Of a DNA stretch of 64,000 nucleotides, positions 1-64,000 are shown piece by piece. The notes under the pieces were generated by a model. It worked only from the letters and a program-made list of their open reading frames with translations. It had not been told where the DNA came from and ran no database searches. The position numbers and the translations under genes were made by a program. The DNA comes from Fibrobacteria bacterium (lineage in GTDB: Bacteria > Fibrobacterota > Chitinivibrionia > Chitinivibrionales > FEN-1185): the NCBI GenBank assembly GCA_037447435.1, contig JBBIGR010000005.1, positions 32,001-96,000 of the forward strand, written 5' to 3'. The first letter of the stretch is position 1. The number at the start of each line of letters is the position of its first letter.

Positions 1-47
1 CCAAGCAAGTCAATTTATTGCCTTATTTGGGAAAAATTCTCCGAACA

Positions 48-84
48 GATTAATTTTCAATGGGTGATGCAATGATTTTTAATC
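48..84. promoter_or_regulatory. Tandem 14-bp near-palindromic boxes, putative upstream activator sequence for a sigma54 activator
   Basis: GATTAATTTTCAAT (48-61) and AATGATTTTTAATC (71-84), starts 23 bp apart; same architecture at 2315/2338 and 36233/36256; second box starts 78 bp upstream of the -24 GG. Confidence 0.6.
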
Positions 85-147
85 CGGATGATTTATTTTT
101 GATTGCAAAACCCTTTGTTTTCTTTATAATTTTACTTGCATAATGAA

Positions 148-163
148 TGGCATGGGTTTTGCA
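148..163 (+). promoter_or_regulatory. Sigma54 (RpoN) -24/-12 promoter
   Basis: TGGCAT-GGGTT-TTGCA matches TGGCAC-N5-TTGCW; GG(149-150) and GC(161-162) are 12 bp apart; ~100 bp upstream of the cytochrome gene. Confidence 0.8.
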
Positions 164-263
164 ATATTCATCAACTTGTGATATTTTTAGCATAATATTT
201 CCATTTTTTGTAATTTTGATCTAAAACCTATAAATTTTCATCTACACTATTCAGGAGGCTCTT

Positions 264-1445
264 GTGAAATTTGGAAGAAGAATTGGCTTGTATGTGTTGG
301 TATTCAGCTCTCTATTATTGACCACGACTGGATGCCTGCAGGGACCGACCGGTGCGGCTGGAAAAGATGGAAAAAGCGTTACCGACACTATTTATATCAA
401 AGACACACTGCTGACCAGAGACTCCAGTTTCATTCGCGATTCAATTATGACCATGACCACTTGCTCGCAATGCCATTTCAATAATCAATTGATTGTTTCA
501 AAGCAATATGAATGGGAAATGACCAAGCATGATACCGGAACGACATGGGTCGGCGAAGGTTCCAACGCAGCATGCATAGCCTGTCATAACGGTAATGCTT
601 TTATTTTCAAGCTTTCCTCGGCGGATTCGGCCAATGTAATGGCAAATCCGACAAATGCGAATTGCCGCACGTGCCATAAAATTCATACAAAATACGACAC
701 TACCGATTTCGCACTTGTCGGCGATGAACAACGCGTTGTATCAAAGAATAACAGTAATTTAACATTCCCCGATTACGGCGCAGGAAACCTGTGCGTGAAT
801 TGTCACCAACTCCGTACGAATTTCCTGGAAGACGTCAAGGCGGGAAAAGGAGTCGAGGGAATCAATCCGAACAATTCGATTACTTCGACTGCCGTTATGG
901 TTGGAACGGATTCGGTCAAATTTACGGCCACAGCAAGTCGTGCCAGCATGCATTATGGAGCGCAGGCCGAAATCGTTGCCGGTGCCGGCTTATATCTGCC
1001 GAACGGCGGAGCATCATTGAATCTTCCTTCTGCTCATAGAACAGCCATTGCCGACGGTTGCGTCGATTGCCATATGGGATCAACGAGGGTTCACACCTAT
1101 CAACCTCAGGCATCATCCTGCGCTTCGGCATCCTGCCATCCCAGCTCAATCGTCGGTCCTCGAGGCAAATTCGACATCGACAGCGTACAAACAAAAACAT
1201 TGGTTCTCGCAAAACAAGTCCGCGACTCCTTGGTTTCAAGAAAGATCGCCACCTGGGATACGACTAAAGTCTGGCCCGATCCTACCGGTCTTGGCTTCGG
1301 CGGCAAAGGGAAGACCTTCCCCGTCAGCGTCGTTGGCGCATATCTCAACTTGGGAGTGATTTTATGGGACGGAAGCAAGGGCGTTCATAATCCGAAATTT
1401 GTCAACGGCCTGCTTACCGGTTCCATTGCAGATTTAAAAAAATAA
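264..1445 (+). CDS. Multiheme c-type cytochrome lipoprotein (5 CxxCH + 1 CxxxxCH), probably surface-exposed
   Basis: GTG start with AGGAGG RBS; lipobox TTGC; collagen-like GPTGAAGKDG; CSQCH, CIACH, CRTCH, CVNCH, CVDCH, CASASCH; C-terminal DGSKGVHNP helix region. Confidence 0.88.
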   Translation: MKFGRRIGLYVLVFSSLLLTTTGCLQGPTGAAGKDGKSVTDTIYIKDTLLTRDSSFIRDSIMTMTTCSQCHFNNQLIVSKQYEWEMTKHDTGTTWVGEGSNAACIACHNGNAFIFKLSSADSANVMANPTNANCRTCHKIHTKYDTTDFALVGDEQRVVSKNNSNLTFPDYGAGNLCVNCHQLRTNFLEDVKAGKGVEGINPNNSITSTAVMVGTDSVKFTATASRASMHYGAQAEIVAGAGLYLPNGGASLNLPSAHRTAIADGCVDCHMGSTRVHTYQPQASSCASASCHPSSIVGPRGKFDIDSVQTKTLVLAKQVRDSLVSRKIATWDTTKVWPDPTGLGFGGKGKTFPVSVVGAYLNLGVILWDGSKGVHNPKFVNGLLTGSIADLKK

Positions 1446-1466
1446 CCATCGCGATTGCGAAGTTTT

Positions 1467-1502
1467 AGAGGCTTCCCCGTTTCAGGGGAAGCCTCTTTTT
1501 TT
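1467..1502 (+). terminator. Rho-independent terminator
   Basis: AGAGGCTTCCCC-gtttca-GGGGAAGCCTCT perfect 12-bp stem followed by a T run. Confidence 0.85.
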
Positions 1503-1532
1503 AAAATCCTTATCCGTAAAACTGGGGCAACA

Positions 1533-2315
1533 ATGATCGGTATTTGTCGGATTTGTATTGTTTTCTTTCTTATGTTTTTTTGGGGATGCAAAGGCACACA
1601 AAAAACAAACGACCAAATTGGCAAAGTAAAAAGGGATACCGTCATTAAGGTTTGCCCAATGCAAGCTGGTTCGAATGCAATTTCAGGTGCCGGTTTTTCG
1701 GGCATTGTCAAAGAGATCATTAGTACCGCGGGGTACACGTATGCACTCATTGACACAGGTAAATCCAAAGTATGGGCGGTTGCCCCCGGTGCTGCCGTTA
1801 AGGCCGGAGATACTGTTACCGTTTCCGGCGTCATGCCGATGGAAAATTACAAATCTAAGACATTGAACCGCACCTTCGATTTCGTGTATTTCGCCGGATC
1901 TATTGCCCGAAATGGCGAACAGAGAAAAAGACCGGTTTCGCCTTCCCCGCATTCGACCAATTCGTCGACCATTGTTCCGATGGCAAAGTTGGATTTTTCA
2001 AAGATAAAGAAACCTTTACACGGGGTAACAATCGCGGATATGTATACGCAAAAAGACGCTTTGATAGGAAAAAAAGTCGTTTTTGCCGCCAGGGTTGTCA
2101 AAATTACATATGCTATTTTAGGAAAGAATTGGCTGCATGTGCAGGACGGAACCGGCGATGCGGGCTCAAATGATTTAACGGTAACGACCGTGGACAACAG
2201 TAGTCCCGGCAATACCGTGATCGTTGAGGGTACCCTTGCGAAAGATAAAAAAATCGGCAATGGCGATACGTATGGTGTAATAGTTGAAAATGCAAAACTC
2301 ACAGCAGAGAAATAG
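1533..2315 (+). CDS. NrfJ-like / tandem OB-fold lipoprotein
   Basis: ATG 1533 gives signal peptide with lipobox FWGC; GYTY..VWAVAP..M..Y.SKTLNRTFD.VYF domain plus GKNWLHVQDGTG OB-type domain; paralog at 35122-35931. Confidence 0.65.
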   Translation: MIGICRICIVFFLMFFWGCKGTQKTNDQIGKVKRDTVIKVCPMQAGSNAISGAGFSGIVKEIISTAGYTYALIDTGKSKVWAVAPGAAVKAGDTVTVSGVMPMENYKSKTLNRTFDFVYFAGSIARNGEQRKRPVSPSPHSTNSSTIVPMAKLDFSKIKKPLHGVTIADMYTQKDALIGKKVVFAARVVKITYAILGKNWLHVQDGTGDAGSNDLTVTTVDNSSPGNTVIVEGTLAKDKKIGNGDTYGVIVENAKLTAEK

Positions 2316-2351
2316 ATGGAAATTCATCTTTTGAAAGAATGATGATTCATC
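2315..2351. promoter_or_regulatory. Tandem 14-bp near-palindromic boxes (putative UAS)
   Basis: GATGGAAATTCATC (2315-2328) and AATGATGATTCATC (2338-2351), starts 23 bp apart; second box starts 77 bp upstream of the -24 GG at 2415. Confidence 0.65.
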
Positions 2352-2413
2352 TTGGTTTTGTATAACGAAAGAATAATTCAGCCTTTTTTGATAATTTTAA
2401 GACCATAGCCCCT

Positions 2414-2429
2414 TGGCATAGTTGTTGCA
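2414..2429 (+). promoter_or_regulatory. Sigma54 (RpoN) -24/-12 promoter
   Basis: TGGCAT-AGTTG-TTGCA; GG(2415-2416) and GC(2427-2428) are 12 bp apart; ~85 bp upstream of the porin ATG. Confidence 0.8.
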
Positions 2430-2514
2430 TATATAGTATGATCGAATTAAATTTTATTTATCGCGCTCTGTGCGGCGAATAATTAGCCCTTTAGACCTAT
2501 TCCAGGCATTATTA

Positions 2515-3735
2515 ATGATCAAGTTTATCCATTTTTCCGTTTTGGCGATTTTTATTTTTTTAATCGGAAACGTATACCCAACGTCATTGGATGTTGTTCT
2601 TGACAACTCGTTCAATGCCCGAAAGAACCTTATCGATTCGTCTGCGAAAACGTATACGTATGCTGAAGCGTTAAGCGTCAATCTGCTCAAATTGGGATCA
2701 ACGGATATTTCGTTTTATTCCGACCTTGGGCTTTCGAATACATTTCTCGACACTGCGCATAAACAATTTGACCTCCGTACTTTTTATATAGACGTTCCTG
2801 CATCCGCAAACTTCGATGCGAAAATAGGGCGTCAATTGTTTTGCGACTTGTCGTCAAGAAATGTTTGTCTTGATGGTGCAAAGTTCCAATACGATTTTCC
2901 CCAACAAGCGAAGCTGCATGGTTACGTCGGTGAACCGGTTCCGTCGGTTGATGGAAAATCCTTTGTCAGGCATGATCTGCACCTTCTTCAGGAAGGCTTC
3001 GGAGCCGATGTGGCGCTGGACCGCTCGACATGGATCGGTTTGCAAACCGCCTATCTCCCCGATACCGGCGGAGCAAAAGAAAGAATTCCGGTTTGCGGAT
3101 ATGTGGATTCCCGTCTGTCTAAAAATCTTAATTTGAAAATGAATGCAAATTACGACATGTCGGCAGAGTCAATGGAAGAATATGGCGTTTCGTTAAGCGG
3201 AAGAACATCGGCTCATTTGCAATGGAGAGTTTTTGCGCTCGGCGGAAACCGTGCAATAGATTCTATGAATGCCTATGAAAAGCTTGTGCTTGGAACCTAT
3301 AACGATGTCGGCGTTCAAATCGGCTATAACGACCGAAAGAATTATGTTCGGGGTTACTATTCGTTACGATCATTGGAAAACGGCAGCGATCATTTAGCCG
3401 GTATTGCAGCCTCTTTCTTCGGCGTATTTCTCGATCTCGAAACCGGTAGCGGAATTAGCGGCAATAGCGTCAAGACTTCAGCCGGTTATTGCCGGAATAT
3501 CTTAGAACTGCTTCAAGGCGGCGCTTCGGTTTCGTATTATGTATTCAGTCTGAGCCAAAATCCCTCGCAAGAGCATTCGATAACGACTCGTGCCTATGTG
3601 AACTGGTTAATCCCCACGCTCGGACTTTCGGTATCCCCTGAAATTCAATATTTGTCCAATCAATATTATCATAAAGACATTCGATTCCAAATCAATGCTC
3701 AGTATCAATATCTTTCTTTCTGGAAATCTAAATGA
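2515..3735 (+). CDS. Predicted outer-membrane beta-barrel (porin of a porin-cytochrome complex)
   Basis: Signal peptide from ATG 2515; alternating hydrophobic/aromatic strands (FDAKIGRQ, NYVRGYYSL, RFQINAQYQY); no heme motifs; 4-bp overlap with the decaheme gene. Confidence 0.7.
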   Translation: MIKFIHFSVLAIFIFLIGNVYPTSLDVVLDNSFNARKNLIDSSAKTYTYAEALSVNLLKLGSTDISFYSDLGLSNTFLDTAHKQFDLRTFYIDVPASANFDAKIGRQLFCDLSSRNVCLDGAKFQYDFPQQAKLHGYVGEPVPSVDGKSFVRHDLHLLQEGFGADVALDRSTWIGLQTAYLPDTGGAKERIPVCGYVDSRLSKNLNLKMNANYDMSAESMEEYGVSLSGRTSAHLQWRVFALGGNRAIDSMNAYEKLVLGTYNDVGVQIGYNDRKNYVRGYYSLRSLENGSDHLAGIAASFFGVFLDLETGSGISGNSVKTSAGYCRNILELLQGGASVSYYVFSLSQNPSQEHSITTRAYVNWLIPTLGLSVSPEIQYLSNQYYHKDIRFQINAQYQYLSFWKSK

Positions 3736-4460
3736 GACTAGAACTACTTGCCGTTTTCGCCTTTTTCACGCTCGCTCTCGGTAATTCGGGCCCTCCCGAC
3801 ACGCTTAAGTTTTCCCATAAGTCGCATATACAGGATATCGGCGCGCGGTGCATCGACTGTCATGTTACTTTATCGGATAAAGGCAAGCCGGCCAAAGCAC
3901 CAATTGTTTCGGAAGCGACCTGCAAAAAGTGTCATGACAATAAAACAGCGGACTTTGCATGTAACGTCTGCCATACGAATTCCGGTAATGTGACGCCAGG
4001 AAAGCCGACGTCTCTCGCAACAAGATTCCCGCATGCCAAGCATTTGGATTCTTCGGCGACTTGCACGCCCTGCCATCTGGGAGTTGAATCCGTTGCAATC
4101 GCAGACAAAAAGAATTTTCCGACCATGAAAACCTGTCAAACATGTCACGATGACCGTAAAGCACCTTCTTCGTGTGCTGTTTGTCATATTGATCTTGCGG
4201 CCATAAAACCGGTCACCCACGACGGCCAATGGCTTGAAGTCGGCGGACACGGGTATCAAGCTCGTTTCCCCGGAGCCGAATGTTCAAATTGCCATCAAAC
4301 ATCGTATTGCAATCAATGTCATCAAGGAAATACTCCGGTCAAGATTCATTCACCCGGCTATGAATTTGAGCATGGTCTCGATGTAAAGCAAAAAACTATG
4401 GATTGTACCGTTTGTCACGAAGCGTCAAGCATGTGCCTCCGTTGTCACGGGGGTAAATAA
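3732..4460 (+). CDS. Decaheme periplasmic c-type cytochrome (cytochrome c3/c7-like repeats)
   Basis: Signal peptide; 10 CxxCH in 242 aa (CIDCH, CKKCH, CNVCH, CTPCH, CQTCH, CAVCH, CSNCH, CNQCH, CTVCH, CLRCH); FSHKSH and FPHAKH distal-His motifs. Confidence 0.92.
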   Translation: MRLELLAVFAFFTLALGNSGPPDTLKFSHKSHIQDIGARCIDCHVTLSDKGKPAKAPIVSEATCKKCHDNKTADFACNVCHTNSGNVTPGKPTSLATRFPHAKHLDSSATCTPCHLGVESVAIADKKNFPTMKTCQTCHDDRKAPSSCAVCHIDLAAIKPVTHDGQWLEVGGHGYQARFPGAECSNCHQTSYCNQCHQGNTPVKIHSPGYEFEHGLDVKQKTMDCTVCHEASSMCLRCHGGK

Positions 4461-5353
4461 TGAGCTTTAAAAAAATCATTGTTTTTGTAGGACTCGTTGC
4501 CGCGTTTACAGGCTGTTCCAGCCTCAATGACAACATTGCGGTGGTATCTGCAAATAAATGCAGAGCTTGCCACGCACTTCCTCCCGCCGATCTTGTGCAT
4601 ACTGCCCATGTCGACACAATGCATTACTCGTGCGAAATTTGCCATAAAGGGGCTAGCGACAGCTTACAAACCGTTTCAAAAGGCCACAGTTTAGGAGTCG
4701 TGCAAGTTCATATATCTTCCGCATTCGACCCGAACGGTACGGCCACTTACGACCCCGTAAAAATGACCTGCAACATGATTTATTGCCATGGGAATTTCGT
4801 TGCGGGCAATTTGGGGACCGTCAAAACAACGGACATGGTTACCGGTTGCAGTTTTTGCCATGCGACTCCCCCGGTAGACCGTATGCATTCTGCCCATATA
4901 GATACCATGCATTATGCGTGCGTTTTGTGCCACATAGGCGCCGGAGAGACGCAATTATCGGCTGATGCCAAAAAGCTCCATGTCAATGGTATTGTCGACG
5001 TGCAAATCAAATCATCCTTTGACACAACCGGTAAAGCGTATTACGATAATAGCAAGAAAACATGTAACCTCGTCTATTGCCATGGTGCCGTTGTACCGAA
5101 AGATTCCGGAATTGTCAATATTCAGGACACCGTTACCGGTTGCGGGTTCTGTCATGACCTTAACAAATTAAGACTTGTCGACCATCACGACTCCTTAAAA
5201 TTGCCTATCAAAACTTTTTATAAGTGCGGCCTGTGTCACCCTGGATATGATCTGGCGACAAAAAAAACCAATGACGCCCTTCATATCAATGGCCACATCG
5301 ATGTCGCCGGTTGCGATCAATGCCATGAGTTACGAACATGGATAAGGAAATGA
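4460..5353 (+). CDS. Multiheme cytochrome lipoprotein with Geobacter-type CxxxxCH...CxxCH repeats (7 CxxCH + 2 CxxxxCH)
   Basis: Lipobox FTGC; CNMIYCHG and CNLVYCHG each followed by a CxxCH; HVNG/HING motifs; internal repeats of ~97 aa. Confidence 0.9.
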   Translation: MSFKKIIVFVGLVAAFTGCSSLNDNIAVVSANKCRACHALPPADLVHTAHVDTMHYSCEICHKGASDSLQTVSKGHSLGVVQVHISSAFDPNGTATYDPVKMTCNMIYCHGNFVAGNLGTVKTTDMVTGCSFCHATPPVDRMHSAHIDTMHYACVLCHIGAGETQLSADAKKLHVNGIVDVQIKSSFDTTGKAYYDNSKKTCNLVYCHGAVVPKDSGIVNIQDTVTGCGFCHDLNKLRLVDHHDSLKLPIKTFYKCGLCHPGYDLATKKTNDALHINGHIDVAGCDQCHELRTWIRK

Positions 5354-5354
5354 A

Positions 5355-8150
5355 GTGCCTGGAACAATCGAGGATTCAATTGTTTCTATGAAATCGATTG
5401 GATCCGGGCGCGAACGATTGAACCCTGTTCACAATGTTTTCCTTATTGTCACTTTTATTTTCTTAAGTGCAAACGCCCGGTTCGTCGATAGTCCCGCCAC
5501 ATGCCTTGAGTGCCATAAAGACAATACCCTTGTTTCCGAAAAAAAACCGAAAAAGTCATTGTTTGTCGATAAAAGCATTTTAGAAAATTCGATCCATGCG
5601 AAACTGAATTGCGTCGATTGTCATGTTGATGCCGATGTTGAAGACTTTCCCCATCCATCGCTTAAAGCCGCAAAATGCGACAAATGCCATTCGGTCGAAG
5701 TCAACGACTATTCCTTAAGCCGTCACCAAAATGCCGTAAACAAAAACAACCCCAAAGGTCCGGGCTGTTCCACCTGCCACGGGACGCACGATATTCTGTC
5801 CAATAAAGATTTAAATTCCCCCACGTATGTCCTAAACATCAATCAATCTTGTCTTAAATGTCATGGCGATAAAACAAAGCCGTCTTCGGAACAGGAAGAT
5901 TTTTCCGACCGAATTCATGGAAAAGGTGAAAAACAACACTTAAAAGTTACCGCCGTGTGCACGAATTGCCACAACAGCCATGATGTGCTCCGCCATACCG
6001 ATAGAAATTCGCCTACCAGCCGTGGGAAGCTCGTTTCGACCTGTTCCGTTTGCCATGCCCAAATAGAAGATTTACATAAAAAAATCGTATCGGTTGGAAA
6101 TACGATGTCCGGCTCGCCCAAGCTCCCCGAGTGCGGCGGTTGTCATGCGCTCCATGCCAAACGGAAAGTCTTTCCCGACGAAACATTCTCCGACGACTAT
6201 TGTCTGAATTGTCATAGTACGGCAAACAACAAAAGTCATATGATACAAGACAATTTGCGGGTAAACATGTCGGAAATAGACAGTTCCGCCCACAAAAACC
6301 TGCATTGCATCGAATGTCATTCGAACGTCGCTAAAAACCACGATCCCGTATGCGAAAAAAGCGGTAAAGTAAACTGTGCGACTTGTCATTCGAAAGTCGT
6401 TTCCGTCTATAATACCAGTATTCACGGCGTTCTGCACGCAAACGGTGAAAATGCTGCCCCGGTTTGTACCGATTGTCATGGGACGCATGCGACCAGGAGC
6501 AAAAACGATCCTGCATCTCCGGTCTCGCGATTGAATGAAATTATGCTATGCGGTCAATGTCACAAGGAAGGCGGAAAGGCGGAAGTGCGCAATCCGCAAA
6601 CAAACGGATTGTGGGAAAAATATACCCGCAGTATTCATGGGCAAGGTGCCATTAACAGCGGCCTGGTCGTCACCGCGGTCTGCACCGATTGTCATTCGAC
6701 GCATGGCGAACGCAAAGCAAGCGACACCCTATCAACCGTCAACAGAACCAAGATCGTTAAAACATGCGCTCGTTGTCATCAGGGAATTTATGAAAAATTT
6801 TCAGCCAGCGTTCATAGTCCGCTTATTACCAAAACAACGAAAACGCTTCCGGTTTGTTCCGATTGCCATCCGCTGCACAATATTTCCCGGGTTACCGACG
6901 ATGCATTTCGCCAACAAATTTTGGCGCAATGCGGAAAATGTCATATTGACGTATCTGAAACTTATTTTGAAACGTATCATGGTAAAAAATCCCGGCTCGG
7001 GTCTAATCATGCGGCGAAATGTTCGGATTGTCATGGATCGCATACCATATTTGCCCTTTCCGACCAACGATCGACACTTTCCAAAGCGAACATTGTCGCG
7101 ACGTGTAAGAAATGCCATCCTGGTTCAAACAAAGGGTTCACCGGGTATTTGCCGCATGCCACGTATCAGGATAAACACAAGTATCCGGTTCTTTTTTATT
7201 CCTTTTGGAGCATGAGCGCATTGCTTTTTGGGACATTCGGCTTTTTCGGGCTTCACACCATTTTATGGATTCCACGGTCCATTCGGGAACGTTTAAAACG
7301 TCGTCCGAACAGTATCGAATTGAATGGAAAATGGGTTAAACGATTCCCCGCATATTACCGGGTTTTGCATGTTTTTGTCATAATTTCATTTTTAGGGTTG
7401 GCATTGACCGGTATGGCATTGAAATTTTCCGATCAGAATTGGGCAATCGCGATTTCCCGATTCCTGGGAGGTATATATGTAAACGGGTTTATTCACCGCC
7501 TTTGTGCGATTATCACCTTCGGTTATTTCAGCGCGCATCTTATTGAACTTTTTGTTCGAATGAAACGGGAAAAACAAAAATTCGTCGACTTTGTTTTTCT
7601 CAAAGACAGCATGATCCCGACCTGGCGCGATGCGAAAGAATTTTGGCAAAGTATTTTGTGGTTTACAGGTTTTGGGCCCCGACCGGCGTACGGCAGGTGG
7701 ACGTATTGGGAAAAATTCGACTATTTCGCCGTATTTTGGGGCGTTATGATTATAGGTTCGACAGGTCTTATGTTATGGTTCCCGGAATTTTTTACCCGGT
7801 TCTTACCCGGATGGTTTATTAACATTGCCACTATCATTCATAGTGACGAAGCGCTTCTTGCCGTCGGCTTTATTTTCACCATACATTTTTTCAATACGCA
7901 TTTCAGACCCGATAAATTTCCAATGGATATGGTGATTTTTACCGGTCGAGTTCCCTTCGAGGTTTTTTCTGAAGAACGGCCTCGAGAACTTGAAGAATTA
8001 AAATCACAAAACCGACTTGATAGCATGTTTATGGAGCCCCCCTCAAAAAAATTAATTCTCATTGCGCGTGTTTTTGGAATATCGGCTTTAGTCACAGGAT
8101 TACTGCTTGCCGGTTTGATTATTTGGACTATGGTGTCGAAACTTTTTTAA
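5355..8150 (+). CDS. CbcL-like inner-membrane quinol oxidoreductase: 19-heme c domain fused to a cytochrome b (FdnI/HydC-type) membrane domain
   Basis: 19 CxxCH motifs, then membrane helices with [54 protein letters not shown]; start may be ATG 5388. Confidence 0.9.
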
Positions 8151-8321
8151 ATCATGGATAAAACGTCTTGCGATGGAATCGGGTATAAAACATATTGATC
8201 AAATCCGGGCCAAGGTAAAATATTGATACCTATATTCACGTATTCAGTTTGCTCATTATGATAAAAATTGCTGCAAACTGCATACATACATTAATTTCTT
8301 CATTTTTGCAGGAGGATGTGT

Positions 8322-8870
8322 ATGCGTTTATTGACTAGTGTCTTGGTTCTTTTTATGGCCGGCAGTCTTTTTGCCGATTCAAACTATATCGGTGCCGACA
8401 AATGCGCCAAGATGTGCCATAAAAGCAAGGCTAAGGGTGATCAGCTTTCGATATGGAAAGAAAGCAACCATGCCAAAGCTTACAGTGTTTTGGCAACTCC
8501 TGCAGCTCTTGAGACTGCAAAAAAGGTCGGTTTGACAGGCGATCCTCAGAAATCAGACAAATGTCTTAAATGTCACGTGACTGCATTCGGTGTCGATGCG
8601 TCTCGTTTGGATTCGACCTATAGCAAAGAAGAAGGTATTAGTTGTGAAGCATGCCACGGAGCCGGAAGCGGCTATGCAAAACTCAAGATCATGAAAGACA
8701 AGAAAGCTGCGATTGCTGCCGGCCTTGCCATTCCTGATGAAAAAACATGTGTAAAATGTCATAATACCGATTCACCGAATTATAAGAAATTTAATTTTGC
8801 AGAAATGGTAAAGAAGATTGCTCATCCTACGCCGAAGCAAGCTGAAACTAAAGAAGGCGAAGCAAAGTAA
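8322..8870 (+). CDS. Tetraheme cytochrome c554-family periplasmic protein
   Basis: GGAGG RBS; signal peptide; YIGADKCAKMCH (CxxxCH), W..SNHAKAY, CLKCH, GISCEACHGAGS, CVKCH. Confidence 0.88.
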   Translation: MRLLTSVLVLFMAGSLFADSNYIGADKCAKMCHKSKAKGDQLSIWKESNHAKAYSVLATPAALETAKKVGLTGDPQKSDKCLKCHVTAFGVDASRLDSTYSKEEGISCEACHGAGSGYAKLKIMKDKKAAIAAGLAIPDEKTCVKCHNTDSPNYKKFNFAEMVKKIAHPTPKQAETKEGEAK

Positions 8871-8898
8871 TTTGGACCTGTTTTAAAAAGTTTTTTAT

Positions 8899-8926
8899 GT
8901 AAGGGCGATTCATGAATCGCCCTTAC
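8899..8926. repeat. Perfect 28-bp palindrome, REP-like extragenic element or terminator
   Basis: GTAAGGGCGATTCA|TGAATCGCCCTTAC is an exact inverted repeat in the gap between the c554 gene and resB. Confidence 0.7.
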
Positions 8927-8992
8927 TGCATCAAAATGGTTGTAAATTTGATTTTGACGAGCCGCGATCATAGAGGGAAAGGCATTATATAA

Positions 8993-10372
8993 ATGATAAA
9001 AAGATTTATTAACTTGCTCGGTTCAGTACAGGTTATCGTACCGCTTCTTATCGTCATAACAGTGGTTTCTCTCGCCGGCGTCATTGTACCTCAAAGTTTA
9101 CCGACAGCCCAATACCTTCAAATCATGCCCGGATGGAGAAGCTCGATTATTCTCCAACTTGGACTTGATCATATTTTTTCCACATGGTGGTTCTACACGC
9201 TCTTGGGAATATTGGCTGTCAATGTCGTGGCTTGTTCATTGACACATCAGGTGAAAAGCCTGAAAAACGCCGGCGCCATGCGGTTTCTCCAAAAACCCGA
9301 CGATGCAAATCGCCTAAAATGCTCTGTATCTTTTGAGGTGGATGGCGCACAGATTAATGCTGTGGAAACCATAACGGGATTTATGAAACGCCGCATGTTT
9401 TTTTGCTCAAATCAAACCAAAGAAAATGTCACTCAAATCGCGGCGAGGTCTCCCCGGCTTAAAGAAATCGGCTCGCTGATGTTCCATTTAAGCATCCTTT
9501 TCTTTTATGTCGGCGGCATTGTGAGTACTATGGGCGGGTTTTCATATGTTAAAGAGCTATGTTCCGGCGACGTGGTTGGAGTCCAAAATTGGCCCTACCG
9601 GATACGATGCGACGGTTTCAAGGTGGAAAGAAACCAGGACGGAGCTGTTTCATCGTACAAATCCAATTTAACAGTACTGTCGGCCGATTCGACCCAACTG
9701 TTGAAAAAAGTCGTTGAAGTCAATCATCCGCTTGCTTTTGCCGGTGTCAATTTTTATCAAAACAGCTACGGAGAACAATCGGGAAGTTTTGAAGTTGCAA
9801 GTCTGCAGGTTTTTGGCCCTCAATTCGATACAAGCGGCTACATGACCGCCGCTTCCTTAAATACGCCGGTGACGCTCCCCGGTAACGGCATAACTTTGAC
9901 CGTTTCCCGATTTATCTCGGATTTCATCATCGACATGCAATCCGGCGAAGCGACATCCCGTTCCGACAGGCCGAATAATCCCGCTGTCAAGGTTACATTG
10001 ACCAGGGGGGCCGATACGTTGTACAGCGGCTGGGCTTTTGAGAATTACCCCGACGTTCATCAGGAATCAAAAAAAGACTATAAAGTCGTTTTTGTCGGCT
10101 ATGAACCCCGTTATTATACCGGCATCAAGATTTCCCATAACCCCGGCAATCCATTCATCTGGTTTGGTTTTGCTTTCATGACATTGGGAATTTTCCTCGT
10201 GTTTTATTTTCCGCATCGGAATTATTGGATTTTCATCGGGCAGGGAAATAACCGGAAGGTTATTGTGACCGTCGGCGGTGCATCGAGCCGCTCGGCATCG
10301 GCATTTCAGGCAGAATTTAACCATAGTTGCGATTCTTTGAAACGTGTACTGAAGGAGGGATCTTCATCGTGA
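8993..10372 (+). CDS. resB: Cytochrome c biogenesis protein ResB/CcsB (System II)
   Basis: SLAGVIVPQ, LGLDHIFSTWWF, FHLS, VEVNHPLAFAGVNFYQNSY, YTGIKISHNPG motifs. Confidence 0.92.
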   Translation: MIKRFINLLGSVQVIVPLLIVITVVSLAGVIVPQSLPTAQYLQIMPGWRSSIILQLGLDHIFSTWWFYTLLGILAVNVVACSLTHQVKSLKNAGAMRFLQKPDDANRLKCSVSFEVDGAQINAVETITGFMKRRMFFCSNQTKENVTQIAARSPRLKEIGSLMFHLSILFFYVGGIVSTMGGFSYVKELCSGDVVGVQNWPYRIRCDGFKVERNQDGAVSSYKSNLTVLSADSTQLLKKVVEVNHPLAFAGVNFYQNSYGEQSGSFEVASLQVFGPQFDTSGYMTAASLNTPVTLPGNGITLTVSRFISDFIIDMQSGEATSRSDRPNNPAVKVTLTRGADTLYSGWAFENYPDVHQESKKDYKVVFVGYEPRYYTGIKISHNPGNPFIWFGFAFMTLGIFLVFYFPHRNYWIFIGQGNNRKVIVTVGGASSRSASAFQAEFNHSCDSLKRVLKEGSSS

Positions 10373-11202
10373 ATATTTTTGCTCAAAATTCTATCGAATT
10401 CACTTTTTTCTGGTGGGCTTTTATTGCGTACTCAGCATCGTGTCTTTTGTACGTAGCCTATTTTCCTATTTCAAAAAAATGGCTCGCCACCTCGGCTTCG
10501 ATCGCAATGGCAATCGGATTGTTGATGCAAACACTGGCAATGATTGAACGGACCGTTCATATCCATCATATGCCTCTCACGAACATGTTCGAATACATAA
10601 GCCTGTTCGCCTGGTTTGCGACCTGTTTCTATTTTGTATTCCTCCGGGTTTACAAGTTACATTTACTCGGTGCGGTTATTTCCTTCACCGTCTTCATGCT
10701 AATGGTTGCCGGATCATTATTGCCCAAAGACGCTGAAATGCAACTTGTTCCTGCATTGCAAAGCTATTGGCTTCAAATTCACGTATCGGTAGCATCTTTG
10801 GGTGAAGCTGCGTTTTTAGTCGCATTTGCGGCCAATATCCTTTACTTCCTAAAAACCGGAATGTCCAAAACGTCTGCATTCGCCTCTCGATTGCCCGATG
10901 CCCAGACACTCGATCGTATTGCATACAAAGCCATCACGGTCGGTTACCCTTTGTTTACCATCGGTGCGTTGTTTGCCGGCGCAATTTGGGCGGAACAAGC
11001 GTGGGGCAGTTTTTGGAGCTGGGACCCTAAAGAAGTAGGTTCTTTGATCGTATGGTTGATTTATTCCGCATACCTTCATGCCCGATTTGTCAAGGGATGG
11101 ACGGGTTCGCGGGCCGCGATTCTCAGTACGACGGCGTTTACTTGTACCTTGCTTACGTTTTTCGCAAACCTTATTCTCGGAGGTCTGCACGCATACGGCT
11201 AA
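10369..11202 (+). CDS. ccsA: Cytochrome c synthase CcsA/ResC (System II)
   Basis: GTG start after AAGGAGG; PLTNMFE, LVPALQSYWLQIHV, WWD domain GAIWAEQAWGSFWSWDPKE, terminal GLHAYG. Confidence 0.95.
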   Translation: MNIFAQNSIEFTFFWWAFIAYSASCLLYVAYFPISKKWLATSASIAMAIGLLMQTLAMIERTVHIHHMPLTNMFEYISLFAWFATCFYFVFLRVYKLHLLGAVISFTVFMLMVAGSLLPKDAEMQLVPALQSYWLQIHVSVASLGEAAFLVAFAANILYFLKTGMSKTSAFASRLPDAQTLDRIAYKAITVGYPLFTIGALFAGAIWAEQAWGSFWSWDPKEVGSLIVWLIYSAYLHARFVKGWTGSRAAILSTTAFTCTLLTFFANLILGGLHAYG

Positions 11203-11323
11203 TCCCGACGGCTATCGGCCTCCTCAAATGGATCGGGTTACTGAATTCGCAGCATCTCGGGTTTGCCGAACCGTTATATTGTAGCTTCCGAATGGAAAAA
11301 TTACCGAAGAGGTCGGCCTTGCA

Positions 11324-12130
11324 ATGACACATATTTTTTCCGAAATTATCCGGATTGTTATTCCGGTTGCTTACTTTGCGGTATCGGTAAGCTTTATCGT
11401 CGCATTCACGAAGAAACAACAATTGTCTTCTGTTTGGCCGTCACTTTTTCTTGCAATTGGTCTTTTTGCCCATACCTGCCTGCTGATCAATATTCTCATT
11501 GCAAACGGATATTATCTTATAGAAACCCCTTTTGAAGGGCTTGCATTCTGCGGCTGGTTTTTTATCGTCGCTTCAACCTTGCTGGTGTATAGGCAAAAAG
11601 AAGCAAGTTTCGGTGCGTTCCTTTTTCCCGCCGGCTTTGTCGTATCGACCCTGGCCGTTATTTTTATCAGCCAAGGTCCTCACCTGCCGAAATTTCTCTT
11701 GTCGCAACCATTCATGGCTCATACGTGGATATTGTTCGGTTCGTATGCATGTTTTCTGCTTTCCGCCATTATCTCGATTATGTATCTGGTACAACATCAC
11801 CTGATTCGATCCCGTTCACTGGGTTCGGTATACGAACGTCTTCCGGCACTCGAGGTCATGGATCAGGTTATCATGAACTGCGATGCCGTTGGCGCGGCTT
11901 TGTTGATTATCGGCATTGTTATGGGTTTTCTTCTTATGAATTCGGCAATAATCAGACCTCCGAATTTGAACATCAAGATTTCATTCGCCATGCTTGCAGC
12001 CGTAACGTACGCCTGCGAACATATTTTACGAGTCGGAATCGGATGGAAAGGTCAACGGGCCTGTTTCGTTTCGATTTTCGGGTTTGTACTCATCATGATC
12101 ACCCTGTTGTCGGGGCGCCATGGATTCTAA
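11324..12130 (+). CDS. CcsA-like/HemX-like membrane protein lacking the WWD motif
   Basis: About 8 membrane helices; YERLPALEVMD and GWKGQRA motifs of the cytochrome c assembly family; overlaps the hemA start. Confidence 0.75.
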   Translation: MTHIFSEIIRIVIPVAYFAVSVSFIVAFTKKQQLSSVWPSLFLAIGLFAHTCLLINILIANGYYLIETPFEGLAFCGWFFIVASTLLVYRQKEASFGAFLFPAGFVVSTLAVIFISQGPHLPKFLLSQPFMAHTWILFGSYACFLLSAIISIMYLVQHHLIRSRSLGSVYERLPALEVMDQVIMNCDAVGAALLIIGIVMGFLLMNSAIIRPPNLNIKISFAMLAAVTYACEHILRVGIGWKGQRACFVSIFGFVLIMITLLSGRHGF

Positions 12131-13406
12131 CGTCGACATTTGCAAACATGTCGTAGTATTTGGCATTAGCCATAACACCGGTTCTCTCGGCGTCCGTGAA
12201 AAAATTTTGTTTGCGGAACAAGACATTCCTGAGGCGCTTTCGGAACTTTGCAAGCTCGACGGTGTATTGGAAGCCGTTATACTCTCTACCTGCAACCGTG
12301 TAGAAATTTATGCAGTGATAGACAAACCGGATAAAGCGCAGGCGTTACTCTCTTCTTTCATCAGCGCAAAAAAAAACATTCCCCTGGAAGACTTCGAAAA
12401 GCACATCTATTTTCACCGATGTAACCAAGCCGTTGAGCACCTTTTCCACGTAACCGGCAGTCTCGATTCCCTCGTTGTGGGCGAAGCCCAAATTCTTTCC
12501 CAGGTAAAAAACGCCTTTTCCGTTGCCCGAGAAAACGGTTCCACGGGGATAGTACTCAATAAACTTTTTCTTTTCGCAATAACCTCGGGCAAACGTGTCC
12601 GTTCGGAAACGAAAATAGGCAAAGGAGCGGTATCAATTTCCCAGGCGGGTGTGGAACTTGCAAAAAAAATACTCGGTCAGCTCACGAACCACTGCGCCAT
12701 GATTATCGGTGCCGGCGAAATGAGCGAACTTACCGCAAAACATCTTAAAAGCGCCGGCATCAGGAAGCTCTTTTTTGCAAACCGGACTCTCGACCGGGCT
12801 GCTGCATTGTCTGCACAATTCGACGGCGCCGCCATAAACCTCGCCGAAATGCCGGGGATACTGCCCGAATGCGACATCGTAATTTCGTCCACGGCATCGC
12901 CCGATTACATAATCGACGTCGACGACATGCGTGAAGTAATTGTAAAACGCAAAAACCAACCGATCCTTCTAATAGACATTGCCGCACCGCGCGATATCCA
13001 TCCCGATGTCGGCAAACTCTACAACGTGTTTCTTTACACCATAGACGATTTGGCCCAGGTTGCAAAATATAATGTCGAAGCAAGAACCAATGAAATTGCC
13101 GCTGCAATGATAATCATAAACGAAGAGATGAACGAATACTTCGAGTGGTATAATTATCTCCGCGTGCAGCCGATAGTCGTGTCTTTACGGAAGAAATTCG
13201 ATACGATTCGCGATAAAAACTTGACCTTGTTGGCCGGACAAATAGCGGAAATGCCCGAAGAAACCCGGAATTTGATTAAAAATTTCGCAAGCGAGTTGAC
13301 AGACGATTTCTTTGAAATGCCGTCTATCGCCCTGCGCGAATCGGCAGGCACGTCCGACTGGATGCAATTATCGGATGCACTCACCAAATTGTTTAAACTG
13401 AAATAA
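12120..13406 (+). CDS. hemA: Glutamyl-tRNA reductase
   Basis: GISHNT, ILSTCNRVEIY, SLDSLVVGEAQILSQVK, IIGAGEM, IDIAAPRDI. Confidence 0.97.
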   Translation: MDSNVDICKHVVVFGISHNTGSLGVREKILFAEQDIPEALSELCKLDGVLEAVILSTCNRVEIYAVIDKPDKAQALLSSFISAKKNIPLEDFEKHIYFHRCNQAVEHLFHVTGSLDSLVVGEAQILSQVKNAFSVARENGSTGIVLNKLFLFAITSGKRVRSETKIGKGAVSISQAGVELAKKILGQLTNHCAMIIGAGEMSELTAKHLKSAGIRKLFFANRTLDRAAALSAQFDGAAINLAEMPGILPECDIVISSTASPDYIIDVDDMREVIVKRKNQPILLIDIAAPRDIHPDVGKLYNVFLYTIDDLAQVAKYNVEARTNEIAAAMIIINEEMNEYFEWYNYLRVQPIVVSLRKKFDTIRDKNLTLLAGQIAEMPEETRNLIKNFASELTDDFFEMPSIALRESAGTSDWMQLSDALTKLFKLK

Positions 13407-13411
13407 GCGCC

Positions 13412-14053
13412 ATGAAGAACAATCATACCTACCCTGTTTTTCTTGATTTGCACGGTATTTCATGTCTGGTGGTCGGCGGCGGCCGAATTGCAACCCGTAA
13501 AGTACTTTCGTTGGTACGAGCCGGTGCTCGTCTGACCGTGGTCAGCCCTTTGGTGAACGCAAGGATTTTAAAATTGGCGCATAAAAACAAGCTGGTCTGG
13601 AAAGCTGAACCATACGCCAAATCATGTCTTTGCGCTATGCGAATGGTCATTGCGGCAACCAACGATAAAAAAGTAAATCATCAGATTTTCAATGATGCGG
13701 AAATGCTGGGAATAATGGCCAATGTCGTCGACGATCCGGACTATTGCCGTTTTGTGCTGCCAGCCCGATTCACCTCGGGAAATCTGGAAATTGCCGTAAC
13801 CACGGGCGGAGCAGCCCCCGTATATTCAAAAATAGTACGGGATGATATAGCAAACCATGTTGTTGCAAAATATACTCCGATAATTTCGGCCCTAGGAAAG
13901 AACCGGCTCAGGATCAAAAACCTTTCCCCTGGTTCTAAAAATGTATTTTGGAAAAAGGTGGCATCGGTTGACAACACCGGAAAAATCGGCTTAAAAAAAG
14001 TCAAGACCATTATTAACGATACCGTAAAGACTGCTGAAGGTGGTAATCAATGA
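13412..14053 (+). CDS. sirC: Precorrin-2 dehydrogenase / sirohydrochlorin ferrochelatase (CysG N-terminal, Met8/SirC type)
   Basis: YPVFLDL, LVVGGGRIATRK, IAATND, NVVDDPDYCRFVLPA, IAVTTGGAAP. Confidence 0.9.
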   Translation: MKNNHTYPVFLDLHGISCLVVGGGRIATRKVLSLVRAGARLTVVSPLVNARILKLAHKNKLVWKAEPYAKSCLCAMRMVIAATNDKKVNHQIFNDAEMLGIMANVVDDPDYCRFVLPARFTSGNLEIAVTTGGAAPVYSKIVRDDIANHVVAKYTPIISALGKNRLRIKNLSPGSKNVFWKKVASVDNTGKIGLKKVKTIINDTVKTAEGGNQ

Positions 14054-14985
14054 CGTCCAGAATATTTCGCGTGGCAACCAGAGCAAGCCAGCTTGCCCTG
14101 ACCCAAACAAAGCAAACCGTCGCTTTACTTGAAAAGGCAAACCCGGGTATCGCTTTTGAGCTCGTTACGATCCGGACATCGGGAGACGCCTCAACGAATA
14201 CGCCGCTCGCAGGTTTCGGCGGCGTAGGCGTATTTGTAAAGGAACTTGAGACTGCTTTGCGCGAAGACAGAGCCGATTTGGCTATTCACAGCCTCAAGGA
14301 TGTTCCGTCGTCGGTTGCACAGGGGATGGTAATTGCCGCGATTCCTTCACGTGTCTCCCCATGGGATGTGGTTATCACAAACTCAGGACTATCACTTGAC
14401 AAAATCCCCCATGGTGCAAAGGTAGGCACCGGCAGTCCTCGCCGGATTATGCAGCTAAAAGCGATTCGTCCCGATTTACGGTGCGAAGATATTCGCGGAA
14501 ACCTTGACACAAGAATTAAAAAGCTCTCACAAGGAGATTTTGATGCAATCATTCTTGCTGCCGCCGGAATGATTCGGCTCGGCATCGCCTTTAACCAAAA
14601 TGGAGTACTGTCTCTTTCACAATGTATTCCTGCCTGCGGCCAAGGCGCCTTGGGATTGGAGTGCCGTGCCGACGACGCAGAAACCGTTTCGATCGTCAGA
14701 AAAATCAATGATGCAACATCGGAACAAGAAGCAACGGCCGAACGATCGTTCATGAAACGTACGGGTGCGGGTTGTGCGGTTCCGGTTGCCGCCTTTGCAA
14801 AAATAAGCGAAAAAAACCTTGTCATACGGGCGGTTGCTGGCGATCTGACAACCGGCGCCATCGTATCCTCGGAAAAAAGCGGACCATCTGAAGAATTCAA
14901 CCGCATCGGCATTGCCTGCGCCGATGAAATTCTTACCAAATGCGCTGAACACGGAATAACCCTTTCCCCGGAGCGACGTTCGTGA
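14050..14985 (+). CDS. hemC: Hydroxymethylbilane synthase
   Basis: ATRASQLALTQ, GVFVKELE, AIHSLKDVP, GTGSPRR, IRGNLDTR, GAGCAVP. Confidence 0.97.
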   Translation: MTSRIFRVATRASQLALTQTKQTVALLEKANPGIAFELVTIRTSGDASTNTPLAGFGGVGVFVKELETALREDRADLAIHSLKDVPSSVAQGMVIAAIPSRVSPWDVVITNSGLSLDKIPHGAKVGTGSPRRIMQLKAIRPDLRCEDIRGNLDTRIKKLSQGDFDAIILAAAGMIRLGIAFNQNGVLSLSQCIPACGQGALGLECRADDAETVSIVRKINDATSEQEATAERSFMKRTGAGCAVPVAAFAKISEKNLVIRAVAGDLTTGAIVSSEKSGPSEEFNRIGIACADEILTKCAEHGITLSPERRS

Positions 14986-16526
14986 AATCCGGAAAAGTTC
15001 AAACGCAAACGGGCAAAATTTATATCGTCGGCGCGGGGCCGGGCGACCCTGAATTGATTTCCGTCAAGGCGAAAAGAATTTTATCCCTGGCCGATGCCGT
15101 AGTCTATGATTCTCTCGTAGCGCCGGAAATTCTTGCGCAAATTCCAGGCGACTGCCAAAAATTTTTCGCAGGGAAAAAATCCCAAATTCATGCCATACAA
15201 CAAGGTGAAATCAATAACCTTCTCGTCAAGCTTGCCCGTGCCGGGAAAATCGTTGTACGGCTTAAAGGCGGAGACCCGTTCATATTTGGCCGCGGAGCAG
15301 AAGAATGTGAAGAAGCGATTGCCGCAAAAATACCCTACGAAATCGTCCCGGGCATATCATCCGGAATCGCAATTCCTGCCTATGCGGGAATTCCCTTGAC
15401 ACATCGGGGCTTGGCTTCATCGGTGGCCTTTGTTACCGGACATGAAGCTGCATCGAAAACGACATCCGCTGTTCGATGGAAGCATTTGGCAAAAGGAATT
15501 GATACGCTTGTTATTTACATGGGCGTTCACAATTTGAATAGCATCGTAAAAAAACTGATAACGCAGGGCCGGGGTATTGCAACACCGGTTGCTTGTATCG
15601 AACGCGGCACTACTCCGCAACAAAGAACCGTTACCGGGACTCTCGGCTCGATAGTTTCTAAAGTCGATGAAGCTCACCTAGGCTCGCCGGCTATTATTAT
15701 TGTGGGTGAAGTTGTCGATAAACGGAAAACCCTGCAATGGTTCGAAAAAGCTCCCTTATTTGGCCGGACAATCATCATTACCCGATCGGCCGAGCAGGCT
15801 CCGATACTTTCAAATTCGTTACGATTGCGCGGAGCGAGGACTATCGAATTTCCTACCATTTTTATTGAGACTACCGGCATAGGCGGTGATTTGGATAAGG
15901 CAATAAAAAATATTTCTTCCTATGCATGGATTGTGTTTACAAGTTCTAACAGTGTGAATGCCTTCTTTAAAAGGCTTATTGCATTACGGCGGGACATCCG
16001 CTGCCTCTATGGGGTACGAATAGCAAGCATAGGACCGAGTACGACCGCATCCATTGAGGCATACAACCTATCCGTCGATGTTACGGCACAAAACAACGTT
16101 GCCGAAGGTCTCATCGAATCTCTTAAAAAGAAAGATTCATGGAAAGGAAGAAAAGTGCTGTTGCCTCGTGCTAAAGAAGCTCGAGACGTTCTGCCCGAAA
16201 CCTTAAAAAAGTGGGGCGCAGACATTCGGATCGTGGCCGCGTATGCAACGGTAAAACCAAAAAATGCCGACCCAAACGTTATTGCCATGATTGCCGACGG
16301 GAACTACGACCTTGTCACATTTACCAGTTCATCGACATTTAAAAACTTCAAAGCCCTCTGCGGACCTGCATCATGGAAACGTATTCGATCGTCGCTTCGC
16401 GCCGTAAGCATAGGGCCGGCAACATCGGAGGCAATCCGTGCATGCGGTATTGAACCCGTAGCCGAAGCAACACCCCATACGATCGATGGCGTTGTCGCTT
16501 GTTTGGAAAAATTGTTACGCAAGTGA
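14982..16526 (+). CDS. cobA: Uroporphyrinogen-III C-methyltransferase / uroporphyrinogen-III synthase fusion (CobA-HemD)
   Basis: GAGPGDPEL, VVRLKGGDPFIFGRG, GIPLTHRG; C-terminal HemD domain with WIVFTSSNSV and VTFTSSST. Confidence 0.95.
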   Translation: MKSGKVQTQTGKIYIVGAGPGDPELISVKAKRILSLADAVVYDSLVAPEILAQIPGDCQKFFAGKKSQIHAIQQGEINNLLVKLARAGKIVVRLKGGDPFIFGRGAEECEEAIAAKIPYEIVPGISSGIAIPAYAGIPLTHRGLASSVAFVTGHEAASKTTSAVRWKHLAKGIDTLVIYMGVHNLNSIVKKLITQGRGIATPVACIERGTTPQQRTVTGTLGSIVSKVDEAHLGSPAIIIVGEVVDKRKTLQWFEKAPLFGRTIIITRSAEQAPILSNSLRLRGARTIEFPTIFIETTGIGGDLDKAIKNISSYAWIVFTSSNSVNAFFKRLIALRRDIRCLYGVRIASIGPSTTASIEAYNLSVDVTAQNNVAEGLIESLKKKDSWKGRKVLLPRAKEARDVLPETLKKWGADIRIVAAYATVKPKNADPNVIAMIADGNYDLVTFTSSSTFKNFKALCGPASWKRIRSSLRAVSIGPATSEAIRACGIEPVAEATPHTIDGVVACLEKLLRK

Positions 16527-16549
16527 TTTGTTTATAAAGGAGAGTACTC

Positions 16550-17530
16550 ATGGGATTTCCGTCCATACGGACCCGGCGTTTACGCCGTAACAAATTAATA
16601 AGAGACCTCGTGACCGAGACCAAGATTGACGTACAGGATTTTATTCTTCCCTTATTCGTGTGCCACGGGAAAAATGTGCGTAATCCGATATCGTCGATGC
16701 CCGGCCACTTTCAGCTTTCGGAAGACGAACTACGGCGGGAATGCGATACAATATCATCCGCCGGGTTACAATCAATTTTACTCTTTGGAATACCAAAGGA
16801 AAAAGACCAAGACGGACGTTGCGCATGCAGGGAAGACGGTATTATCCAGAATGCAGTACGAACGTTAAAAAAAAGTCATCCGAACCTGCTCATTATCACC
16901 GACATTTGCAATTGCGAATACACAACCCACGGTCATTGCGGACCCCTCGTTAACGGTGACGTACATAATGATCAGACAATCGAAATTTTAGCGGAACAAG
17001 CACTTTCTCACGCCCGGGCCGGCGCCGATATTGTTGCACCAAGCGATATGATGGACGGTCGCGTCGGACGGATCAGGCAAACTCTGGACAACAACGGTTT
17101 TCAGGACATTGCCGTAATGTCCTATGCCGCTAAGTACGCTTCCGCATTTTATGGTCCTTTCAGAGAAGCGGCGGAATCGGCACCTACCTTTGGAGATCGC
17201 AAAAGCTATCAAATGGATCCGGCTAATTCAAGGGAGGCATTACGGGAAGTCGAACTCGATATCGAAGAAGGGGCAGACATAATTATGGTCAAACCGGCCC
17301 TCAGTTACCTCGATATCATCAATCAGGTAAAAACCACCTTTCGAGTACCAATAGCGGCTTATAACGTCAGCGGCGAGTTTTCCATGGTAAAAGCTGCCGC
17401 TCAACAAGGTTGGGTCGACGAAAAACGTATTGTACTTGAAATCTTAACGTCAATAAAACGTGCCGGGGCCGATATTATAATTACCTATCATGCCCTTGAA
17501 GCGGCGCATTACCTTGCAAAGGAGCAATAA
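16550..17530 (+). CDS. hemB: Porphobilinogen synthase
   Basis: RTRRLR, DICNCEYTTHGHCG, APSDMMDGR, YAAKYASAFYGPFREA, MVKPAL. Confidence 0.98.
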   Translation: MGFPSIRTRRLRRNKLIRDLVTETKIDVQDFILPLFVCHGKNVRNPISSMPGHFQLSEDELRRECDTISSAGLQSILLFGIPKEKDQDGRCACREDGIIQNAVRTLKKSHPNLLIITDICNCEYTTHGHCGPLVNGDVHNDQTIEILAEQALSHARAGADIVAPSDMMDGRVGRIRQTLDNNGFQDIAVMSYAAKYASAFYGPFREAAESAPTFGDRKSYQMDPANSREALREVELDIEEGADIIMVKPALSYLDIINQVKTTFRVPIAAYNVSGEFSMVKAAAQQGWVDEKRIVLEILTSIKRAGADIIITYHALEAAHYLAKEQ

Positions 17531-17535
17531 TACCC

Positions 17536-18639
17536 ATGAATTCGCCAATGACCAGTGTACCGAACCAGCTTCGGCTTATCGCATGGGAAGTTACCCGTTC
17601 ATGTACGCTGAATTGCAGGCATTGCCGTGCATCTGCTGAAAAAGGTCCTTATACTGGGGAATTGTCTACTACGGAATGCGAGCAAATCCTTGTCAATGTC
17701 GCATCATTTGCCAAGCCGATAATCATTCTGACCGGCGGCGAGCCAATGCTGAGGCCCGATATTTATCATCTTGCCGAATTCGGCCACAAACTTGGGTTAC
17801 GTATGGTAATGGCTCCGTGCGGTAAACTTTTGACTGAAGAATCCTGTTTGCAACTCAAGGCCTCCGGCATTCAACGAATCAGTTTAAGCATCGATGGCGC
17901 CACAGCCCAATCTCATGATTCTTTTCGCCGGGTCGACGGCGCATTTGCAAGTGTCATGGCCGGTATCGAGGTCGCAAGGAAAACAGGGTTGGAATTTCAA
18001 ATCAACACGACGGTTACAAAACTCAACGTCGAAGAATTGCCGGCAATTTTCGATTTAGCAATCAGCCTTGGCGCAGTATCGTTTCACCCGTTTTTACTGG
18101 TGCCGACCGGCAGAGGAAAAGAATTGGCCGACCAGGAAATTCCCCCGGAGCAATATGAACGGGTGCTGAACTGGATTTATGAGCATAGCGCGCACAAGGT
18201 AAAAGCGGCACTAACCCTGAAACCGACCTGCGCGCCGCATTACTACCGGATTCTTCGTCAACGGGAAAAGGAAGCGGGCAGGACCGTCACCATGCAAACA
18301 CATGGTCTGGACGCAATGACCAAGGGTTGTCTCGGCGGTCAAGGTTTTGCTTTTATTTCTCATGTCGGTGTCGTTCAAATTTGCGGCTTTCTCGATATTC
18401 CCGCAGGTAATCTGCGGGAAAACAACGGCAATTTCAAATCCGTGTGGGACAATTCGCCCCTGTTTCATGAAATGAGGAATCTTGACGGTTATCACGGCCG
18501 ATGCGGTTATTGTGAATACAGGAGGGTATGCAGCGGATGCCGGGCACGCGCCTATGAATCGACCGGCGATTATCTGGCGGAAGAACCATATTGCGTTTAT
18601 GAACCAGCAAAGAAAAATTCGGAAGGTACCAATGTATAA
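17536..18639 (+). CDS. ahbD: AdoMet-dependent heme b synthase (radical SAM/SPASM Fe-coproporphyrin III decarboxylase)
   Basis: [72 protein letters not shown]. Confidence 0.88.
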
Positions 18640-19924
18640 TACGGCAAAAAGTTCTGCGGCATTTACAGAAGCAAAAAAATATATCGTCGGCGGCGTTAAT
18701 TCGCCGGTAAGGGCGTTCAAAAGCGTTGGCGGCGCCCCGATTTTCTTTTCATCGGGCAAGGGCGCATATATCGAAGATATCGACGGCAATTCCTATATGG
18801 ACTTCGTTGCTTCATGGGGCCCCCTAATTTTGGGACATTGTCATCCGGACGTTGTCGAGGCCATTAGCACTACGGCAAGGCTCGGAACAAGTTACGGCGC
18901 CCCCACCTTACTTGAAACCGAACTCGCGAAGCTCATAACCGCAATGGTACCATCCCTTGAACTTGTCCGTTTTGTCAACTCAGGTACGGAGGCGACAATG
19001 AGCGCCGTGCGTTTGGCACGAGGATTTACTAAACGTAACTGTATTATAAAATTTGAAGGGTGTTATCACGGTCACGGTGACAGTTTTCTTATCGCCGCAG
19101 GATCCGGCGTTGCAACACTCGGCATCCCCGATAGCCCCGGAGTCACCCCAGGCACCGCAGGCGACACTTTGATAGCACGCTACAATGATCTTGAATCCGT
19201 AAGAACAATTTTCAAGAAATACCCGGAAAAAATTGCCGCGGTCATTGTAGAGCCTGTGGCAGGAAACATGGGTGTTGTCGTACCAAAGAAAGGCTTCTTA
19301 GAAGGACTGCGCGATCTAACATCCTCGAACGGAAGTTTATTGATTTTTGATGAGGTAATGAGCGGTTTCCGGGTTTCGGCAGGAGGGGCGCAGGAGCTTT
19401 ACGGAATTCGTCCGGATCTTTCTACATTCGGGAAAGTGATCGGCGGAGGTTTACCCGTTGGGGCCTACGGCGGGCGCAGAGACATAATGGAAAACATCGC
19501 CCCTCTCGGTTCGATATATCAGGCAGGTACACTTTCGGGGAATCCGCTTGCAATGGCGGCGGGACTTGCGACTTTGAGCTATATCAATAAAACAAAAGAT
19601 TTCTATGAAATCTTGGAAAAACGTTCTCAGCATTTGGCAAACGGGCTTATTTCGAATTGCCAATCTGCGGGAATACCAGTAGTATTGAACCGAGTCGGTT
19701 CAATGATGACAATGTTTTTTACTACGGAAAAATCGGTTTCATCGTGGGATGAGGCAAAAAAAAGCGACACCGCCCGATATGCCCGGTATTTTCAGAATTC
19801 ACTCTCCGGCGGCATTTATTTGGCACCTTCGCAATTTGAGGCGGCATTTATTTCCGCGGCTCACACTGAAAACGACATCGACAATGCCATAGAAGCCGGC
19901 AAACGCGCTCTAACAAACGTGTAA
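18632..19924 (+). CDS. hemL: Glutamate-1-semialdehyde 2,1-aminomutase
   Basis: ATG 18632; [47 protein letters not shown]. Confidence 0.97.
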
Positions 19925-20074
19925 TCCGGGCCATTTCACCACATTCCTGCAATGGAACACAATGAAAATCTGGATGAAACCGATACCGAAAGTTCGTATG
20001 CCATTTTCCTTTCATGGTGTAGAAATGGTAGTGCAGCAACATTGTTCTCCTCCAACAAAGGCCGAACGACAACG

Positions 20075-21010
20075 ATGATTAATTTTGCAGTTCTTTCTCG
20101 ATTGCAAATATTGAAGGTTGCATTGCCCTTAATCATGGCTTCCTCACTATTGTTTTGTTCCCGAAACGTCCACTACAAGGAAATCGATTATCAAAAGCGG
20201 ACTTCGATTCTTAGCACCAACGATTCATTGAGAAACGATTCGCTCGATTTGACCATAGCGGTAGCGCCGGTTGTATCTACCGAAGAAAGCTATAAAAAAT
20301 ATTATGATTTATTTTCATATACCGCATCCTTATGCTCGCTTAAAATTAAAACGACCTATTACAAAAAAAACGTAGAAATATATCGCCTCTTTCAGTCAAG
20401 ATGCGTCGATGTTGCCTTTGTCAGTGAAATCCTTTATGTTATGGGGAAAAGACAGCATCTGCTCAATTTATTGGTAGTTCCGGTACGAAAAGGCAAACCT
20501 ACCCATCAGGCCTACATAATAGCCCAAAAAAAAACGAGCGCAAAAACATTTATTGACTTGACAAAAGAACGATTTGCATTTACCGATGAATTTTCTTTTA
20601 CCGGATATTGGTATCCCCTTTCCCGAAGCGGTAATGCAAACCTACCGTTAAAACAAGTGTTTTTCTCCGGCTCCCACGACCAGTCGGTATACCTAGTAAA
20701 CAGAGGGTTGCTCGATGGGGCCAGTGTCGACGGCTACGTGTACGATGCTATAAGCAAGGCAAGCCCCAAATGCGTTTCGAACACACGTGTTTTGGAGGTT
20801 TCAAAAGAGTTCGGTACGCAACCCATCGTCATATCACAACAGGTTTCTCCTCGAATACGGGACGCGTATACGAAGGCATTCTTATCATTAGACAAAGACA
20901 GTACCGGTCGCAAGCTACTTGCTGCACTGGGAATCGATGAATTCATTACCCAGGATGATTCTTGTTATGCATCCATTTCCGCAATGGTTCCGGAAACAAT
21001 TATTCCATAA
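20075..21010 (+). CDS. PhnD/AioX-family periplasmic oxyanion-binding protein (probable lipoprotein) of a three-component system
   Basis: IAVAPVVS, VDVAFVSEILYV, FAFTDEFSFTGYWYP, SHDQSV, DGASVDGYVYD; directly upstream of a kinase and regulator with no ABC permease or ATPase; start uncertain. Confidence 0.75.
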   Translation: MINFAVLSRLQILKVALPLIMASSLLFCSRNVHYKEIDYQKRTSILSTNDSLRNDSLDLTIAVAPVVSTEESYKKYYDLFSYTASLCSLKIKTTYYKKNVEIYRLFQSRCVDVAFVSEILYVMGKRQHLLNLLVVPVRKGKPTHQAYIIAQKKTSAKTFIDLTKERFAFTDEFSFTGYWYPLSRSGNANLPLKQVFFSGSHDQSVYLVNRGLLDGASVDGYVYDAISKASPKCVSNTRVLEVSKEFGTQPIVISQQVSPRIRDAYTKAFLSLDKDSTGRKLLAALGIDEFITQDDSCYASISAMVPETIIP

Positions 21011-22418
21011 ATATATTTCGATCCGGACCAAGCTGCTTTTTTCCGTTTTTATCGTCATCGGCCTTTTTGGCGCAATGGCTACATGGATGTCGTATTATTA
21101 TATAACAGAAACGGCAAAGCTCGACCTTTCGAGGAAAGCAAGCTTCTTCACCAATCTTCTTGACAATCAATTGACACCGCAAATACTTCTCAACGATATA
21201 GTATCCGTCAACTCGATTATCAGCCACTTCATATCGGACGCTCCCGAAATTCTTTATATTGTCGTTTACGACAAAAACAAGAACATTATCGGCCATACGT
21301 TCGAAGGCGATTCGATACCGGTGTTCATCACTCCGCCCAGCGGAAACGATTCGGTGATGCTCTTTTTAGACCGACCGCATCATATTCGAATTCGGCAGCA
21401 AACCGTTTCTTTATCAAACGGCACTATCGGGTTCGTAAAAGTCGGACTGGACGAAACGACGGTCTTTAATAAAGGAAGAAAAATAGCCACGATTATCGCA
21501 GGGCTCCTGATCCTTTTATTGATTCCCGCAAGCATAATAACAATTTCGTTTTCTTACCTTATCACTTATCCCATACATGAAATTCTCAAATGTCTTAAAA
21601 AGTTCATGCCCGGCGAATCGCCTCCCAAACCGAAAATAATTTTCAACGACGAAATTGCGCTTTTATCCAACAGTATCCAAGAAATGATGCATCGGGTTTC
21701 TATAATGACCGATGAATCGAAAAAAAACCATTTAAAATTCATCGAAACAGAAAAACATGCAAGCGTCGGAATATTGGCTTCCGGAATTGCCCATGAAATC
21801 AATAACCCCATCGCGGGCATCGAAATATGCGCTTACCGACTTGAACGCGATTCCAACCTTTCAATAAAAAACCGTGAATATGTCCAGCTCATTCTAGAAG
21901 CAGCCAGGCATATTCAATCTGTTGTGAAAAATCTACTCAACTATGCCCGGCAACCCGACCTTAAAGAAACGTCCCTCGATCTTCGTGCAACGATTAGCGT
22001 TGCCGAAAAACTAGTCCAATACAGATTGAAAAAAAACAATATTATATTCGAAATGATTTGTCAGCCGTTTCCTTGTATTATTACCGGAATAAAAGCCCAA
22101 ATTATCCAGGTATTGGTAAACGGGCTTCTTAATGCAATTGACGCAATAGAAAAAAACGGCAACATTATTGTGCGCCTTACGGAACAAAATGCCTCGTTTA
22201 TCCTTCGAATCGAAGATTCGGGTAAAGGTCTGGACACCGAGGTCAAAAGCAAGGCATTTGATCCATTTTTCACTACAAAAGGCACTTTGGGCACTGGTCT
22301 GGGACTGTATGTCAGTTACAATATCATTCAATCACATAATGGCCGCATAGACCTGGCCCCGCTCCCGGGCAAAGGAGCCTGTTTGGAAATTACACTACCC
22401 AAAGGAGAAAACCGATGA
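20967..22418 (+). CDS. Membrane sensor histidine kinase (2 TM, HAMP, HisKA, HATPase)
   Basis: GIAHEINNPIAGI, NGLLNAIDA, EDSGKG, FDPFFTTKGTLGTGLGL; start uncertain (20919-20985). Confidence 0.93.
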   Translation: MHPFPQWFRKQLFHKYISIRTKLLFSVFIVIGLFGAMATWMSYYYITETAKLDLSRKASFFTNLLDNQLTPQILLNDIVSVNSIISHFISDAPEILYIVVYDKNKNIIGHTFEGDSIPVFITPPSGNDSVMLFLDRPHHIRIRQQTVSLSNGTIGFVKVGLDETTVFNKGRKIATIIAGLLILLLIPASIITISFSYLITYPIHEILKCLKKFMPGESPPKPKIIFNDEIALLSNSIQEMMHRVSIMTDESKKNHLKFIETEKHASVGILASGIAHEINNPIAGIEICAYRLERDSNLSIKNREYVQLILEAARHIQSVVKNLLNYARQPDLKETSLDLRATISVAEKLVQYRLKKNNIIFEMICQPFPCIITGIKAQIIQVLVNGLLNAIDAIEKNGNIIVRLTEQNASFILRIEDSGKGLDTEVKSKAFDPFFTTKGTLGTGLGLYVSYNIIQSHNGRIDLAPLPGKGACLEITLPKGENR

Positions 22419-23758
22419 ATATCCTCATCGTTGACGATGAGAAAAGCCTGAGACTCGCCTTAGCCGACGAATTGATCGAAAACGGTTATGACGTGGACGT
22501 CGCGAGTTGCGGCGAAGATGCCATGCTCCTTTTAGGAAAGAAATATTTTGACCTTGTCATCAGCGATGTCGTTATGATGTCCATCAGCGGTATGGATCTA
22601 TTGAAACATATTAAGGAAAAAACACCGCAAACCGAATTGATCCTTATGACGGCATATGGAACTATTGACGCTGCGGTCAATGCCGTCAAAGCCGGCGCAC
22701 TGGATTATATTTGCAAACCCTTCGAACTTGAACGACTTTTGCGGTTTGTAAAGACAATGAAGGAAACCATCCAACTCCGGCATGAGAATAAGGCATTAAA
22801 ATCGAAATTATACGACCGATATAATTTTCACAATATTATCGGCCAATCCGCATCCATGCAACGTATGTTCAGCCTCCTTGAAACCGTCTGCGATACCAAT
22901 GCGACCGTGATAATTCAGGGGGAAACCGGAACCGGAAAGGAACTCGTCGGCGAGGCGATACATTTTAACAGCCTCAGAAAGGACAAAGCTTTTGTTCCTG
23001 TTTCATGCGCAGCGTTGTCGAAAGAACTTCTGGAATCGGAATTGTTCGGCCACGAACAGGGTTCATTTACCGGTGCGACAAAGCAAAAAAGAGGACGATT
23101 CGAATTGGCACATGAGGGGACCCTTTTTCTCGACGAAATAGACGATATCCCCCTGGAAGTCCAAGTTAAATTACTCCGTGCCATTCAATCGGGCCGATTC
23201 GAACGCGTGGGCGGCGAACATCCCATTCAGGTCGACGTCCGAATTATCGGGACGACAAAAGAAAACCTTCTGGACCTTGTCGAACAAGGGAAATTCAGGC
23301 GGGACCTTTATTACCGGCTTAACGTCATTCCCCTTATCCTTCCTCCTCTTCGCGACCGTAAAGAGGACATTCCGCTTCTTGTCAATCATTTCCTCAAGAA
23401 ATATTCCCCGGTTCATCATGTCGAGGTGTCTTCGGAAATCATGGATTTGCTGCTTAAATACGATTGGGACGGCAATGTCCGCGAGCTTCAACATGTGATT
23501 CAGCGACTGGTCCTTTTACGAAAAGACGGTGCGGTCGATATCGACACGCTTCCGGGAAAAATCTTGAATTTTAAAAGCCAGGAGCCGCTCTTTGAACTTG
23601 GAAAAGACACGTTGTCGGAGTACCTTGACCAATTAGAAAAAAGCATCCTGGATAGGGCATTGGAATTTACTAAGGGAGGGAAAACCGAAGCTGCGAGGAT
23701 TCTGGGGATCCCTTTGCCGACGCTTAAAAGCAAATTAGCCCGTTTTTTTCAAAAATAG
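22415..23758 (+). CDS. Sigma54-dependent NtrC-family response regulator
   Basis: REC domain (ILIVDDE, ISDVVM); Walker A GETGTGKE; ESELFGHEQGSFTGA; FRRDLYYRLNV; WDGNVREL; C-terminal HTH. Confidence 0.96.
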   Translation: MNILIVDDEKSLRLALADELIENGYDVDVASCGEDAMLLLGKKYFDLVISDVVMMSISGMDLLKHIKEKTPQTELILMTAYGTIDAAVNAVKAGALDYICKPFELERLLRFVKTMKETIQLRHENKALKSKLYDRYNFHNIIGQSASMQRMFSLLETVCDTNATVIIQGETGTGKELVGEAIHFNSLRKDKAFVPVSCAALSKELLESELFGHEQGSFTGATKQKRGRFELAHEGTLFLDEIDDIPLEVQVKLLRAIQSGRFERVGGEHPIQVDVRIIGTTKENLLDLVEQGKFRRDLYYRLNVIPLILPPLRDRKEDIPLLVNHFLKKYSPVHHVEVSSEIMDLLLKYDWDGNVRELQHVIQRLVLLRKDGAVDIDTLPGKILNFKSQEPLFELGKDTLSEYLDQLEKSILDRALEFTKGGKTEAARILGIPLPTLKSKLARFFQK

Positions 23759-23883
23759 GATAAAGCAATTATTATAAACTGCAGCAGCGATTTAAAAAAA
23801 TTAAATAGTTTTAGTTTTTACGGTGACGGAATTTATCTTTAATCGAATCCGTTCCTTCTCCCTTTGGTACCAAGAGGCTAATA

Positions 23884-24345
23884 ATGGGTGTATCAACATT
23901 CGGAACAGTGTTGGATGTCATCGATTCATTCGAGTTGCGTCACTCACTCATATTTGACAATCTCAGCAAGCAAGGTACCAGCGAAGGCGTTCGATTATTA
24001 TGCAACTACTTTGCAAAACGGCGCAGACATATTCCCGAAGCTCTTGCCAATTTTTCCGAAGAAGAATTGCACGTTATCAGAGCAACCCCGATTTTTGAAG
24101 ACGATATCAAGTCTGAACTTGAAAGGCATTTTTCAATGGAACCCAATGCCATTGACATTGAGGCAGACATATTACTTCAGCACTCAATTGATTTCATACA
24201 AATATGCCTCGATTGTTATACCCGGATTTCGGAACAGCGCATCGGAGAAAATGCAATTTCGTTTCTTAAGTCACTCATTATTATTCAAACCCGCTATATT
24301 GTCGAACTTAAAAAAACCAAGAATTTAAACTATTTTTGCCCGTAA
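23884..24345 (+). CDS. Hypothetical helical protein (possibly ferritin-like four-helix fold)
   Basis: GAGG RBS; 153-aa ORF with amphipathic helical pattern; no recognised family. Confidence 0.55.
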   Translation: MGVSTFGTVLDVIDSFELRHSLIFDNLSKQGTSEGVRLLCNYFAKRRRHIPEALANFSEEELHVIRATPIFEDDIKSELERHFSMEPNAIDIEADILLQHSIDFIQICLDCYTRISEQRIGENAISFLKSLIIIQTRYIVELKKTKNLNYFCP

Positions 24346-24396
24346 TTTCCCCGACACGATTCTTGAACAGCGTTCCTGCAAACAATTCAAGTATTC

Positions 24397-24410
24397 TTGA
24401 TCCAAATCAA
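24397..24410. promoter_or_regulatory. FNR/DNR (Crp-Fnr family) binding box
   Basis: TTGAT-CCAA-ATCAA is a perfect match to TTGAT-N4-ATCAA; 57 bp upstream of the ygbA-like ATG. Confidence 0.75.
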
Positions 24411-24467
24411 TTTTATACATTCATAATTTATGTAATTTAATTATTATCGTACGGAGGTCAATAAATC

Positions 24468-24815
24468 ATGAATGCAGATAAAAAAGAACAAAAGACCATT
24501 ATAGCGATGATCGACATCTATTGTCGAGGCAATCATAAGGGACAACCACACCCTTGTCCCGATTGCACTTCTTTGCTCAACTATGCAAAAACCCGCATTG
24601 AAAAATGTCCTTGGGGTGCAATGAAGCCAACATGCGCCCGCTGTACAATTCATTGTTACGAAAAACTAAAACGGGAACAAATTATTACAATCATGCGCTT
24701 TTCAGGTCCTAAAATGGCAATCCGACATCCCTTTTTGACGCTTCTACATTTATTGAGCCCCAGATCGATAAAACCCTCTGTAAGCCGGAAATCAATATCT
24801 GAGACTGTTGTTTAA
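24468..24815 (+). CDS. ygbA: YgbA-family (nitrous oxide-stimulated promoter family) Cys-rich protein
   Basis: GGAGG RBS; EQKTIIAMIDIYCRGNH, CPDC, RIEKCP, KPTCARCTIHCY, MRFSGPKM..RHP. Confidence 0.85.
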   Translation: MNADKKEQKTIIAMIDIYCRGNHKGQPHPCPDCTSLLNYAKTRIEKCPWGAMKPTCARCTIHCYEKLKREQIITIMRFSGPKMAIRHPFLTLLHLLSPRSIKPSVSRKSISETVV

Positions 24816-24979
24816 AAAGTTCTTTTTTTCACAAATGGAATATTTTATATTTATACGGATGCATCATTGTTTCATTCTCCGCTTTTACTTCGGAAGACAT
24901 GTTGCAACTTGATGGTTTATGAATGATATTCTTTTTTGATCATGACGCTTTATTTATAGAAACCGATAAGTACTTCTAA

Positions 24980-25348
24980 ATGTCAACCTCATTTACCCTT
25001 TTCTTCCCTTTTCTAATAACTCTTGCCTTGGCGTTACTCATTCCGATCAGCATGATGGTTCTTTCCGCAGTATTGGGGCCCCAAAAAAAGACTGCCATCA
25101 AAATGGAACAATATGAATGCGGAGTCCCCGCACCAACCGGCGTTCGACGGGGAAAGCTATCCGTTAAATTTTTTTTAGTGGCTATTTTATTTCTCGTGTT
25201 CGACATAGAAGTAGTTTTTCTTTTTCCATGGGCAGTTGTGCTTCGGCGCCTCGGCATGATTGGCTTTGTTGAAATGGGGTTATTTATCCTGGTGCTTATT
25301 GCAGGGCTTGCATATGCCTGGAAAAAAGGAGCTCTTGAATGGGAATAG
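24980..25348 (+). CDS. nuoA: NADH-quinone oxidoreductase subunit A
   Basis: YECG, FFLVAILFLVFDIEVVFLFPWA, YAWKKGALEW. Confidence 0.96.
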   Translation: MSTSFTLFFPFLITLALALLIPISMMVLSAVLGPQKKTAIKMEQYECGVPAPTGVRRGKLSVKFFLVAILFLVFDIEVVFLFPWAVVLRRLGMIGFVEMGLFILVLIAGLAYAWKKGALEWE

Positions 25349-25818
25349 AAACAGTATTCGGCCGTTCATGGATCACAGCCCGCATTGACGATATAGTAAA
25401 TTGGGGACGCCTTAATTCTCCTTGGCCGTATGTGTTCGGAACAGCTTGTTGCGCAATCGAATTTATGAGTGCCGCATCATCGCATTTTGATATTGCCAGA
25501 TACGGAGCAGAACTCATCCGTTGGTCTCCGCGCCAGGCAGACCTCCTCATTGTCGCAGGAACGATCTCGTATAAGCAAGCACCGGTACTGAAACGGATAT
25601 ACGAACAGATGTGCGAGCCAAAATGGGTTATTGCCGTGGGTGCGTGTTGCTGCTCCGGCGGTTTGTATGATAATTACTGTACGGTTCAGGGAGTAAGCGA
25701 AATAATTCCGGTCGATATGTATGTTCCCGGATGTCCTCCCCGTGCAGAAGCGATCTTTGACGCGATAATCAAATTACAGAATAAAATCTCAAAGGAATCG
25801 GTACTTGACAGAAAATAA
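25339..25818 (+). CDS. nuoB: NADH-quinone oxidoreductase subunit B
   Basis: GTACCAIEFM, SPRQADLLIVAGT, GACCCSGG, YVPGCPPR. Confidence 0.96.
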   Translation: MGIETVFGRSWITARIDDIVNWGRLNSPWPYVFGTACCAIEFMSAASSHFDIARYGAELIRWSPRQADLLIVAGTISYKQAPVLKRIYEQMCEPKWVIAVGACCCSGGLYDNYCTVQGVSEIIPVDMYVPGCPPRAEAIFDAIIKLQNKISKESVLDRK

Positions 25819-27532
25819 CACGCAAGCGGTTTCCTTGCAGCGGATTGTGAGCCAGCTTGCCGGTAACGACCATATTGAATTTGAGGAAAATTGCGGCTCC
25901 CTGTTTGCCGTTGTTGACTCAAAAAATATTATTTCGCTTTTGACGCTGTTACGTGATACGCCGTCAACACATTTCGATATGCTCGTCGACATTGTGGGCA
26001 TCGATAGCTTGTCGCTTACGCCGATCACGGCCAACCGGTTTCAAATCGTATACGTCCTAACGTCAACCGACTTGGGTCATCGCATTTGCATTAAGGTTCA
26101 TCTACCGTCCGATACGCCGGAGATTCCATCGGTAAGTTCGGTTTTTGCCGTCGCAAATTGGCTCGAACGTGAAGTATTCGACCAATTCGGTATCGTTTTT
26201 CAAGGTCATCCGAACCTGAAACGTCTGTTGAATTTCCAAGGATTCGCGGGACATCCGCTTCGGAAGGATTTTCCTATCAATGGTCGCCAGGCTATCCCGG
26301 AAAGCGAAGATTTACTTGACGAGATGAAAATTAAACTCGGGAAACTGGGGAAACCGATTGAATCAATTAAAATTGGCGAATGCGGAAATACACTCGAAAA
26401 AGAAACTTCAAATGATTCCGATCCTTTCATAGTCAACCTTGGTCCGGCGCATCCCATTGTTCATGGAATTCTACGCCTTTTACTGGCAGTGGAGGGAGAA
26501 ACAATAATTGCCGCAGTACCCGAATTGGGTTATTTGCACCGCGGCGCCGAGAAAAATTGCGAGGCAGGAAATTATCATCAAGTTATACCATACACCGATC
26601 GTATGAATTACGCCTCGCCGATGATGAATAATATCGGGTATTGTAAAGCTGTCGAAAAAATGCTCGGTATCATAATTTCAGAGCACGACATGATTTTAAG
26701 AGTCCTGTTCTGCGAACTTGGACGGATTATGGACCATTTGCTTTGCCTGGGGCCGCACCTGGTGGATCTTGGCGCATTAACACCGTTTTGGTTTTTGTTT
26801 CAAATCCGTGAAAAAATTTACGATATCATGGAAAAGTATTCGGGCGCTCGGCTTACGTATTCTTGCGTACGGATCGGAAGCTTCCCATTTCCCTTATATG
26901 AAGGTTTTACGGATGAGGTTGAATCTGTGTTAAAAGATCTTGCCGGTGCAATCGATGACGTTCGAAGGCTTGTGGAAAGAAACCGGATATTTTACGACCG
27001 ATGCTGCAATGTGGGAGCAATTACCCCGCACGATGCGATTCGAAACGGATTTACCGGGCCTTGTCTTCGGGCAACCGGCCTCGAGTATGATTTGCGGAAA
27101 AATAAACCGTATTATCTTTACGAAACATTTGATTTTTCGGTTGTGGTCGGGACAAACGGCGATACCTACGACCGCTTTTTCGTCCGTGTTTACGAAATGA
27201 TCGAGAGCGTAAAAATTATCCGTCAAGCTATTACCCGTATAAAAGCTATGCCCCCGGACTCTTCCGTTGCCGAAGGCGCAAAAAAGTCAAAAGGGTTTAA
27301 AAAAATAGCTCCCCCGGCGGGAGCCATTTACGACAGCACCGAAGCCGCCAATGGCGAGCTCGGATTTTTCATTATCTCCGACGGTTCGCCAAAGCCTTAC
27401 CGGATAAAAGTCCGGTCGCCGTCGTTATGTAATTATTCCGCGATCGAGTCCATGGTAGAAGGCACTATGATTGCCGACCTGGTGTCGATTATTGGCAGCC
27501 TCAACGTCATCGGCGGGGAGATTGATCGATGA
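25805..27532 (+). CDS. nuoCD: NADH-quinone oxidoreductase subunit C/D fusion
   Basis: ANWLEREVFDQFGIVFQGHP, GHPLRKDFP; NLGPAHPIVHGILRL, GYLHRGAEK, YTDRMNY, terminal GGEIDR; no Ni-binding CxxC. Confidence 0.95.
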   Translation: MTENNTQAVSLQRIVSQLAGNDHIEFEENCGSLFAVVDSKNIISLLTLLRDTPSTHFDMLVDIVGIDSLSLTPITANRFQIVYVLTSTDLGHRICIKVHLPSDTPEIPSVSSVFAVANWLEREVFDQFGIVFQGHPNLKRLLNFQGFAGHPLRKDFPINGRQAIPESEDLLDEMKIKLGKLGKPIESIKIGECGNTLEKETSNDSDPFIVNLGPAHPIVHGILRLLLAVEGETIIAAVPELGYLHRGAEKNCEAGNYHQVIPYTDRMNYASPMMNNIGYCKAVEKMLGIIISEHDMILRVLFCELGRIMDHLLCLGPHLVDLGALTPFWFLFQIREKIYDIMEKYSGARLTYSCVRIGSFPFPLYEGFTDEVESVLKDLAGAIDDVRRLVERNRIFYDRCCNVGAITPHDAIRNGFTGPCLRATGLEYDLRKNKPYYLYETFDFSVVVGTNGDTYDRFFVRVYEMIESVKIIRQAITRIKAMPPDSSVAEGAKKSKGFKKIAPPAGAIYDSTEAANGELGFFIISDGSPKPYRIKVRSPSLCNYSAIESMVEGTMIADLVSIIGSLNVIGGEIDR

Positions 27533-28836
27533 CGAATTTCTTTACGCATTTGGATTGGCTATTCCTTGGTACGACAATCGGCAAAGCCGTATTCGCCTGG
27601 GGACTGACTCTCGGATTCATCCTTGTTAATATTTTTCTTGAACGTAAAATCTGCGCTTTCATTCAGGACCGCGTAGGACCCAACCGTGCCAACGTGCTCG
27701 GCATTCGGCTTTTCGGATTTGTCCTCAACTTCGCCGACGCAGTAAAATTATTGTTTAAAGAAGACATCACGCCACCTTTTGTCAACAAGTTTTATTACTT
27801 TATCGCCCCGCTTATAATTATGACCGTTGCGCTGATGGGTATGGCCGTCGTGCCATTTGCCGACGACCTTGTCATAGGCAACATCGTCATTCCCATGAGC
27901 GTGCTTGACATCAATGTGGGATTTCTATTCATTCTTGCAATTACCTCCTTATCGGTTTATAGTCTTGTCTTGGGAGGATTCGGCTCAAACAGCAAATATC
28001 CGCTTTTTGCCGCAATGAGGTCCTCCGCGCAAATGATAAGCTATGAAATAGTGATGGGGCTATCGCTGGTTGGTCTTGTCATGGTGTTTGGAACGGTTCA
28101 TCTTCGCGAAATGACCGCTATGCAAGGGGGCCTGCTGTTCGGTTTTCTCCCGAAATGGGGAGTTGTCATGCAACCGGTCGGCTGTATTCTTTTTTGTATA
28201 GCATCCCTCGCAGAGCTTAACCGTACGCCGTTCGACCTTCCGGAAGGCGAATCGGAAATCATCGGTTTTCATGTCGAATACAGCTCAATGAAATTCGCAT
28301 TATTCTTTATGGCCGAATACGCGAATATTTTCGTTGCCGCAGCCGTGATCACGACCTTGTTTTTCGGCGGTTGGCAAATTCCATGGCTTCCAACCGAAAC
28401 CATAAAAGAAAACGCGGCAATCGTTCTTCAAATAACCGCAGCCTTCGCGTTCTCCGGTGTTTCCATTGTCGCATTTCTTCTCCATCGTTTTTATTCGAAG
28501 CGAAAATACAAATGGAAAGATCTTCGCGAAAAAGAAGGAATGCTTTTATATGCCGTTTTAGCGTGCATCGCGCTCATTTCGATTGGGGCAATTGTTTTTG
28601 CGCAGTATGTACCTTTCAATTCCATACTGAAATCTTCCCTGGCAGCAGTATTGCAGATAGGCATATTTATTTTGAAATCGTTTTTAATCTGTTTCACCGT
28701 TGTTTGGATCCGATGGACATTACCGAGGTTGCGCTATGACCAACTTATGGCGCTCGGATGGAAAATAATGCTCCCGGTCGGCATTGCAAATATTCTTGTA
28801 ACCGGATTGATTTTGATTTTGGTTCCTGGAAAGTAA
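27529..28836 (+). CDS. nuoH: NADH-quinone oxidoreductase subunit H (with extra membrane segment)
   Basis: ERKICAFIQDRVGPNR, ADAVKLLFKED, AELNRTPFDLPEGESE, WIRWTLPRLRYDQLM. Confidence 0.95.
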   Translation: MTNFFTHLDWLFLGTTIGKAVFAWGLTLGFILVNIFLERKICAFIQDRVGPNRANVLGIRLFGFVLNFADAVKLLFKEDITPPFVNKFYYFIAPLIIMTVALMGMAVVPFADDLVIGNIVIPMSVLDINVGFLFILAITSLSVYSLVLGGFGSNSKYPLFAAMRSSAQMISYEIVMGLSLVGLVMVFGTVHLREMTAMQGGLLFGFLPKWGVVMQPVGCILFCIASLAELNRTPFDLPEGESEIIGFHVEYSSMKFALFFMAEYANIFVAAAVITTLFFGGWQIPWLPTETIKENAAIVLQITAAFAFSGVSIVAFLLHRFYSKRKYKWKDLREKEGMLLYAVLACIALISIGAIVFAQYVPFNSILKSSLAAVLQIGIFILKSFLICFTVVWIRWTLPRLRYDQLMALGWKIMLPVGIANILVTGLILILVPGK

Positions 28837-28841
28837 CGCAA

Positions 28842-29312
28842 ATGATTGTTGTAAAAAAACAAAAACTGTCGCTGAGCGAAAAACTATACGTTTTTGAAGT
28901 CGCTAAAGGCATGTGGGTGACCATCGGCCATTTTATGAGAAATCTCATAAATCCGAGTGGTTTACCGACTATAAATTACCCTGAAGAAAAACGGATACTG
29001 GCAAAAAATTACCGCGGATTGCATCGTTTGTTAAAAAAGGAAACCGGCGAATTGAAATGTACCGCATGCAAGCTTTGCGCCAACGCCTGTCCCGCTCGGT
29101 GCATCACGGTTGAAATGGCCCTCACCGAAGAAGGAAAGCCAAAAAAAACTCCGTCCCGATACGACATTGACATCAGTCGATGCATTTTTTGCGGCTATTG
29201 CGTCGAAGCCTGTCCTTTTGAGGCGATAGACATGAGCTCGGGCATATATGAACTGGCAAACGGCGATTGCAAGAATTACTTATATACAAAAGAGAAACTT
29301 TCATCGTACTGA
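28842..29312 (+). CDS. nuoI: NADH-quinone oxidoreductase subunit I
   Basis: TINYPEE, CTACKLCANACP and CIFCGYCVEACP (2x[4Fe-4S]). Confidence 0.95.
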   Translation: MIVVKKQKLSLSEKLYVFEVAKGMWVTIGHFMRNLINPSGLPTINYPEEKRILAKNYRGLHRLLKKETGELKCTACKLCANACPARCITVEMALTEEGKPKKTPSRYDIDISRCIFCGYCVEACPFEAIDMSSGIYELANGDCKNYLYTKEKLSSY

Positions 29313-29325
29313 AACAGGAACACCA

Positions 29326-29835
29326 ATGACAGTGTTATTTTTTTCACTTTTTGCAGGGATTGCCGTCATCGCCTCGCTCTGTATGCTCACTCGGAGAACG
29401 GCACTTGGAGCTGCAATTAGCCTGGTAGTGTGCTTTCTTGCCTTTGCAGGTTTATATGCGATGCTTTCGGCACCGTTCGTAGCAGTTATGCAAGTCGTCG
29501 TGTACGCCGGCGCCATTATGATGCTTATAATTTTCGTCATCATGACCGTCGATACCGAAGAGGAAATTCTTCAAAAAGAACGCGGAACAATGATCGGCGG
29601 AATTCTGGCAACAATTATTATGATCGTAGGAATCTGTGTTTACGAACTGGCCTTGCATACGGCATATTTAAAACCACAGGATGCGTCCCTAAACGGAACG
29701 ATCGCAAATATCGGATCTTTGCTATTTACCCGCCATGTCCTGAATTTCGAAATGCTGTCTTTACTTTTGCTCGTCGCTCTTGTTGGAGCTCTGGTTCTTA
29801 CAAAACAACAAAAGAAAAAAACGGAGGCACGGTAG
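29326..29835 (+). CDS. nuoJ: NADH-quinone oxidoreductase subunit J
   Basis: APFVAVMQVVVYAGAIMMLIIFVIM, FEMLSLLLLVALVGA. Confidence 0.93.
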   Translation: MTVLFFSLFAGIAVIASLCMLTRRTALGAAISLVVCFLAFAGLYAMLSAPFVAVMQVVVYAGAIMMLIIFVIMTVDTEEEILQKERGTMIGGILATIIMIVGICVYELALHTAYLKPQDASLNGTIANIGSLLFTRHVLNFEMLSLLLLVALVGALVLTKQQKKKTEAR

Positions 29836-29841
29836 ACCGCT

Positions 29842-30141
29842 ATGGAATCAAGTGCCTATATCGGCTTGGCAATTACAATCTTTTTTATCGGCGTTTTCGG
29901 CATGCTTGTTCGCAAGAGTGCTTTTTTATTCCTGATGTCCATCGAGCTCATGCTTAATTCCGCAAATCTAGCGTGGGTAACCTTTGCCAAAGTCCATGGA
30001 AATCTTGATGGGCACGTATATGCCTTTTTTATTATGGCCCTTGCTGCAGCCGAAGCATGCGTAGGTCTGGCTATCATAGTCCTATTTTACCGGAAACGAC
30101 GCTCGGTGATTCTCGACAATGCCAAGGAAATGAGTAAATAA
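29842..30141 (+). CDS. nuoK: NADH-quinone oxidoreductase subunit K
   Basis: LMSIELMLNSANL, ALAAAEACVGLAI. Confidence 0.95.
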   Translation: MESSAYIGLAITIFFIGVFGMLVRKSAFLFLMSIELMLNSANLAWVTFAKVHGNLDGHVYAFFIMALAAAEACVGLAIIVLFYRKRRSVILDNAKEMSK

Positions 30142-32084
30142 TGGACCGTCAATCTATCGAACAACTTTTATGGGTTATTCCATTTGCTCCCCTTATAGGC
30201 GCTCTTGCAATAGGATTATTATGCGCTCTTTCGCCCAAGCGAGGCTCGTTTCCGTCGCGAACCGTCGTGGGCTTTCTCGCTTGTTTGGGGCCTTTGGCCT
30301 CATTTATGGTCGCCGGCGGCGTATTCCTTGCTTTAGGAAAATCGCCCGAAACAACGCCTGTGCATCAAACGCTTTTCTCCTGGATACAATGCGGCGCTTT
30401 TTCCATAAATTTTGCCTTTGAAGCCGACCGTCTTACCGCAGTGATGTTGATGTTTGTCACCTTTGTTGGAACGATCATTCATTTCTATTCAATCGGCTAT
30501 ATGGGACATGATAAAGGATATGCACGTTTTTTTTCCTATCTCAATTTATTTCTTTCCGCAATGCTCATTTTGGTACTCGGTTCAAACTTGGTACTCATGT
30601 TTCTCGGATGGGAAGGCGTTGGACTTTGTTCCTATTTGCTCATTGCATTCTGGTTCGATGATGAGGCAAAAGCCATAGCTGGGAAAAAAGCGTTTATCGT
30701 CAATCGAATCGGCGACTTCGGTTTTGTCCTTGGAATCTTTCTCATTTATACCACGCTTCTAAAAAACGGTCCGTCTTCGCTTGAGTTTTCGTTTTTAGCA
30801 ACCCATGCCTATCTTCTTGCTCCCGTAGCTACGATTGCGTCTCTTTTACTTTTTACCGGAGCAATGGGAAAAAGCGCGCAAATCCCCTTGTATGTGTGGT
30901 TGCCCGATGCAATGGCAGGCCCGACGCCGGTCTCGGCACTCATTCATGCCGCAACCATGGTCACCGCAGGCGTTTTTATGGTTGCGCGTATGCATTTTCT
31001 TTTTGACTTATCACCATTGTCCGGACAACTGGTAGCCGGAGTAGGAATTGCCACTGCGTTAGTCGCGGCACTTATCGGATTCGGCCAAAATGATATAAAA
31101 AAGGTTCTTGCGTATTCGACAGTAAGCCAATTGGGATATATGTTTGTTGCCGTCGGGGCAGGAGCCTATAGTGCCGGGATTTTTCATGTATTTACTCATG
31201 CATTTTTCAAAGCATGTCTCTTTCTCGGTGCGGGATCGGTCATTCATGCATTGCACGAAGAACAGGACATACGAAAAATGGGCGGTTTGTTAAAAAAATT
31301 GCCCATAACCGGAACAACATTTTTAATAGCCTGGCTTGCCATATGCGGCATACCTCCTTTCGCAGGATTTTTCAGCAAAGATGAAATTCTTTGGAGTGTG
31401 TTCAACACCTGGGGAGCATATGGTAAAATTTTATGGGTGCTCGGGCTGTTTGGCGCCGGTTGCACGGCTTTTTACATGTCTAGGCTCGTCTTTATCACTT
31501 TTTTCGGAAAAAATCGTTCGTCAACAGCTTTTGAAAAAATCCATGAATCCCCTCCCATCATGACTATTCCGCTTATTATCCTTGCTTTGGGTTCGGTGTT
31601 GGTTGGTTTTTTCGGAATACCGGAAGCTTTAGGCGGATCAAATGTGTTTGCATCATGGTTGACACCTGTTTTCGGCGAACATACCAGTGCGACGCATTCA
31701 AATTTCATTGAGTACGTAGTAATGGCATTATCCGTGAGCGTGGCGTTCATCGGAATCACTATCGCATATATAAAGTACGTTCGAAAGCCTTTTATTGCCT
31801 CTGAACCTCGCGGGATCGCAGCTTTTGCCGAAGCGGCATTTCATGTTGATGCGCTTTACCGAATAGTGCTAATCAATCCTCTCTTTTCTTTTACTCGAAA
31901 CATTCTCTTCCGTGTTGTTGACGTGGCCATCATCGACGGAGCGGTAAACGGAATCGCAAAACTATCGTCCGTTTCAGGGGGCCTTGTTCGTCGGTTACAA
32001 ACAGGAACGGTCAGAACCTATTTGTATTATTTTGGTGCCGGCGCTGCACTATTAATGCTCATTGTTTACATTGGAAAGTGGTAG
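30141..32084 (+). CDS. nuoL: NADH-quinone oxidoreductase subunit L
   Basis: GWEGVGLCSYLLI, KKAFIVNRIGD, GKSAQIPLYVWLPDAMAGPTPVSALIHAATMV, THAFFKA. Confidence 0.97.
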   Translation: MDRQSIEQLLWVIPFAPLIGALAIGLLCALSPKRGSFPSRTVVGFLACLGPLASFMVAGGVFLALGKSPETTPVHQTLFSWIQCGAFSINFAFEADRLTAVMLMFVTFVGTIIHFYSIGYMGHDKGYARFFSYLNLFLSAMLILVLGSNLVLMFLGWEGVGLCSYLLIAFWFDDEAKAIAGKKAFIVNRIGDFGFVLGIFLIYTTLLKNGPSSLEFSFLATHAYLLAPVATIASLLLFTGAMGKSAQIPLYVWLPDAMAGPTPVSALIHAATMVTAGVFMVARMHFLFDLSPLSGQLVAGVGIATALVAALIGFGQNDIKKVLAYSTVSQLGYMFVAVGAGAYSAGIFHVFTHAFFKACLFLGAGSVIHALHEEQDIRKMGGLLKKLPITGTTFLIAWLAICGIPPFAGFFSKDEILWSVFNTWGAYGKILWVLGLFGAGCTAFYMSRLVFITFFGKNRSSTAFEKIHESPPIMTIPLIILALGSVLVGFFGIPEALGGSNVFASWLTPVFGEHTSATHSNFIEYVVMALSVSVAFIGITIAYIKYVRKPFIASEPRGIAAFAEAAFHVDALYRIVLINPLFSFTRNILFRVVDVAIIDGAVNGIAKLSSVSGGLVRRLQTGTVRTYLYYFGAGAALLMLIVYIGKW

Positions 32085-33635
32085 ATGCAAATGAACGTAC
32101 CCATGCTTTCTATTCTCACCTTTTTGCCGCTCGGGACGTTCGTGCTCCTGCTTCTGACGCCGCAAGGATCGTCGAAACTCCATCGAAATCTTTCCTTATG
32201 CGTTTCCCTTTTTGTTTTTTTGATTTCATGCGTGATCCTTAAAGATTTTATTCCGACAAGCATCCCCCAATTCGCCGAACGTTTCCCGCTCATCGACAAA
32301 TGGGGAATTTCATATTCGGTTTCCGTCGATGGCATCAGCATATTTCTCGTGATGCTTGTAACGTTTCTTACCCCTATTGTTGTTCTTTGTTCTTATAAGT
32401 ACATTACCAAAAACACACGCGAATACTACGGATTGATCCTGTTGCTCGAATTCGGTATGATCGGGACGCTTGTTGCGGCAGATGCGATGTTGTTTTACGT
32501 GTTCTGGGAAATAATGCTAGTGCCCATGTTTTTTATCATCGGAATGTGGGGTGGAGAACGACGGGTTTACGCGACAATAAAATTCGTATTGTTTACCCTC
32601 GTCGGGTCCCTGCTGTTGTTAATCGGATTGATTTATACTGCATGGAAAGCGTCAAAAGGCGGACATATTTCATTTGCGATCAGCGACATGCACAACGTGG
32701 TGCTGTCCACAAAAGAACAGCTCTGGCTTTTCGGTGCATTCTCCCTCGCGTTCGCAATAAAAGTGCCGATGTTTCCTTTACATACCTGGTTGCCCGACGC
32801 TCACACGGAAGCCCCGACCGGCGGAAGTGTCATTTTGGCCGGCGTTCTGCTGAAAATGGGCGTATACGGGTTTCTGCGTTTTGTTTTTCCGATCTTGCCA
32901 ACCGCGTCCCATCTATTTGCGCCGGTTATGATTATTCTCTCGATCATCGGCATCATTTACGGCGCACTTGTCGCTTTTGTGCAAACCGACATAAAAAAGC
33001 TTGTTGCATATTCATCAGTGAGTCATTTGGGTTACGTCATGCTGGGCCTTTTCGTTTTTTCACTCCAAGGCTTTCAGGGCGGCATGTATCAGATGATCAA
33101 TCATGGACTTTCGACAGGAGCGCTTTTCCTCATTGTAGGAATGTTGTATGAACGTCGCCACACCCGACTCATGAGTGAATTCGGCGGATTGGCAAAAACA
33201 GTCCCTCTACTTGCGATTGTATTCATGGTTTCAATGCTTTCTTCGGTAGGTCTGCCCGGGTTAAACGGATTTATCGGCGAATTCCTCATACTCCTGGCAA
33301 CGTTTGCGGCATCCCCCCTGTATGCCGCTTTTGCCGCCAGCGGTGTAATTCTCGGCGCTGTTTATTTATTCCATTTGTATCAAAAAGTAATGTTCGGCCC
33401 GATAACAAAACAGGAAAATGAAAAATTACCCGACCTTTCTTTTCGCGAAGCAATCATCATGATTCCGATTCTTTTGCTTATGGTTATAATGGGGCTATTC
33501 CCGAACCCGATTCTTAAAAGGACAGAACCGTCGATGCAGAAAATCATTCAACAAGTAAATTTATCGACTATGCAGACTCGCGATTTTTCTGCGGCGCTAC
33601 AACAAGATCAAGGGAGTATCAATCATGACCGCTGA
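32085..33635 (+). CDS. nuoM: NADH-quinone oxidoreductase subunit M
   Basis: FYVFWE, AIKVPMFPLHTWLPDAHTEAPTGGSVILAGVLLKMG, AYSSVSHLG. Confidence 0.97.
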   Translation: MQMNVPMLSILTFLPLGTFVLLLLTPQGSSKLHRNLSLCVSLFVFLISCVILKDFIPTSIPQFAERFPLIDKWGISYSVSVDGISIFLVMLVTFLTPIVVLCSYKYITKNTREYYGLILLLEFGMIGTLVAADAMLFYVFWEIMLVPMFFIIGMWGGERRVYATIKFVLFTLVGSLLLLIGLIYTAWKASKGGHISFAISDMHNVVLSTKEQLWLFGAFSLAFAIKVPMFPLHTWLPDAHTEAPTGGSVILAGVLLKMGVYGFLRFVFPILPTASHLFAPVMIILSIIGIIYGALVAFVQTDIKKLVAYSSVSHLGYVMLGLFVFSLQGFQGGMYQMINHGLSTGALFLIVGMLYERRHTRLMSEFGGLAKTVPLLAIVFMVSMLSSVGLPGLNGFIGEFLILLATFAASPLYAAFAASGVILGAVYLFHLYQKVMFGPITKQENEKLPDLSFREAIIMIPILLLMVIMGLFPNPILKRTEPSMQKIIQQVNLSTMQTRDFSAALQQDQGSINHDR

Positions 33636-35109
33636 CGTAGCCTTGTTGTTGCCGGTCATTATACCGGCATTAGGTGCAATAATCATTTTCCTTCTTTCGG
33701 CCTTTTTCCCCTCTCGCGCTTTTGCTTTATTTATAACCGTTGCAGCCGTTATTCTCGGAGCTGTTTTCACTCATGGTTGGAATAATTCATATACGCTTTT
33801 TTCCGGGATGTTGCATATAGATTCGTTTGCACAAATCAGTGCATTATTCTGTTTCGCGATTTCCGGTATAGCCGCAATTGCGGCACCCTCATATTTCAAA
33901 AGAATGAATCTGGATTTTGGAGAAGAATATTATGCTTTGCTTTTAGCGGCAACCGCAGGGATGGTAATCATGGTTGCGGCAAACGATCTCATGGTTCTTT
34001 TCATAAATCTCGAGCTTGTCTCAATCACGACCTATATCATGTGCGGTATGAACCGAAACAGCCAAAAATCAACCGAATCCGCCTTGAAATATTTTGTCAC
34101 CGGCGCAGCATCGGCGGCGTTTATGCTTTTCGGCATTGCACTGGTATTCGGTAGTACCGGCTCAACCGATCTGACCGTTATTGCCGCGCAAATCCATTCG
34201 GGCAATTCCGGATTCTCGACACCTTTGTTTCCATTAGCTTTACTTCTCATTGCCATCGGTTTTTTCTTCAAGCTGGGCCTTTTTCCGTTTCATGCGTGGC
34301 TCCCGGATGTTTACGAAGGCGCACCTACCCCTACCACAGGATTCATGGCAGCTGCAATACGGACCGTAGTCGGTATTGTGCTCATTCGACTCATAGTCGA
34401 TCTTTTTGAGCCCGGCATGCCGAGTTTAACTGCAATAGTATGGTGGATCAGCGTCATTTCTATGACAATCGGTAATTTAGGGGCCATTCGTCAAAATAAC
34501 GTCAAGCGAATGCTCGGATATTCGAGCATTGCCCATGCAGGATATTTGCTGATCGGGTTTGTCGCGCTTTCCTCTACACGGCTTTTAGGGGCCGAGGCGA
34601 TTCTTTATTATTTAATTTCCTATTCGTTAATGTCGCTCGGCATTTTTATTTTCGTTGGACAGGTAGAACAAAAAGGCGAATCAGACCTCCAATTCGACAG
34701 CTATCGCGGTCTTGGTTTGCGCCAACCATTTGTCGGCTTGCTCGCATCGATTTTACTTTTATCCTTAACAGGAATTCCGCCGTTCGCAGGGTTCTGGGGA
34801 AAATTCTCCCTATTTTCCGCTGCATTGCATGACGGCTATACGGGTCTTGCCGTCATAGGAGCTCTCAATAGCGTCTTGTCGGCCTATTATTATTTTAGGC
34901 TTATGGTAAATATGTATATGAAAACGCCGGACGCCCGCGAAACGAACTCTTCGTACGTACGGGCGCCCCTTGTCACGACCGGTATGGCTATTTGCAGTGT
35001 TCTCATGATTTGGCTGGGAATTGGTCCGGTTTCTATCGGTAATTTCCTGCCTTCTGTAAACTCCCTCTGGGTATCGATCGGTAACGGCGTTTCCGTTCTC
35101 CTTCATTGA
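33625..35109 (+). CDS. nuoN: NADH-quinone oxidoreductase subunit N
   Basis: ESALKYFVTG, FKLGLFPFHAWLPDVYEGAPTP, KRMLGYSSIAHAGY, GIPPFAGFWGK. Confidence 0.96.
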   Translation: MTADVALLLPVIIPALGAIIIFLLSAFFPSRAFALFITVAAVILGAVFTHGWNNSYTLFSGMLHIDSFAQISALFCFAISGIAAIAAPSYFKRMNLDFGEEYYALLLAATAGMVIMVAANDLMVLFINLELVSITTYIMCGMNRNSQKSTESALKYFVTGAASAAFMLFGIALVFGSTGSTDLTVIAAQIHSGNSGFSTPLFPLALLLIAIGFFFKLGLFPFHAWLPDVYEGAPTPTTGFMAAAIRTVVGIVLIRLIVDLFEPGMPSLTAIVWWISVISMTIGNLGAIRQNNVKRMLGYSSIAHAGYLLIGFVALSSTRLLGAEAILYYLISYSLMSLGIFIFVGQVEQKGESDLQFDSYRGLGLRQPFVGLLASILLLSLTGIPPFAGFWGKFSLFSAALHDGYTGLAVIGALNSVLSAYYYFRLMVNMYMKTPDARETNSSYVRAPLVTTGMAICSVLMIWLGIGPVSIGNFLPSVNSLWVSIGNGVSVLLH

Positions 35110-35121
35110 CAAACTGCGAAG

Positions 35122-35931
35122 TTATTTTTGCACCGTAACCTTTGCATCCTCGATCATTAACGCAAACTTATATCCCGCTCCGATGTCCTTGTCTTTGGAA
35201 AGCGTACCTTCGGCAACTACGATTTGACCGACAATAGGATTGTCTTTGGTTGTTACAATAATATCGTTGGCACCTTCGTTACCCGTTCCATCGCGAAGAT
35301 GCAACCAGTTTTTATTCATGATATTGTCGTTCGCATGGACTATAACGCCGCATAAAACGACCTTTTTTCCCTTTAATGTTTCCTTTTGCGCAAAAAGCTC
35401 GGCTACGGAATTGCCATTCGGCACTTTCTTTATTTTTGTGAAATCCGCTTTGACTCCTGGATCCATTTGGGGCGTATGTCCCATTGCACCTTGCAACGAA
35501 ATCTGTTCCATCGGTGACGCCGCGGGTTTCATCGCGCACGCCTTATAGGAAGAATTTGCGTCGCCTTTTTTCACGATTCCGCCCGCGAAATAAACCAAGT
35601 CGAATGTTCTGTTCAGTGTTTTGCTATGATAATCCTTCATGGGCATTACATCCATGACATCAATTGTATCGCCGATTGTCAATTTGGATTGCGGAGAAGC
35701 AACCCACACGTTGGCATCGGAGGTTTTTACGAACACATACGTATATCCTGCCGTATTAATCGTATCGAGAACCACTCCAGTTAATGACACCTGCTTTGAA
35801 GCCATACCGGTGTTTGCCGGGCATACGGACGAGCTTTTCCCGTCTCCCATTTTGTTCGACGCGGGTCTATTGGAATTACAGGAATTAATTAAGAAAGCAC
35901 ATCCTAAAAAAAGCACGCAAAACATCTTCAT
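35122..35931 (-). CDS. NrfJ-like / tandem OB-fold lipoprotein (paralog of 1533-2315)
   Basis: AGGAG RBS before ATG 35931; lipobox INSC; TAGYTY..SKTLNRTFDLVYFAG and KNWLHLRDGTG motifs shared with the 1533 protein. Confidence 0.7.
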   Translation of the reverse strand: MKMFCVLFLGCAFLINSCNSNRPASNKMGDGKSSSVCPANTGMASKQVSLTGVVLDTINTAGYTYVFVKTSDANVWVASPQSKLTIGDTIDVMDVMPMKDYHSKTLNRTFDLVYFAGGIVKKGDANSSYKACAMKPAASPMEQISLQGAMGHTPQMDPGVKADFTKIKKVPNGNSVAELFAQKETLKGKKVVLCGVIVHANDNIMNKNWLHLRDGTGNEGANDIIVTTKDNPIVGQIVVAEGTLSKDKDIGAGYKFALMIEDAKVTVQK

Positions 35932-36119
35932 GAAACAACTCCTTTTTTTCGGGAATACGAGCATGATTAAATCGCAAAAAGCATATTTTCCAAAAAACCA
36001 TCCAAAATTGGTCTACAATACAATAACCTGTAACCGCTTCAATATAATTCGATTTAAAATTCACAATTGACATAAGTATTTATTATTTCTGCTTTATAAC
36101 AAAACCCGCACCAACAGTA

Positions 36120-36194
36120 CTCGGACAAATACGTTGCTAACCCTGTCATTATTGCTTCGATGGACAAGGTGCAACCGGATTTTTTTGTCCCGAG
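36120..36194. other. Long imperfect intergenic hairpin (possible structured RNA)
   Basis: Nested pairings CTCGGACAAA/TTTGTCCCGAG, GTTGC/GCAAC, ACC/GGT, TGTCAT/ATGGACA. Confidence 0.4.
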
Positions 36195-36232
36195 CAGTTA
36201 ATCCAACATGGTGACAAAACCCCTTCCGCACA

Positions 36233-36269
36233 GATTGAAATTCATCCTTGGGGCAGATGAAAACCGGTC
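36233..36269. promoter_or_regulatory. Third copy of the tandem 14-bp boxes
   Basis: GATTGAAATTCATC (36233-36246; one mismatch to the 2315 box) and GATGAAAACCGGTC (36256-36269), starts 23 bp apart; between the divergent OB-fold gene and hemE. Confidence 0.55.
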
Positions 36270-36470
36270 TCATAATCGATGTGATTTCTCTCTATTTCCC
36301 GAAATATCCATTGTTTGATGCGAGACGTATATTTTAATTTGTACCGCCTCACTGCCGAGCATTACGAAAGGAAAGACGGCGTGCCGATCTATATTCAATA
36401 GCGATTATATCCGAACTCTCGGTTTCCTGCATAGCAATTTTACAAGCACATTTTTACTCAAGGATATCAC

Positions 36471-37502
36471 ATGTCAAGATCAGACAGGTTTTTAAACGCA
36501 TGCCGTCGCCAAGAGGTTGATTGCACTCCCGTGTGGATGATGCGTCAGGCCGGAAGATATCTTCCCGAATATCGGGAAATCCGGAAAAATCACGGTTTTT
36601 TGGAAATGTGCAAAACTCCCGAGCTTGCGGCAGAGGTTACGATTCAACCGATCCGCCGGTTCGATATCGACGCAGCAATAATTTTTGCGGATATCCTGCT
36701 TCCTCTTGAGCCCATGGGAATCGATTTGGAATTTGCAAAAGGAGAAGGACCCATTATCCATAATCCCATCCGGTCGAGAAGCGATGTCACAAAATTGAAG
36801 CCGATCGACACCAAGACGTCTATACGCTACCTTTTAGATGCGATCAAAATTGTTCAGAACGAATTACAAGGCAAAGTGCCGCTTATCGGCTTTTCGGGAG
36901 CTCCATTTACTCTTGCAAGTTATATTATCGAAGCTGGCGGTTCAAAAGAATATGTTAACACAAAGACCATGATGTTTGGCGATCCCGCAACCTGGCATAA
37001 GCTCATGGAACATCTTACCGGCGTTATCATCGATTACTTAAATGCTCAAATAGATACCGGCGTTAATGCCGTGCAACTTTTCGATAGTTGGGTTGGAACG
37101 CTGAGCACCGCCGATTACCGGGAATTCGTGTTGCCGCATCAAAAAAACGTAATAGCAGGAATCAAGAAAACCGTACCGCTCATACATTTCGCCTTTGGCG
37201 CCTCGCATCTGATTGAACTCGTCTCTGAAGCTGGAGGAGATGTGATCGGTCTTGACTGGCGATGCGATATTGCAACGGCATGGAAACGGGTCGGATACGA
37301 CAAGGCGGTACAAGGAAATCTCGACCCCATCTCTTTGTTTACGCAAGAGGATACAATCAAGCGACGCGTTAAGGACATCCTAGCATTAGCGGAAAACAGA
37401 AACGGTCATATCATGAACCTCGGCCATGGGATATTAAAGGAAACCCCCATAGAGAATGCCGAGGCATTTATCAACGCCGTCCACGAATTCAGCAAACGGT
37501 AA
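36471..37502 (+). CDS. hemE: Uroporphyrinogen decarboxylase (UroD)
   Basis: PVWMMRQAGRYLPEY, DAAIIFADIL, LIGFSGAPFTLASY, VQGNLDP, NLGHGI. Confidence 0.97.
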   Translation: MSRSDRFLNACRRQEVDCTPVWMMRQAGRYLPEYREIRKNHGFLEMCKTPELAAEVTIQPIRRFDIDAAIIFADILLPLEPMGIDLEFAKGEGPIIHNPIRSRSDVTKLKPIDTKTSIRYLLDAIKIVQNELQGKVPLIGFSGAPFTLASYIIEAGGSKEYVNTKTMMFGDPATWHKLMEHLTGVIIDYLNAQIDTGVNAVQLFDSWVGTLSTADYREFVLPHQKNVIAGIKKTVPLIHFAFGASHLIELVSEAGGDVIGLDWRCDIATAWKRVGYDKAVQGNLDPISLFTQEDTIKRRVKDILALAENRNGHIMNLGHGILKETPIENAEAFINAVHEFSKR

Positions 37503-37521
37503 TTTTAAAAAGGCATTTTTC

Positions 37522-38427
37522 ATGACCCAACATATTGGCGTAATCCTCGTCGCACTCGGCGGCCCGCATTCACTCGATGATGTCGGGCCTTTTATGACTG
37601 CTTTTATGGGAAAACCGGCGCCGTTGCCTGTCGTAGCAGCCGTGCAAGAACGCTATAAATTGATAGGCGGTAAATCGCCTTTGGTAGAAATTGTTAAATG
37701 CCAGGCACACGCGTTGGAAAACAAACTCGGACCGCATTTCCGGGTCTACGCCGGTTTCAGACATTCCAACCCGACCATTGCAGAGGCATATGAATCGGCC
37801 TTAAAAAACGCAGCCGATACGGTTGTCGCAATGTCTCTTTCTCCCTATGAAACAATCATCACAACCGGATCATATAAAAAAGCATTTGACGAATTGCACA
37901 TCCCAGAAAACAGATTCACGTTTATTCCCAGTTTCCATGACAACCCGTCCTTTTTGCAGGCCTGGCAAGATTCCATCGATCAAGTCACTTCGGAATTCGA
38001 AAGATCCAATTCCGTATTCATTTTTACGAGCCATAGTCTTCCCATGCACCTCATCGATAGCGGAGACCCATATAAAAATCAAGTTGAAGAAACGGTTGCT
38101 GCAATATCCTCAAAATTATCTCTGAAACATTGGGTAGTCGGCTGGCAAAGCAAGGGAGCCCGATCCACAGAACCGTGGTTGGAACCTTCCGTTGAATCAA
38201 TTTTAGAATCCATCGCAAAAAGCGGAACAAAACCAAAACAGGTTGTCGAGATCCCAATCGGATTTACCTGCGATCATTTGGAAACCCTTTACGACATCGA
38301 TATTGTTCATAAGGGAATTGCCGATTCATTGGGACTTTCATTCAAACGCGTTGCTTCTTTAAACACAAATCCGGCTTTCATCAATGCACTTGCCGACATT
38401 ATTAATAAGCAAACATCTTCGATTTGA
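37522..38427 (+). CDS. hemH: Ferrochelatase (probably coproporphyrin ferrochelatase CpfC)
   Basis: ATG 37522; LGGP, RYKLIGGKSPL, SHSLP, WLEP, GFTCDHLETLYDID. Confidence 0.93.
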   Translation: MTQHIGVILVALGGPHSLDDVGPFMTAFMGKPAPLPVVAAVQERYKLIGGKSPLVEIVKCQAHALENKLGPHFRVYAGFRHSNPTIAEAYESALKNAADTVVAMSLSPYETIITTGSYKKAFDELHIPENRFTFIPSFHDNPSFLQAWQDSIDQVTSEFERSNSVFIFTSHSLPMHLIDSGDPYKNQVEETVAAISSKLSLKHWVVGWQSKGARSTEPWLEPSVESILESIAKSGTKPKQVVEIPIGFTCDHLETLYDIDIVHKGIADSLGLSFKRVASLNTNPAFINALADIINKQTSSI

Positions 38428-38448
38428 TGAACTTTTAGGAGACCTTTC

Positions 38449-39879
38449 ATGAAAAAAATTGTTATAATCGGTGGAGGAATTTCAGGCCTTGCAGCAGCGG
38501 TTCGTGCAAAAGCAAAATCGCTAGAAAACAAACAAGATGTTGAAATTCAGCTTTTGGAAAAAAGCGATTATGTAGGCGGAAAGATTGTCACCGAGCATGT
38601 CGAAGATTTTCTTATTGAAGGTGGTCCGGATTGTTTCTTACCCGAGAAATATTGGACTGTTGACCTTGCCCGTTTTTTAAAGCTCGAAAACGAAATGATT
38701 CCAACGAACGATAAATTCAAGGGCACCTTCATTTACTCGCGCAAAAAACTTCATCCGCTGCCCGAAGGAGTCATGCTTATGGTGCCAACGATGATTATGC
38801 CTCTTGCAAAGGCGTCACTCATTTCATGGCCCGGGAAAATCCGGATGGGGATGGAATTATTCATTCCGAAACGGAAGGATCCTGCCGATGAAAACCTTGC
38901 TAGTTTCGTGACCCGCCGCCTCGGCAAAGAATGCCTGGACAAAATTGCCGAACCCCTTGTTGCCGGAATACATACTTCTAACCCAGATAATATGAGTGTG
39001 CTTGCAACGTTTCCCCGTTTTGTCGAACTTGAACAAAATTACGGTAGTATGATACGGGGAATGGTCGCAGCTATAAAAAATCGTCCGCTTCCGAGCCTGA
39101 GTCCCAGTAAAAAAGCAGCCAAAACCAAAATGACATATTTCATGAGTTTCCGAAATGGAATGGCTGAATTGCCTGACGCATGCGAACAATTCATCGGCAA
39201 TAGCATCATTCGAAAAAAAGCGTCAGTGGTTTCGATAGACAAATCAGGCAAAGGCTATACTGTCCATTTGTCGAACGGTGATTCGATATATGCCGACAGC
39301 GTTATTTCCGCAGCCCCCTCATTCGACACTGCACCGTTGCTTAAAGACATAGACAAGGAATTGACAATTCAGCTTAAAAAAATAGAGTGGTCGTCGTCTG
39401 CAACCATTTCATTGGCATTTAGCCGGAAAGACATTAAAGCGCCGCTAAAAGGGTTTGGCTTCATTGTCCCCAAACTTGAAAAACGACGAGTCAATGCCGC
39501 TACGTATAGTTCGATCAAATTTTCGAACCGCGCACCCGACGACATGCTTTTGTTACGGGTGTTTCTCGGCGGAGGAAATAGAGAGGATTTAGTTTCATCC
39601 CTGGATGACGACGGAATGCGTAAAATGGCGCTGGAAGAAATCGATACCATTGCAAAGATTAAGGCGGAGCCTAAACTTACGAGAATTTTCCGTTGGTTCG
39701 ACGGCATGCCAAAATATACCGTCGGACATCTTGACCGAATGGCGGAAATCGACAATTCGACACGTAAACATGCGGGGCTTTTCCTAACCGGCAGTTCCTA
39801 TAGAGGTATCGGCATAGGAGATTGCATCAACCGGGCCCAAATTGCCGCAGATAATGCTTTGCTATATTTAAATTCATGA
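38449..39879 (+). CDS. hemY: HemY-type (copro/proto)porphyrinogen oxidase (CgoX/PgoX)
   Basis: IIGGGISGLAAA, IEGGPDCF, AEPLVAGIH, GFGFIVP, MPKYTVGH, GIGIGDCI. Confidence 0.93.
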   Translation: MKKIVIIGGGISGLAAAVRAKAKSLENKQDVEIQLLEKSDYVGGKIVTEHVEDFLIEGGPDCFLPEKYWTVDLARFLKLENEMIPTNDKFKGTFIYSRKKLHPLPEGVMLMVPTMIMPLAKASLISWPGKIRMGMELFIPKRKDPADENLASFVTRRLGKECLDKIAEPLVAGIHTSNPDNMSVLATFPRFVELEQNYGSMIRGMVAAIKNRPLPSLSPSKKAAKTKMTYFMSFRNGMAELPDACEQFIGNSIIRKKASVVSIDKSGKGYTVHLSNGDSIYADSVISAAPSFDTAPLLKDIDKELTIQLKKIEWSSSATISLAFSRKDIKAPLKGFGFIVPKLEKRRVNAATYSSIKFSNRAPDDMLLLRVFLGGGNREDLVSSLDDDGMRKMALEEIDTIAKIKAEPKLTRIFRWFDGMPKYTVGHLDRMAEIDNSTRKHAGLFLTGSSYRGIGIGDCINRAQIAADNALLYLNS

Positions 39880-39927
39880 AATTATTGAACAACAAAGCAA
39901 CCTGACCTAATGAGAGAGAGTTCGAAC

Positions 39928-41418
39928 ATGATTAAAGAAAGTCAGGACTTGTATTGTACCGATCTGGCAAGCAAGCCAAATCCGGCATTGGGCAAAATAC
40001 TTGTTACCGGTGCAACCGGATACATCGGCGGCAGACTTGTTCCGGAATTGCTTGCGCGCGGTTACAAATTGCGTGTTATGGTTAGAACCGCATCACCGGA
40101 CCTTGAGACCCAATGGCCCGGAGTTGAAGTCGTGGTTGCAGATGCCCTTGATTCCGACACATTATGCAATGCCATGAGGGATGTTCATACAGCCTATTAT
40201 CTCATCCACTCCCTGTTGCTTGGGCCGCAACAATTTGAAACAGCCGATATTCAAGCAGCAATTAATTTCCGAAAAGCAGCGGAAACAATGCAAGTGAGCA
40301 GAATCATTTATCTCGGCGGTCTCGGAGATAATCGTTCTTCCCTCTCTCCGCACTTACGAAGCAGAATACAAGTCGCCCAAGAATTACAAAACGGTTCCAT
40401 CCCCGTAACCATTCTTAGGGCGGCAATCATAATAGGTTCCGGAAGCGCTTCGTATGAGATCCTTGAAAATCTCATTCGAAATGTTCCCGTCCTTCCAATT
40501 CCCGTTTGGGCCCGGACCCGCTGTCAACCGATTGCAGTTCGCGACGTTATCAAGTACCTCGTCGGATCGCTTGAGGAACCGCAAACAATCGGTAAATCGT
40601 ACGATATTGGCGGAAAAGAAATCCTTTCTTATGAATTGATGTTGAAAACTCTCGCAAAAGTCCTTGGTAAAAACCGGTTATTTATGCCTGTCCCTTTTTC
40701 CAATATCAAGATTTTCTCCTATTTAGTTAGTCTGGTCACCCCTGTTCCCCATCATATCACTCTTTGTCTTATGGAGAGCAGCTTTAACGAGGTAATCTGT
40801 AAAAACAATGAAATCAGGGAACTCATTCCGTTTCAGACCTTAGCTTTTCGCGAAGCACTTGTACGGGCTCTTAGCCGGGAAGAACAGGACAGAGTCAGTA
40901 CGCGATGGTCCGATGCCTATCCCCCGGCGCATGAATTGTCAATTAAACTTGCCGAGCTCAGTCCGGAACCTAACTTTACAACAGTATACTCATTGCTTAG
41001 CAATAAAAAGGCCTCAAACTTGTATAAATCGATTTGCATGATCGGCGGGAAGGAGGGTTGGTTTAACAGCAATTGGATGTGGAAACTTCGTGGAAACGTC
41101 GATCGTTTATTGCTTGGGGTCGGAACATCCCGAGGAAGAAGAAGCCGGTCGAGCCTAAGAATCAATGATGTCATCGATTTCTGGCGAGTGGAAGATCTTC
41201 GGCAAAACAAAATGTTATTGCTGCGGGCAGAAATGAAATTGCCCGGTAAAGCGTGGCTCCAATTCGACATTTCGCCGCAAGGAGCCATGAACCGGTTGTC
41301 GGTAAAGGCTTTTTATCAAACGCATTCGTTTTTGGGAAAGGCGTATTGGTATTTTTTCCTTCCCTTCCATCACTTCATTTTCCGCGATCTCATTGCGCAA
41401 ATCGAGAAAATCAGTTGA
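39928..41418 (+). CDS. SDR-family NAD(P)-binding protein with C-terminal DUF2867 (YbjT-like)
   Basis: LVTGATGYIGGRL, YYLIHS, IIGSGSASYE, DVIDFWRVE, LRAEMKLPGKAWL, PFHHFIF. Confidence 0.88.
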   Translation: MIKESQDLYCTDLASKPNPALGKILVTGATGYIGGRLVPELLARGYKLRVMVRTASPDLETQWPGVEVVVADALDSDTLCNAMRDVHTAYYLIHSLLLGPQQFETADIQAAINFRKAAETMQVSRIIYLGGLGDNRSSLSPHLRSRIQVAQELQNGSIPVTILRAAIIIGSGSASYEILENLIRNVPVLPIPVWARTRCQPIAVRDVIKYLVGSLEEPQTIGKSYDIGGKEILSYELMLKTLAKVLGKNRLFMPVPFSNIKIFSYLVSLVTPVPHHITLCLMESSFNEVICKNNEIRELIPFQTLAFREALVRALSREEQDRVSTRWSDAYPPAHELSIKLAELSPEPNFTTVYSLLSNKKASNLYKSICMIGGKEGWFNSNWMWKLRGNVDRLLLGVGTSRGRRSRSSLRINDVIDFWRVEDLRQNKMLLLRAEMKLPGKAWLQFDISPQGAMNRLSVKAFYQTHSFLGKAYWYFFLPFHHFIFRDLIAQIEKIS

Positions 41419-41444
41419 TTTCAATTTTAAACTGCCTGCTATTT

Positions 41445-42303
41445 TCACAATTCGCTTTTTACCGACAAACAACTAGACAATAGTAATACTGCCGTTCCAC
41501 AAATGGCTAAAACGGGGAACGGTTCATGAAACAATAACGCGCCTACGCCGATGTTAAGCAGCGGCGCAAGTAACGTAATTACCGAGCCCGACGAAACGGA
41601 GACATAGCGATACCCTTCCGTCATGGTTAATTGACCTATTGCAGCAAGCAGTCCTATCGAAATAAGAAGCAAACAACCAAAATAGCCGCAATTGTGGGTA
41701 CACGCGGTTGCCGGTATTACCGTAATCCAGAATCCGATCAAACATTGGCTGAAAAAAATCGACTCCGTCGAATCCGTATCCTGTAATTTCTTAACAAGTA
41801 CAACCGTAAGCCCGCCAAGCATTGCGCCAGCCAGTGCAAAAGCGTCCCAAAACCCGAATGCAAATGAAACGCCTCCGGTTCCGGTTGCGATAACCACCAA
41901 AACCATCCCGCAGCTGGCACCAAAAAGGCCGAGTGCCTTGGGCATACTGACCCGCTCTTTAAGAAATACAGACGAGAATAATGTTGCGAAAATCGGATAA
42001 GTGTACCCGATTAAGGACGATTTTATCAAACCCAATTTTGCAATCGACATAAAACACATCCAAACGGCAATTCCGCCGAAGAGGCCCCGAAGCAAAAGCC
42101 CTTTTTTATTAACAAAAGACAATCTCACCCTACCTGTCATAGCTAAAAAGCCTATTACTCCCAACCCGACAATAAATCTGAACAATGTGGTCGTTTGCGA
42201 GTTAATTTCGTGAGCGTACCTAATAAGGCAGACCATACCGCAAAATGCCCGCATTTGAACCGATCATCATCACAGTACCTTTTACCGCGTTCGAATTGCT
42301 CAT
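41445..42303 (-). pseudogene. DMT/EamA-family permease with a single-base frameshift near codon 18
   Basis: ATG 42303 gives MSNSNAVKGTVMMIGSNA then stops after 27 codons; the body (AFCGMVCLIR..LFRF..LLLRGLFG..FLKERVS..LLFHEP) is offset by one base at GCGGGCA (~42250). Confidence 0.7.
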
Positions 42304-42328
42304 ACGATTCCAATCATTTTTACTCAAT

Positions 42329-42366
42329 AAAAAAGCCCGCTGTAGGTTTATCCTGCAGCGGGCTTT
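42329..42366 (-). terminator. Intrinsic terminator in the 5' leader of the DMT gene (attenuator-like)
   Basis: Minus strand AAAGCCCGCTGCAGG-ataaa-CCTACAGCGGGCTTT followed by U run, ending ~25 nt before the ATG. Confidence 0.75.
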
Positions 42367-42685
42367 GACTTATCGGTAAATAGTAATTTAAATTATTATG
42401 TCGTTTTTCGCTGCAAACACCGTAATACAGATAGGTTTACCTTTGCCTCGGGAGCAAATCGGCGTAGCATACCTTGCCAGGAAATAAATGAAGGTGTTAT
42501 ATAGGAATGATTAAACATGAAAAATCCACTTATGGTTATTATATTTTAATAATATACATTAAAGAATTATTTAATCAACTTTTATTTATTGTACCGTTAA
42601 TTATTTTCCCGAATATGAGTTAGCCACGAGACAGGTATTTTTCCTAGGCATTAAAAAAAGTACATTTGCATTGGAGTATTTTTCA

Positions 42686-43513
42686 ATGATTAAAATCCTT
42701 GCCGTAGTGTGTTCGTTGTCTTTTTTTTTCATGGGGTATTCTGCGGAACAAAATACGGTTTCCATTCCATGTAGCAAAACCGGGAAAATTTTTAATGCGT
42801 CTGTGTTCCTGCCCCAGGATTATGCAAAAAGCGGATTCAATTACTCGACGGTATATTTGCTTCACGGATATAGCGGCGATTACGGCGTGTGGGCAAAAAT
42901 TGCCCCATTGGGTTCATTTTCCGATAAATATCAGGTAATTATTGTTTGTCCGGATGGTAATTTCAGTTCCTGGTACGTAAATAGTGTTTGCAAAATAAAT
43001 TCGAACTTCGACTCCTATATTTCCCATGACGTCATTGAATTTATTGACAAGACCTATAGAACCATAAAGAATGAATCGGGACGTGCAATTATCGGAACAA
43101 GTATGGGTGGACATGGCGCCACAACTCTTCTGGCAAAACATCCCGACCTTTTTTGCGGCGCAGGAAGCATCAGCGGCATTATGGACTTGACGGAATTCCC
43201 CGGACAATGGGACTTGGATCAGATATTCGGTGACTTTGATCATAATAAAATGTTTTGGAAAAGCAATTCATTTTATATGTTGCTTGAAAATCTTCAAAAC
43301 AAAAACAAAGGCCTCATCCTCGACGTCGGCGTCTCCGATTTCGCAATCAAAGGCAACCGCCTTACCCACGAAAAACTAATCGTCTTAGGAATTCCCCACG
43401 ATTTTTACGAACGCCCCGGCAATCACACGTTGCAATATGCACATGATGTGATAGAATGCCATTTCATTTACTTTAGTAAACGGCTATCCAGACCCGGCCC
43501 CCGACAACCGTAG
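42686..43513 (+). CDS. Secreted alpha/beta-hydrolase esterase family protein
   Basis: Signal peptide; VYLLHGYSG, GTSMGGHGA nucleophile elbow, DVGVSD, PGNH. Confidence 0.88.
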   Translation: MIKILAVVCSLSFFFMGYSAEQNTVSIPCSKTGKIFNASVFLPQDYAKSGFNYSTVYLLHGYSGDYGVWAKIAPLGSFSDKYQVIIVCPDGNFSSWYVNSVCKINSNFDSYISHDVIEFIDKTYRTIKNESGRAIIGTSMGGHGATTLLAKHPDLFCGAGSISGIMDLTEFPGQWDLDQIFGDFDHNKMFWKSNSFYMLLENLQNKNKGLILDVGVSDFAIKGNRLTHEKLIVLGIPHDFYERPGNHTLQYAHDVIECHFIYFSKRLSRPGPRQP

Positions 43514-43664
43514 TCGCCTCCCTAAAAGCCCCGGAGACGGAATAATTTTTGATTGTTATTGACTCATCCTTATTGTGTTTATATATTACTGTATACTGTT
43601 TTGATTTTGCATTTGCCGTGGAGCCCTAATTCCTATAGGGAAGTCTCTTACATAAGGTTTTCAT

Positions 43665-46328
43665 ATGGATAACGATAAAAGCAATCCGTTGTCATCCGAC
43701 CAACTAATGGCCCTTTTTGATTTGGCCGTTGATGCTATTTTAATAGGAAATGCAAAAGGCGAAATTATTTTTGCGAACAAGCAGGCCAGCATTTTATCCG
43801 GTTTTGACATACAAGAACTCCTCAATTCAAATATTAATATTCTTTTCTCAAAAGAAGAGCGGGAGCGAGTACCTCTCAGGTACGACCTTTTAAACTTAGG
43901 AAAAATAGTCCGATGCGAAAGGATCTTAACTCGAAAAGATCGGGCGGCAGTCCATATCGACATGAATACGAAAAGGATGCCCGACGGAACCTATCAGACT
44001 TTTATTCGCGATATTTCCGAAAGAAAAAAAGTCGAAGAGGCTTTGCGACAAAGTGAAGAAAAGTTACGAACGTTTACAGAAGCCACTTTAGAGGGTATCG
44101 TCGTTTCGGAAAAAGGAATCATTCTCGATGTAAACAACCAGATTTGTGAAATGCTCGGTTTTCACAAAGATGAATTAATAGGAAGACCGTTGCTCGACCA
44201 AGTTGCCAATGAGCATTTGGATTTGGTAAAAAACGCAATTGTTCGTGGAACCACCGAACCGTATGAACATCTTGCTAAAAGGAAAGACGGGCAAGTTTTC
44301 CCGGTTCAAGTACACGCCAAAACAATGACCGTTGGAAACAGAACGTATCGAATAAGCGCAATAAGAAATATCTCGGATCAAAAAAAAGCAGAAAAAGCGC
44401 TTCGGGAAAATGAAGAAAAATTCTCTAAAGCCTTTAAAATCAGCCCGGATTCCATAAATATTAATCGATTTAATGACGGAATGTATCTGGAAATTAATGA
44501 TGGCTTCACCGCGATGACCGGATATACCGCCGACGACGTGATAGGAAGATCTTCTCTTCCAGACGATTTAGGGATTTGGGTTTATCAAAAAGACCGTGAC
44601 AGGCTATTGGAGGGTTTAAAAGAAAATGGCGAGGTACTGAACCTTGAAGCTGATTTTCGAAAAAAAAACGGCGAAATCCTTACTGGAAGCATGTCGGCGC
44701 GCCTTATAGAAATCAATGGCGAACAATGCATTTTGACCTCTACAAGGGATATAACCGAACGTAAACTTACCGAAGCGGCTTTGGCGGCAGAAAAAGAACG
44801 ATTGCTGGTCACTTTACGAAGTATAGGAGACGGAGTAATAACTACCGATGTTTCCGGAAAAATCACATTAATGAACCCCATTGCCGAAGAACTTACCGGT
44901 TTTTCCCTCGAAAATTCTTTGCAAAAGCCATTAAGTGAAGTCTTTAATATTGTTAATGAAATGAGCGGATTAGCATGCGAAAGTCCAGTTGACAAAGTAT
45001 TAAAAACAGGTTCAATCATCGGACTTGCAAACCATACGGCTTTAATTCACCGGGATGGCACAAAGCGAATAATTGCGGATAGCGGCGTCCCTATCCGGGA
45101 CAAAGCAAACTCCATTATTGGCGTTGTACTTGTTTTTCGCGACATTACCGATAAACAAAAAACCGAAGAGGCGTTACTTAATGCCCAAAAACTCGAATCG
45201 GTAGGACTATTGGCCGGCGGAATAGCCCACGATTTTAATAATTTGCTCAGTGGAATTTTCGGTCATGTCGATATTGCTCGGATGTACATGCAAGACGGCG
45301 ATCTTAAACGGGTTGCCGTTAGTCTCTCAAAAGCAATGTCGGTATTCGAGAGGGCAAAACACCTGACGGAACAATTACTCACTTTTTCCAAGGGCGGTGT
45401 ACCGATACGAAAAACGCAATCGGTTATAAAAATTGTGCGCGATTCGATACAATTTGTTTTGAGCGGCTCAACCGTTTCACCTGTATTTGAAATCCCGTCC
45501 GATATTTGGCTTTGCGATTTTGATGCACATCAAATTTCTCAAGTCATTGATAACATAGCTATAAATGCAAGGCAGGCGATGCCGCTTGGCGGGAAGTTGC
45601 TCGTTTCTATTGCAAATATCAATCAACTTCCGCCGGCGCCGCTCCTGCCGACAAAACCATATATCAGGATTTCGATACGCGATTTTGGGGCAGGAATTGC
45701 CAAGGAATACCTCCCCAAAATATTCGATCCTTTTTTTACGACAAAACAACAAGGAAGCGGTCTCGGTCTTGCCACCTCGTATTCAATTATCAAAAAGCAT
45801 GATGGTCACATTTCCGTTGAATCTGAACTTGGAACTGGAACTGTTTTTCATATTTTCCTTCCGGCGGCAACAGGACAACCTTCAATAAACGAAAATCAAC
45901 TGCATTCCCCGCATATGGGACAAGGTAGAATATTGGTTATGGATGATGAAGATTTCATTTTGGATGTTGCCTCCCAAATGTTAACTCATATGGGATATGA
46001 AGTGGAAACTGTGCCAAACGGTGAACGCGCGATCGAGGTAATAAAGCAATCGATTGTTACAGGTAAACGATTTATTGTTTCGATTCTCGATCTTACTATT
46101 CCTGGCGGCAAGGGCGGGAAAGATACCGCAGCAGAAATAGCAGCACTTGATCATTCTGTCATCAACATTGCATCGAGCGGATATTCGGAAGATCCGATAA
46201 TGGCAAATCCGACAAATTTCGGGTTTGCGGCACGGCTTGTAAAACCATATCGCTCTGAGGAAATAAATCAAGTCTTGGAAATCGTTTTAAAAAATAAATT
46301 CAATAAAACCGGCGAGTGCAATTTATGA
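43665..46328 (+). CDS. Cytoplasmic multi-PAS hybrid histidine kinase (4 PAS + HisKA/HATPase + REC)
   Basis: Repeated RDISERK/RNISDQK/RDITERK/RDITDKQ PAS ends; GGIAHDFNNLL; FDPFFTTK..GSGLGL; ILVMDDE..LDLTIPGG. Confidence 0.93.
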   Translation: MDNDKSNPLSSDQLMALFDLAVDAILIGNAKGEIIFANKQASILSGFDIQELLNSNINILFSKEERERVPLRYDLLNLGKIVRCERILTRKDRAAVHIDMNTKRMPDGTYQTFIRDISERKKVEEALRQSEEKLRTFTEATLEGIVVSEKGIILDVNNQICEMLGFHKDELIGRPLLDQVANEHLDLVKNAIVRGTTEPYEHLAKRKDGQVFPVQVHAKTMTVGNRTYRISAIRNISDQKKAEKALRENEEKFSKAFKISPDSININRFNDGMYLEINDGFTAMTGYTADDVIGRSSLPDDLGIWVYQKDRDRLLEGLKENGEVLNLEADFRKKNGEILTGSMSARLIEINGEQCILTSTRDITERKLTEAALAAEKERLLVTLRSIGDGVITTDVSGKITLMNPIAEELTGFSLENSLQKPLSEVFNIVNEMSGLACESPVDKVLKTGSIIGLANHTALIHRDGTKRIIADSGVPIRDKANSIIGVVLVFRDITDKQKTEEALLNAQKLESVGLLAGGIAHDFNNLLSGIFGHVDIARMYMQDGDLKRVAVSLSKAMSVFERAKHLTEQLLTFSKGGVPIRKTQSVIKIVRDSIQFVLSGSTVSPVFEIPSDIWLCDFDAHQISQVIDNIAINARQAMPLGGKLLVSIANINQLPPAPLLPTKPYIRISIRDFGAGIAKEYLPKIFDPFFTTKQQGSGLGLATSYSIIKKHDGHISVESELGTGTVFHIFLPAATGQPSINENQLHSPHMGQGRILVMDDEDFILDVASQMLTHMGYEVETVPNGERAIEVIKQSIVTGKRFIVSILDLTIPGGKGGKDTAAEIAALDHSVINIASSGYSEDPIMANPTNFGFAARLVKPYRSEEINQVLEIVLKNKFNKTGECNL

Positions 46329-46394
46329 AAAGTCCGAAATTAAACGGATTCCTTCAACATTAAAACCACTTTTTCTTAATTTCCCATGTTGATT

Positions 46395-47174
46395 TTATCG
46401 AAGTCCTGAAATCATAGTTCGTAGTTCAGAATGCTCCCCAAAAGTAAAAGCAACGACAAAAACACCCGTCAAACATCCTGTTCCGTCAACTAAAGCAACC
46501 GAATGTTTTCCAGGCATTTGACTATTAACAAAAAAGGATCGCACAATCCGCCCGTTCATATCATAGACAGCAATGCCGACATTTACCGGTTTATCAAGTG
46601 AGTAGTTCAGTTTTTTTCCAGCCGTTATACGTATATCGTGTACTGCAACATCGGCATTCTTAGGAGCAGTTGCTGCGGTTGAAGATTTTAAGGTAAGCAT
46701 AGCTCCTCCCCAATCGCCATCGTCATTGTTATAATTATCACCGCCGGTAGTTACTTCCAATTTCATAGAATCTTTGCCATCGACATTTACAGTCAACTTT
46801 CGTGCCCCCATATTTCCTTTAATTAAGGCACTTGCAAATGCCAGAGAATCATTGACGAACACTTTGAAAACCGATGATCCTTGTCCGTTGACTTCGGTAT
46901 CGATACCGTAATCGGAAGAAAATGTCGTGTATGATTTATTTAATTTGTAAACGATATCGCTGAGCGCATGAACACCCAGCCCTTTGGCATAAACCGTTTT
47001 TCCTATTGTAATAGGTGTTTGGTTGATTGATTTGTCTTTTTGAACAGTACTCCATCCGCAGGTTGCAGAGACCCACGATAGATCGGAAAGATAAACGGTT
47101 GCAGCAGAAGCATCGTAAAAATTGAATGCACTTGTCATTACGCTAAGAATAAAAAACAATAAAAACTTATTCAT
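46395..47174 (-). CDS. Secreted NPCBM/NEW2 carbohydrate-binding domain protein with FlgD/T9SS-like C-terminal domain
   Basis: Signal peptide; VYLSDLSW, KGLGVHA, GID, DDGDWG; tail IAVYDMNGRIVR..PGKHSV..GVFVV. Confidence 0.8.
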   Translation of the reverse strand: MNKFLLFFILSVMTSAFNFYDASAATVYLSDLSWVSATCGWSTVQKDKSINQTPITIGKTVYAKGLGVHALSDIVYKLNKSYTTFSSDYGIDTEVNGQGSSVFKVFVNDSLAFASALIKGNMGARKLTVNVDGKDSMKLEVTTGGDNYNNDDGDWGGAMLTLKSSTAATAPKNADVAVHDIRITAGKKLNYSLDKPVNVGIAVYDMNGRIVRSFFVNSQMPGKHSVALVDGTGCLTGVFVVAFTFGEHSELRTMISGLR

Positions 47175-47245
47175 CGGTATTTTCCTTGAATGATATTTTT
47201 AGAATATTTTCTAAAATACATAATTTTGAGGAGAAATTGCACATT

Positions 47246-47713
47246 ATGATTTACGATGCCATTAACCATTTTAATCTTTATTCCGGTTTGAATGAAAATT
47301 TTGCCGATGTACAATCCTTTCTTCTTTCGGATTTATTGCAACTTTCGTGCGGAACTCACTCGATTAACAATACTGGCACGTTTGCGATTATTAGCGAATA
47401 TGAGACAATGGATCGGTCGGAAAAAAAACCGGAATTCCACAAGAAATTCATTGATATTCAAATTGTACTTTCAGGAAAAGAATGTTTAGGCTATGCAAAC
47501 CTTGCATCATGCACAATACTGTCGTTTGATAAGGAAAAGGATTTCGGCCTTGCACAAGGCGACCTTTTGTATATGAGCCTTCTTCCGAATACATTTGCAA
47601 TTTTATTTCCTCACGAAGCACATATGCCCCAAATTCATTATAACGCAATAAAAACGTTTACGAAAAAGGTTGTAATAAAAGTACCGCATAACTTGGATTC
47701 TAACAGGCTTTGA
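47246..47713 (+). CDS. YhcH/YjgK/YiaL family protein
   Basis: GAGGAG RBS; MIYD, EFHKKFIDIQ, EKDF, FAILFPHEAHMP, KVVIKV. Confidence 0.9.
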   Translation: MIYDAINHFNLYSGLNENFADVQSFLLSDLLQLSCGTHSINNTGTFAIISEYETMDRSEKKPEFHKKFIDIQIVLSGKECLGYANLASCTILSFDKEKDFGLAQGDLLYMSLLPNTFAILFPHEAHMPQIHYNAIKTFTKKVVIKVPHNLDSNRL

Positions 47714-47775
47714 GGTATATTGCAATACGGCAGAAAATGCGTTTTTTTTTAACAGTTTCAAGAGAGGTGTCTCAC

Positions 47776-48078
47776 ATGAACATTTACGTTGGGAATTTGT
47801 CATTTGATGCAGGCGAAGACGATGTTCGCCAATTGTTTGAAGCACATGGACAAGTCACGTCTGTTTCCATCATCAAAGACAAGTTCACGGGAAGACCGAG
47901 AGGTTTTGCTTTCGTCGAAATGGCTCAGGATTCTGAAGCGCAAGCGGCGATCGCTGCTCTTAACGGTCAAGATCATAAAGGCCGTCCGCTTACGGTAAAT
48001 GAAGCGCGTCCACGCACGGAAAATCAAGGCGGCGGCGGTTTCCGAGGTAATAGAGGCGGACAGCGACATTCTTGGTAA
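47776..48078 (+). CDS. RRM-domain RNA-binding protein
   Basis: GAGG RBS; NIYVGNLSF (RNP2), RGFAFVEM (RNP1), Gly/Arg-rich tail. Confidence 0.95.
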   Translation: MNIYVGNLSFDAGEDDVRQLFEAHGQVTSVSIIKDKFTGRPRGFAFVEMAQDSEAQAAIAALNGQDHKGRPLTVNEARPRTENQGGGGFRGNRGGQRHSW

Positions 48079-48151
48079 TATGATAATATGCCGATCTTTT
48101 GCTTGCCTGAATAGTACTTATTACGTTGGGCTTTTAAAAGGATTCAAATAT

Positions 48152-48196
48152 AAAAACAGGTCTTTGCTTATATTGAGTAAAGACCTGTTTTATTTT
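48152..48196. terminator. Bidirectional intrinsic terminator
   Basis: AAAACAGGTCTTTGCT...AGTAAAGACCTGTTTT between convergent genes. Confidence 0.75.
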
Positions 48197-48226
48197 AAGA
48201 ACGCTTCACGAACACTAAAAATTCGA

Positions 48227-49852
48227 TTAAAACCATACTCTTGTTCGTGCCGAGATCAAATACTGATTTTTTCCTTTTTTATCCCAATTCGTTTGGATGG
48301 CCCATTGCCCCACATTTTTCTTAAAACAGCGAATTTCCTGGCTTAATCCGGTTCCAATTGTTTTTTCATCATGAGAATTACACGATATTTCCAAAAACGG
48401 ATCAAATCGCAACGCTGGTGAAATAAATAATCCAATCGGCAAACGAACCGTGTTTTGTGAGAATCCGTTTTCCCACACAAAACCATTATAGGAAACCGCT
48501 GCCGATACTATTCCGGGCTCAAAATCCTTTCGTGCCTGAGCATATACATGGTGTTTATTGTGTGTTGAAATAATTTGTCCATGCCATTCATAATTTAAAA
48601 CGTAATCAATAATGTGCGAACCTCGTAAGTACACTCCTGCTTTACAATCAGTATTTCCCATTGAGCTCACGATCCCGTAATTTAAACCTGTCGAAAATAA
48701 TGAATCGCCGTACAAGGCGGTCCGGCAATCAAAAACCGTCATTGCTTCAATACTCGAGTCTTGCCCGTCATTTACCAAAAACTGTTTGGCTTCATAGACT
48801 GTTTTGCTGTGAGCTAGCATACTATTTCTTGGAATAAATGAAATTGAGGCTTCAGAATTGCCCCGATCGCTTTTTGTGACAAATTGCATGTGGAATGGAA
48901 ACGAATGTAAATCGTTCATGTTAATACCGCATTCGGATGTTACTAGATACCCAAAAATATTCGATTCTACAGACACCCAAGTCAAATTTGCAGTTTGAAT
49001 GCCATCCGAAGTAAACAGTGCGGTTCTGGCAAAATGAAATGCGGAAGAAAAGCTGTCGCCCGAAAGCCCCATTGAAGCGGCAATTATTTCCTCTTCGGGT
49101 GACTTGTGTAGCGTAAGATCAGCAGAGAACTGTTTACAAAAATCAGATTCCATCGCAAGTCCGTTAAAGGAATGGTCATCCGCAAACAACCAATTTTCCT
49201 TTGCCGATTGCACCTTATTATCATGGTAAAAATGTCCGAGAAATAAAACATCTTTTCCATCAACGTCAATATTTCCCAGCTGCAATTTTAGGCCGCTATA
49301 CGGTTTCCAACGAATTAGACGGTCATGCCACAGCATAACGGAATCATTGGTATGCACGTTTCCGGACGCCGATAAATGCGACGTAGGGCATTCAAAAAGA
49401 AGTTGCGTTATGACAGAAGCAGACCGACGATTATCGCAACTGACGCCACTTTCAATAAATGATGGTCCGGAAACGGGGGTGGTTTCAAAGGATAACACAG
49501 GTTCAAATTTTTGCAAACATGGATAATCATTATAAAACTTGCTTATTTTTGAGGAAGACCACGGTTCATATTGACTCAAATCTTTTTTTTCTACCGGTAA
49601 ACCTTGACAATCGATTCCGTCAATTTTTTGCAACTGACTTAAACCGCCGTCCGGAACATTGATAGGCTGAGTATAAAACTGACGTAAGCTATTCCAAAAA
49701 ACGGAATCCAAAATTCCATTTTGAACCATAGATGCTGCTTCAAATTCATCATGCGGGATTACGGTTACTGGCGACACGCCTGCAATACAAAAAACTTGTA
49801 TTCCAAATAAAATCAGAGAACAATTAATGCAATGCAATTCAATCTTTCCCAT
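48227..49852 (-). CDS. Hypothetical outer-membrane beta-barrel-like protein (possible degenerate ComEA-type N-terminus)
   Basis: Signal peptide; beta-strand periodicity; C-terminal ARTRVWF; QPINV..LSQL resembles a helix-hairpin-helix start. Confidence 0.5.
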   Translation of the reverse strand: MGKIELHCINCSLILFGIQVFCIAGVSPVTVIPHDEFEAASMVQNGILDSVFWNSLRQFYTQPINVPDGGLSQLQKIDGIDCQGLPVEKKDLSQYEPWSSSKISKFYNDYPCLQKFEPVLSFETTPVSGPSFIESGVSCDNRRSASVITQLLFECPTSHLSASGNVHTNDSVMLWHDRLIRWKPYSGLKLQLGNIDVDGKDVLFLGHFYHDNKVQSAKENWLFADDHSFNGLAMESDFCKQFSADLTLHKSPEEEIIAASMGLSGDSFSSAFHFARTALFTSDGIQTANLTWVSVESNIFGYLVTSECGINMNDLHSFPFHMQFVTKSDRGNSEASISFIPRNSMLAHSKTVYEAKQFLVNDGQDSSIEAMTVFDCRTALYGDSLFSTGLNYGIVSSMGNTDCKAGVYLRGSHIIDYVLNYEWHGQIISTHNKHHVYAQARKDFEPGIVSAAVSYNGFVWENGFSQNTVRLPIGLFISPALRFDPFLEISCNSHDEKTIGTGLSQEIRCFKKNVGQWAIQTNWDKKGKNQYLISARTRVWF

Positions 49853-50009
49853 AGCTTTGAAATCCCATCTGGGTTGAACCGCTTAAATATAAACTATCGT
49901 TGGCCAAAGTCAAGACAAAGTCGATTTTCCAAATCGCATAGTGTATTTTAAAAAAGTAGTTTTTTTGAAAACAGGAAATTCAACAGTCGTCCCTACCTGC
50001 ACAGCGCCT

Positions 50010-51527
50010 ATGATAGACAAAAGATATAATGGTATAAAAAGCAATCCCAACACCGAATTTGGTTCTGTTGATATTTGGGCTATGGCGATAATTGCGATTA
50101 TTTTGCTGGTACGATCAGTGTATATTTCGTTTCTTGGACTTATCCCCGATGAAACCTACTATTGGGACTGGTCCAGGGAACTTTCTTTTGGATATTTTGA
50201 CCACCCCCCGATGGTTGCCTGGATAATTCATCTTTCGAGCAAACTATTCGGCATTACTAACCTGGGAGTCCGATTCGGAACATTACTTGCGTCTTCTTTG
50301 GCGTCGGTTTTTTCATACGGACTTGCAAAACAATTTTTAAAACAAAAAAATTCTTTATTTTTCTTTATTATCCTTTCAAACAGCATTTTGCTTTTCGGTA
50401 TAGGTACACTTTTAGCTACACCCGATATTCCGCTCATTTTATTCTGGTCGAGTTCATTATACTTTGCCTATTTTGCGATCTTCAAAAGTAATACCGGATC
50501 CTGGATTTTGCTTGGAGCAAGCAATGGTATGGGTTTATTGTCAAAATATACCTTTATTCTTTTTTTTGTTTCCTTGCTCTTTTTTTTAGTTTTCTCAAAA
50601 CAGCAGAGAAAATGGTTGACCAAATGGCAATTTTACGCGTCGAATGCAATTTCGTTGATCCTTTTTATCCCGAATCTTCTCTGGAACTCACGGCATTCAT
50701 GGATTTCATTTGCATTTCAATTCACACATGGAGTTAATGCAAAAACATCTCTTAATTGGGATACTTTCGGGGAATTTCTCAGCGGCCAAGCCGGGGTTAT
50801 GTCGGGTTTCGTTTTTGCGGTTTTATTTATTGCTCTATTTAGGCTCTGGAAATCCGCGAGAACAAACGATCGAATAGCGTTTATTTTTTGTTTTTTTTGC
50901 GTGCCGTTTTTTGTTTTTATGGCAGCAAGCCTTCAAAAAAATGTTGAAGCAAATTGGGCTGCATCAGCCTATGTGGCCGGACTTTTACTTATAGGGGTTC
51001 TGTGGGACACTCTTGATCCTACACGAAATAAACTGCTTCGAAGGTTCATCTTTTTTTCGGTTCTGTTCGCCATTTTTTCCACCTGCATAGTCCTTATTCA
51101 TTTGCAATTTCCCTTTTTACCGTTGCCCCCCGGGAATGACCCGGCATCACAAGCACGAGGGTGGAAAGGTTTTGCAGAGCAAGTAAATCAGGTCCGTACA
51201 TCTTTTGACCCCAATCATACATTAGGCGTTTGCGCCAATCGGTACCAGGAAGCATCGATGCTTGGTTTTTTTCTTTCCGATCACCCTAAAACAACATCGC
51301 TATGCATTATGGCACGGCCCAATACTTATTCTCTGTTTTCATCCCGAAAATCAATTACCGCGAACGGGTGTATCTTCGTTTACCCGTCCCACGATCCTAT
51401 AGACAATCCGGAATTTTCCAAGTTTTTTTCTTTGCTGGAGAAACGCGGTCTTGCAGTTTTACAGTATAGTAAAAGACAGTCTACGGAATATACCGTCTAT
51501 TATGCAAAGTTACGATACCCCTTATGA
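50010..51527 (+). CDS. Glycosyltransferase family 39/83 (ArnT/PMT-like)
   Basis: PDETYYWDWS, YFDHPPMVAW, TPDIPL, GLLSKYT, PNLLWN; multiple membrane helices; start uncertain. Confidence 0.9.
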   Translation: MIDKRYNGIKSNPNTEFGSVDIWAMAIIAIILLVRSVYISFLGLIPDETYYWDWSRELSFGYFDHPPMVAWIIHLSSKLFGITNLGVRFGTLLASSLASVFSYGLAKQFLKQKNSLFFFIILSNSILLFGIGTLLATPDIPLILFWSSSLYFAYFAIFKSNTGSWILLGASNGMGLLSKYTFILFFVSLLFFLVFSKQQRKWLTKWQFYASNAISLILFIPNLLWNSRHSWISFAFQFTHGVNAKTSLNWDTFGEFLSGQAGVMSGFVFAVLFIALFRLWKSARTNDRIAFIFCFFCVPFFVFMAASLQKNVEANWAASAYVAGLLLIGVLWDTLDPTRNKLLRRFIFFSVLFAIFSTCIVLIHLQFPFLPLPPGNDPASQARGWKGFAEQVNQVRTSFDPNHTLGVCANRYQEASMLGFFLSDHPKTTSLCIMARPNTYSLFSSRKSITANGCIFVYPSHDPIDNPEFSKFFSLLEKRGLAVLQYSKRQSTEYTVYYAKLRYPL

Positions 51528-54013
51528 GAAAACATTTAACCTTTTTGTCAATAATCGCCGCTTTTTGCCTTATTTTCCCTACGCACGCCGACGAAAAAAC
51601 GAAAACAGGCTTTGCAATTGTTTTAAGTGGCGGCGGAGCACGGGGTCTCGCTCAGATCGGAGTATTAAAGGCTTTTGAGGAAGCAAATATAAAACCAAAC
51701 TTGATCATCGGCACCAGCATGGGTGCGATTATAGGCAGTTTATATTCTTCAGGCAATAGTGCCGATTCTATTGCGAAATTCGCAAAAGAATTCGATTGGA
51801 CTTCCATATATTCAAATACATCCCCGCGCCGGCAAATGCTTGTAAGCCTGAAATCCGATCCGGGGACGTTTTTATATGAACTGCGTTTTGATAATAATTT
51901 TTCGATAATTCTACCGACGTCCATTTCCGACGGACAGTCTTTTTATTCCGGGCTTGCGGCAAAATTGGCCCCGGCGCAGTATCGCGCTGAAAAGGATTTC
52001 GATAGCTTGCCAATACCTTTACGGTTGGTGGCGACCGACATAGTGTCCGGAAATAAAATCATTTTTTCTTATGGAAATTTAGCCACCGCAGTTAGGGCCT
52101 CAAGCAGTTTTCCGCTTGTTTTTTCCCCTGTCGCGATAGATTCAATGCTGTTGATGGATGGCGGACTATCCGCCAATATACCGGTTGAATCCGCATTGTC
52201 CGAATTTCCGACGTACGCCGTTATCGCCATCGATGTCACCTCTCCTATGTTGGGAAAAAAAGATCTTTATAGTCCGGTGCACCTTGTCGACCAAATTGTG
52301 AATATCGGATTGACTAAGCAGAAGACCAAAGAAAAAAAGCTGGCGAATCTGGTCATCACGCCGGATTTAACCGATTTTTCGAATACCGATTTTACACGCA
52401 TCGATACTCTTATCCAGCGCGGATATACGGCAGCACATTTGGAAATAGCGGAAATTAAAAAAGTTTTGGATTCACTTATAGATTCACGATCGGAAAAGTC
52501 CACTATTTTATATCCGCCATTTTACTTTCCAAATATGAATCAAACTACGGCGCGAGCATGCCAAAATGCTTTACTTTTTGTTAATAAGGATACCGGTATA
52601 TCAAAAAGCCATTGTGAACAGATCGTTTATTCAGCATGCAACGCTAACAAGTCTTTCACTCGCATAATTTCCATTGAACGTAGAAACGATACGACGGTTT
52701 TATCGACCGACCCCGGAATCGTTCGCGGATTTTCGTTCAATGGGAATTATCAAACATTATCGTCAACGGTTAAAGCAGCCCTCGACATTCATTTGGGCGA
52801 TACGCTATCTGCAACGATCATTTCCAGGGGAATTTCGTCGTTATACGCGACGGAATTATTCAAAAACGTAAATATTTCGGTTGACAGTCTTGGTATAGTA
52901 TCCGTTTTTTTAACGGAAAAGGAATATTGGCGGGCTAGGCTTGGATTACGTTTCGATGAGTATCACCTTCTCGAAGGTTATATCCAGCCGGGATACGAAA
53001 ATCTTCTGGGATTGGGAGTAGATGCCAATTTTCATTTTCAATACGGGCTCATGAGAGAGAAATACTCTTTCGAGTTGAGCAATAACCATGTTTTCTCAAA
53101 GGCATTTGCCAATAGTATCCAAGCTCAAACCTACATTTCACTGGAACGCATCGTAAAAAGGAAAGAATCCTTGGATCCGACAGACTCTTTAGTTACGCGT
53201 CTTACTTTAGACGAGCAAACATTAAGCAAAGTCGGTATTCTTGCAATGGCTGGTGCTCAGGTCGGTAAATTCGCTATGTTGGATGGTGGCGTTCGAATAG
53301 AAAAATTCCAATTGTATCAGTCCGAGTCTTTCAGAAATCCCTTTGGCGGCTTTGAACGCGGCATGCAATATTTTATGGGGCGCCTCACCTTAGATAACCT
53401 GGACAATTTTCCCTTTCCCCAAAAAGGGCATAAAGACTATATTAGTATTGGCGGCGCGCATGATATGATCGGTGGTACTGAAAGTTTTTTTAAAGTGGAC
53501 GGAAGTTTCAGTCAATATTATACTATAGCTAAGTCACATACTATTTCACCTCAAATACAGTTCGTGTGGGCATCTGATTCTTTGCCAGATGTTGAGCGCG
53601 TGTATATTGGTGGCGTTGTTCCTGAAGAAAAATATAAAGAAATCGGAGTATACAACTACATTTCGTTTTTTGGATTAAAACCAAGGGCTTTGCCGGGAGA
53701 TATTGCCCTGCTTTTTAGAGGACAATATAGAGCGACCATTCAGCCGGGCCTGTTTGTTTTTGCGACCATTGATTATGGGTTCTCATGGGAATGGGATAAT
53801 CGCTGGCTTTTTGAAAACACTCGGGCCATAAAAGATCTGGCAAACGATTTTGTGAAAAGGGCAGCATGCGGTCTTGGGTTGGGATTGGCTTATGAAACTG
53901 TCGTCGGCCCAATCAGGTTTTCATGGGGCCAGCTCCTGAGAAATGAATTCGAACCAGAGCTGAACATTGCTTCTGATAATTTTTTCTATCTGTCTTTTGG
54001 TCATGATTTTTAA
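51524..54013 (+). CDS. Patatin-like phospholipase with POTRA/Omp85 barrel (PlpD-like, type Vd)
   Basis: LSGGGARG, GTSMG, DGG; POTRA-like SLYATELFKNV; barrel end VGPIRFSWG..YLSFGHDF. Confidence 0.88.
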   Translation: MRKHLTFLSIIAAFCLIFPTHADEKTKTGFAIVLSGGGARGLAQIGVLKAFEEANIKPNLIIGTSMGAIIGSLYSSGNSADSIAKFAKEFDWTSIYSNTSPRRQMLVSLKSDPGTFLYELRFDNNFSIILPTSISDGQSFYSGLAAKLAPAQYRAEKDFDSLPIPLRLVATDIVSGNKIIFSYGNLATAVRASSSFPLVFSPVAIDSMLLMDGGLSANIPVESALSEFPTYAVIAIDVTSPMLGKKDLYSPVHLVDQIVNIGLTKQKTKEKKLANLVITPDLTDFSNTDFTRIDTLIQRGYTAAHLEIAEIKKVLDSLIDSRSEKSTILYPPFYFPNMNQTTARACQNALLFVNKDTGISKSHCEQIVYSACNANKSFTRIISIERRNDTTVLSTDPGIVRGFSFNGNYQTLSSTVKAALDIHLGDTLSATIISRGISSLYATELFKNVNISVDSLGIVSVFLTEKEYWRARLGLRFDEYHLLEGYIQPGYENLLGLGVDANFHFQYGLMREKYSFELSNNHVFSKAFANSIQAQTYISLERIVKRKESLDPTDSLVTRLTLDEQTLSKVGILAMAGAQVGKFAMLDGGVRIEKFQLYQSESFRNPFGGFERGMQYFMGRLTLDNLDNFPFPQKGHKDYISIGGAHDMIGGTESFFKVDGSFSQYYTIAKSHTISPQIQFVWASDSLPDVERVYIGGVVPEEKYKEIGVYNYISFFGLKPRALPGDIALLFRGQYRATIQPGLFVFATIDYGFSWEWDNRWLFENTRAIKDLANDFVKRAACGLGLGLAYETVVGPIRFSWGQLLRNEFEPELNIASDNFFYLSFGHDF

Positions 54014-54075
54014 AAACGATTTGCGATGGTCAAAGAACTTTTCAACTATTTGCTAAAGGAAAACAATACTGCAAT

Positions 54076-55209
54076 ATGCGATTAACAATTTCCACGAAGT
54101 TATTTATAGGTTTTCTTTTTGTCATTTTTTTAAATATAATTTATGTTGTTATCGTTAGTAAACTCTCCGACCTTAACGGCATTGCCAACATTTTAAAAAG
54201 GCAGGATGATGTAAAAAACGAACTGCTTCGGGTCGCAAGTTTGCAAAGTGATAAACGTCGTAGTCGCACGTCGTTTGAAGCAATCGGAAAACGCGAATCT
54301 GTGGAAAATTTCAAACAATCGTCCCTCGTTGTAAAAAAATTGCTTGACACAATAAACTTTGAACTGAACGTGATCTCGGTTTTGGATTCTGCCGTCTTTC
54401 GTAAAGACATCAACAGCATAATTCACTATGAAAACCATATCAGCCTTTTGACCCTGATGGACACCGCCACCCAGTATAATACCCAGTACGATATGTCTTT
54501 CGCACAATTCGTTATTACCGGAAAAGTCGGATCGACAAATGTTAAGGATTCGTTACTGCTTAAAAGCACGCATTTAATTGCTTTAACTGATTCGGCGGAT
54601 ACAAAATTGACCGGAACGCTAAAGTCAATTGACTCGCTTATCGACGAGCAGACTAAAATCGTCATTAAGGACACCGAACGGCGGATAAATGACATCAAAC
54701 AAATGACCATCGTCATTCTTTTTATCGTAATTGCCGTTGCAAGCGGATTTGCATTCTTTTTTTCACGGTTTCTCACCACATCCCTACGCCGTCTCAAAGA
54801 ATCGGCCAGCTTAATCGGAAAAGGGAATTTTACAGTAGACCCGACCGGATATCCATCCGATGAAATCGGAGATCTTGCAAACGCCTTTCACGATATGGCT
54901 GTAGACCTAAAAAACACCCAGGAAGAACTGGTCAAATCCAAACGCCTTGCCGCAATCGGAGAAGTAGTCGCATCAGTAAATCACGAGATCAATAATCCGC
55001 TTATGATTATTTCAGGTAATGCGCAATTTCTTGAAATGTCTATGCAAAATTATCCTCCGGAAATGCAGGAACGCGTACGGGTTATTCTCGAGGAAACGGA
55101 GCGCATTTCAAATGTAACGAAAAAATTACGTGAAATCAGGAATCCTGTTGCCGAAGACTATACGTCAAGCGGCGAACAAATGATTAACCTTGACCGTTCC
55201 ACAAAATAG
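54076..55209 (+). CDS. Membrane sensor with HAMP + HisKA but no HATPase domain
   Basis: 2 TM, DEIGDLANAFHDM, SVNHEINNPL, then ends ~68 aa later without N/G1/F/G2 boxes. Confidence 0.8.
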   Translation: MRLTISTKLFIGFLFVIFLNIIYVVIVSKLSDLNGIANILKRQDDVKNELLRVASLQSDKRRSRTSFEAIGKRESVENFKQSSLVVKKLLDTINFELNVISVLDSAVFRKDINSIIHYENHISLLTLMDTATQYNTQYDMSFAQFVITGKVGSTNVKDSLLLKSTHLIALTDSADTKLTGTLKSIDSLIDEQTKIVIKDTERRINDIKQMTIVILFIVIAVASGFAFFFSRFLTTSLRRLKESASLIGKGNFTVDPTGYPSDEIGDLANAFHDMAVDLKNTQEELVKSKRLAAIGEVVASVNHEINNPLMIISGNAQFLEMSMQNYPPEMQERVRVILEETERISNVTKKLREIRNPVAEDYTSSGEQMINLDRSTK

Positions 55210-55216
55210 GACAAGC

Positions 55217-55834
55217 ATGAAAAACCGAGGCACACCTTTTACGATATTTCGGTCGTTACTAATCATCATGGTTTTGACGGCCAGCGTTTCGCTTTTGTTT
55301 TTCGGCTGCGCATCAAGCAGTACGGTTGCTCAGTACACCTACGACAAACGCCTCCTTGCTGCAGCAGAATCGAAATTCGACAAAAAGCAATATGCTGAAG
55401 CGTTGAAAATTTACAATGAAATCGCATTCTCACCAGACTATTCACAATCGACATCAGCAAAAAGCGCACTGTACCGCATCGGCTATATTAACATCTACTT
55501 TGATAATCCCAAGGCAGATCCGAAAGCAGCCTTGGAGGCATTCAATACATTCAAACTTCGCTATCCGCGAGACAAACTAATCGGTGATGTTACAACGTGG
55601 ATAAAACTTTTAGTCGTTTTAAAAAGCTTTGAAGACCAATATGATGATATCACGTTCCGGGTTCGACGTCTACAAAGCAAATCTGCGGTCACAACCGGTA
55701 GCCTTGACACACTCATAGAGGCATACCAACGCTGTACCGCAGAAAACGATTCGCTCGGCAATGAAAAAGCTTCACTGGGCAGGAAAATTGCGGAATTGGA
55801 GCAGATTATCGTTAAAATGGAAAAATCAAGGTAA
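55217..55834 (+). CDS. TPR/coiled-coil lipoprotein (BamD/QseG-like)
   Basis: Lipobox FFGC; TPR-like helices (ALYRIGY, LRYP); C-terminal coiled coil. Confidence 0.65.
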   Translation: MKNRGTPFTIFRSLLIIMVLTASVSLLFFGCASSSTVAQYTYDKRLLAAAESKFDKKQYAEALKIYNEIAFSPDYSQSTSAKSALYRIGYINIYFDNPKADPKAALEAFNTFKLRYPRDKLIGDVTTWIKLLVVLKSFEDQYDDITFRVRRLQSKSAVTTGSLDTLIEAYQRCTAENDSLGNEKASLGRKIAELEQIIVKMEKSR

Positions 55835-55859
55835 CATAGCATTAGGGCCCCTTTAAATT

Positions 55860-56993
55860 ATGGCAGATAATGATTTCCGTAAGGAATTTCAAAACGCCCG
55901 CACCCTCGTCGTTAAAGTCGGAAGCAGAATACTCACCGGCGACAATAAAACGACTCCTCATGTAAAACGGGTAAAATCACTTGTCGATAGTATTGCTTTT
56001 CTCTCAAAAAGCGGGAAACGAGTTCTCTTGGTTTCCTCTGGAGCCATCGCGCATGGAATGCAAGCCCTTGGTTTGCAGAAACGCCCCAGTACTATTCCTG
56101 CTAAACAGGCTTGTGCGAGCATCGGCCAAATAAGTTTAATGAATATGTATGCCTCACATTTTGCCAAACATGAAATTTTGATAGGACAAGTTCTCATAAC
56201 CTGGGATGATTTGCGGGATAAAAAGCGCTATTTAAATTTGCGTAATACCTTATTTAATTTATTTGATGTCAATGCGGTTCCTATTATCAATGAAAATGAT
56301 TCGGTCGGAGTTGAAGAAATCAAATTTGGAGAAAACGACACGCTCGCTGCCCAATTATCACTTTTAATTCAAGCCGATTTGTTTATCAATCTTACCGATA
56401 TAAACGGGCTTTACGATTCAAACCCTCAAGATAACAAGGATGCGAAGCACATTCGGGTTGTTCCCGAACTTACCCCTACTGTTTTTAATTATGCCTCGGA
56501 TAAGAAAAATGAAATCTCCGTCGGCGGAATGACTACAAAACTCAAAGCTGCGGATATGGTCACGAAAGCGGGTTTGCATGCGCTTATCGGCGATGGATTT
56601 CACCATTCCCTGCTCGAAGTTCTTGCAAATGAAACCATTGGAACATGTTTTTTACCCAATTTAAAAAAGATGCCGGCTCGCCATCGTTGGATAGCCTTTA
56701 CCGGGAAACCAGTGGGCACGATCATTGTTGATGATGGTGCATATAAAGCTATTTCGGAAAAAGGAAAAAGCCTACTTCCTGCGGGAGCAAAAAAAATTAT
56801 CGGAACATTCAATGTCGGAGACATGGTTGATATTTCTACCGATAAAGGATTAGTTTGCGGTCGCGGACTTATTAATTATTCGTCTTCGGACGCCGCTAAA
56901 ATATGCGGCTGCAAATCACCGGAAATCACAACGATACTCGGCCAGAAAACTTTTGACGAACTTATCCACCGAGACAACCTCGTTGTGCTCTGA
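55860..56993 (+). CDS. proB: Glutamate 5-kinase
   Basis: VVKVGS, VSSGAI, PIINENDSV, GGMTTKL, PUA domain ending IHRDNL. Confidence 0.97.
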   Translation: MADNDFRKEFQNARTLVVKVGSRILTGDNKTTPHVKRVKSLVDSIAFLSKSGKRVLLVSSGAIAHGMQALGLQKRPSTIPAKQACASIGQISLMNMYASHFAKHEILIGQVLITWDDLRDKKRYLNLRNTLFNLFDVNAVPIINENDSVGVEEIKFGENDTLAAQLSLLIQADLFINLTDINGLYDSNPQDNKDAKHIRVVPELTPTVFNYASDKKNEISVGGMTTKLKAADMVTKAGLHALIGDGFHHSLLEVLANETIGTCFLPNLKKMPARHRWIAFTGKPVGTIIVDDGAYKAISEKGKSLLPAGAKKIIGTFNVGDMVDISTDKGLVCGRGLINYSSSDAAKICGCKSPEITTILGQKTFDELIHRDNLVVL

Positions 56994-57072
56994 TTCCGCA
57001 CTTAGTTTGGGCTTATTGTATTTTATCTTCGAATTTTAATACCATCCAAACCATTTTCAGGCAATAAGGCGT

Positions 57073-58338
57073 ATGAACGATTCTACTATGAAAAAAGTAA
57101 TCGATACAATTGGAATAAAGGCTCGTCGTGCAAGCCAGCTGCTTGTTGACACTAAACAATCGAGTATCGATGCTTGCCTTCGGGAAATGGCCGCATTAAT
57201 TGACAATAACAAATCGACACTGTTACATGCGAATAAAAAAGACATCGCCGCGGCTCGCTTAAAAAAAATCCCGGACGCAATGATAGAACGCCTTACATTG
57301 ACCGACAAGACTTTCACCTCAATAAAAAAAGGCCTTTCTGAAGTTGCTGCCCAAAAATCACTGGTAGGTTCCTTCTTTGAAGAGAGAACACGCCCAAACG
57401 GCCTTCATATTTGCAAAATGCATGTTCCAATCGGGGTCATAGCAATTATTTACGAATCGCGTCCCAACGTAACGGTCGATGCTGCGGCAATTTGCCTTAA
57501 ATCGCGCAACAGCGTTATTTTACGCGGCGGGAGCGAAGCAATCCACTCCAATACGGCGTTGGCTGCGCTTTTTTCCCAAGCCTGCAAAAACACGGGCTTA
57601 TCGAAAGACGTTGTTCAATTAATTCCGACAACAGAGCGGACGGCCATCGATTTATTGTTAAAACAGGTCGATACTATCGATTTGGTTATTCCACGAGGAG
57701 GCGAAGGCCTTATTAGAACAGTGGTTGAAAAATCCCATATTCCTGTAATCAAACATTATAAGGGAGTATGCCATGTATACATTTCTAAAAAAGCAAACAT
57801 TCAAAAAGCCATTTCAATAATAATTAACGCAAAAACGCAACGTCCGTCCGTTTGCAATGCTATGGAGACATTATTATTAGACAAGTCTCTTTCCAATGCC
57901 TCAAAGAAACGGATTGTTGATGCCATGATTGAAAAAGGCGTCGTATTATTCGGGGACAACGATTCACGCCTTCTTTCGCGATCCATTAAAAAAGCTTCCG
58001 AGGCCGATTGGTATGCAGAATACCTGGATTTACGTTGCGCGATAAAAATAGTTGACGGTGTAAAAGGAGCCATCGAGCATATCAACAAGTACGGGTCGCA
58101 TCATACCGATACGATTGTTACCGAATCCAAAGCCGAAGGAGACGCATTCATTGTGGGGGTCGATTCTTCGTCGGTTATGGTAAATGCGAGTACGCGATTT
58201 GCCGACGGAGGAGAATACGGACTGGGTGCGGAAATCGGGATTTCCACGGATAAATTGCATAGCAGAGGACCGATGGGCGTTGCCGATTTGACGACCTATA
58301 AATGGGTTGTTCGGGGAAATGGCCAAATAAGAAATTGA
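57073..58338 (+). CDS. proA: Gamma-glutamyl phosphate reductase
   Basis: IIYESRPNVT, PRGGEGLI, CNAMETLL, NASTRFADGGEYGLGAEIGISTDKLHSRGP. Confidence 0.97.
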   Translation: MNDSTMKKVIDTIGIKARRASQLLVDTKQSSIDACLREMAALIDNNKSTLLHANKKDIAAARLKKIPDAMIERLTLTDKTFTSIKKGLSEVAAQKSLVGSFFEERTRPNGLHICKMHVPIGVIAIIYESRPNVTVDAAAICLKSRNSVILRGGSEAIHSNTALAALFSQACKNTGLSKDVVQLIPTTERTAIDLLLKQVDTIDLVIPRGGEGLIRTVVEKSHIPVIKHYKGVCHVYISKKANIQKAISIIINAKTQRPSVCNAMETLLLDKSLSNASKKRIVDAMIEKGVVLFGDNDSRLLSRSIKKASEADWYAEYLDLRCAIKIVDGVKGAIEHINKYGSHHTDTIVTESKAEGDAFIVGVDSSSVMVNASTRFADGGEYGLGAEIGISTDKLHSRGPMGVADLTTYKWVVRGNGQIRN

Positions 58339-58366
58339 TAGATACTAAATATCACAAGGAATTCAA

Positions 58367-58726
58367 ATGGACTTATTACAAAACGTAAAATTCGATGAAA
58401 AAGGGTTGGTTACAGCCATCGCAATAGATGAAGTTTCAAACCAAGTGCTGATGCTTGCGTATATGAATAAGGAAACTCTTGAGGAAACTCTGGCTACCGG
58501 CAAAATGGTGTATTATAGCCGAAGCAGAAAAAAAAGATGGCTTAAAGGTGAAACATCGGGGCATTTTCAGACGGTTTCGGAAGTCCGCATTGATTGTGAC
58601 GGTGATGCGCTTCTTTTTAAAATTAAGCAAATCGGTGCCGCATGCCATGAAAATTACCGGTCTTGTTTTTTCAGGAAATCCGAGAACGGACAATGGAAAA
58701 TATGTGAGGATAGGTTGCATGATTAG
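58367..58726 (+). CDS. hisI: Phosphoribosyl-AMP cyclohydrolase
   Basis: VLMLAYMN, YSRSR, KGETSGH, DCDGDALL, AACH..SCFF. Confidence 0.96.
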   Translation: MDLLQNVKFDEKGLVTAIAIDEVSNQVLMLAYMNKETLEETLATGKMVYYSRSRKKRWLKGETSGHFQTVSEVRIDCDGDALLFKIKQIGAACHENYRSCFFRKSENGQWKICEDRLHD

Positions 58727-58747
58727 TAACTTCATATAAAATATCCC

Positions 58748-59404
58748 ATGACAAATTCCATAATTCTTTCGCGAATTATACAAGCAGGTATTGTACCAAT
58801 AATCAGAAGTAACAATACAAATTCAATTTTTATTTGTGCCGATGCTTTGATACAGGCAGAATTGCCGATTCTCGAACTTTCGTTTTCCGTCCCTCACACC
58901 GACAAAACGCTTCTTGCACTTGCAAAAAAATTTGGCGATTCTTTGATTTTAGGGGCCGGGACAATTTGCTCTATTCGTGACGCCGATGCTGCGATTGCAA
59001 GTGGGGCGCGGTTCATCGTCAGTCCGCATTGCAACGAAAAAATTATTCATTATTGCAAATCAAAATCATTGACGGTTTTTCCAGGAGCCTTGACGCCGAC
59101 CGAAATTGAAAAAGCATGGAAATGCGGCGCCGATGCCGTAAAGGTTTTCCCCTGCGATGCCTTAGGCGGGCCGTCGTATATTAAATCCCTCAAAGCCCCG
59201 TTTCCCAACATCAGACTTTTTCCCTGCGGAGGCATTACCAAAGAGAATATCGACCTCTATTGGGAGGCAAAGGCCGATTCTCTCTTTATCGGATCCGCAC
59301 TTTGCAATATGCATTTGTCGGAATCACGGTTATTTGATAGCGTTTTCAACAATACACTGCTTTTAAAAAATAAAACAGCCGTAATGCGGAGTACGCCTTT
59401 ATGA
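58748..59404 (+). CDS. eda: KDPG/KHG aldolase family protein
   Basis: GAGT, GARFIVSP, PGALTPTEI, VKVFP, YIKSLKAPFP, PCGGI. Confidence 0.9.
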   Translation: MTNSIILSRIIQAGIVPIIRSNNTNSIFICADALIQAELPILELSFSVPHTDKTLLALAKKFGDSLILGAGTICSIRDADAAIASGARFIVSPHCNEKIIHYCKSKSLTVFPGALTPTEIEKAWKCGADAVKVFPCDALGGPSYIKSLKAPFPNIRLFPCGGITKENIDLYWEAKADSLFIGSALCNMHLSESRLFDSVFNNTLLLKNKTAVMRSTPL

Positions 59405-60558
59405 CAGAAAATTCTCCTGGCTTTCCTTATATAGAGGTTTCTCTCGACAATTTGCTTTTCAACCTCGATCAATTACGTCTGGCAAGCCCGTACGTAAAGG
59501 ACGTGATAGCGGTTGTTAAAGATTGCGCCTACGGATGCGGCGCCATCGCCGTCTCAAAAGCGCTTGAGGCCCATGGAGTTCATTTTTTTGCCGTTGCAAA
59601 TTGCAAGGAAGCCCGGTCGCTCAGAAACAATGGCATTACATCCCCTATCCTTGTTTTTGGTGAATGCGGCAAAGATGAATTGCGGTGGGGTTCGAGTCAT
59701 AACATTCATTTTTCGCTTAATGATTGTGCCGACATTGCAGCATGGAAAACTGCCGATTTTGCGGTCCGTTTTCATTGCGAAATAGACACCGGAATGGGGC
59801 GGCTCGGACTAAACCCGACGGAAATAGGAAACGTGATTCACGCTGTAACGAACAGCGATCAAATTGTTTTTGAAGGCCTTTTCACCCATTTTGCCAATGC
59901 CGACGAACCGGCGACAAAAACAGTTGAAGCACAACTGAACATTTTCAAAATGGCAATTGCCAATTTCAAAGCCGGTGGACTTATACCGAAATACATTCAT
60001 TATGCAAACAGCGCTGCAACGATCCGATTCCCCTTTAAGGGAGAATGCACGCACATTCGACCGGGAATTTCCTTATACGGATGTAAACCGGATCCCAAAC
60101 AAATATTCCCCATTCCTCTTAAATCGGTTGTTCGTTTAAAATCGAAAATCATTAAAATTAAAAACGTTCCGGCAAACACCCCTATCAGCTACGGAGGAAC
60201 CTATACCACAAAGTCCGAAACAAAAATTGCTACGATTCCCCTCGGGTACGGAATAGGATTTCCAAGACAATTGAGCAATAAAGGTTCGGTTTTAATTGGC
60301 GGAAAACGATATGGAATTGCCGGCAGAGTTACAATGGATTACGTCATGGTGGATATCGGCTTTAATTCAAATATACAGGTAGACGATGAAGTCGTCGTTT
60401 TCGGTGACCAAGGCGATGAATGTATTACAGTCGACGAAGTCGCTTTATTAGCGGATACGATTGGTTATGAAATTTTATGCGGTTTAAGTCCGTGTCTTGA
60501 CAGAATATATGCGCAAGACGGAAAAATCGTTTCCCAAACACCGGGTTATTCATTTTAA
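59401..60558 (+). CDS. alr: Alanine racemase
   Basis: AVVKDCAYGCG, IDTGMGRLG, THFANAD, ANSAA, RPGISLYG, ISYG, GRVTMD, TIGYE. Confidence 0.92.
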   Translation: MTENSPGFPYIEVSLDNLLFNLDQLRLASPYVKDVIAVVKDCAYGCGAIAVSKALEAHGVHFFAVANCKEARSLRNNGITSPILVFGECGKDELRWGSSHNIHFSLNDCADIAAWKTADFAVRFHCEIDTGMGRLGLNPTEIGNVIHAVTNSDQIVFEGLFTHFANADEPATKTVEAQLNIFKMAIANFKAGGLIPKYIHYANSAATIRFPFKGECTHIRPGISLYGCKPDPKQIFPIPLKSVVRLKSKIIKIKNVPANTPISYGGTYTTKSETKIATIPLGYGIGFPRQLSNKGSVLIGGKRYGIAGRVTMDYVMVDIGFNSNIQVDDEVVVFGDQGDECITVDEVALLADTIGYEILCGLSPCLDRIYAQDGKIVSQTPGYSF

Positions 60559-60609
60559 TGACAATGCAATTCGATTTGTCACTATCAAACCCTCATAGGT
60601 ATCGCATCA

Positions 60610-62154
60610 ATGGATGAATGGTTGGAATTTTCCGAATTGGTGGAACGGGTACAGGAAATGTTGGAACTTGGTCTTTACGATGAGGCACGCTCCCTTTTAG
60701 AGAATTACCTTCCTCAATACCAGGATGAATGGGAAATTTATTTTTTGTATTCAAGGGTTTATCTCGAACAAAACGATCCTGAAAAAGCTATACCTTTTCT
60801 CCATAAAAGTTTAAAAATAGACAAAAAAAACCCGGATGTTTTGCTTGGCCTGTTTTATGCCTATTCGCAGGTTGATCAATTAAAACGAGCCTCAAAATAT
60901 TTGCTCCGCGCGGAAAAATATCATCCTGATTTAGAACCGGTTTTATGTGCACTCATTTGGTTTTATACCGAACAAAACAGATTTGATGAAGCTCTGCTGT
61001 GTTTTGATAAAGCGGTACGAATTGGGACAGATAATCCTGAAACATTTCGAAACGGCGGAGTTGCGTATGAAAGAACGGGACACTATGAAAATGCGGAACA
61101 TTGTTTTCTGACCGCATTGCAACTCAATCCCCAATTCGACGAAGTCCGTGACCTTTTGGCCGATCATTATGTTTTTCTTGGAGAAACATCCAAAAGCATC
61201 AAACTGTATCAGGATTACCTTCAAAAATCGCCGAAAAATATTAGGACATTATCTCGCCTGGTATTTTGCCTCACTCAAAACGAACAAATCACGGAAGCAT
61301 TGACTTTAGCACAACAGACCATAAAGCTATACCCGAATTCACCCGTCGGCTATGTTGATTGCGCATATGTCTATCTTAACGATAATAAATTCGATCAGGC
61401 ATTAACTTGTGCAAACCAAGCATTGGATGTTTCTCCAATAGACGCCGAAGCGCTACGCGTCAAAGCAATCATTTATACTGAAAAAAACGAGAATCAAAAT
61501 GCTCAAACGGCATTTGAAGCCGCGTTATCCATAGAACCCCAAAACACTGAAATAATGCGGGATTATTATCATCATTTACGCACGATTAACAATTTTGACA
61601 AGATGGAAAAACTTGTCTTTAGTGTTATTAAAATCGAACATCCGTATTGTATTGAAGATTATTGGTTTTTAGCGGATTATTATCGGGAAACCGGAGACAA
61701 TGTAAAAGCATTTCATTATTTGCATAAAGCATACACCAGTATGCCCGGTGAAAAAGAACTTATCCCGCCCATGGTCGATATTATGCTCGATACGGGTCAC
61801 GTATCGTATTCCATCCCCTTTCTCATGCAATATGTCGAACGAAGCGGATGGAACGAAGTAATGAATCAATTTGCTCGTCATAAGCGGCTAAAAGAAAAAT
61901 GGGCAAAGGAAGGCATCCGATTTCTCCGATTTTACGGTCAACGGTCTTCCGAGTTCCGAAAATATATTTTCTTTCAATATTTTGAAAAGTTCTTAAAATT
62001 ATCTCTCATCGTCGTTGTACCATTATGCGCCGCTTTCTTTTATTTTTTTTCCGGTATATGGGGTGTCGCAATTTCGATTTTATTCTTTGCACTATTATAT
62101 GCAGGATGGGAAATCGGTAAATTACTCGTACGCAAAAAGAAACCTTCCGACTAA
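60610..62154 (+). CDS. Tetratricopeptide repeat protein with C-terminal membrane hairpin
   Basis: Multiple TPR-like repeats (ALQLNPQ, ALDVSP, ALSIEP); two terminal hydrophobic helices. Confidence 0.85.
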   Translation: MDEWLEFSELVERVQEMLELGLYDEARSLLENYLPQYQDEWEIYFLYSRVYLEQNDPEKAIPFLHKSLKIDKKNPDVLLGLFYAYSQVDQLKRASKYLLRAEKYHPDLEPVLCALIWFYTEQNRFDEALLCFDKAVRIGTDNPETFRNGGVAYERTGHYENAEHCFLTALQLNPQFDEVRDLLADHYVFLGETSKSIKLYQDYLQKSPKNIRTLSRLVFCLTQNEQITEALTLAQQTIKLYPNSPVGYVDCAYVYLNDNKFDQALTCANQALDVSPIDAEALRVKAIIYTEKNENQNAQTAFEAALSIEPQNTEIMRDYYHHLRTINNFDKMEKLVFSVIKIEHPYCIEDYWFLADYYRETGDNVKAFHYLHKAYTSMPGEKELIPPMVDIMLDTGHVSYSIPFLMQYVERSGWNEVMNQFARHKRLKEKWAKEGIRFLRFYGQRSSEFRKYIFFQYFEKFLKLSLIVVVPLCAAFFYFFSGIWGVAISILFFALLYAGWEIGKLLVRKKKPSD

Positions 62155-62178
62155 AAAAAAGATGCTTTGGGGAACAAT

Positions 62179-62847
62179 ATGGAAACAATGGATTTTGCCG
62201 ATGAACCAAAAGTAGTTTCGTGGAAACAGACGGTCGAAAATGCCGGCTGCACGATACAAAACCTCCAGGCAATTTCCCTGCTTCATAAAAAATCGGGAGA
62301 ATTGCTATTTGCTTTATGCAATGCGAAAGTTGTGGACCCGTCTGGTACCACGCTACCGGGTTATATTTTTATCCGAGGAAGCGCCTGCATAATTGTACCC
62401 TTAATACGGAACTCCGACACTAAGGAAGAGCGGTTTTGTATGATATTGCAACGCAGAATCGGAAACGGAGCCGAAAACCTCGAATTCCCGGCAGGTATGC
62501 TTGACAGAAGAATCGATGCGGTCGAACAAGTGGCAATAAGCGAACTGCGGGAAGAAACAGGGCTTAAAATCCAGGCGCAGGACCTTCGGCCGCTCCATGA
62601 TGGTCCGTTGTATAGTTCCCCTGGGGCAAGCGACGAAGGCATTTTTTATTTTGGGTGTATTATCACTTTGAATAATTCTGAATTTAAATCGTTGGAAGGT
62701 AAACGGTGCGGTAATAAATCGGAAAATGAAAAGATCATAGTAACATTGTGCACACCGGAAGAAGCAGAAACAAAAACCGTATCATTGCAAGCTCGTTTAG
62801 GCCTTTGTCTTTTTACCGAATATCTAAGAAAGACCCGACGGGTTTAG
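62179..62847 (+). CDS. Nudix hydrolase (ADP-sugar pyrophosphatase-like)
   Basis: LEFPAGMLD..AISELREETGL Nudix box; YSSPGASDE. Confidence 0.88.
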   Translation: METMDFADEPKVVSWKQTVENAGCTIQNLQAISLLHKKSGELLFALCNAKVVDPSGTTLPGYIFIRGSACIIVPLIRNSDTKEERFCMILQRRIGNGAENLEFPAGMLDRRIDAVEQVAISELREETGLKIQAQDLRPLHDGPLYSSPGASDEGIFYFGCIITLNNSEFKSLEGKRCGNKSENEKIIVTLCTPEEAETKTVSLQARLGLCLFTEYLRKTRRV

Positions 62848-62906
62848 TCGGCTAATACTCTGTAAACCTCGGAAATATTAAATCATGGTTACACGGTAGA
62901 ATTCTC

Positions 62907-64000
62907 ATGAAAATAATAACTGGGAAAGAATTCATTACAACGCAATGTGGAGAATTACTCTCCGACGAGTCGCGATTTTCACTTGGTGTTCCGGAACAAG
63001 TCTGTTTTCCTGAAACCCTTGAAGATATCAGGAACATTGTTTTTCAAGCCAAGTTACAGGGAATTCCACTTTCCCTTATCGGCGGTAAAACCGGAATTAC
63101 GGGTGGAAGCGTTCCAATTGATGACTGTATAGCAATCAGTTTTTCGGAAATGTCTGCTATTAAATATGTTCTCCCGTTGCCCGACGGAAGCCCAATGCTT
63201 GTTTGTGAACCGGGAATTTCCCTGAATACAATAGATATTTTTTGCCAAAATCCAACAAAATGGCCCACAAAGGTTCAGGGTATTGAACGGCTTCTGCATA
63301 AGGCCTATATTTACACCCCTGATCCTACAGAAATGTCTGCACAACTCGGAGGGACGGTAGCAACAAACGCCTCCGGCGCACGATCGTACAAATACGGTTC
63401 GACTCGTGGGTTTATTGAAGAATTATCTCTTGTATTTTCGACCGGAGATACGATGACTCTTCGGCGTGGAACAAACATCGAAAAGAACGGTTTATTTACA
63501 TTTACAACCGATCAAGGAAACAATTATTCAATAAAAAAACCTGAATACAAATTTTTTGAACTAAAAAATGCAAGCGGTTATTTTAGCGACAAAAATATGG
63601 ACTTGATCGATTTATTTATCGGCTCAGAAGGAACATTGGCAATTTTTTACTCAATCGGAATCAGGCTCATTCCCAAACCAACGATTGTATCGGGTCTAAG
63701 TTTCTTTCCCGATTCTCAAAGCGCTTTTGCAGCCGCGGCTTTTTTCCGATCACAACCTCCTATAGCAGCCATAGAATATTTCGACTCAAGCGCGCTTTCG
63801 ATTCTAGAGAACTCAAGCGATGCAATGTCACTCGACCTCCCCCGTATTCCAACGGGAAAAACCGCGGCAATATACTGGGAGTTTACCGAAGAAAACTCCA
63901 TCACCTTCGAGTCATCTATAGACCTCTGGGAATCGATGTTGGTTCGGTTCGGATCGTCGATCGAATTGACCTGGAGCGGATTTACGGAAAATGAAATTCA
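62907..64000 (+). CDS. FAD-binding oxidoreductase (GlcD/D-lactate dehydrogenase family), truncated by window end; absent from the ORF track
   Basis: Manual translation from ATG 62907: GGKTGITGGSVP, PDPTEMSAQLGGTVATNASGARSYKYG, KNASGY, DLFIGSEGTL. Confidence 0.9.
   Translation, partial: MKIITGKEFITTQCGELLSDESRFSLGVPEQVCFPETLEDIRNIVFQAKLQGIPLSLIGGKTGITGGSVPIDDCIAISFSEMSAIKYVLPLPDGSPMLVCEPGISLNTIDIFCQNPTKWPTKVQGIERLLHKAYIYTPDPTEMSAQLGGTVATNASGARSYKYGSTRGFIEELSLVFSTGDTMTLRRGTNIEKNGLFTFTTDQGNNYSIKKPEYKFFELKNASGYFSDKNMDLIDLFIGSEGTLAIFYSIGIRLIPKPTIVSGLSFFPDSQSAFAAAAFFRSQPPIAAIEYFDSSALSILENSSDAMSLDLPRIPTGKTAAIYWEFTEENSITFESSIDLWESMLVRFGSSIELTWSGFTENEI

What the first reader, a model, noticed from the sequence alone, without database searches (positions are those of the whole stretch)
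48..39879. Self-contained extracellular-respiration cluster: headless complex I to 19-heme CbcL to porin-cytochrome conduit, with its own heme supply, maturation and regulator
Seen: five multiheme cytochromes, a beta-barrel, ResB/CcsA, ten heme-pathway genes, a sigma54 three-component system and nuoABCDHIJKLMN lie together in ~40 kb, almost all on one strand, and share a repeated regulatory box. Known: Geobacter uses CbcL/ImcH, periplasmic cytochromes and porin-cytochrome complexes for extracellular electron transfer (EET), with those genes scattered. Inference: this locus encodes a full chain from a cytoplasmic donor via quinone to the cell surface as one co-regulated unit. Flanking genes (NPCBM protein with FlgD/T9SS-like tail, secreted esterase) hint at a polysaccharide-degrading FCB/Fibrobacterota host, a group I do not know to be described as performing EET.
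Basis: partly seen in the sequence, partly recalled or inferred. Interest (0 to 1): 0.92.

Follow-up and report, generated by a model that had tools for sequence, protein, structure and literature searches.

The report
Fibrobacterota porin-cytochrome respiratory island
A cellulose/chitin-degrader relative (order Chitinivibrionales, phylum Fibrobacterota) carries a large gene block that looks like a complete wire for passing respiratory electrons through both membranes to the outside, and related wires occur in many free-living members of this phylum, which is usually described as fermentative.

Summary
The host is Chitinivibrionales. The orphan gene folds as a plug-less 22-strand outer-membrane barrel. 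A complex model puts the decaheme's last four hemes inside it: score 0.64, best control 0.00. The block continues 32 kb upstream with acetate activation, most TCA genes, Nqr and two more quinol-coupled cytochromes. The barrel family is in 32 of 296 Fibrobacterota genomes, with an 8-11-heme gene beside it at 26 of 30 loci. In 7 genomes it directly follows a periplasmic [NiFe] hydrogenase. Co-regulation as one unit is only partly supported: the box sits at three sigma54 promoters, not before nuo. The block is not self-contained, since menaquinone genes lie on another contig and no malate dehydrogenase was found. Verdict: a Pcc-type electron conduit with its own barrel family, in a phylum where ten literature searches found none described. 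Function and direction are untested.

The parts
48..84 (.). Enhancer-like box 1: two 14-bp imperfect palindromes 23 bp apart, 100 nt before a sigma54 site
   Evidence: the orthologous G006 site scores 29.9 held-out
148..162 (+). sigma54 -24/-12 site p1
   Evidence: conserved in G006
264..1445 (+). 5(+1)-heme lipoprotein cytochrome c, probably outer-membrane; followed by a strong terminator at 1467-1496
   Evidence: 66% to G006; fold not resolved
1533..2315 (+). Lipoprotein of no assigned family; paralog at 35122-35931 (39%); travels with the conduit in G006 and G242
2315..2351 (.). Enhancer-like box 2, 99 nt before sigma54 site p2
   Evidence: G006 site scores 22.7 held-out
2414..2428 (+). sigma54 -24/-12 site p2
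2515..3735 (+). Plug-less 22-strand outer-membrane beta-barrel (conduit sheath); no Pfam or NCBIfam family
3732..4460 (+). Periplasmic decaheme cytochrome c with c7-like repeats; residues 156-239 (hemes 7-10) modelled inside the barrel
4460..5353 (+). 7(+2 CX4CH)-heme lipoprotein cytochrome, candidate surface partner
   Evidence: (TIGR01904)
5355..8150 (+). CbcL/MtrH-type 19-heme cytochrome c fused to a cytochrome b membrane domain
8316..8870 (+). c554-like tetraheme periplasmic cytochrome
8993..12130 (+). System II cytochrome c maturation: resB, ccsB, ccsA-like; the genome's only PF01578 genes
12120..19924 (+). hemA, cysG-N/sirC, hemC, cobA-hemD, hemB, ahbD, hemL
20075..23758 (+). PhnD-like binding protein, histidine kinase and sigma54-dependent regulator; kinase and regulator also beside barrel clusters of G242, G238, G274
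24397..24410 (.). FNR-type palindrome before ygbA-nuoA; 17 such perfect sites in the genome, so weak
24980..35109 (+). 11-subunit complex I (nuoA,B,CD,H,I,J,K,L,M,N) without an NADH module
35122..35931 (-). Paralog of the 1533-2315 lipoprotein
36233..36269 (.). Box 3 (score 19.5), between the divergent lipoprotein gene and hemE; no sigma54 consensus found near it
36471..39879 (+). hemE, hemH, hemY; with ahbD they form a coproporphyrin-type route to heme b

Best explanation
The window is the downstream 40 kb of a respiratory island of about 72 kb (G000:C5:1-71900) in a Chitinivibrionales genome. It most likely lets a polysaccharide degrader respire to extracellular acceptors such as Fe(III), humics or a partner cell. 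Proposed flow: NADH enters menaquinone through Nqr. Succinate enters through SdhCAB. Ferredoxin from 2-oxoacid oxidoreductase enters through the headless complex I (inferred). Menaquinol is oxidised by the 19-heme CbcL-type protein, the 11-heme NapC/NrfH-type protein or the NrfD/6-heme complex. Electrons pass through periplasmic cytochromes to the decaheme, whose last four hemes sit in the 22-strand barrel, and on to lipoprotein cytochromes at the surface. A sigma54 activator, probably the one at 22415-23758, binds a tandem palindrome about 100 nt upstream of the conduit and polyprenyl-synthase/nqr promoters. Shown: gene content, barrel fold, synteny, motif conservation. Modelled: barrel-decaheme contact. 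Inferred: surface exposure, electron direction, acceptor, donor of complex I, identity of the activator.
For: Barrel, decaheme, lipoprotein cytochrome and CbcL-type genes overlap or abut (gaps -4, -1, +1 nt). The barrel has 22 strands, pLDDT 87.9; its best structural matches are 22-strand TonB-type barrels (Z 19.4, rmsd 4.4, 336 aligned) and MtrB scores Z 16.1. Complex score 0.64 against best control 0.00; the mark was reached by 116 of 157 solved and 2 of 215 mismatched pairs; runs agree in at least 72% of contacts; partner pLDDT at least 70; contacts fall on 22 of 22 strands. An 8-11-heme gene lies beside the barrel at 26 of 30 Fibrobacterota loci. The same gene order is kept in G006 at 53-71% identity. 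Upstream on the same contig: acsA, sdhCAB, gltA, sucCD, korABG, nqrA-F, polyprenyl synthase, 11-heme and 6-heme quinol-linked cytochromes. Elsewhere: menF/D/B/A, aconitase, IDH, fumarase. Pcc as described in PMC4245776 (passages): 18-22-strand porin, 5-14-heme periplasmic cytochrome, outer-membrane cytochrome often with CX3-4CH motifs.
Against: No expression, localisation or physiological data. No malate dehydrogenase was found: the one PF00056 hit scores as L-lactate dehydrogenase, and PF02615 and PF06039 gave 0, so a closed oxidative TCA cycle is not shown. The genome has bd oxidases at two loci, a CoxA-type oxidase and NrfAH, which could be the real sinks for nuo, nqr and heme. CbcL/MtrH/MtoC homologs occur in both Fe reducers and Fe oxidisers (PMC6295460, passages). 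The cytochrome b domain scores 26.9 bits, under the Pfam cut-off of 30.1. The complex score may partly reflect likeness to the solved MtrAB. No box or sigma54 site was found before nuo.
Confidence: 0.62

Rival explanations
1. The conduit runs inward: electrons from Fe(II), reduced humics or a partner cell reduce menaquinone or feed the O2 and nitrite reductases.
For: The genome has CoxA-type and bd oxidases and NrfAH. MtoC-type homologs of CbcL occur in Fe(II) oxidisers (PMC6295460, passages).
Against: The island pairs the conduit with acetate activation and oxidative TCA genes, which make electrons. A lipoprotein cytochrome follows the decaheme as in reducing Pcc systems (PMC4245776, PMC6344600, passages).
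Confidence: 0.13
2. The conduit is an overflow valve for a fermenter. It dumps surplus electrons on humics or minerals to shift fermentation, without complete acetate oxidation or growth on acetate.
For: No MDH or MQO found. Two HydABC-type [FeFe] hydrogenases, Rnf and Ech-type complexes are present. Described relatives are obligate fermenters (PMC4704652, PMC4814513, passages).
Against: acsA, gltA, korABG, sucCD and sdhCAB sit in the island. A malic-enzyme-like gene next to fumarase could close the cycle (read by eye, not scored). Two quinone-reducing complexes suggest energy conservation (inference).
Confidence: 0.17
3. The region is a neighbourhood of independent respiratory operons. nuo, nqr and heme genes serve microaerobic or nitrite respiration, and the porin-cytochrome genes serve something else, such as a soluble acceptor or detoxification.
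For: Separate regulatory signals: sigma54 boxes at the conduit, an FNR-like palindrome before nuo. The maturation and late heme genes are single-copy and must serve all cytochromes in the genome. G006 has extra modules inserted between the 11-heme and 5-heme genes.
Against: The box also precedes the polyprenyl-synthase/nqr genes, scoring 19.3, the best non-training value of 107 sigma54-consensus sites. The regulator genes recur beside barrel clusters in three other families.
Confidence: 0.06
4. Assembly or binning artefact: a Desulfobacterota-like fragment joined to a Fibrobacterota contig.
For: G+C drops from 0.459 in the island to 0.417 in the right flank. The 19-heme gene was not found in 5 of 5 congeners.
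Against: The island's G+C and tetranucleotide profile match the genome (0.456; ranks 18, 29 and 43 of 208 chunks). The same contig carries housekeeping genes syntenic in four congeners. G006 has the orthologous cluster, and G002 has a decayed copy at 64-70% identity.
Confidence: 0.02

Closest known systems
Geobacter Pcc porin-cytochrome complexes (OmbB-OmaB-OmcB; PMC4245776, passages)
   Same: Adjacent genes in the order porin, periplasmic multiheme cytochrome, lipoprotein cytochrome; 22 strands lies in the stated 18-22 range, 10 hemes in the 5-14 range; CX4CH motifs in the outer cytochrome.
   Different: The barrel has no Pfam, NCBIfam or clear PDB sequence match; homology to OmbB was not tested directly. 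The CbcL-type gene is in the same operon. Maturation, heme, complex I, Nqr and TCA genes are alongside. The host phylum is not among those named in the passages read.
Shewanella MtrCAB (6R2Q)
   Same: A decaheme inside an outer-membrane barrel; structural Z 16.1, rmsd 4.4, 314 aligned.
   Different: 22 strands against 26 (PMC12133095, passage) and 406 aa against 649 residues in the solved chain. The decaheme is c7/GSU1996-like (best PDB hit 3OV0, E 1e-32; MtrA only E 1e-4).
CbcL/MtrH/MtoC family (PMC6295460, passages)
   Same: N-terminal multiheme c domain plus a C-terminal HydC/FdnI-like cytochrome b domain; 19 hemes and 931 aa lie within the stated 3-23 hemes and 416-1034 aa.
   Different: 19 hemes against 9 in G. 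sulfurreducens CbcL. The nearest named relatives are from Zixibacteria, Eisenbacteria, KSB1, Verrucomicrobiae and Myxococcota at 55-63% over the membrane domain.
Lineage-specific porin-cytochrome clusters EET1-4 of peat Acidobacteriota and Verrucomicrobiota (bioRxiv 10.64898/2026.05.27.727921, passages)
   Same: Conserved, sequence-divergent porin-multiheme clusters in uncultured polysaccharide degraders.
   Different: Other phyla; 'Fibrobacter' occurs 0 times in the main text. Sequences were not compared and the supplements were closed.
11-subunit complex I (Fpo-like or ferredoxin-linked NDH; recalled)
   Same: nuoA-D and H-N without E, F, G.
   Different: The donor is unknown here. Congener G003 has a different operon with E/F/G-like genes between nuoCD and nuoH, at 32-53% identity to the window's subunits.

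Membership tests
Pcc-type porin-cytochrome conduit | Outer-membrane beta-barrel of about 18-22 strands | tested here: met
   22-strand model, pLDDT 87.9; outer-membrane barrel matches
Pcc-type porin-cytochrome conduit | Adjacent periplasmic multiheme cytochrome of 5-14 hemes | tested here: met
   10 CxxCH, signal peptide read by eye, 4-nt overlap with the barrel gene; 26 of 30 loci
Pcc-type porin-cytochrome conduit | Outer-membrane lipoprotein cytochrome, often with CX3-4CH | tested here: met
   Lipobox Cys read by eye, 7 CxxCH + 2 CX4CH, TIGR01904 52.5 bits against cut-off 27; surface exposure not tested
Pcc-type porin-cytochrome conduit | Cytochrome inserted in the barrel | tested here: met
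   Model only: 0.64 against control 0.00, contacts on 22 of 22 strands; likeness to MtrAB may contribute
Pcc (OmbB/OmaB/OmcB homologs, strict sense) | Sequence homology to OmbB/OmaB/OmcB | not tested
   No Geobacter sequence was fetched; no library family hit the barrel
Pcc-type porin-cytochrome conduit | [quoted passage not shown] | not testable with these tools
   Needs proteoliposome or physiology assays
MtrCAB/MtoAB | MtrB-family 26-28-strand barrel and MtrA/DmsE-family decaheme | tested here: not met
   22 strands; no MtrB family hit; the decaheme has no TIGR03508 hit at E 0.001
CbcL/MtrH/MtoC | N-terminal 3-23 CxxCH motifs | tested here: met
   19 motifs at residues 50-584
CbcL/MtrH/MtoC | C-terminal HydC/FdnI-like domain with 4-6 helices and His ligands | tested here: met
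   5 hydrophobic segments at threshold 1.5; His672, 714, 829 and 844 are candidates; PF01292 E 4.8e-6, below cut-off; TIGR01583 E 5e-5
CbcL/MtrH/MtoC | Direct homology to G. sulfurreducens CbcL | not tested
   Sequence not fetched
11-subunit (headless) complex I | nuoA-D, H-N present; nuoEFG absent from operon and genome | tested here: met
   genome 99.6% complete; G006 also joins nuoD to nuoH
   Found at window 148 and 2414 and at C5:30224(-); not found before nuo or the regulator genes; box without sigma54 site before hemE

The most novel reading that the evidence does not exclude
Free-living Fibrobacterota are an overlooked electroactive phylum with their own 22-strand porin-decaheme-lipoprotein module in two wirings. 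In G000 and G006 it is quinol-fed through CbcL. In at least 7 Chitinivibrionales genomes of three families a paralogous module is the tail of a protease-small subunit-large subunit operon of a Tat-exported group 1 [NiFe] hydrogenase, with no membrane cytochrome b in the two operons read in full; three of these genomes gave no menD. That would be a periplasmic short circuit between H2 and the cell surface, so that cellulose or chitin fermenters burn their own H2 on minerals, humics or partner cells, or make H2 from extracellular electrons, without the quinone pool.
Probability: 0.4. Interest if true: 0.85.

Novelty: new variant of a known kind. Interest (0 to 1): 0.68.

Why it matters
Fibrobacterota are primary degraders of cellulose and chitin. 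The cultured Chitinivibrionia and Chitinispirillum are described as unable to respire (PMC4704652, PMC4814513, passages). If these conduits work, polymer breakdown in anoxic habitats can couple directly to Fe(III), humics or partner cells, and so draw H2 and acetate away from methanogens. The barrel has no Pfam or NCBIfam model, so family-based screens would miss it; alignment A2 is a usable marker. The hydrogenase-linked form gives a small, testable operon for quinone-free H2-to-surface electron transfer. The surprise is tempered because new porin-cytochrome clusters are now reported in many phyla.

Tried and rejected
Generic repeat finder: did not list the box among its top families; the box was found by reading intergenic DNA and by pattern search. 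Sigma70 promoter and terminator scan of 1-20000: counts no higher than shuffles. Fold of the 5-heme lipoprotein from a 4-row alignment: pLDDT 37, not searched or used. PDB sequence searches: nothing for the 5-heme protein, one marginal hit for the 7-heme, one LptD hit at E 4e-5 for the barrel profile. No solved porin-cytochrome barrel stood out in the fold searches, which does not exclude one. Futalosine pathway: 0 of 21 genomes; the classical men genes were then found. Recent transfer of the island into G000 was considered because the 19-heme gene is missing in 5 of 5 congeners; disfavoured by composition, G006 synteny and the G002 remnant. The barrel tree (56 rows, FastTree, midpoint root) groups most Chitinivibrionales barrels (support 0.99) apart from those of families f14, f15, f17, f21; G078 and the C24 paralog fall outside, deep nodes are weak and many rows have no taxonomy, so vertical descent is not shown. 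The listing of cluster members gave no organism names. No RNA holder was listed. Alignment A6 had mis-specified rows and was not used. Earlier scan notes on this genome or sequence: none shown.


Full report
Observation. The window is G000:C5:32001-96000 of a 5.05-Mb genome, 99.6% complete. The four PF01512 hits are two RnfC and two genes next to [FeFe]-hydrogenase large subunits. The heme genes give a coproporphyrin-type route (HemE, HemY, HemH, AhbD; pathway order from established knowledge). AhbC and AhbAB of a congener find no orthologs here. The maturation genes and hemC, cobA-hemD, hemE, hemH and hemY are single-copy, so this block supplies every c-type cytochrome of the cell.

Host. A contig of G006, which shares G000's GTDB family, is identical to a record titled Chitinivibrionales bacterium. 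The genes right of the island are syntenic in four congeners, mostly at 46-70% identity. G000 has 8 GH5 matches. In passages of PMC4704652 and PMC4814513, Chitinivibrionia and Chitinispirillum lack respiratory chains and have incomplete TCA cycles; only termite Fibromonadaceae were credited with complexes I and II and a bd oxidase.

The barrel and its partner. The gene at 2515-3735 has no Pfam or NCBIfam hit. With a 39-row alignment it folds as a signal helix plus 22 strands and no plug (pLDDT 87.9). Foldseek returns outer-membrane porins. VIA-align ranks 22-strand TonB-type barrels first (Z 19.4, rmsd 4.4, 336 aligned) and MtrB at Z 16.1. The barrel-decaheme model scores 0.64 against a best control of 0.00. 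That mark was reached by 116 of 157 solved complexes and 2 of 215 mismatched pairs; the counts hold only roughly because my own alignments were used. The runs agree in at least 72% of contacts and the partner's pLDDT is at least 70. Decaheme residues 156-239, holding hemes 7-10, touch 22 of 22 strands. This supports binding but does not show it, and likeness to solved MtrAB may contribute. The decaheme is c7/GSU1996-like rather than MtrA-like. The layout fits the Pcc description in PMC4245776 (passages); homology to OmbB itself was not tested.

The inner-membrane end. The 931-aa protein has 19 motifs in residues 50-584, then five hydrophobic segments with candidate heme b ligands and a weak PF01292 match, below cut-off. 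This is within the range given for CbcL/MtrH/MtoC homologs in PMC6295460 (passages). The family is large: 7224 of 8000 scored candidates pass E 1e-60, and named neighbours are from Zixibacteria, Eisenbacteria, KSB1, Verrucomicrobiae and Myxococcota.

The island is larger than the finding. C5:1-32000 holds an HmcB/C-like complex with a 6-heme NrfD fusion, acsA, sdhCAB, citrate synthase, a homocitrate-synthase-type gene, sucCD, korABG, two two-component systems, nqrA-F, a polyprenyl synthase and an 11-heme NapC/NrfH-type cytochrome. The contig starts inside the block, so it may extend further. Aconitase, IDH and two fumarases lie elsewhere. No malate dehydrogenase was found: one PF00056 hit scores as LDH, and PF02615 and PF06039 gave none. 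menF, D, B and A are on C40. The genome also has bd oxidases at two loci, a CoxA-type oxidase, NrfAH and a second porin-cytochrome cluster on C24. It is a respiratory generalist, which keeps the direction and acceptor of the conduit open.

Regulation. The box is two imperfect 14-bp palindromes 23 bp apart, 99-100 nt before sigma54 sites at 148 and 2414, as expected for an NtrC-family enhancer (established knowledge). A matrix trained on these two sites scores the orthologous G006 promoters 29.9 and 22.7, the only values above 7 among 9 sigma54 sites in 21 loci of other genomes. Among 107 sigma54-consensus sites of G000 (median -0.2, 95th percentile 11.8) the best non-training site is C5:30224(-), before the polyprenyl synthase and nqr genes, at 19.3.

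Distribution. The barrel profile matches 32 of 296 Fibrobacterota genomes (G000 included), in 18 of 70 genera and 8 of 21 families, and 0 of 151 in the largest family, which I take to be the gut Fibrobacteraceae (inference; the family is unnamed). Loci came back for 30 of the 32 genomes. An ORF with at least two heme motifs lies within 1.5 kb at 28 of 30, and an 8-11-heme ORF at 26 of 30; one of the two misses (G006) is a contig break. The CbcL membrane domain matches 9 of 296. Clusters in G242, G238, G244 and G274 repeat varying subsets of the parts: CbcL-type, 5-6-heme lipoprotein, c554-like, maturation genes, and the same kinase and regulator in three of the four. G006 keeps the order 5-heme, lipoprotein, barrel, decaheme, lipoprotein cytochrome, CbcL at 53-71% identity, and a headless nuo at 53-77%. 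Congener G002 keeps c554, the 7-heme gene, maturation and hem genes, but in that locus its decaheme is cut at the 5' end and barrel and CbcL are missing. This points to loss in the genus rather than recent gain; the island's composition matches the genome.

A second wiring. All 5 congeners carry a paralogous barrel followed by a 10-11-heme and a lipoprotein cytochrome (about 27% identity in the four where it is whole). In G002 and G005, read in full, the order is maturation protease, small subunit with a twin-arginine-like leader, large subunit, barrel, cytochromes, with no cytochrome b gene. The large subunit passes NF033181 (626 bits, cut-off 600) and matches periplasmic Desulfovibrio-type enzymes best. 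A close clade of it (57-79% identity to the query) occurs in 8 of 81 genomes of the order. All 8 have the barrel; adjacency is seen in 7, and the eighth is split over two contigs. G000 and G006 lack this hydrogenase. menD passed its cut-off in G000 only, of 5 genomes tested (G006 is 79% complete). Four of five congeners have a cytochrome c synthase, but hemA was found in only 2 of 5, so heme supply there is unexplained.

Literature. Ten searches and passage searches in 14 papers found no description of porin-cytochrome or CbcL systems in Fibrobacterota. I saw term passages, not whole texts, of PMC4704652, PMC4814513, PMC6295460 (plus three supplementary files, 0 hits), PMC4245776, PMC12133095, PMC11492766, PMC6344600, PMC11495043, PMC10448109, PMC13608581, PMC10734482, bioRxiv 10.1101/2022.03.26.485925 and 10.64898/2026.05.27.727921; PMC7399161 returned no passage. 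PMC10448109 only speculates that Fibrobacteres enriched on magnetite take part in direct electron transfer. Subscription papers are not covered, and unseen supplements, above all the peat preprint's tables, may list Fibrobacterota genomes with multiheme cytochromes.

Verdict. It works like a Geobacter-type quinol-to-surface chain (confidence about 0.6 for outward respiratory use; about 0.9 that it is a trans-outer-membrane conduit of some direction). It is not Mtr, and strict Pcc membership is untested. It is a new variant of a known kind, in a phylum where I found none described, and the hydrogenase-linked form is the most novel lead.

Noticed in passing
G002:C9:146388-152361 (L039/L040); G005:C52:284545-290762 (L037/L038); also G003, G004, G024, G029, G044: Operon of a periplasmic group 1 [NiFe] hydrogenase directly followed by barrel, 10-11-heme and lipoprotein cytochrome genes, with no cytochrome b subunit in the two read in full; a candidate H2-to-surface conduit.
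   Followed up: partly
G000:C5:1-32000 (L003, L004), upstream of the window: HmcB/C-like complex with a 6-heme NrfD fusion, acsA, sdhCAB, gltA, sucCD, korABG, nqrA-F, polyprenyl synthase and an 11-heme NapC/NrfH-type cytochrome: the first half of the island.
   Followed up: yes
G000:C24:1-5820 (L005): Second porin-cytochrome cluster: 5-heme, divergent barrel, 10-heme, 9-heme lipoprotein with Ig domain, 7-heme and a membrane protein at the contig end; partly present in G006:C141.
   Followed up: partly
G002:C1:65740-67900 (L019): Decayed copy of the island: decaheme gene truncated at its 5' end, CbcL gene missing between the 7-heme and c554 genes; this genome has ahbC/ahbAB-like genes in place of the hemE-H-Y block at that locus.
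   Followed up: partly
window 1533-2315 and 35122-35931: Paralogous lipoproteins of no assigned family (nearest Atlas clusters carry GW domain PF13457 on 16-37% of members) that travel with the conduit in G006 and G242; possible assembly or accessory factor.
   Followed up: partly
G242:C305 (L096, L097); G244:C12:335790-338399 (L100): Two tandem barrel-cytochrome modules, a 22-heme protein and two tandem 19-heme CbcL-type genes in G242; a 25-heme protein in G244.
   Followed up: no
G004, G005 (94-96% complete): They keep the cytochrome conduit and a fused cytochrome c synthase but gave no hemA match, which suggests heme scavenging or a missed gene.
   Followed up: no
window 23884-24815: A ferritin-like small gene (read by eye, no family hit) and a ygbA-family gene precede nuoA behind an FNR-type palindrome; ygbA also lies in the G242 cluster.
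   Followed up: partly
G000:C60:1-4408, C10:25236-27548, C4:200147-202519, C12:97574-99531: CoxA-type oxidase, two bd oxidases (the cydA on C4 is in two frames) and NrfAH; no bd match in 7 of 7 family relatives.
   Followed up: partly
window 48227-49852 and 51524-54013: A probable further outer-membrane protein and a patatin-type gene with a C-terminal barrel-like region, both conserved in four congeners; not part of the island.
   Followed up: no
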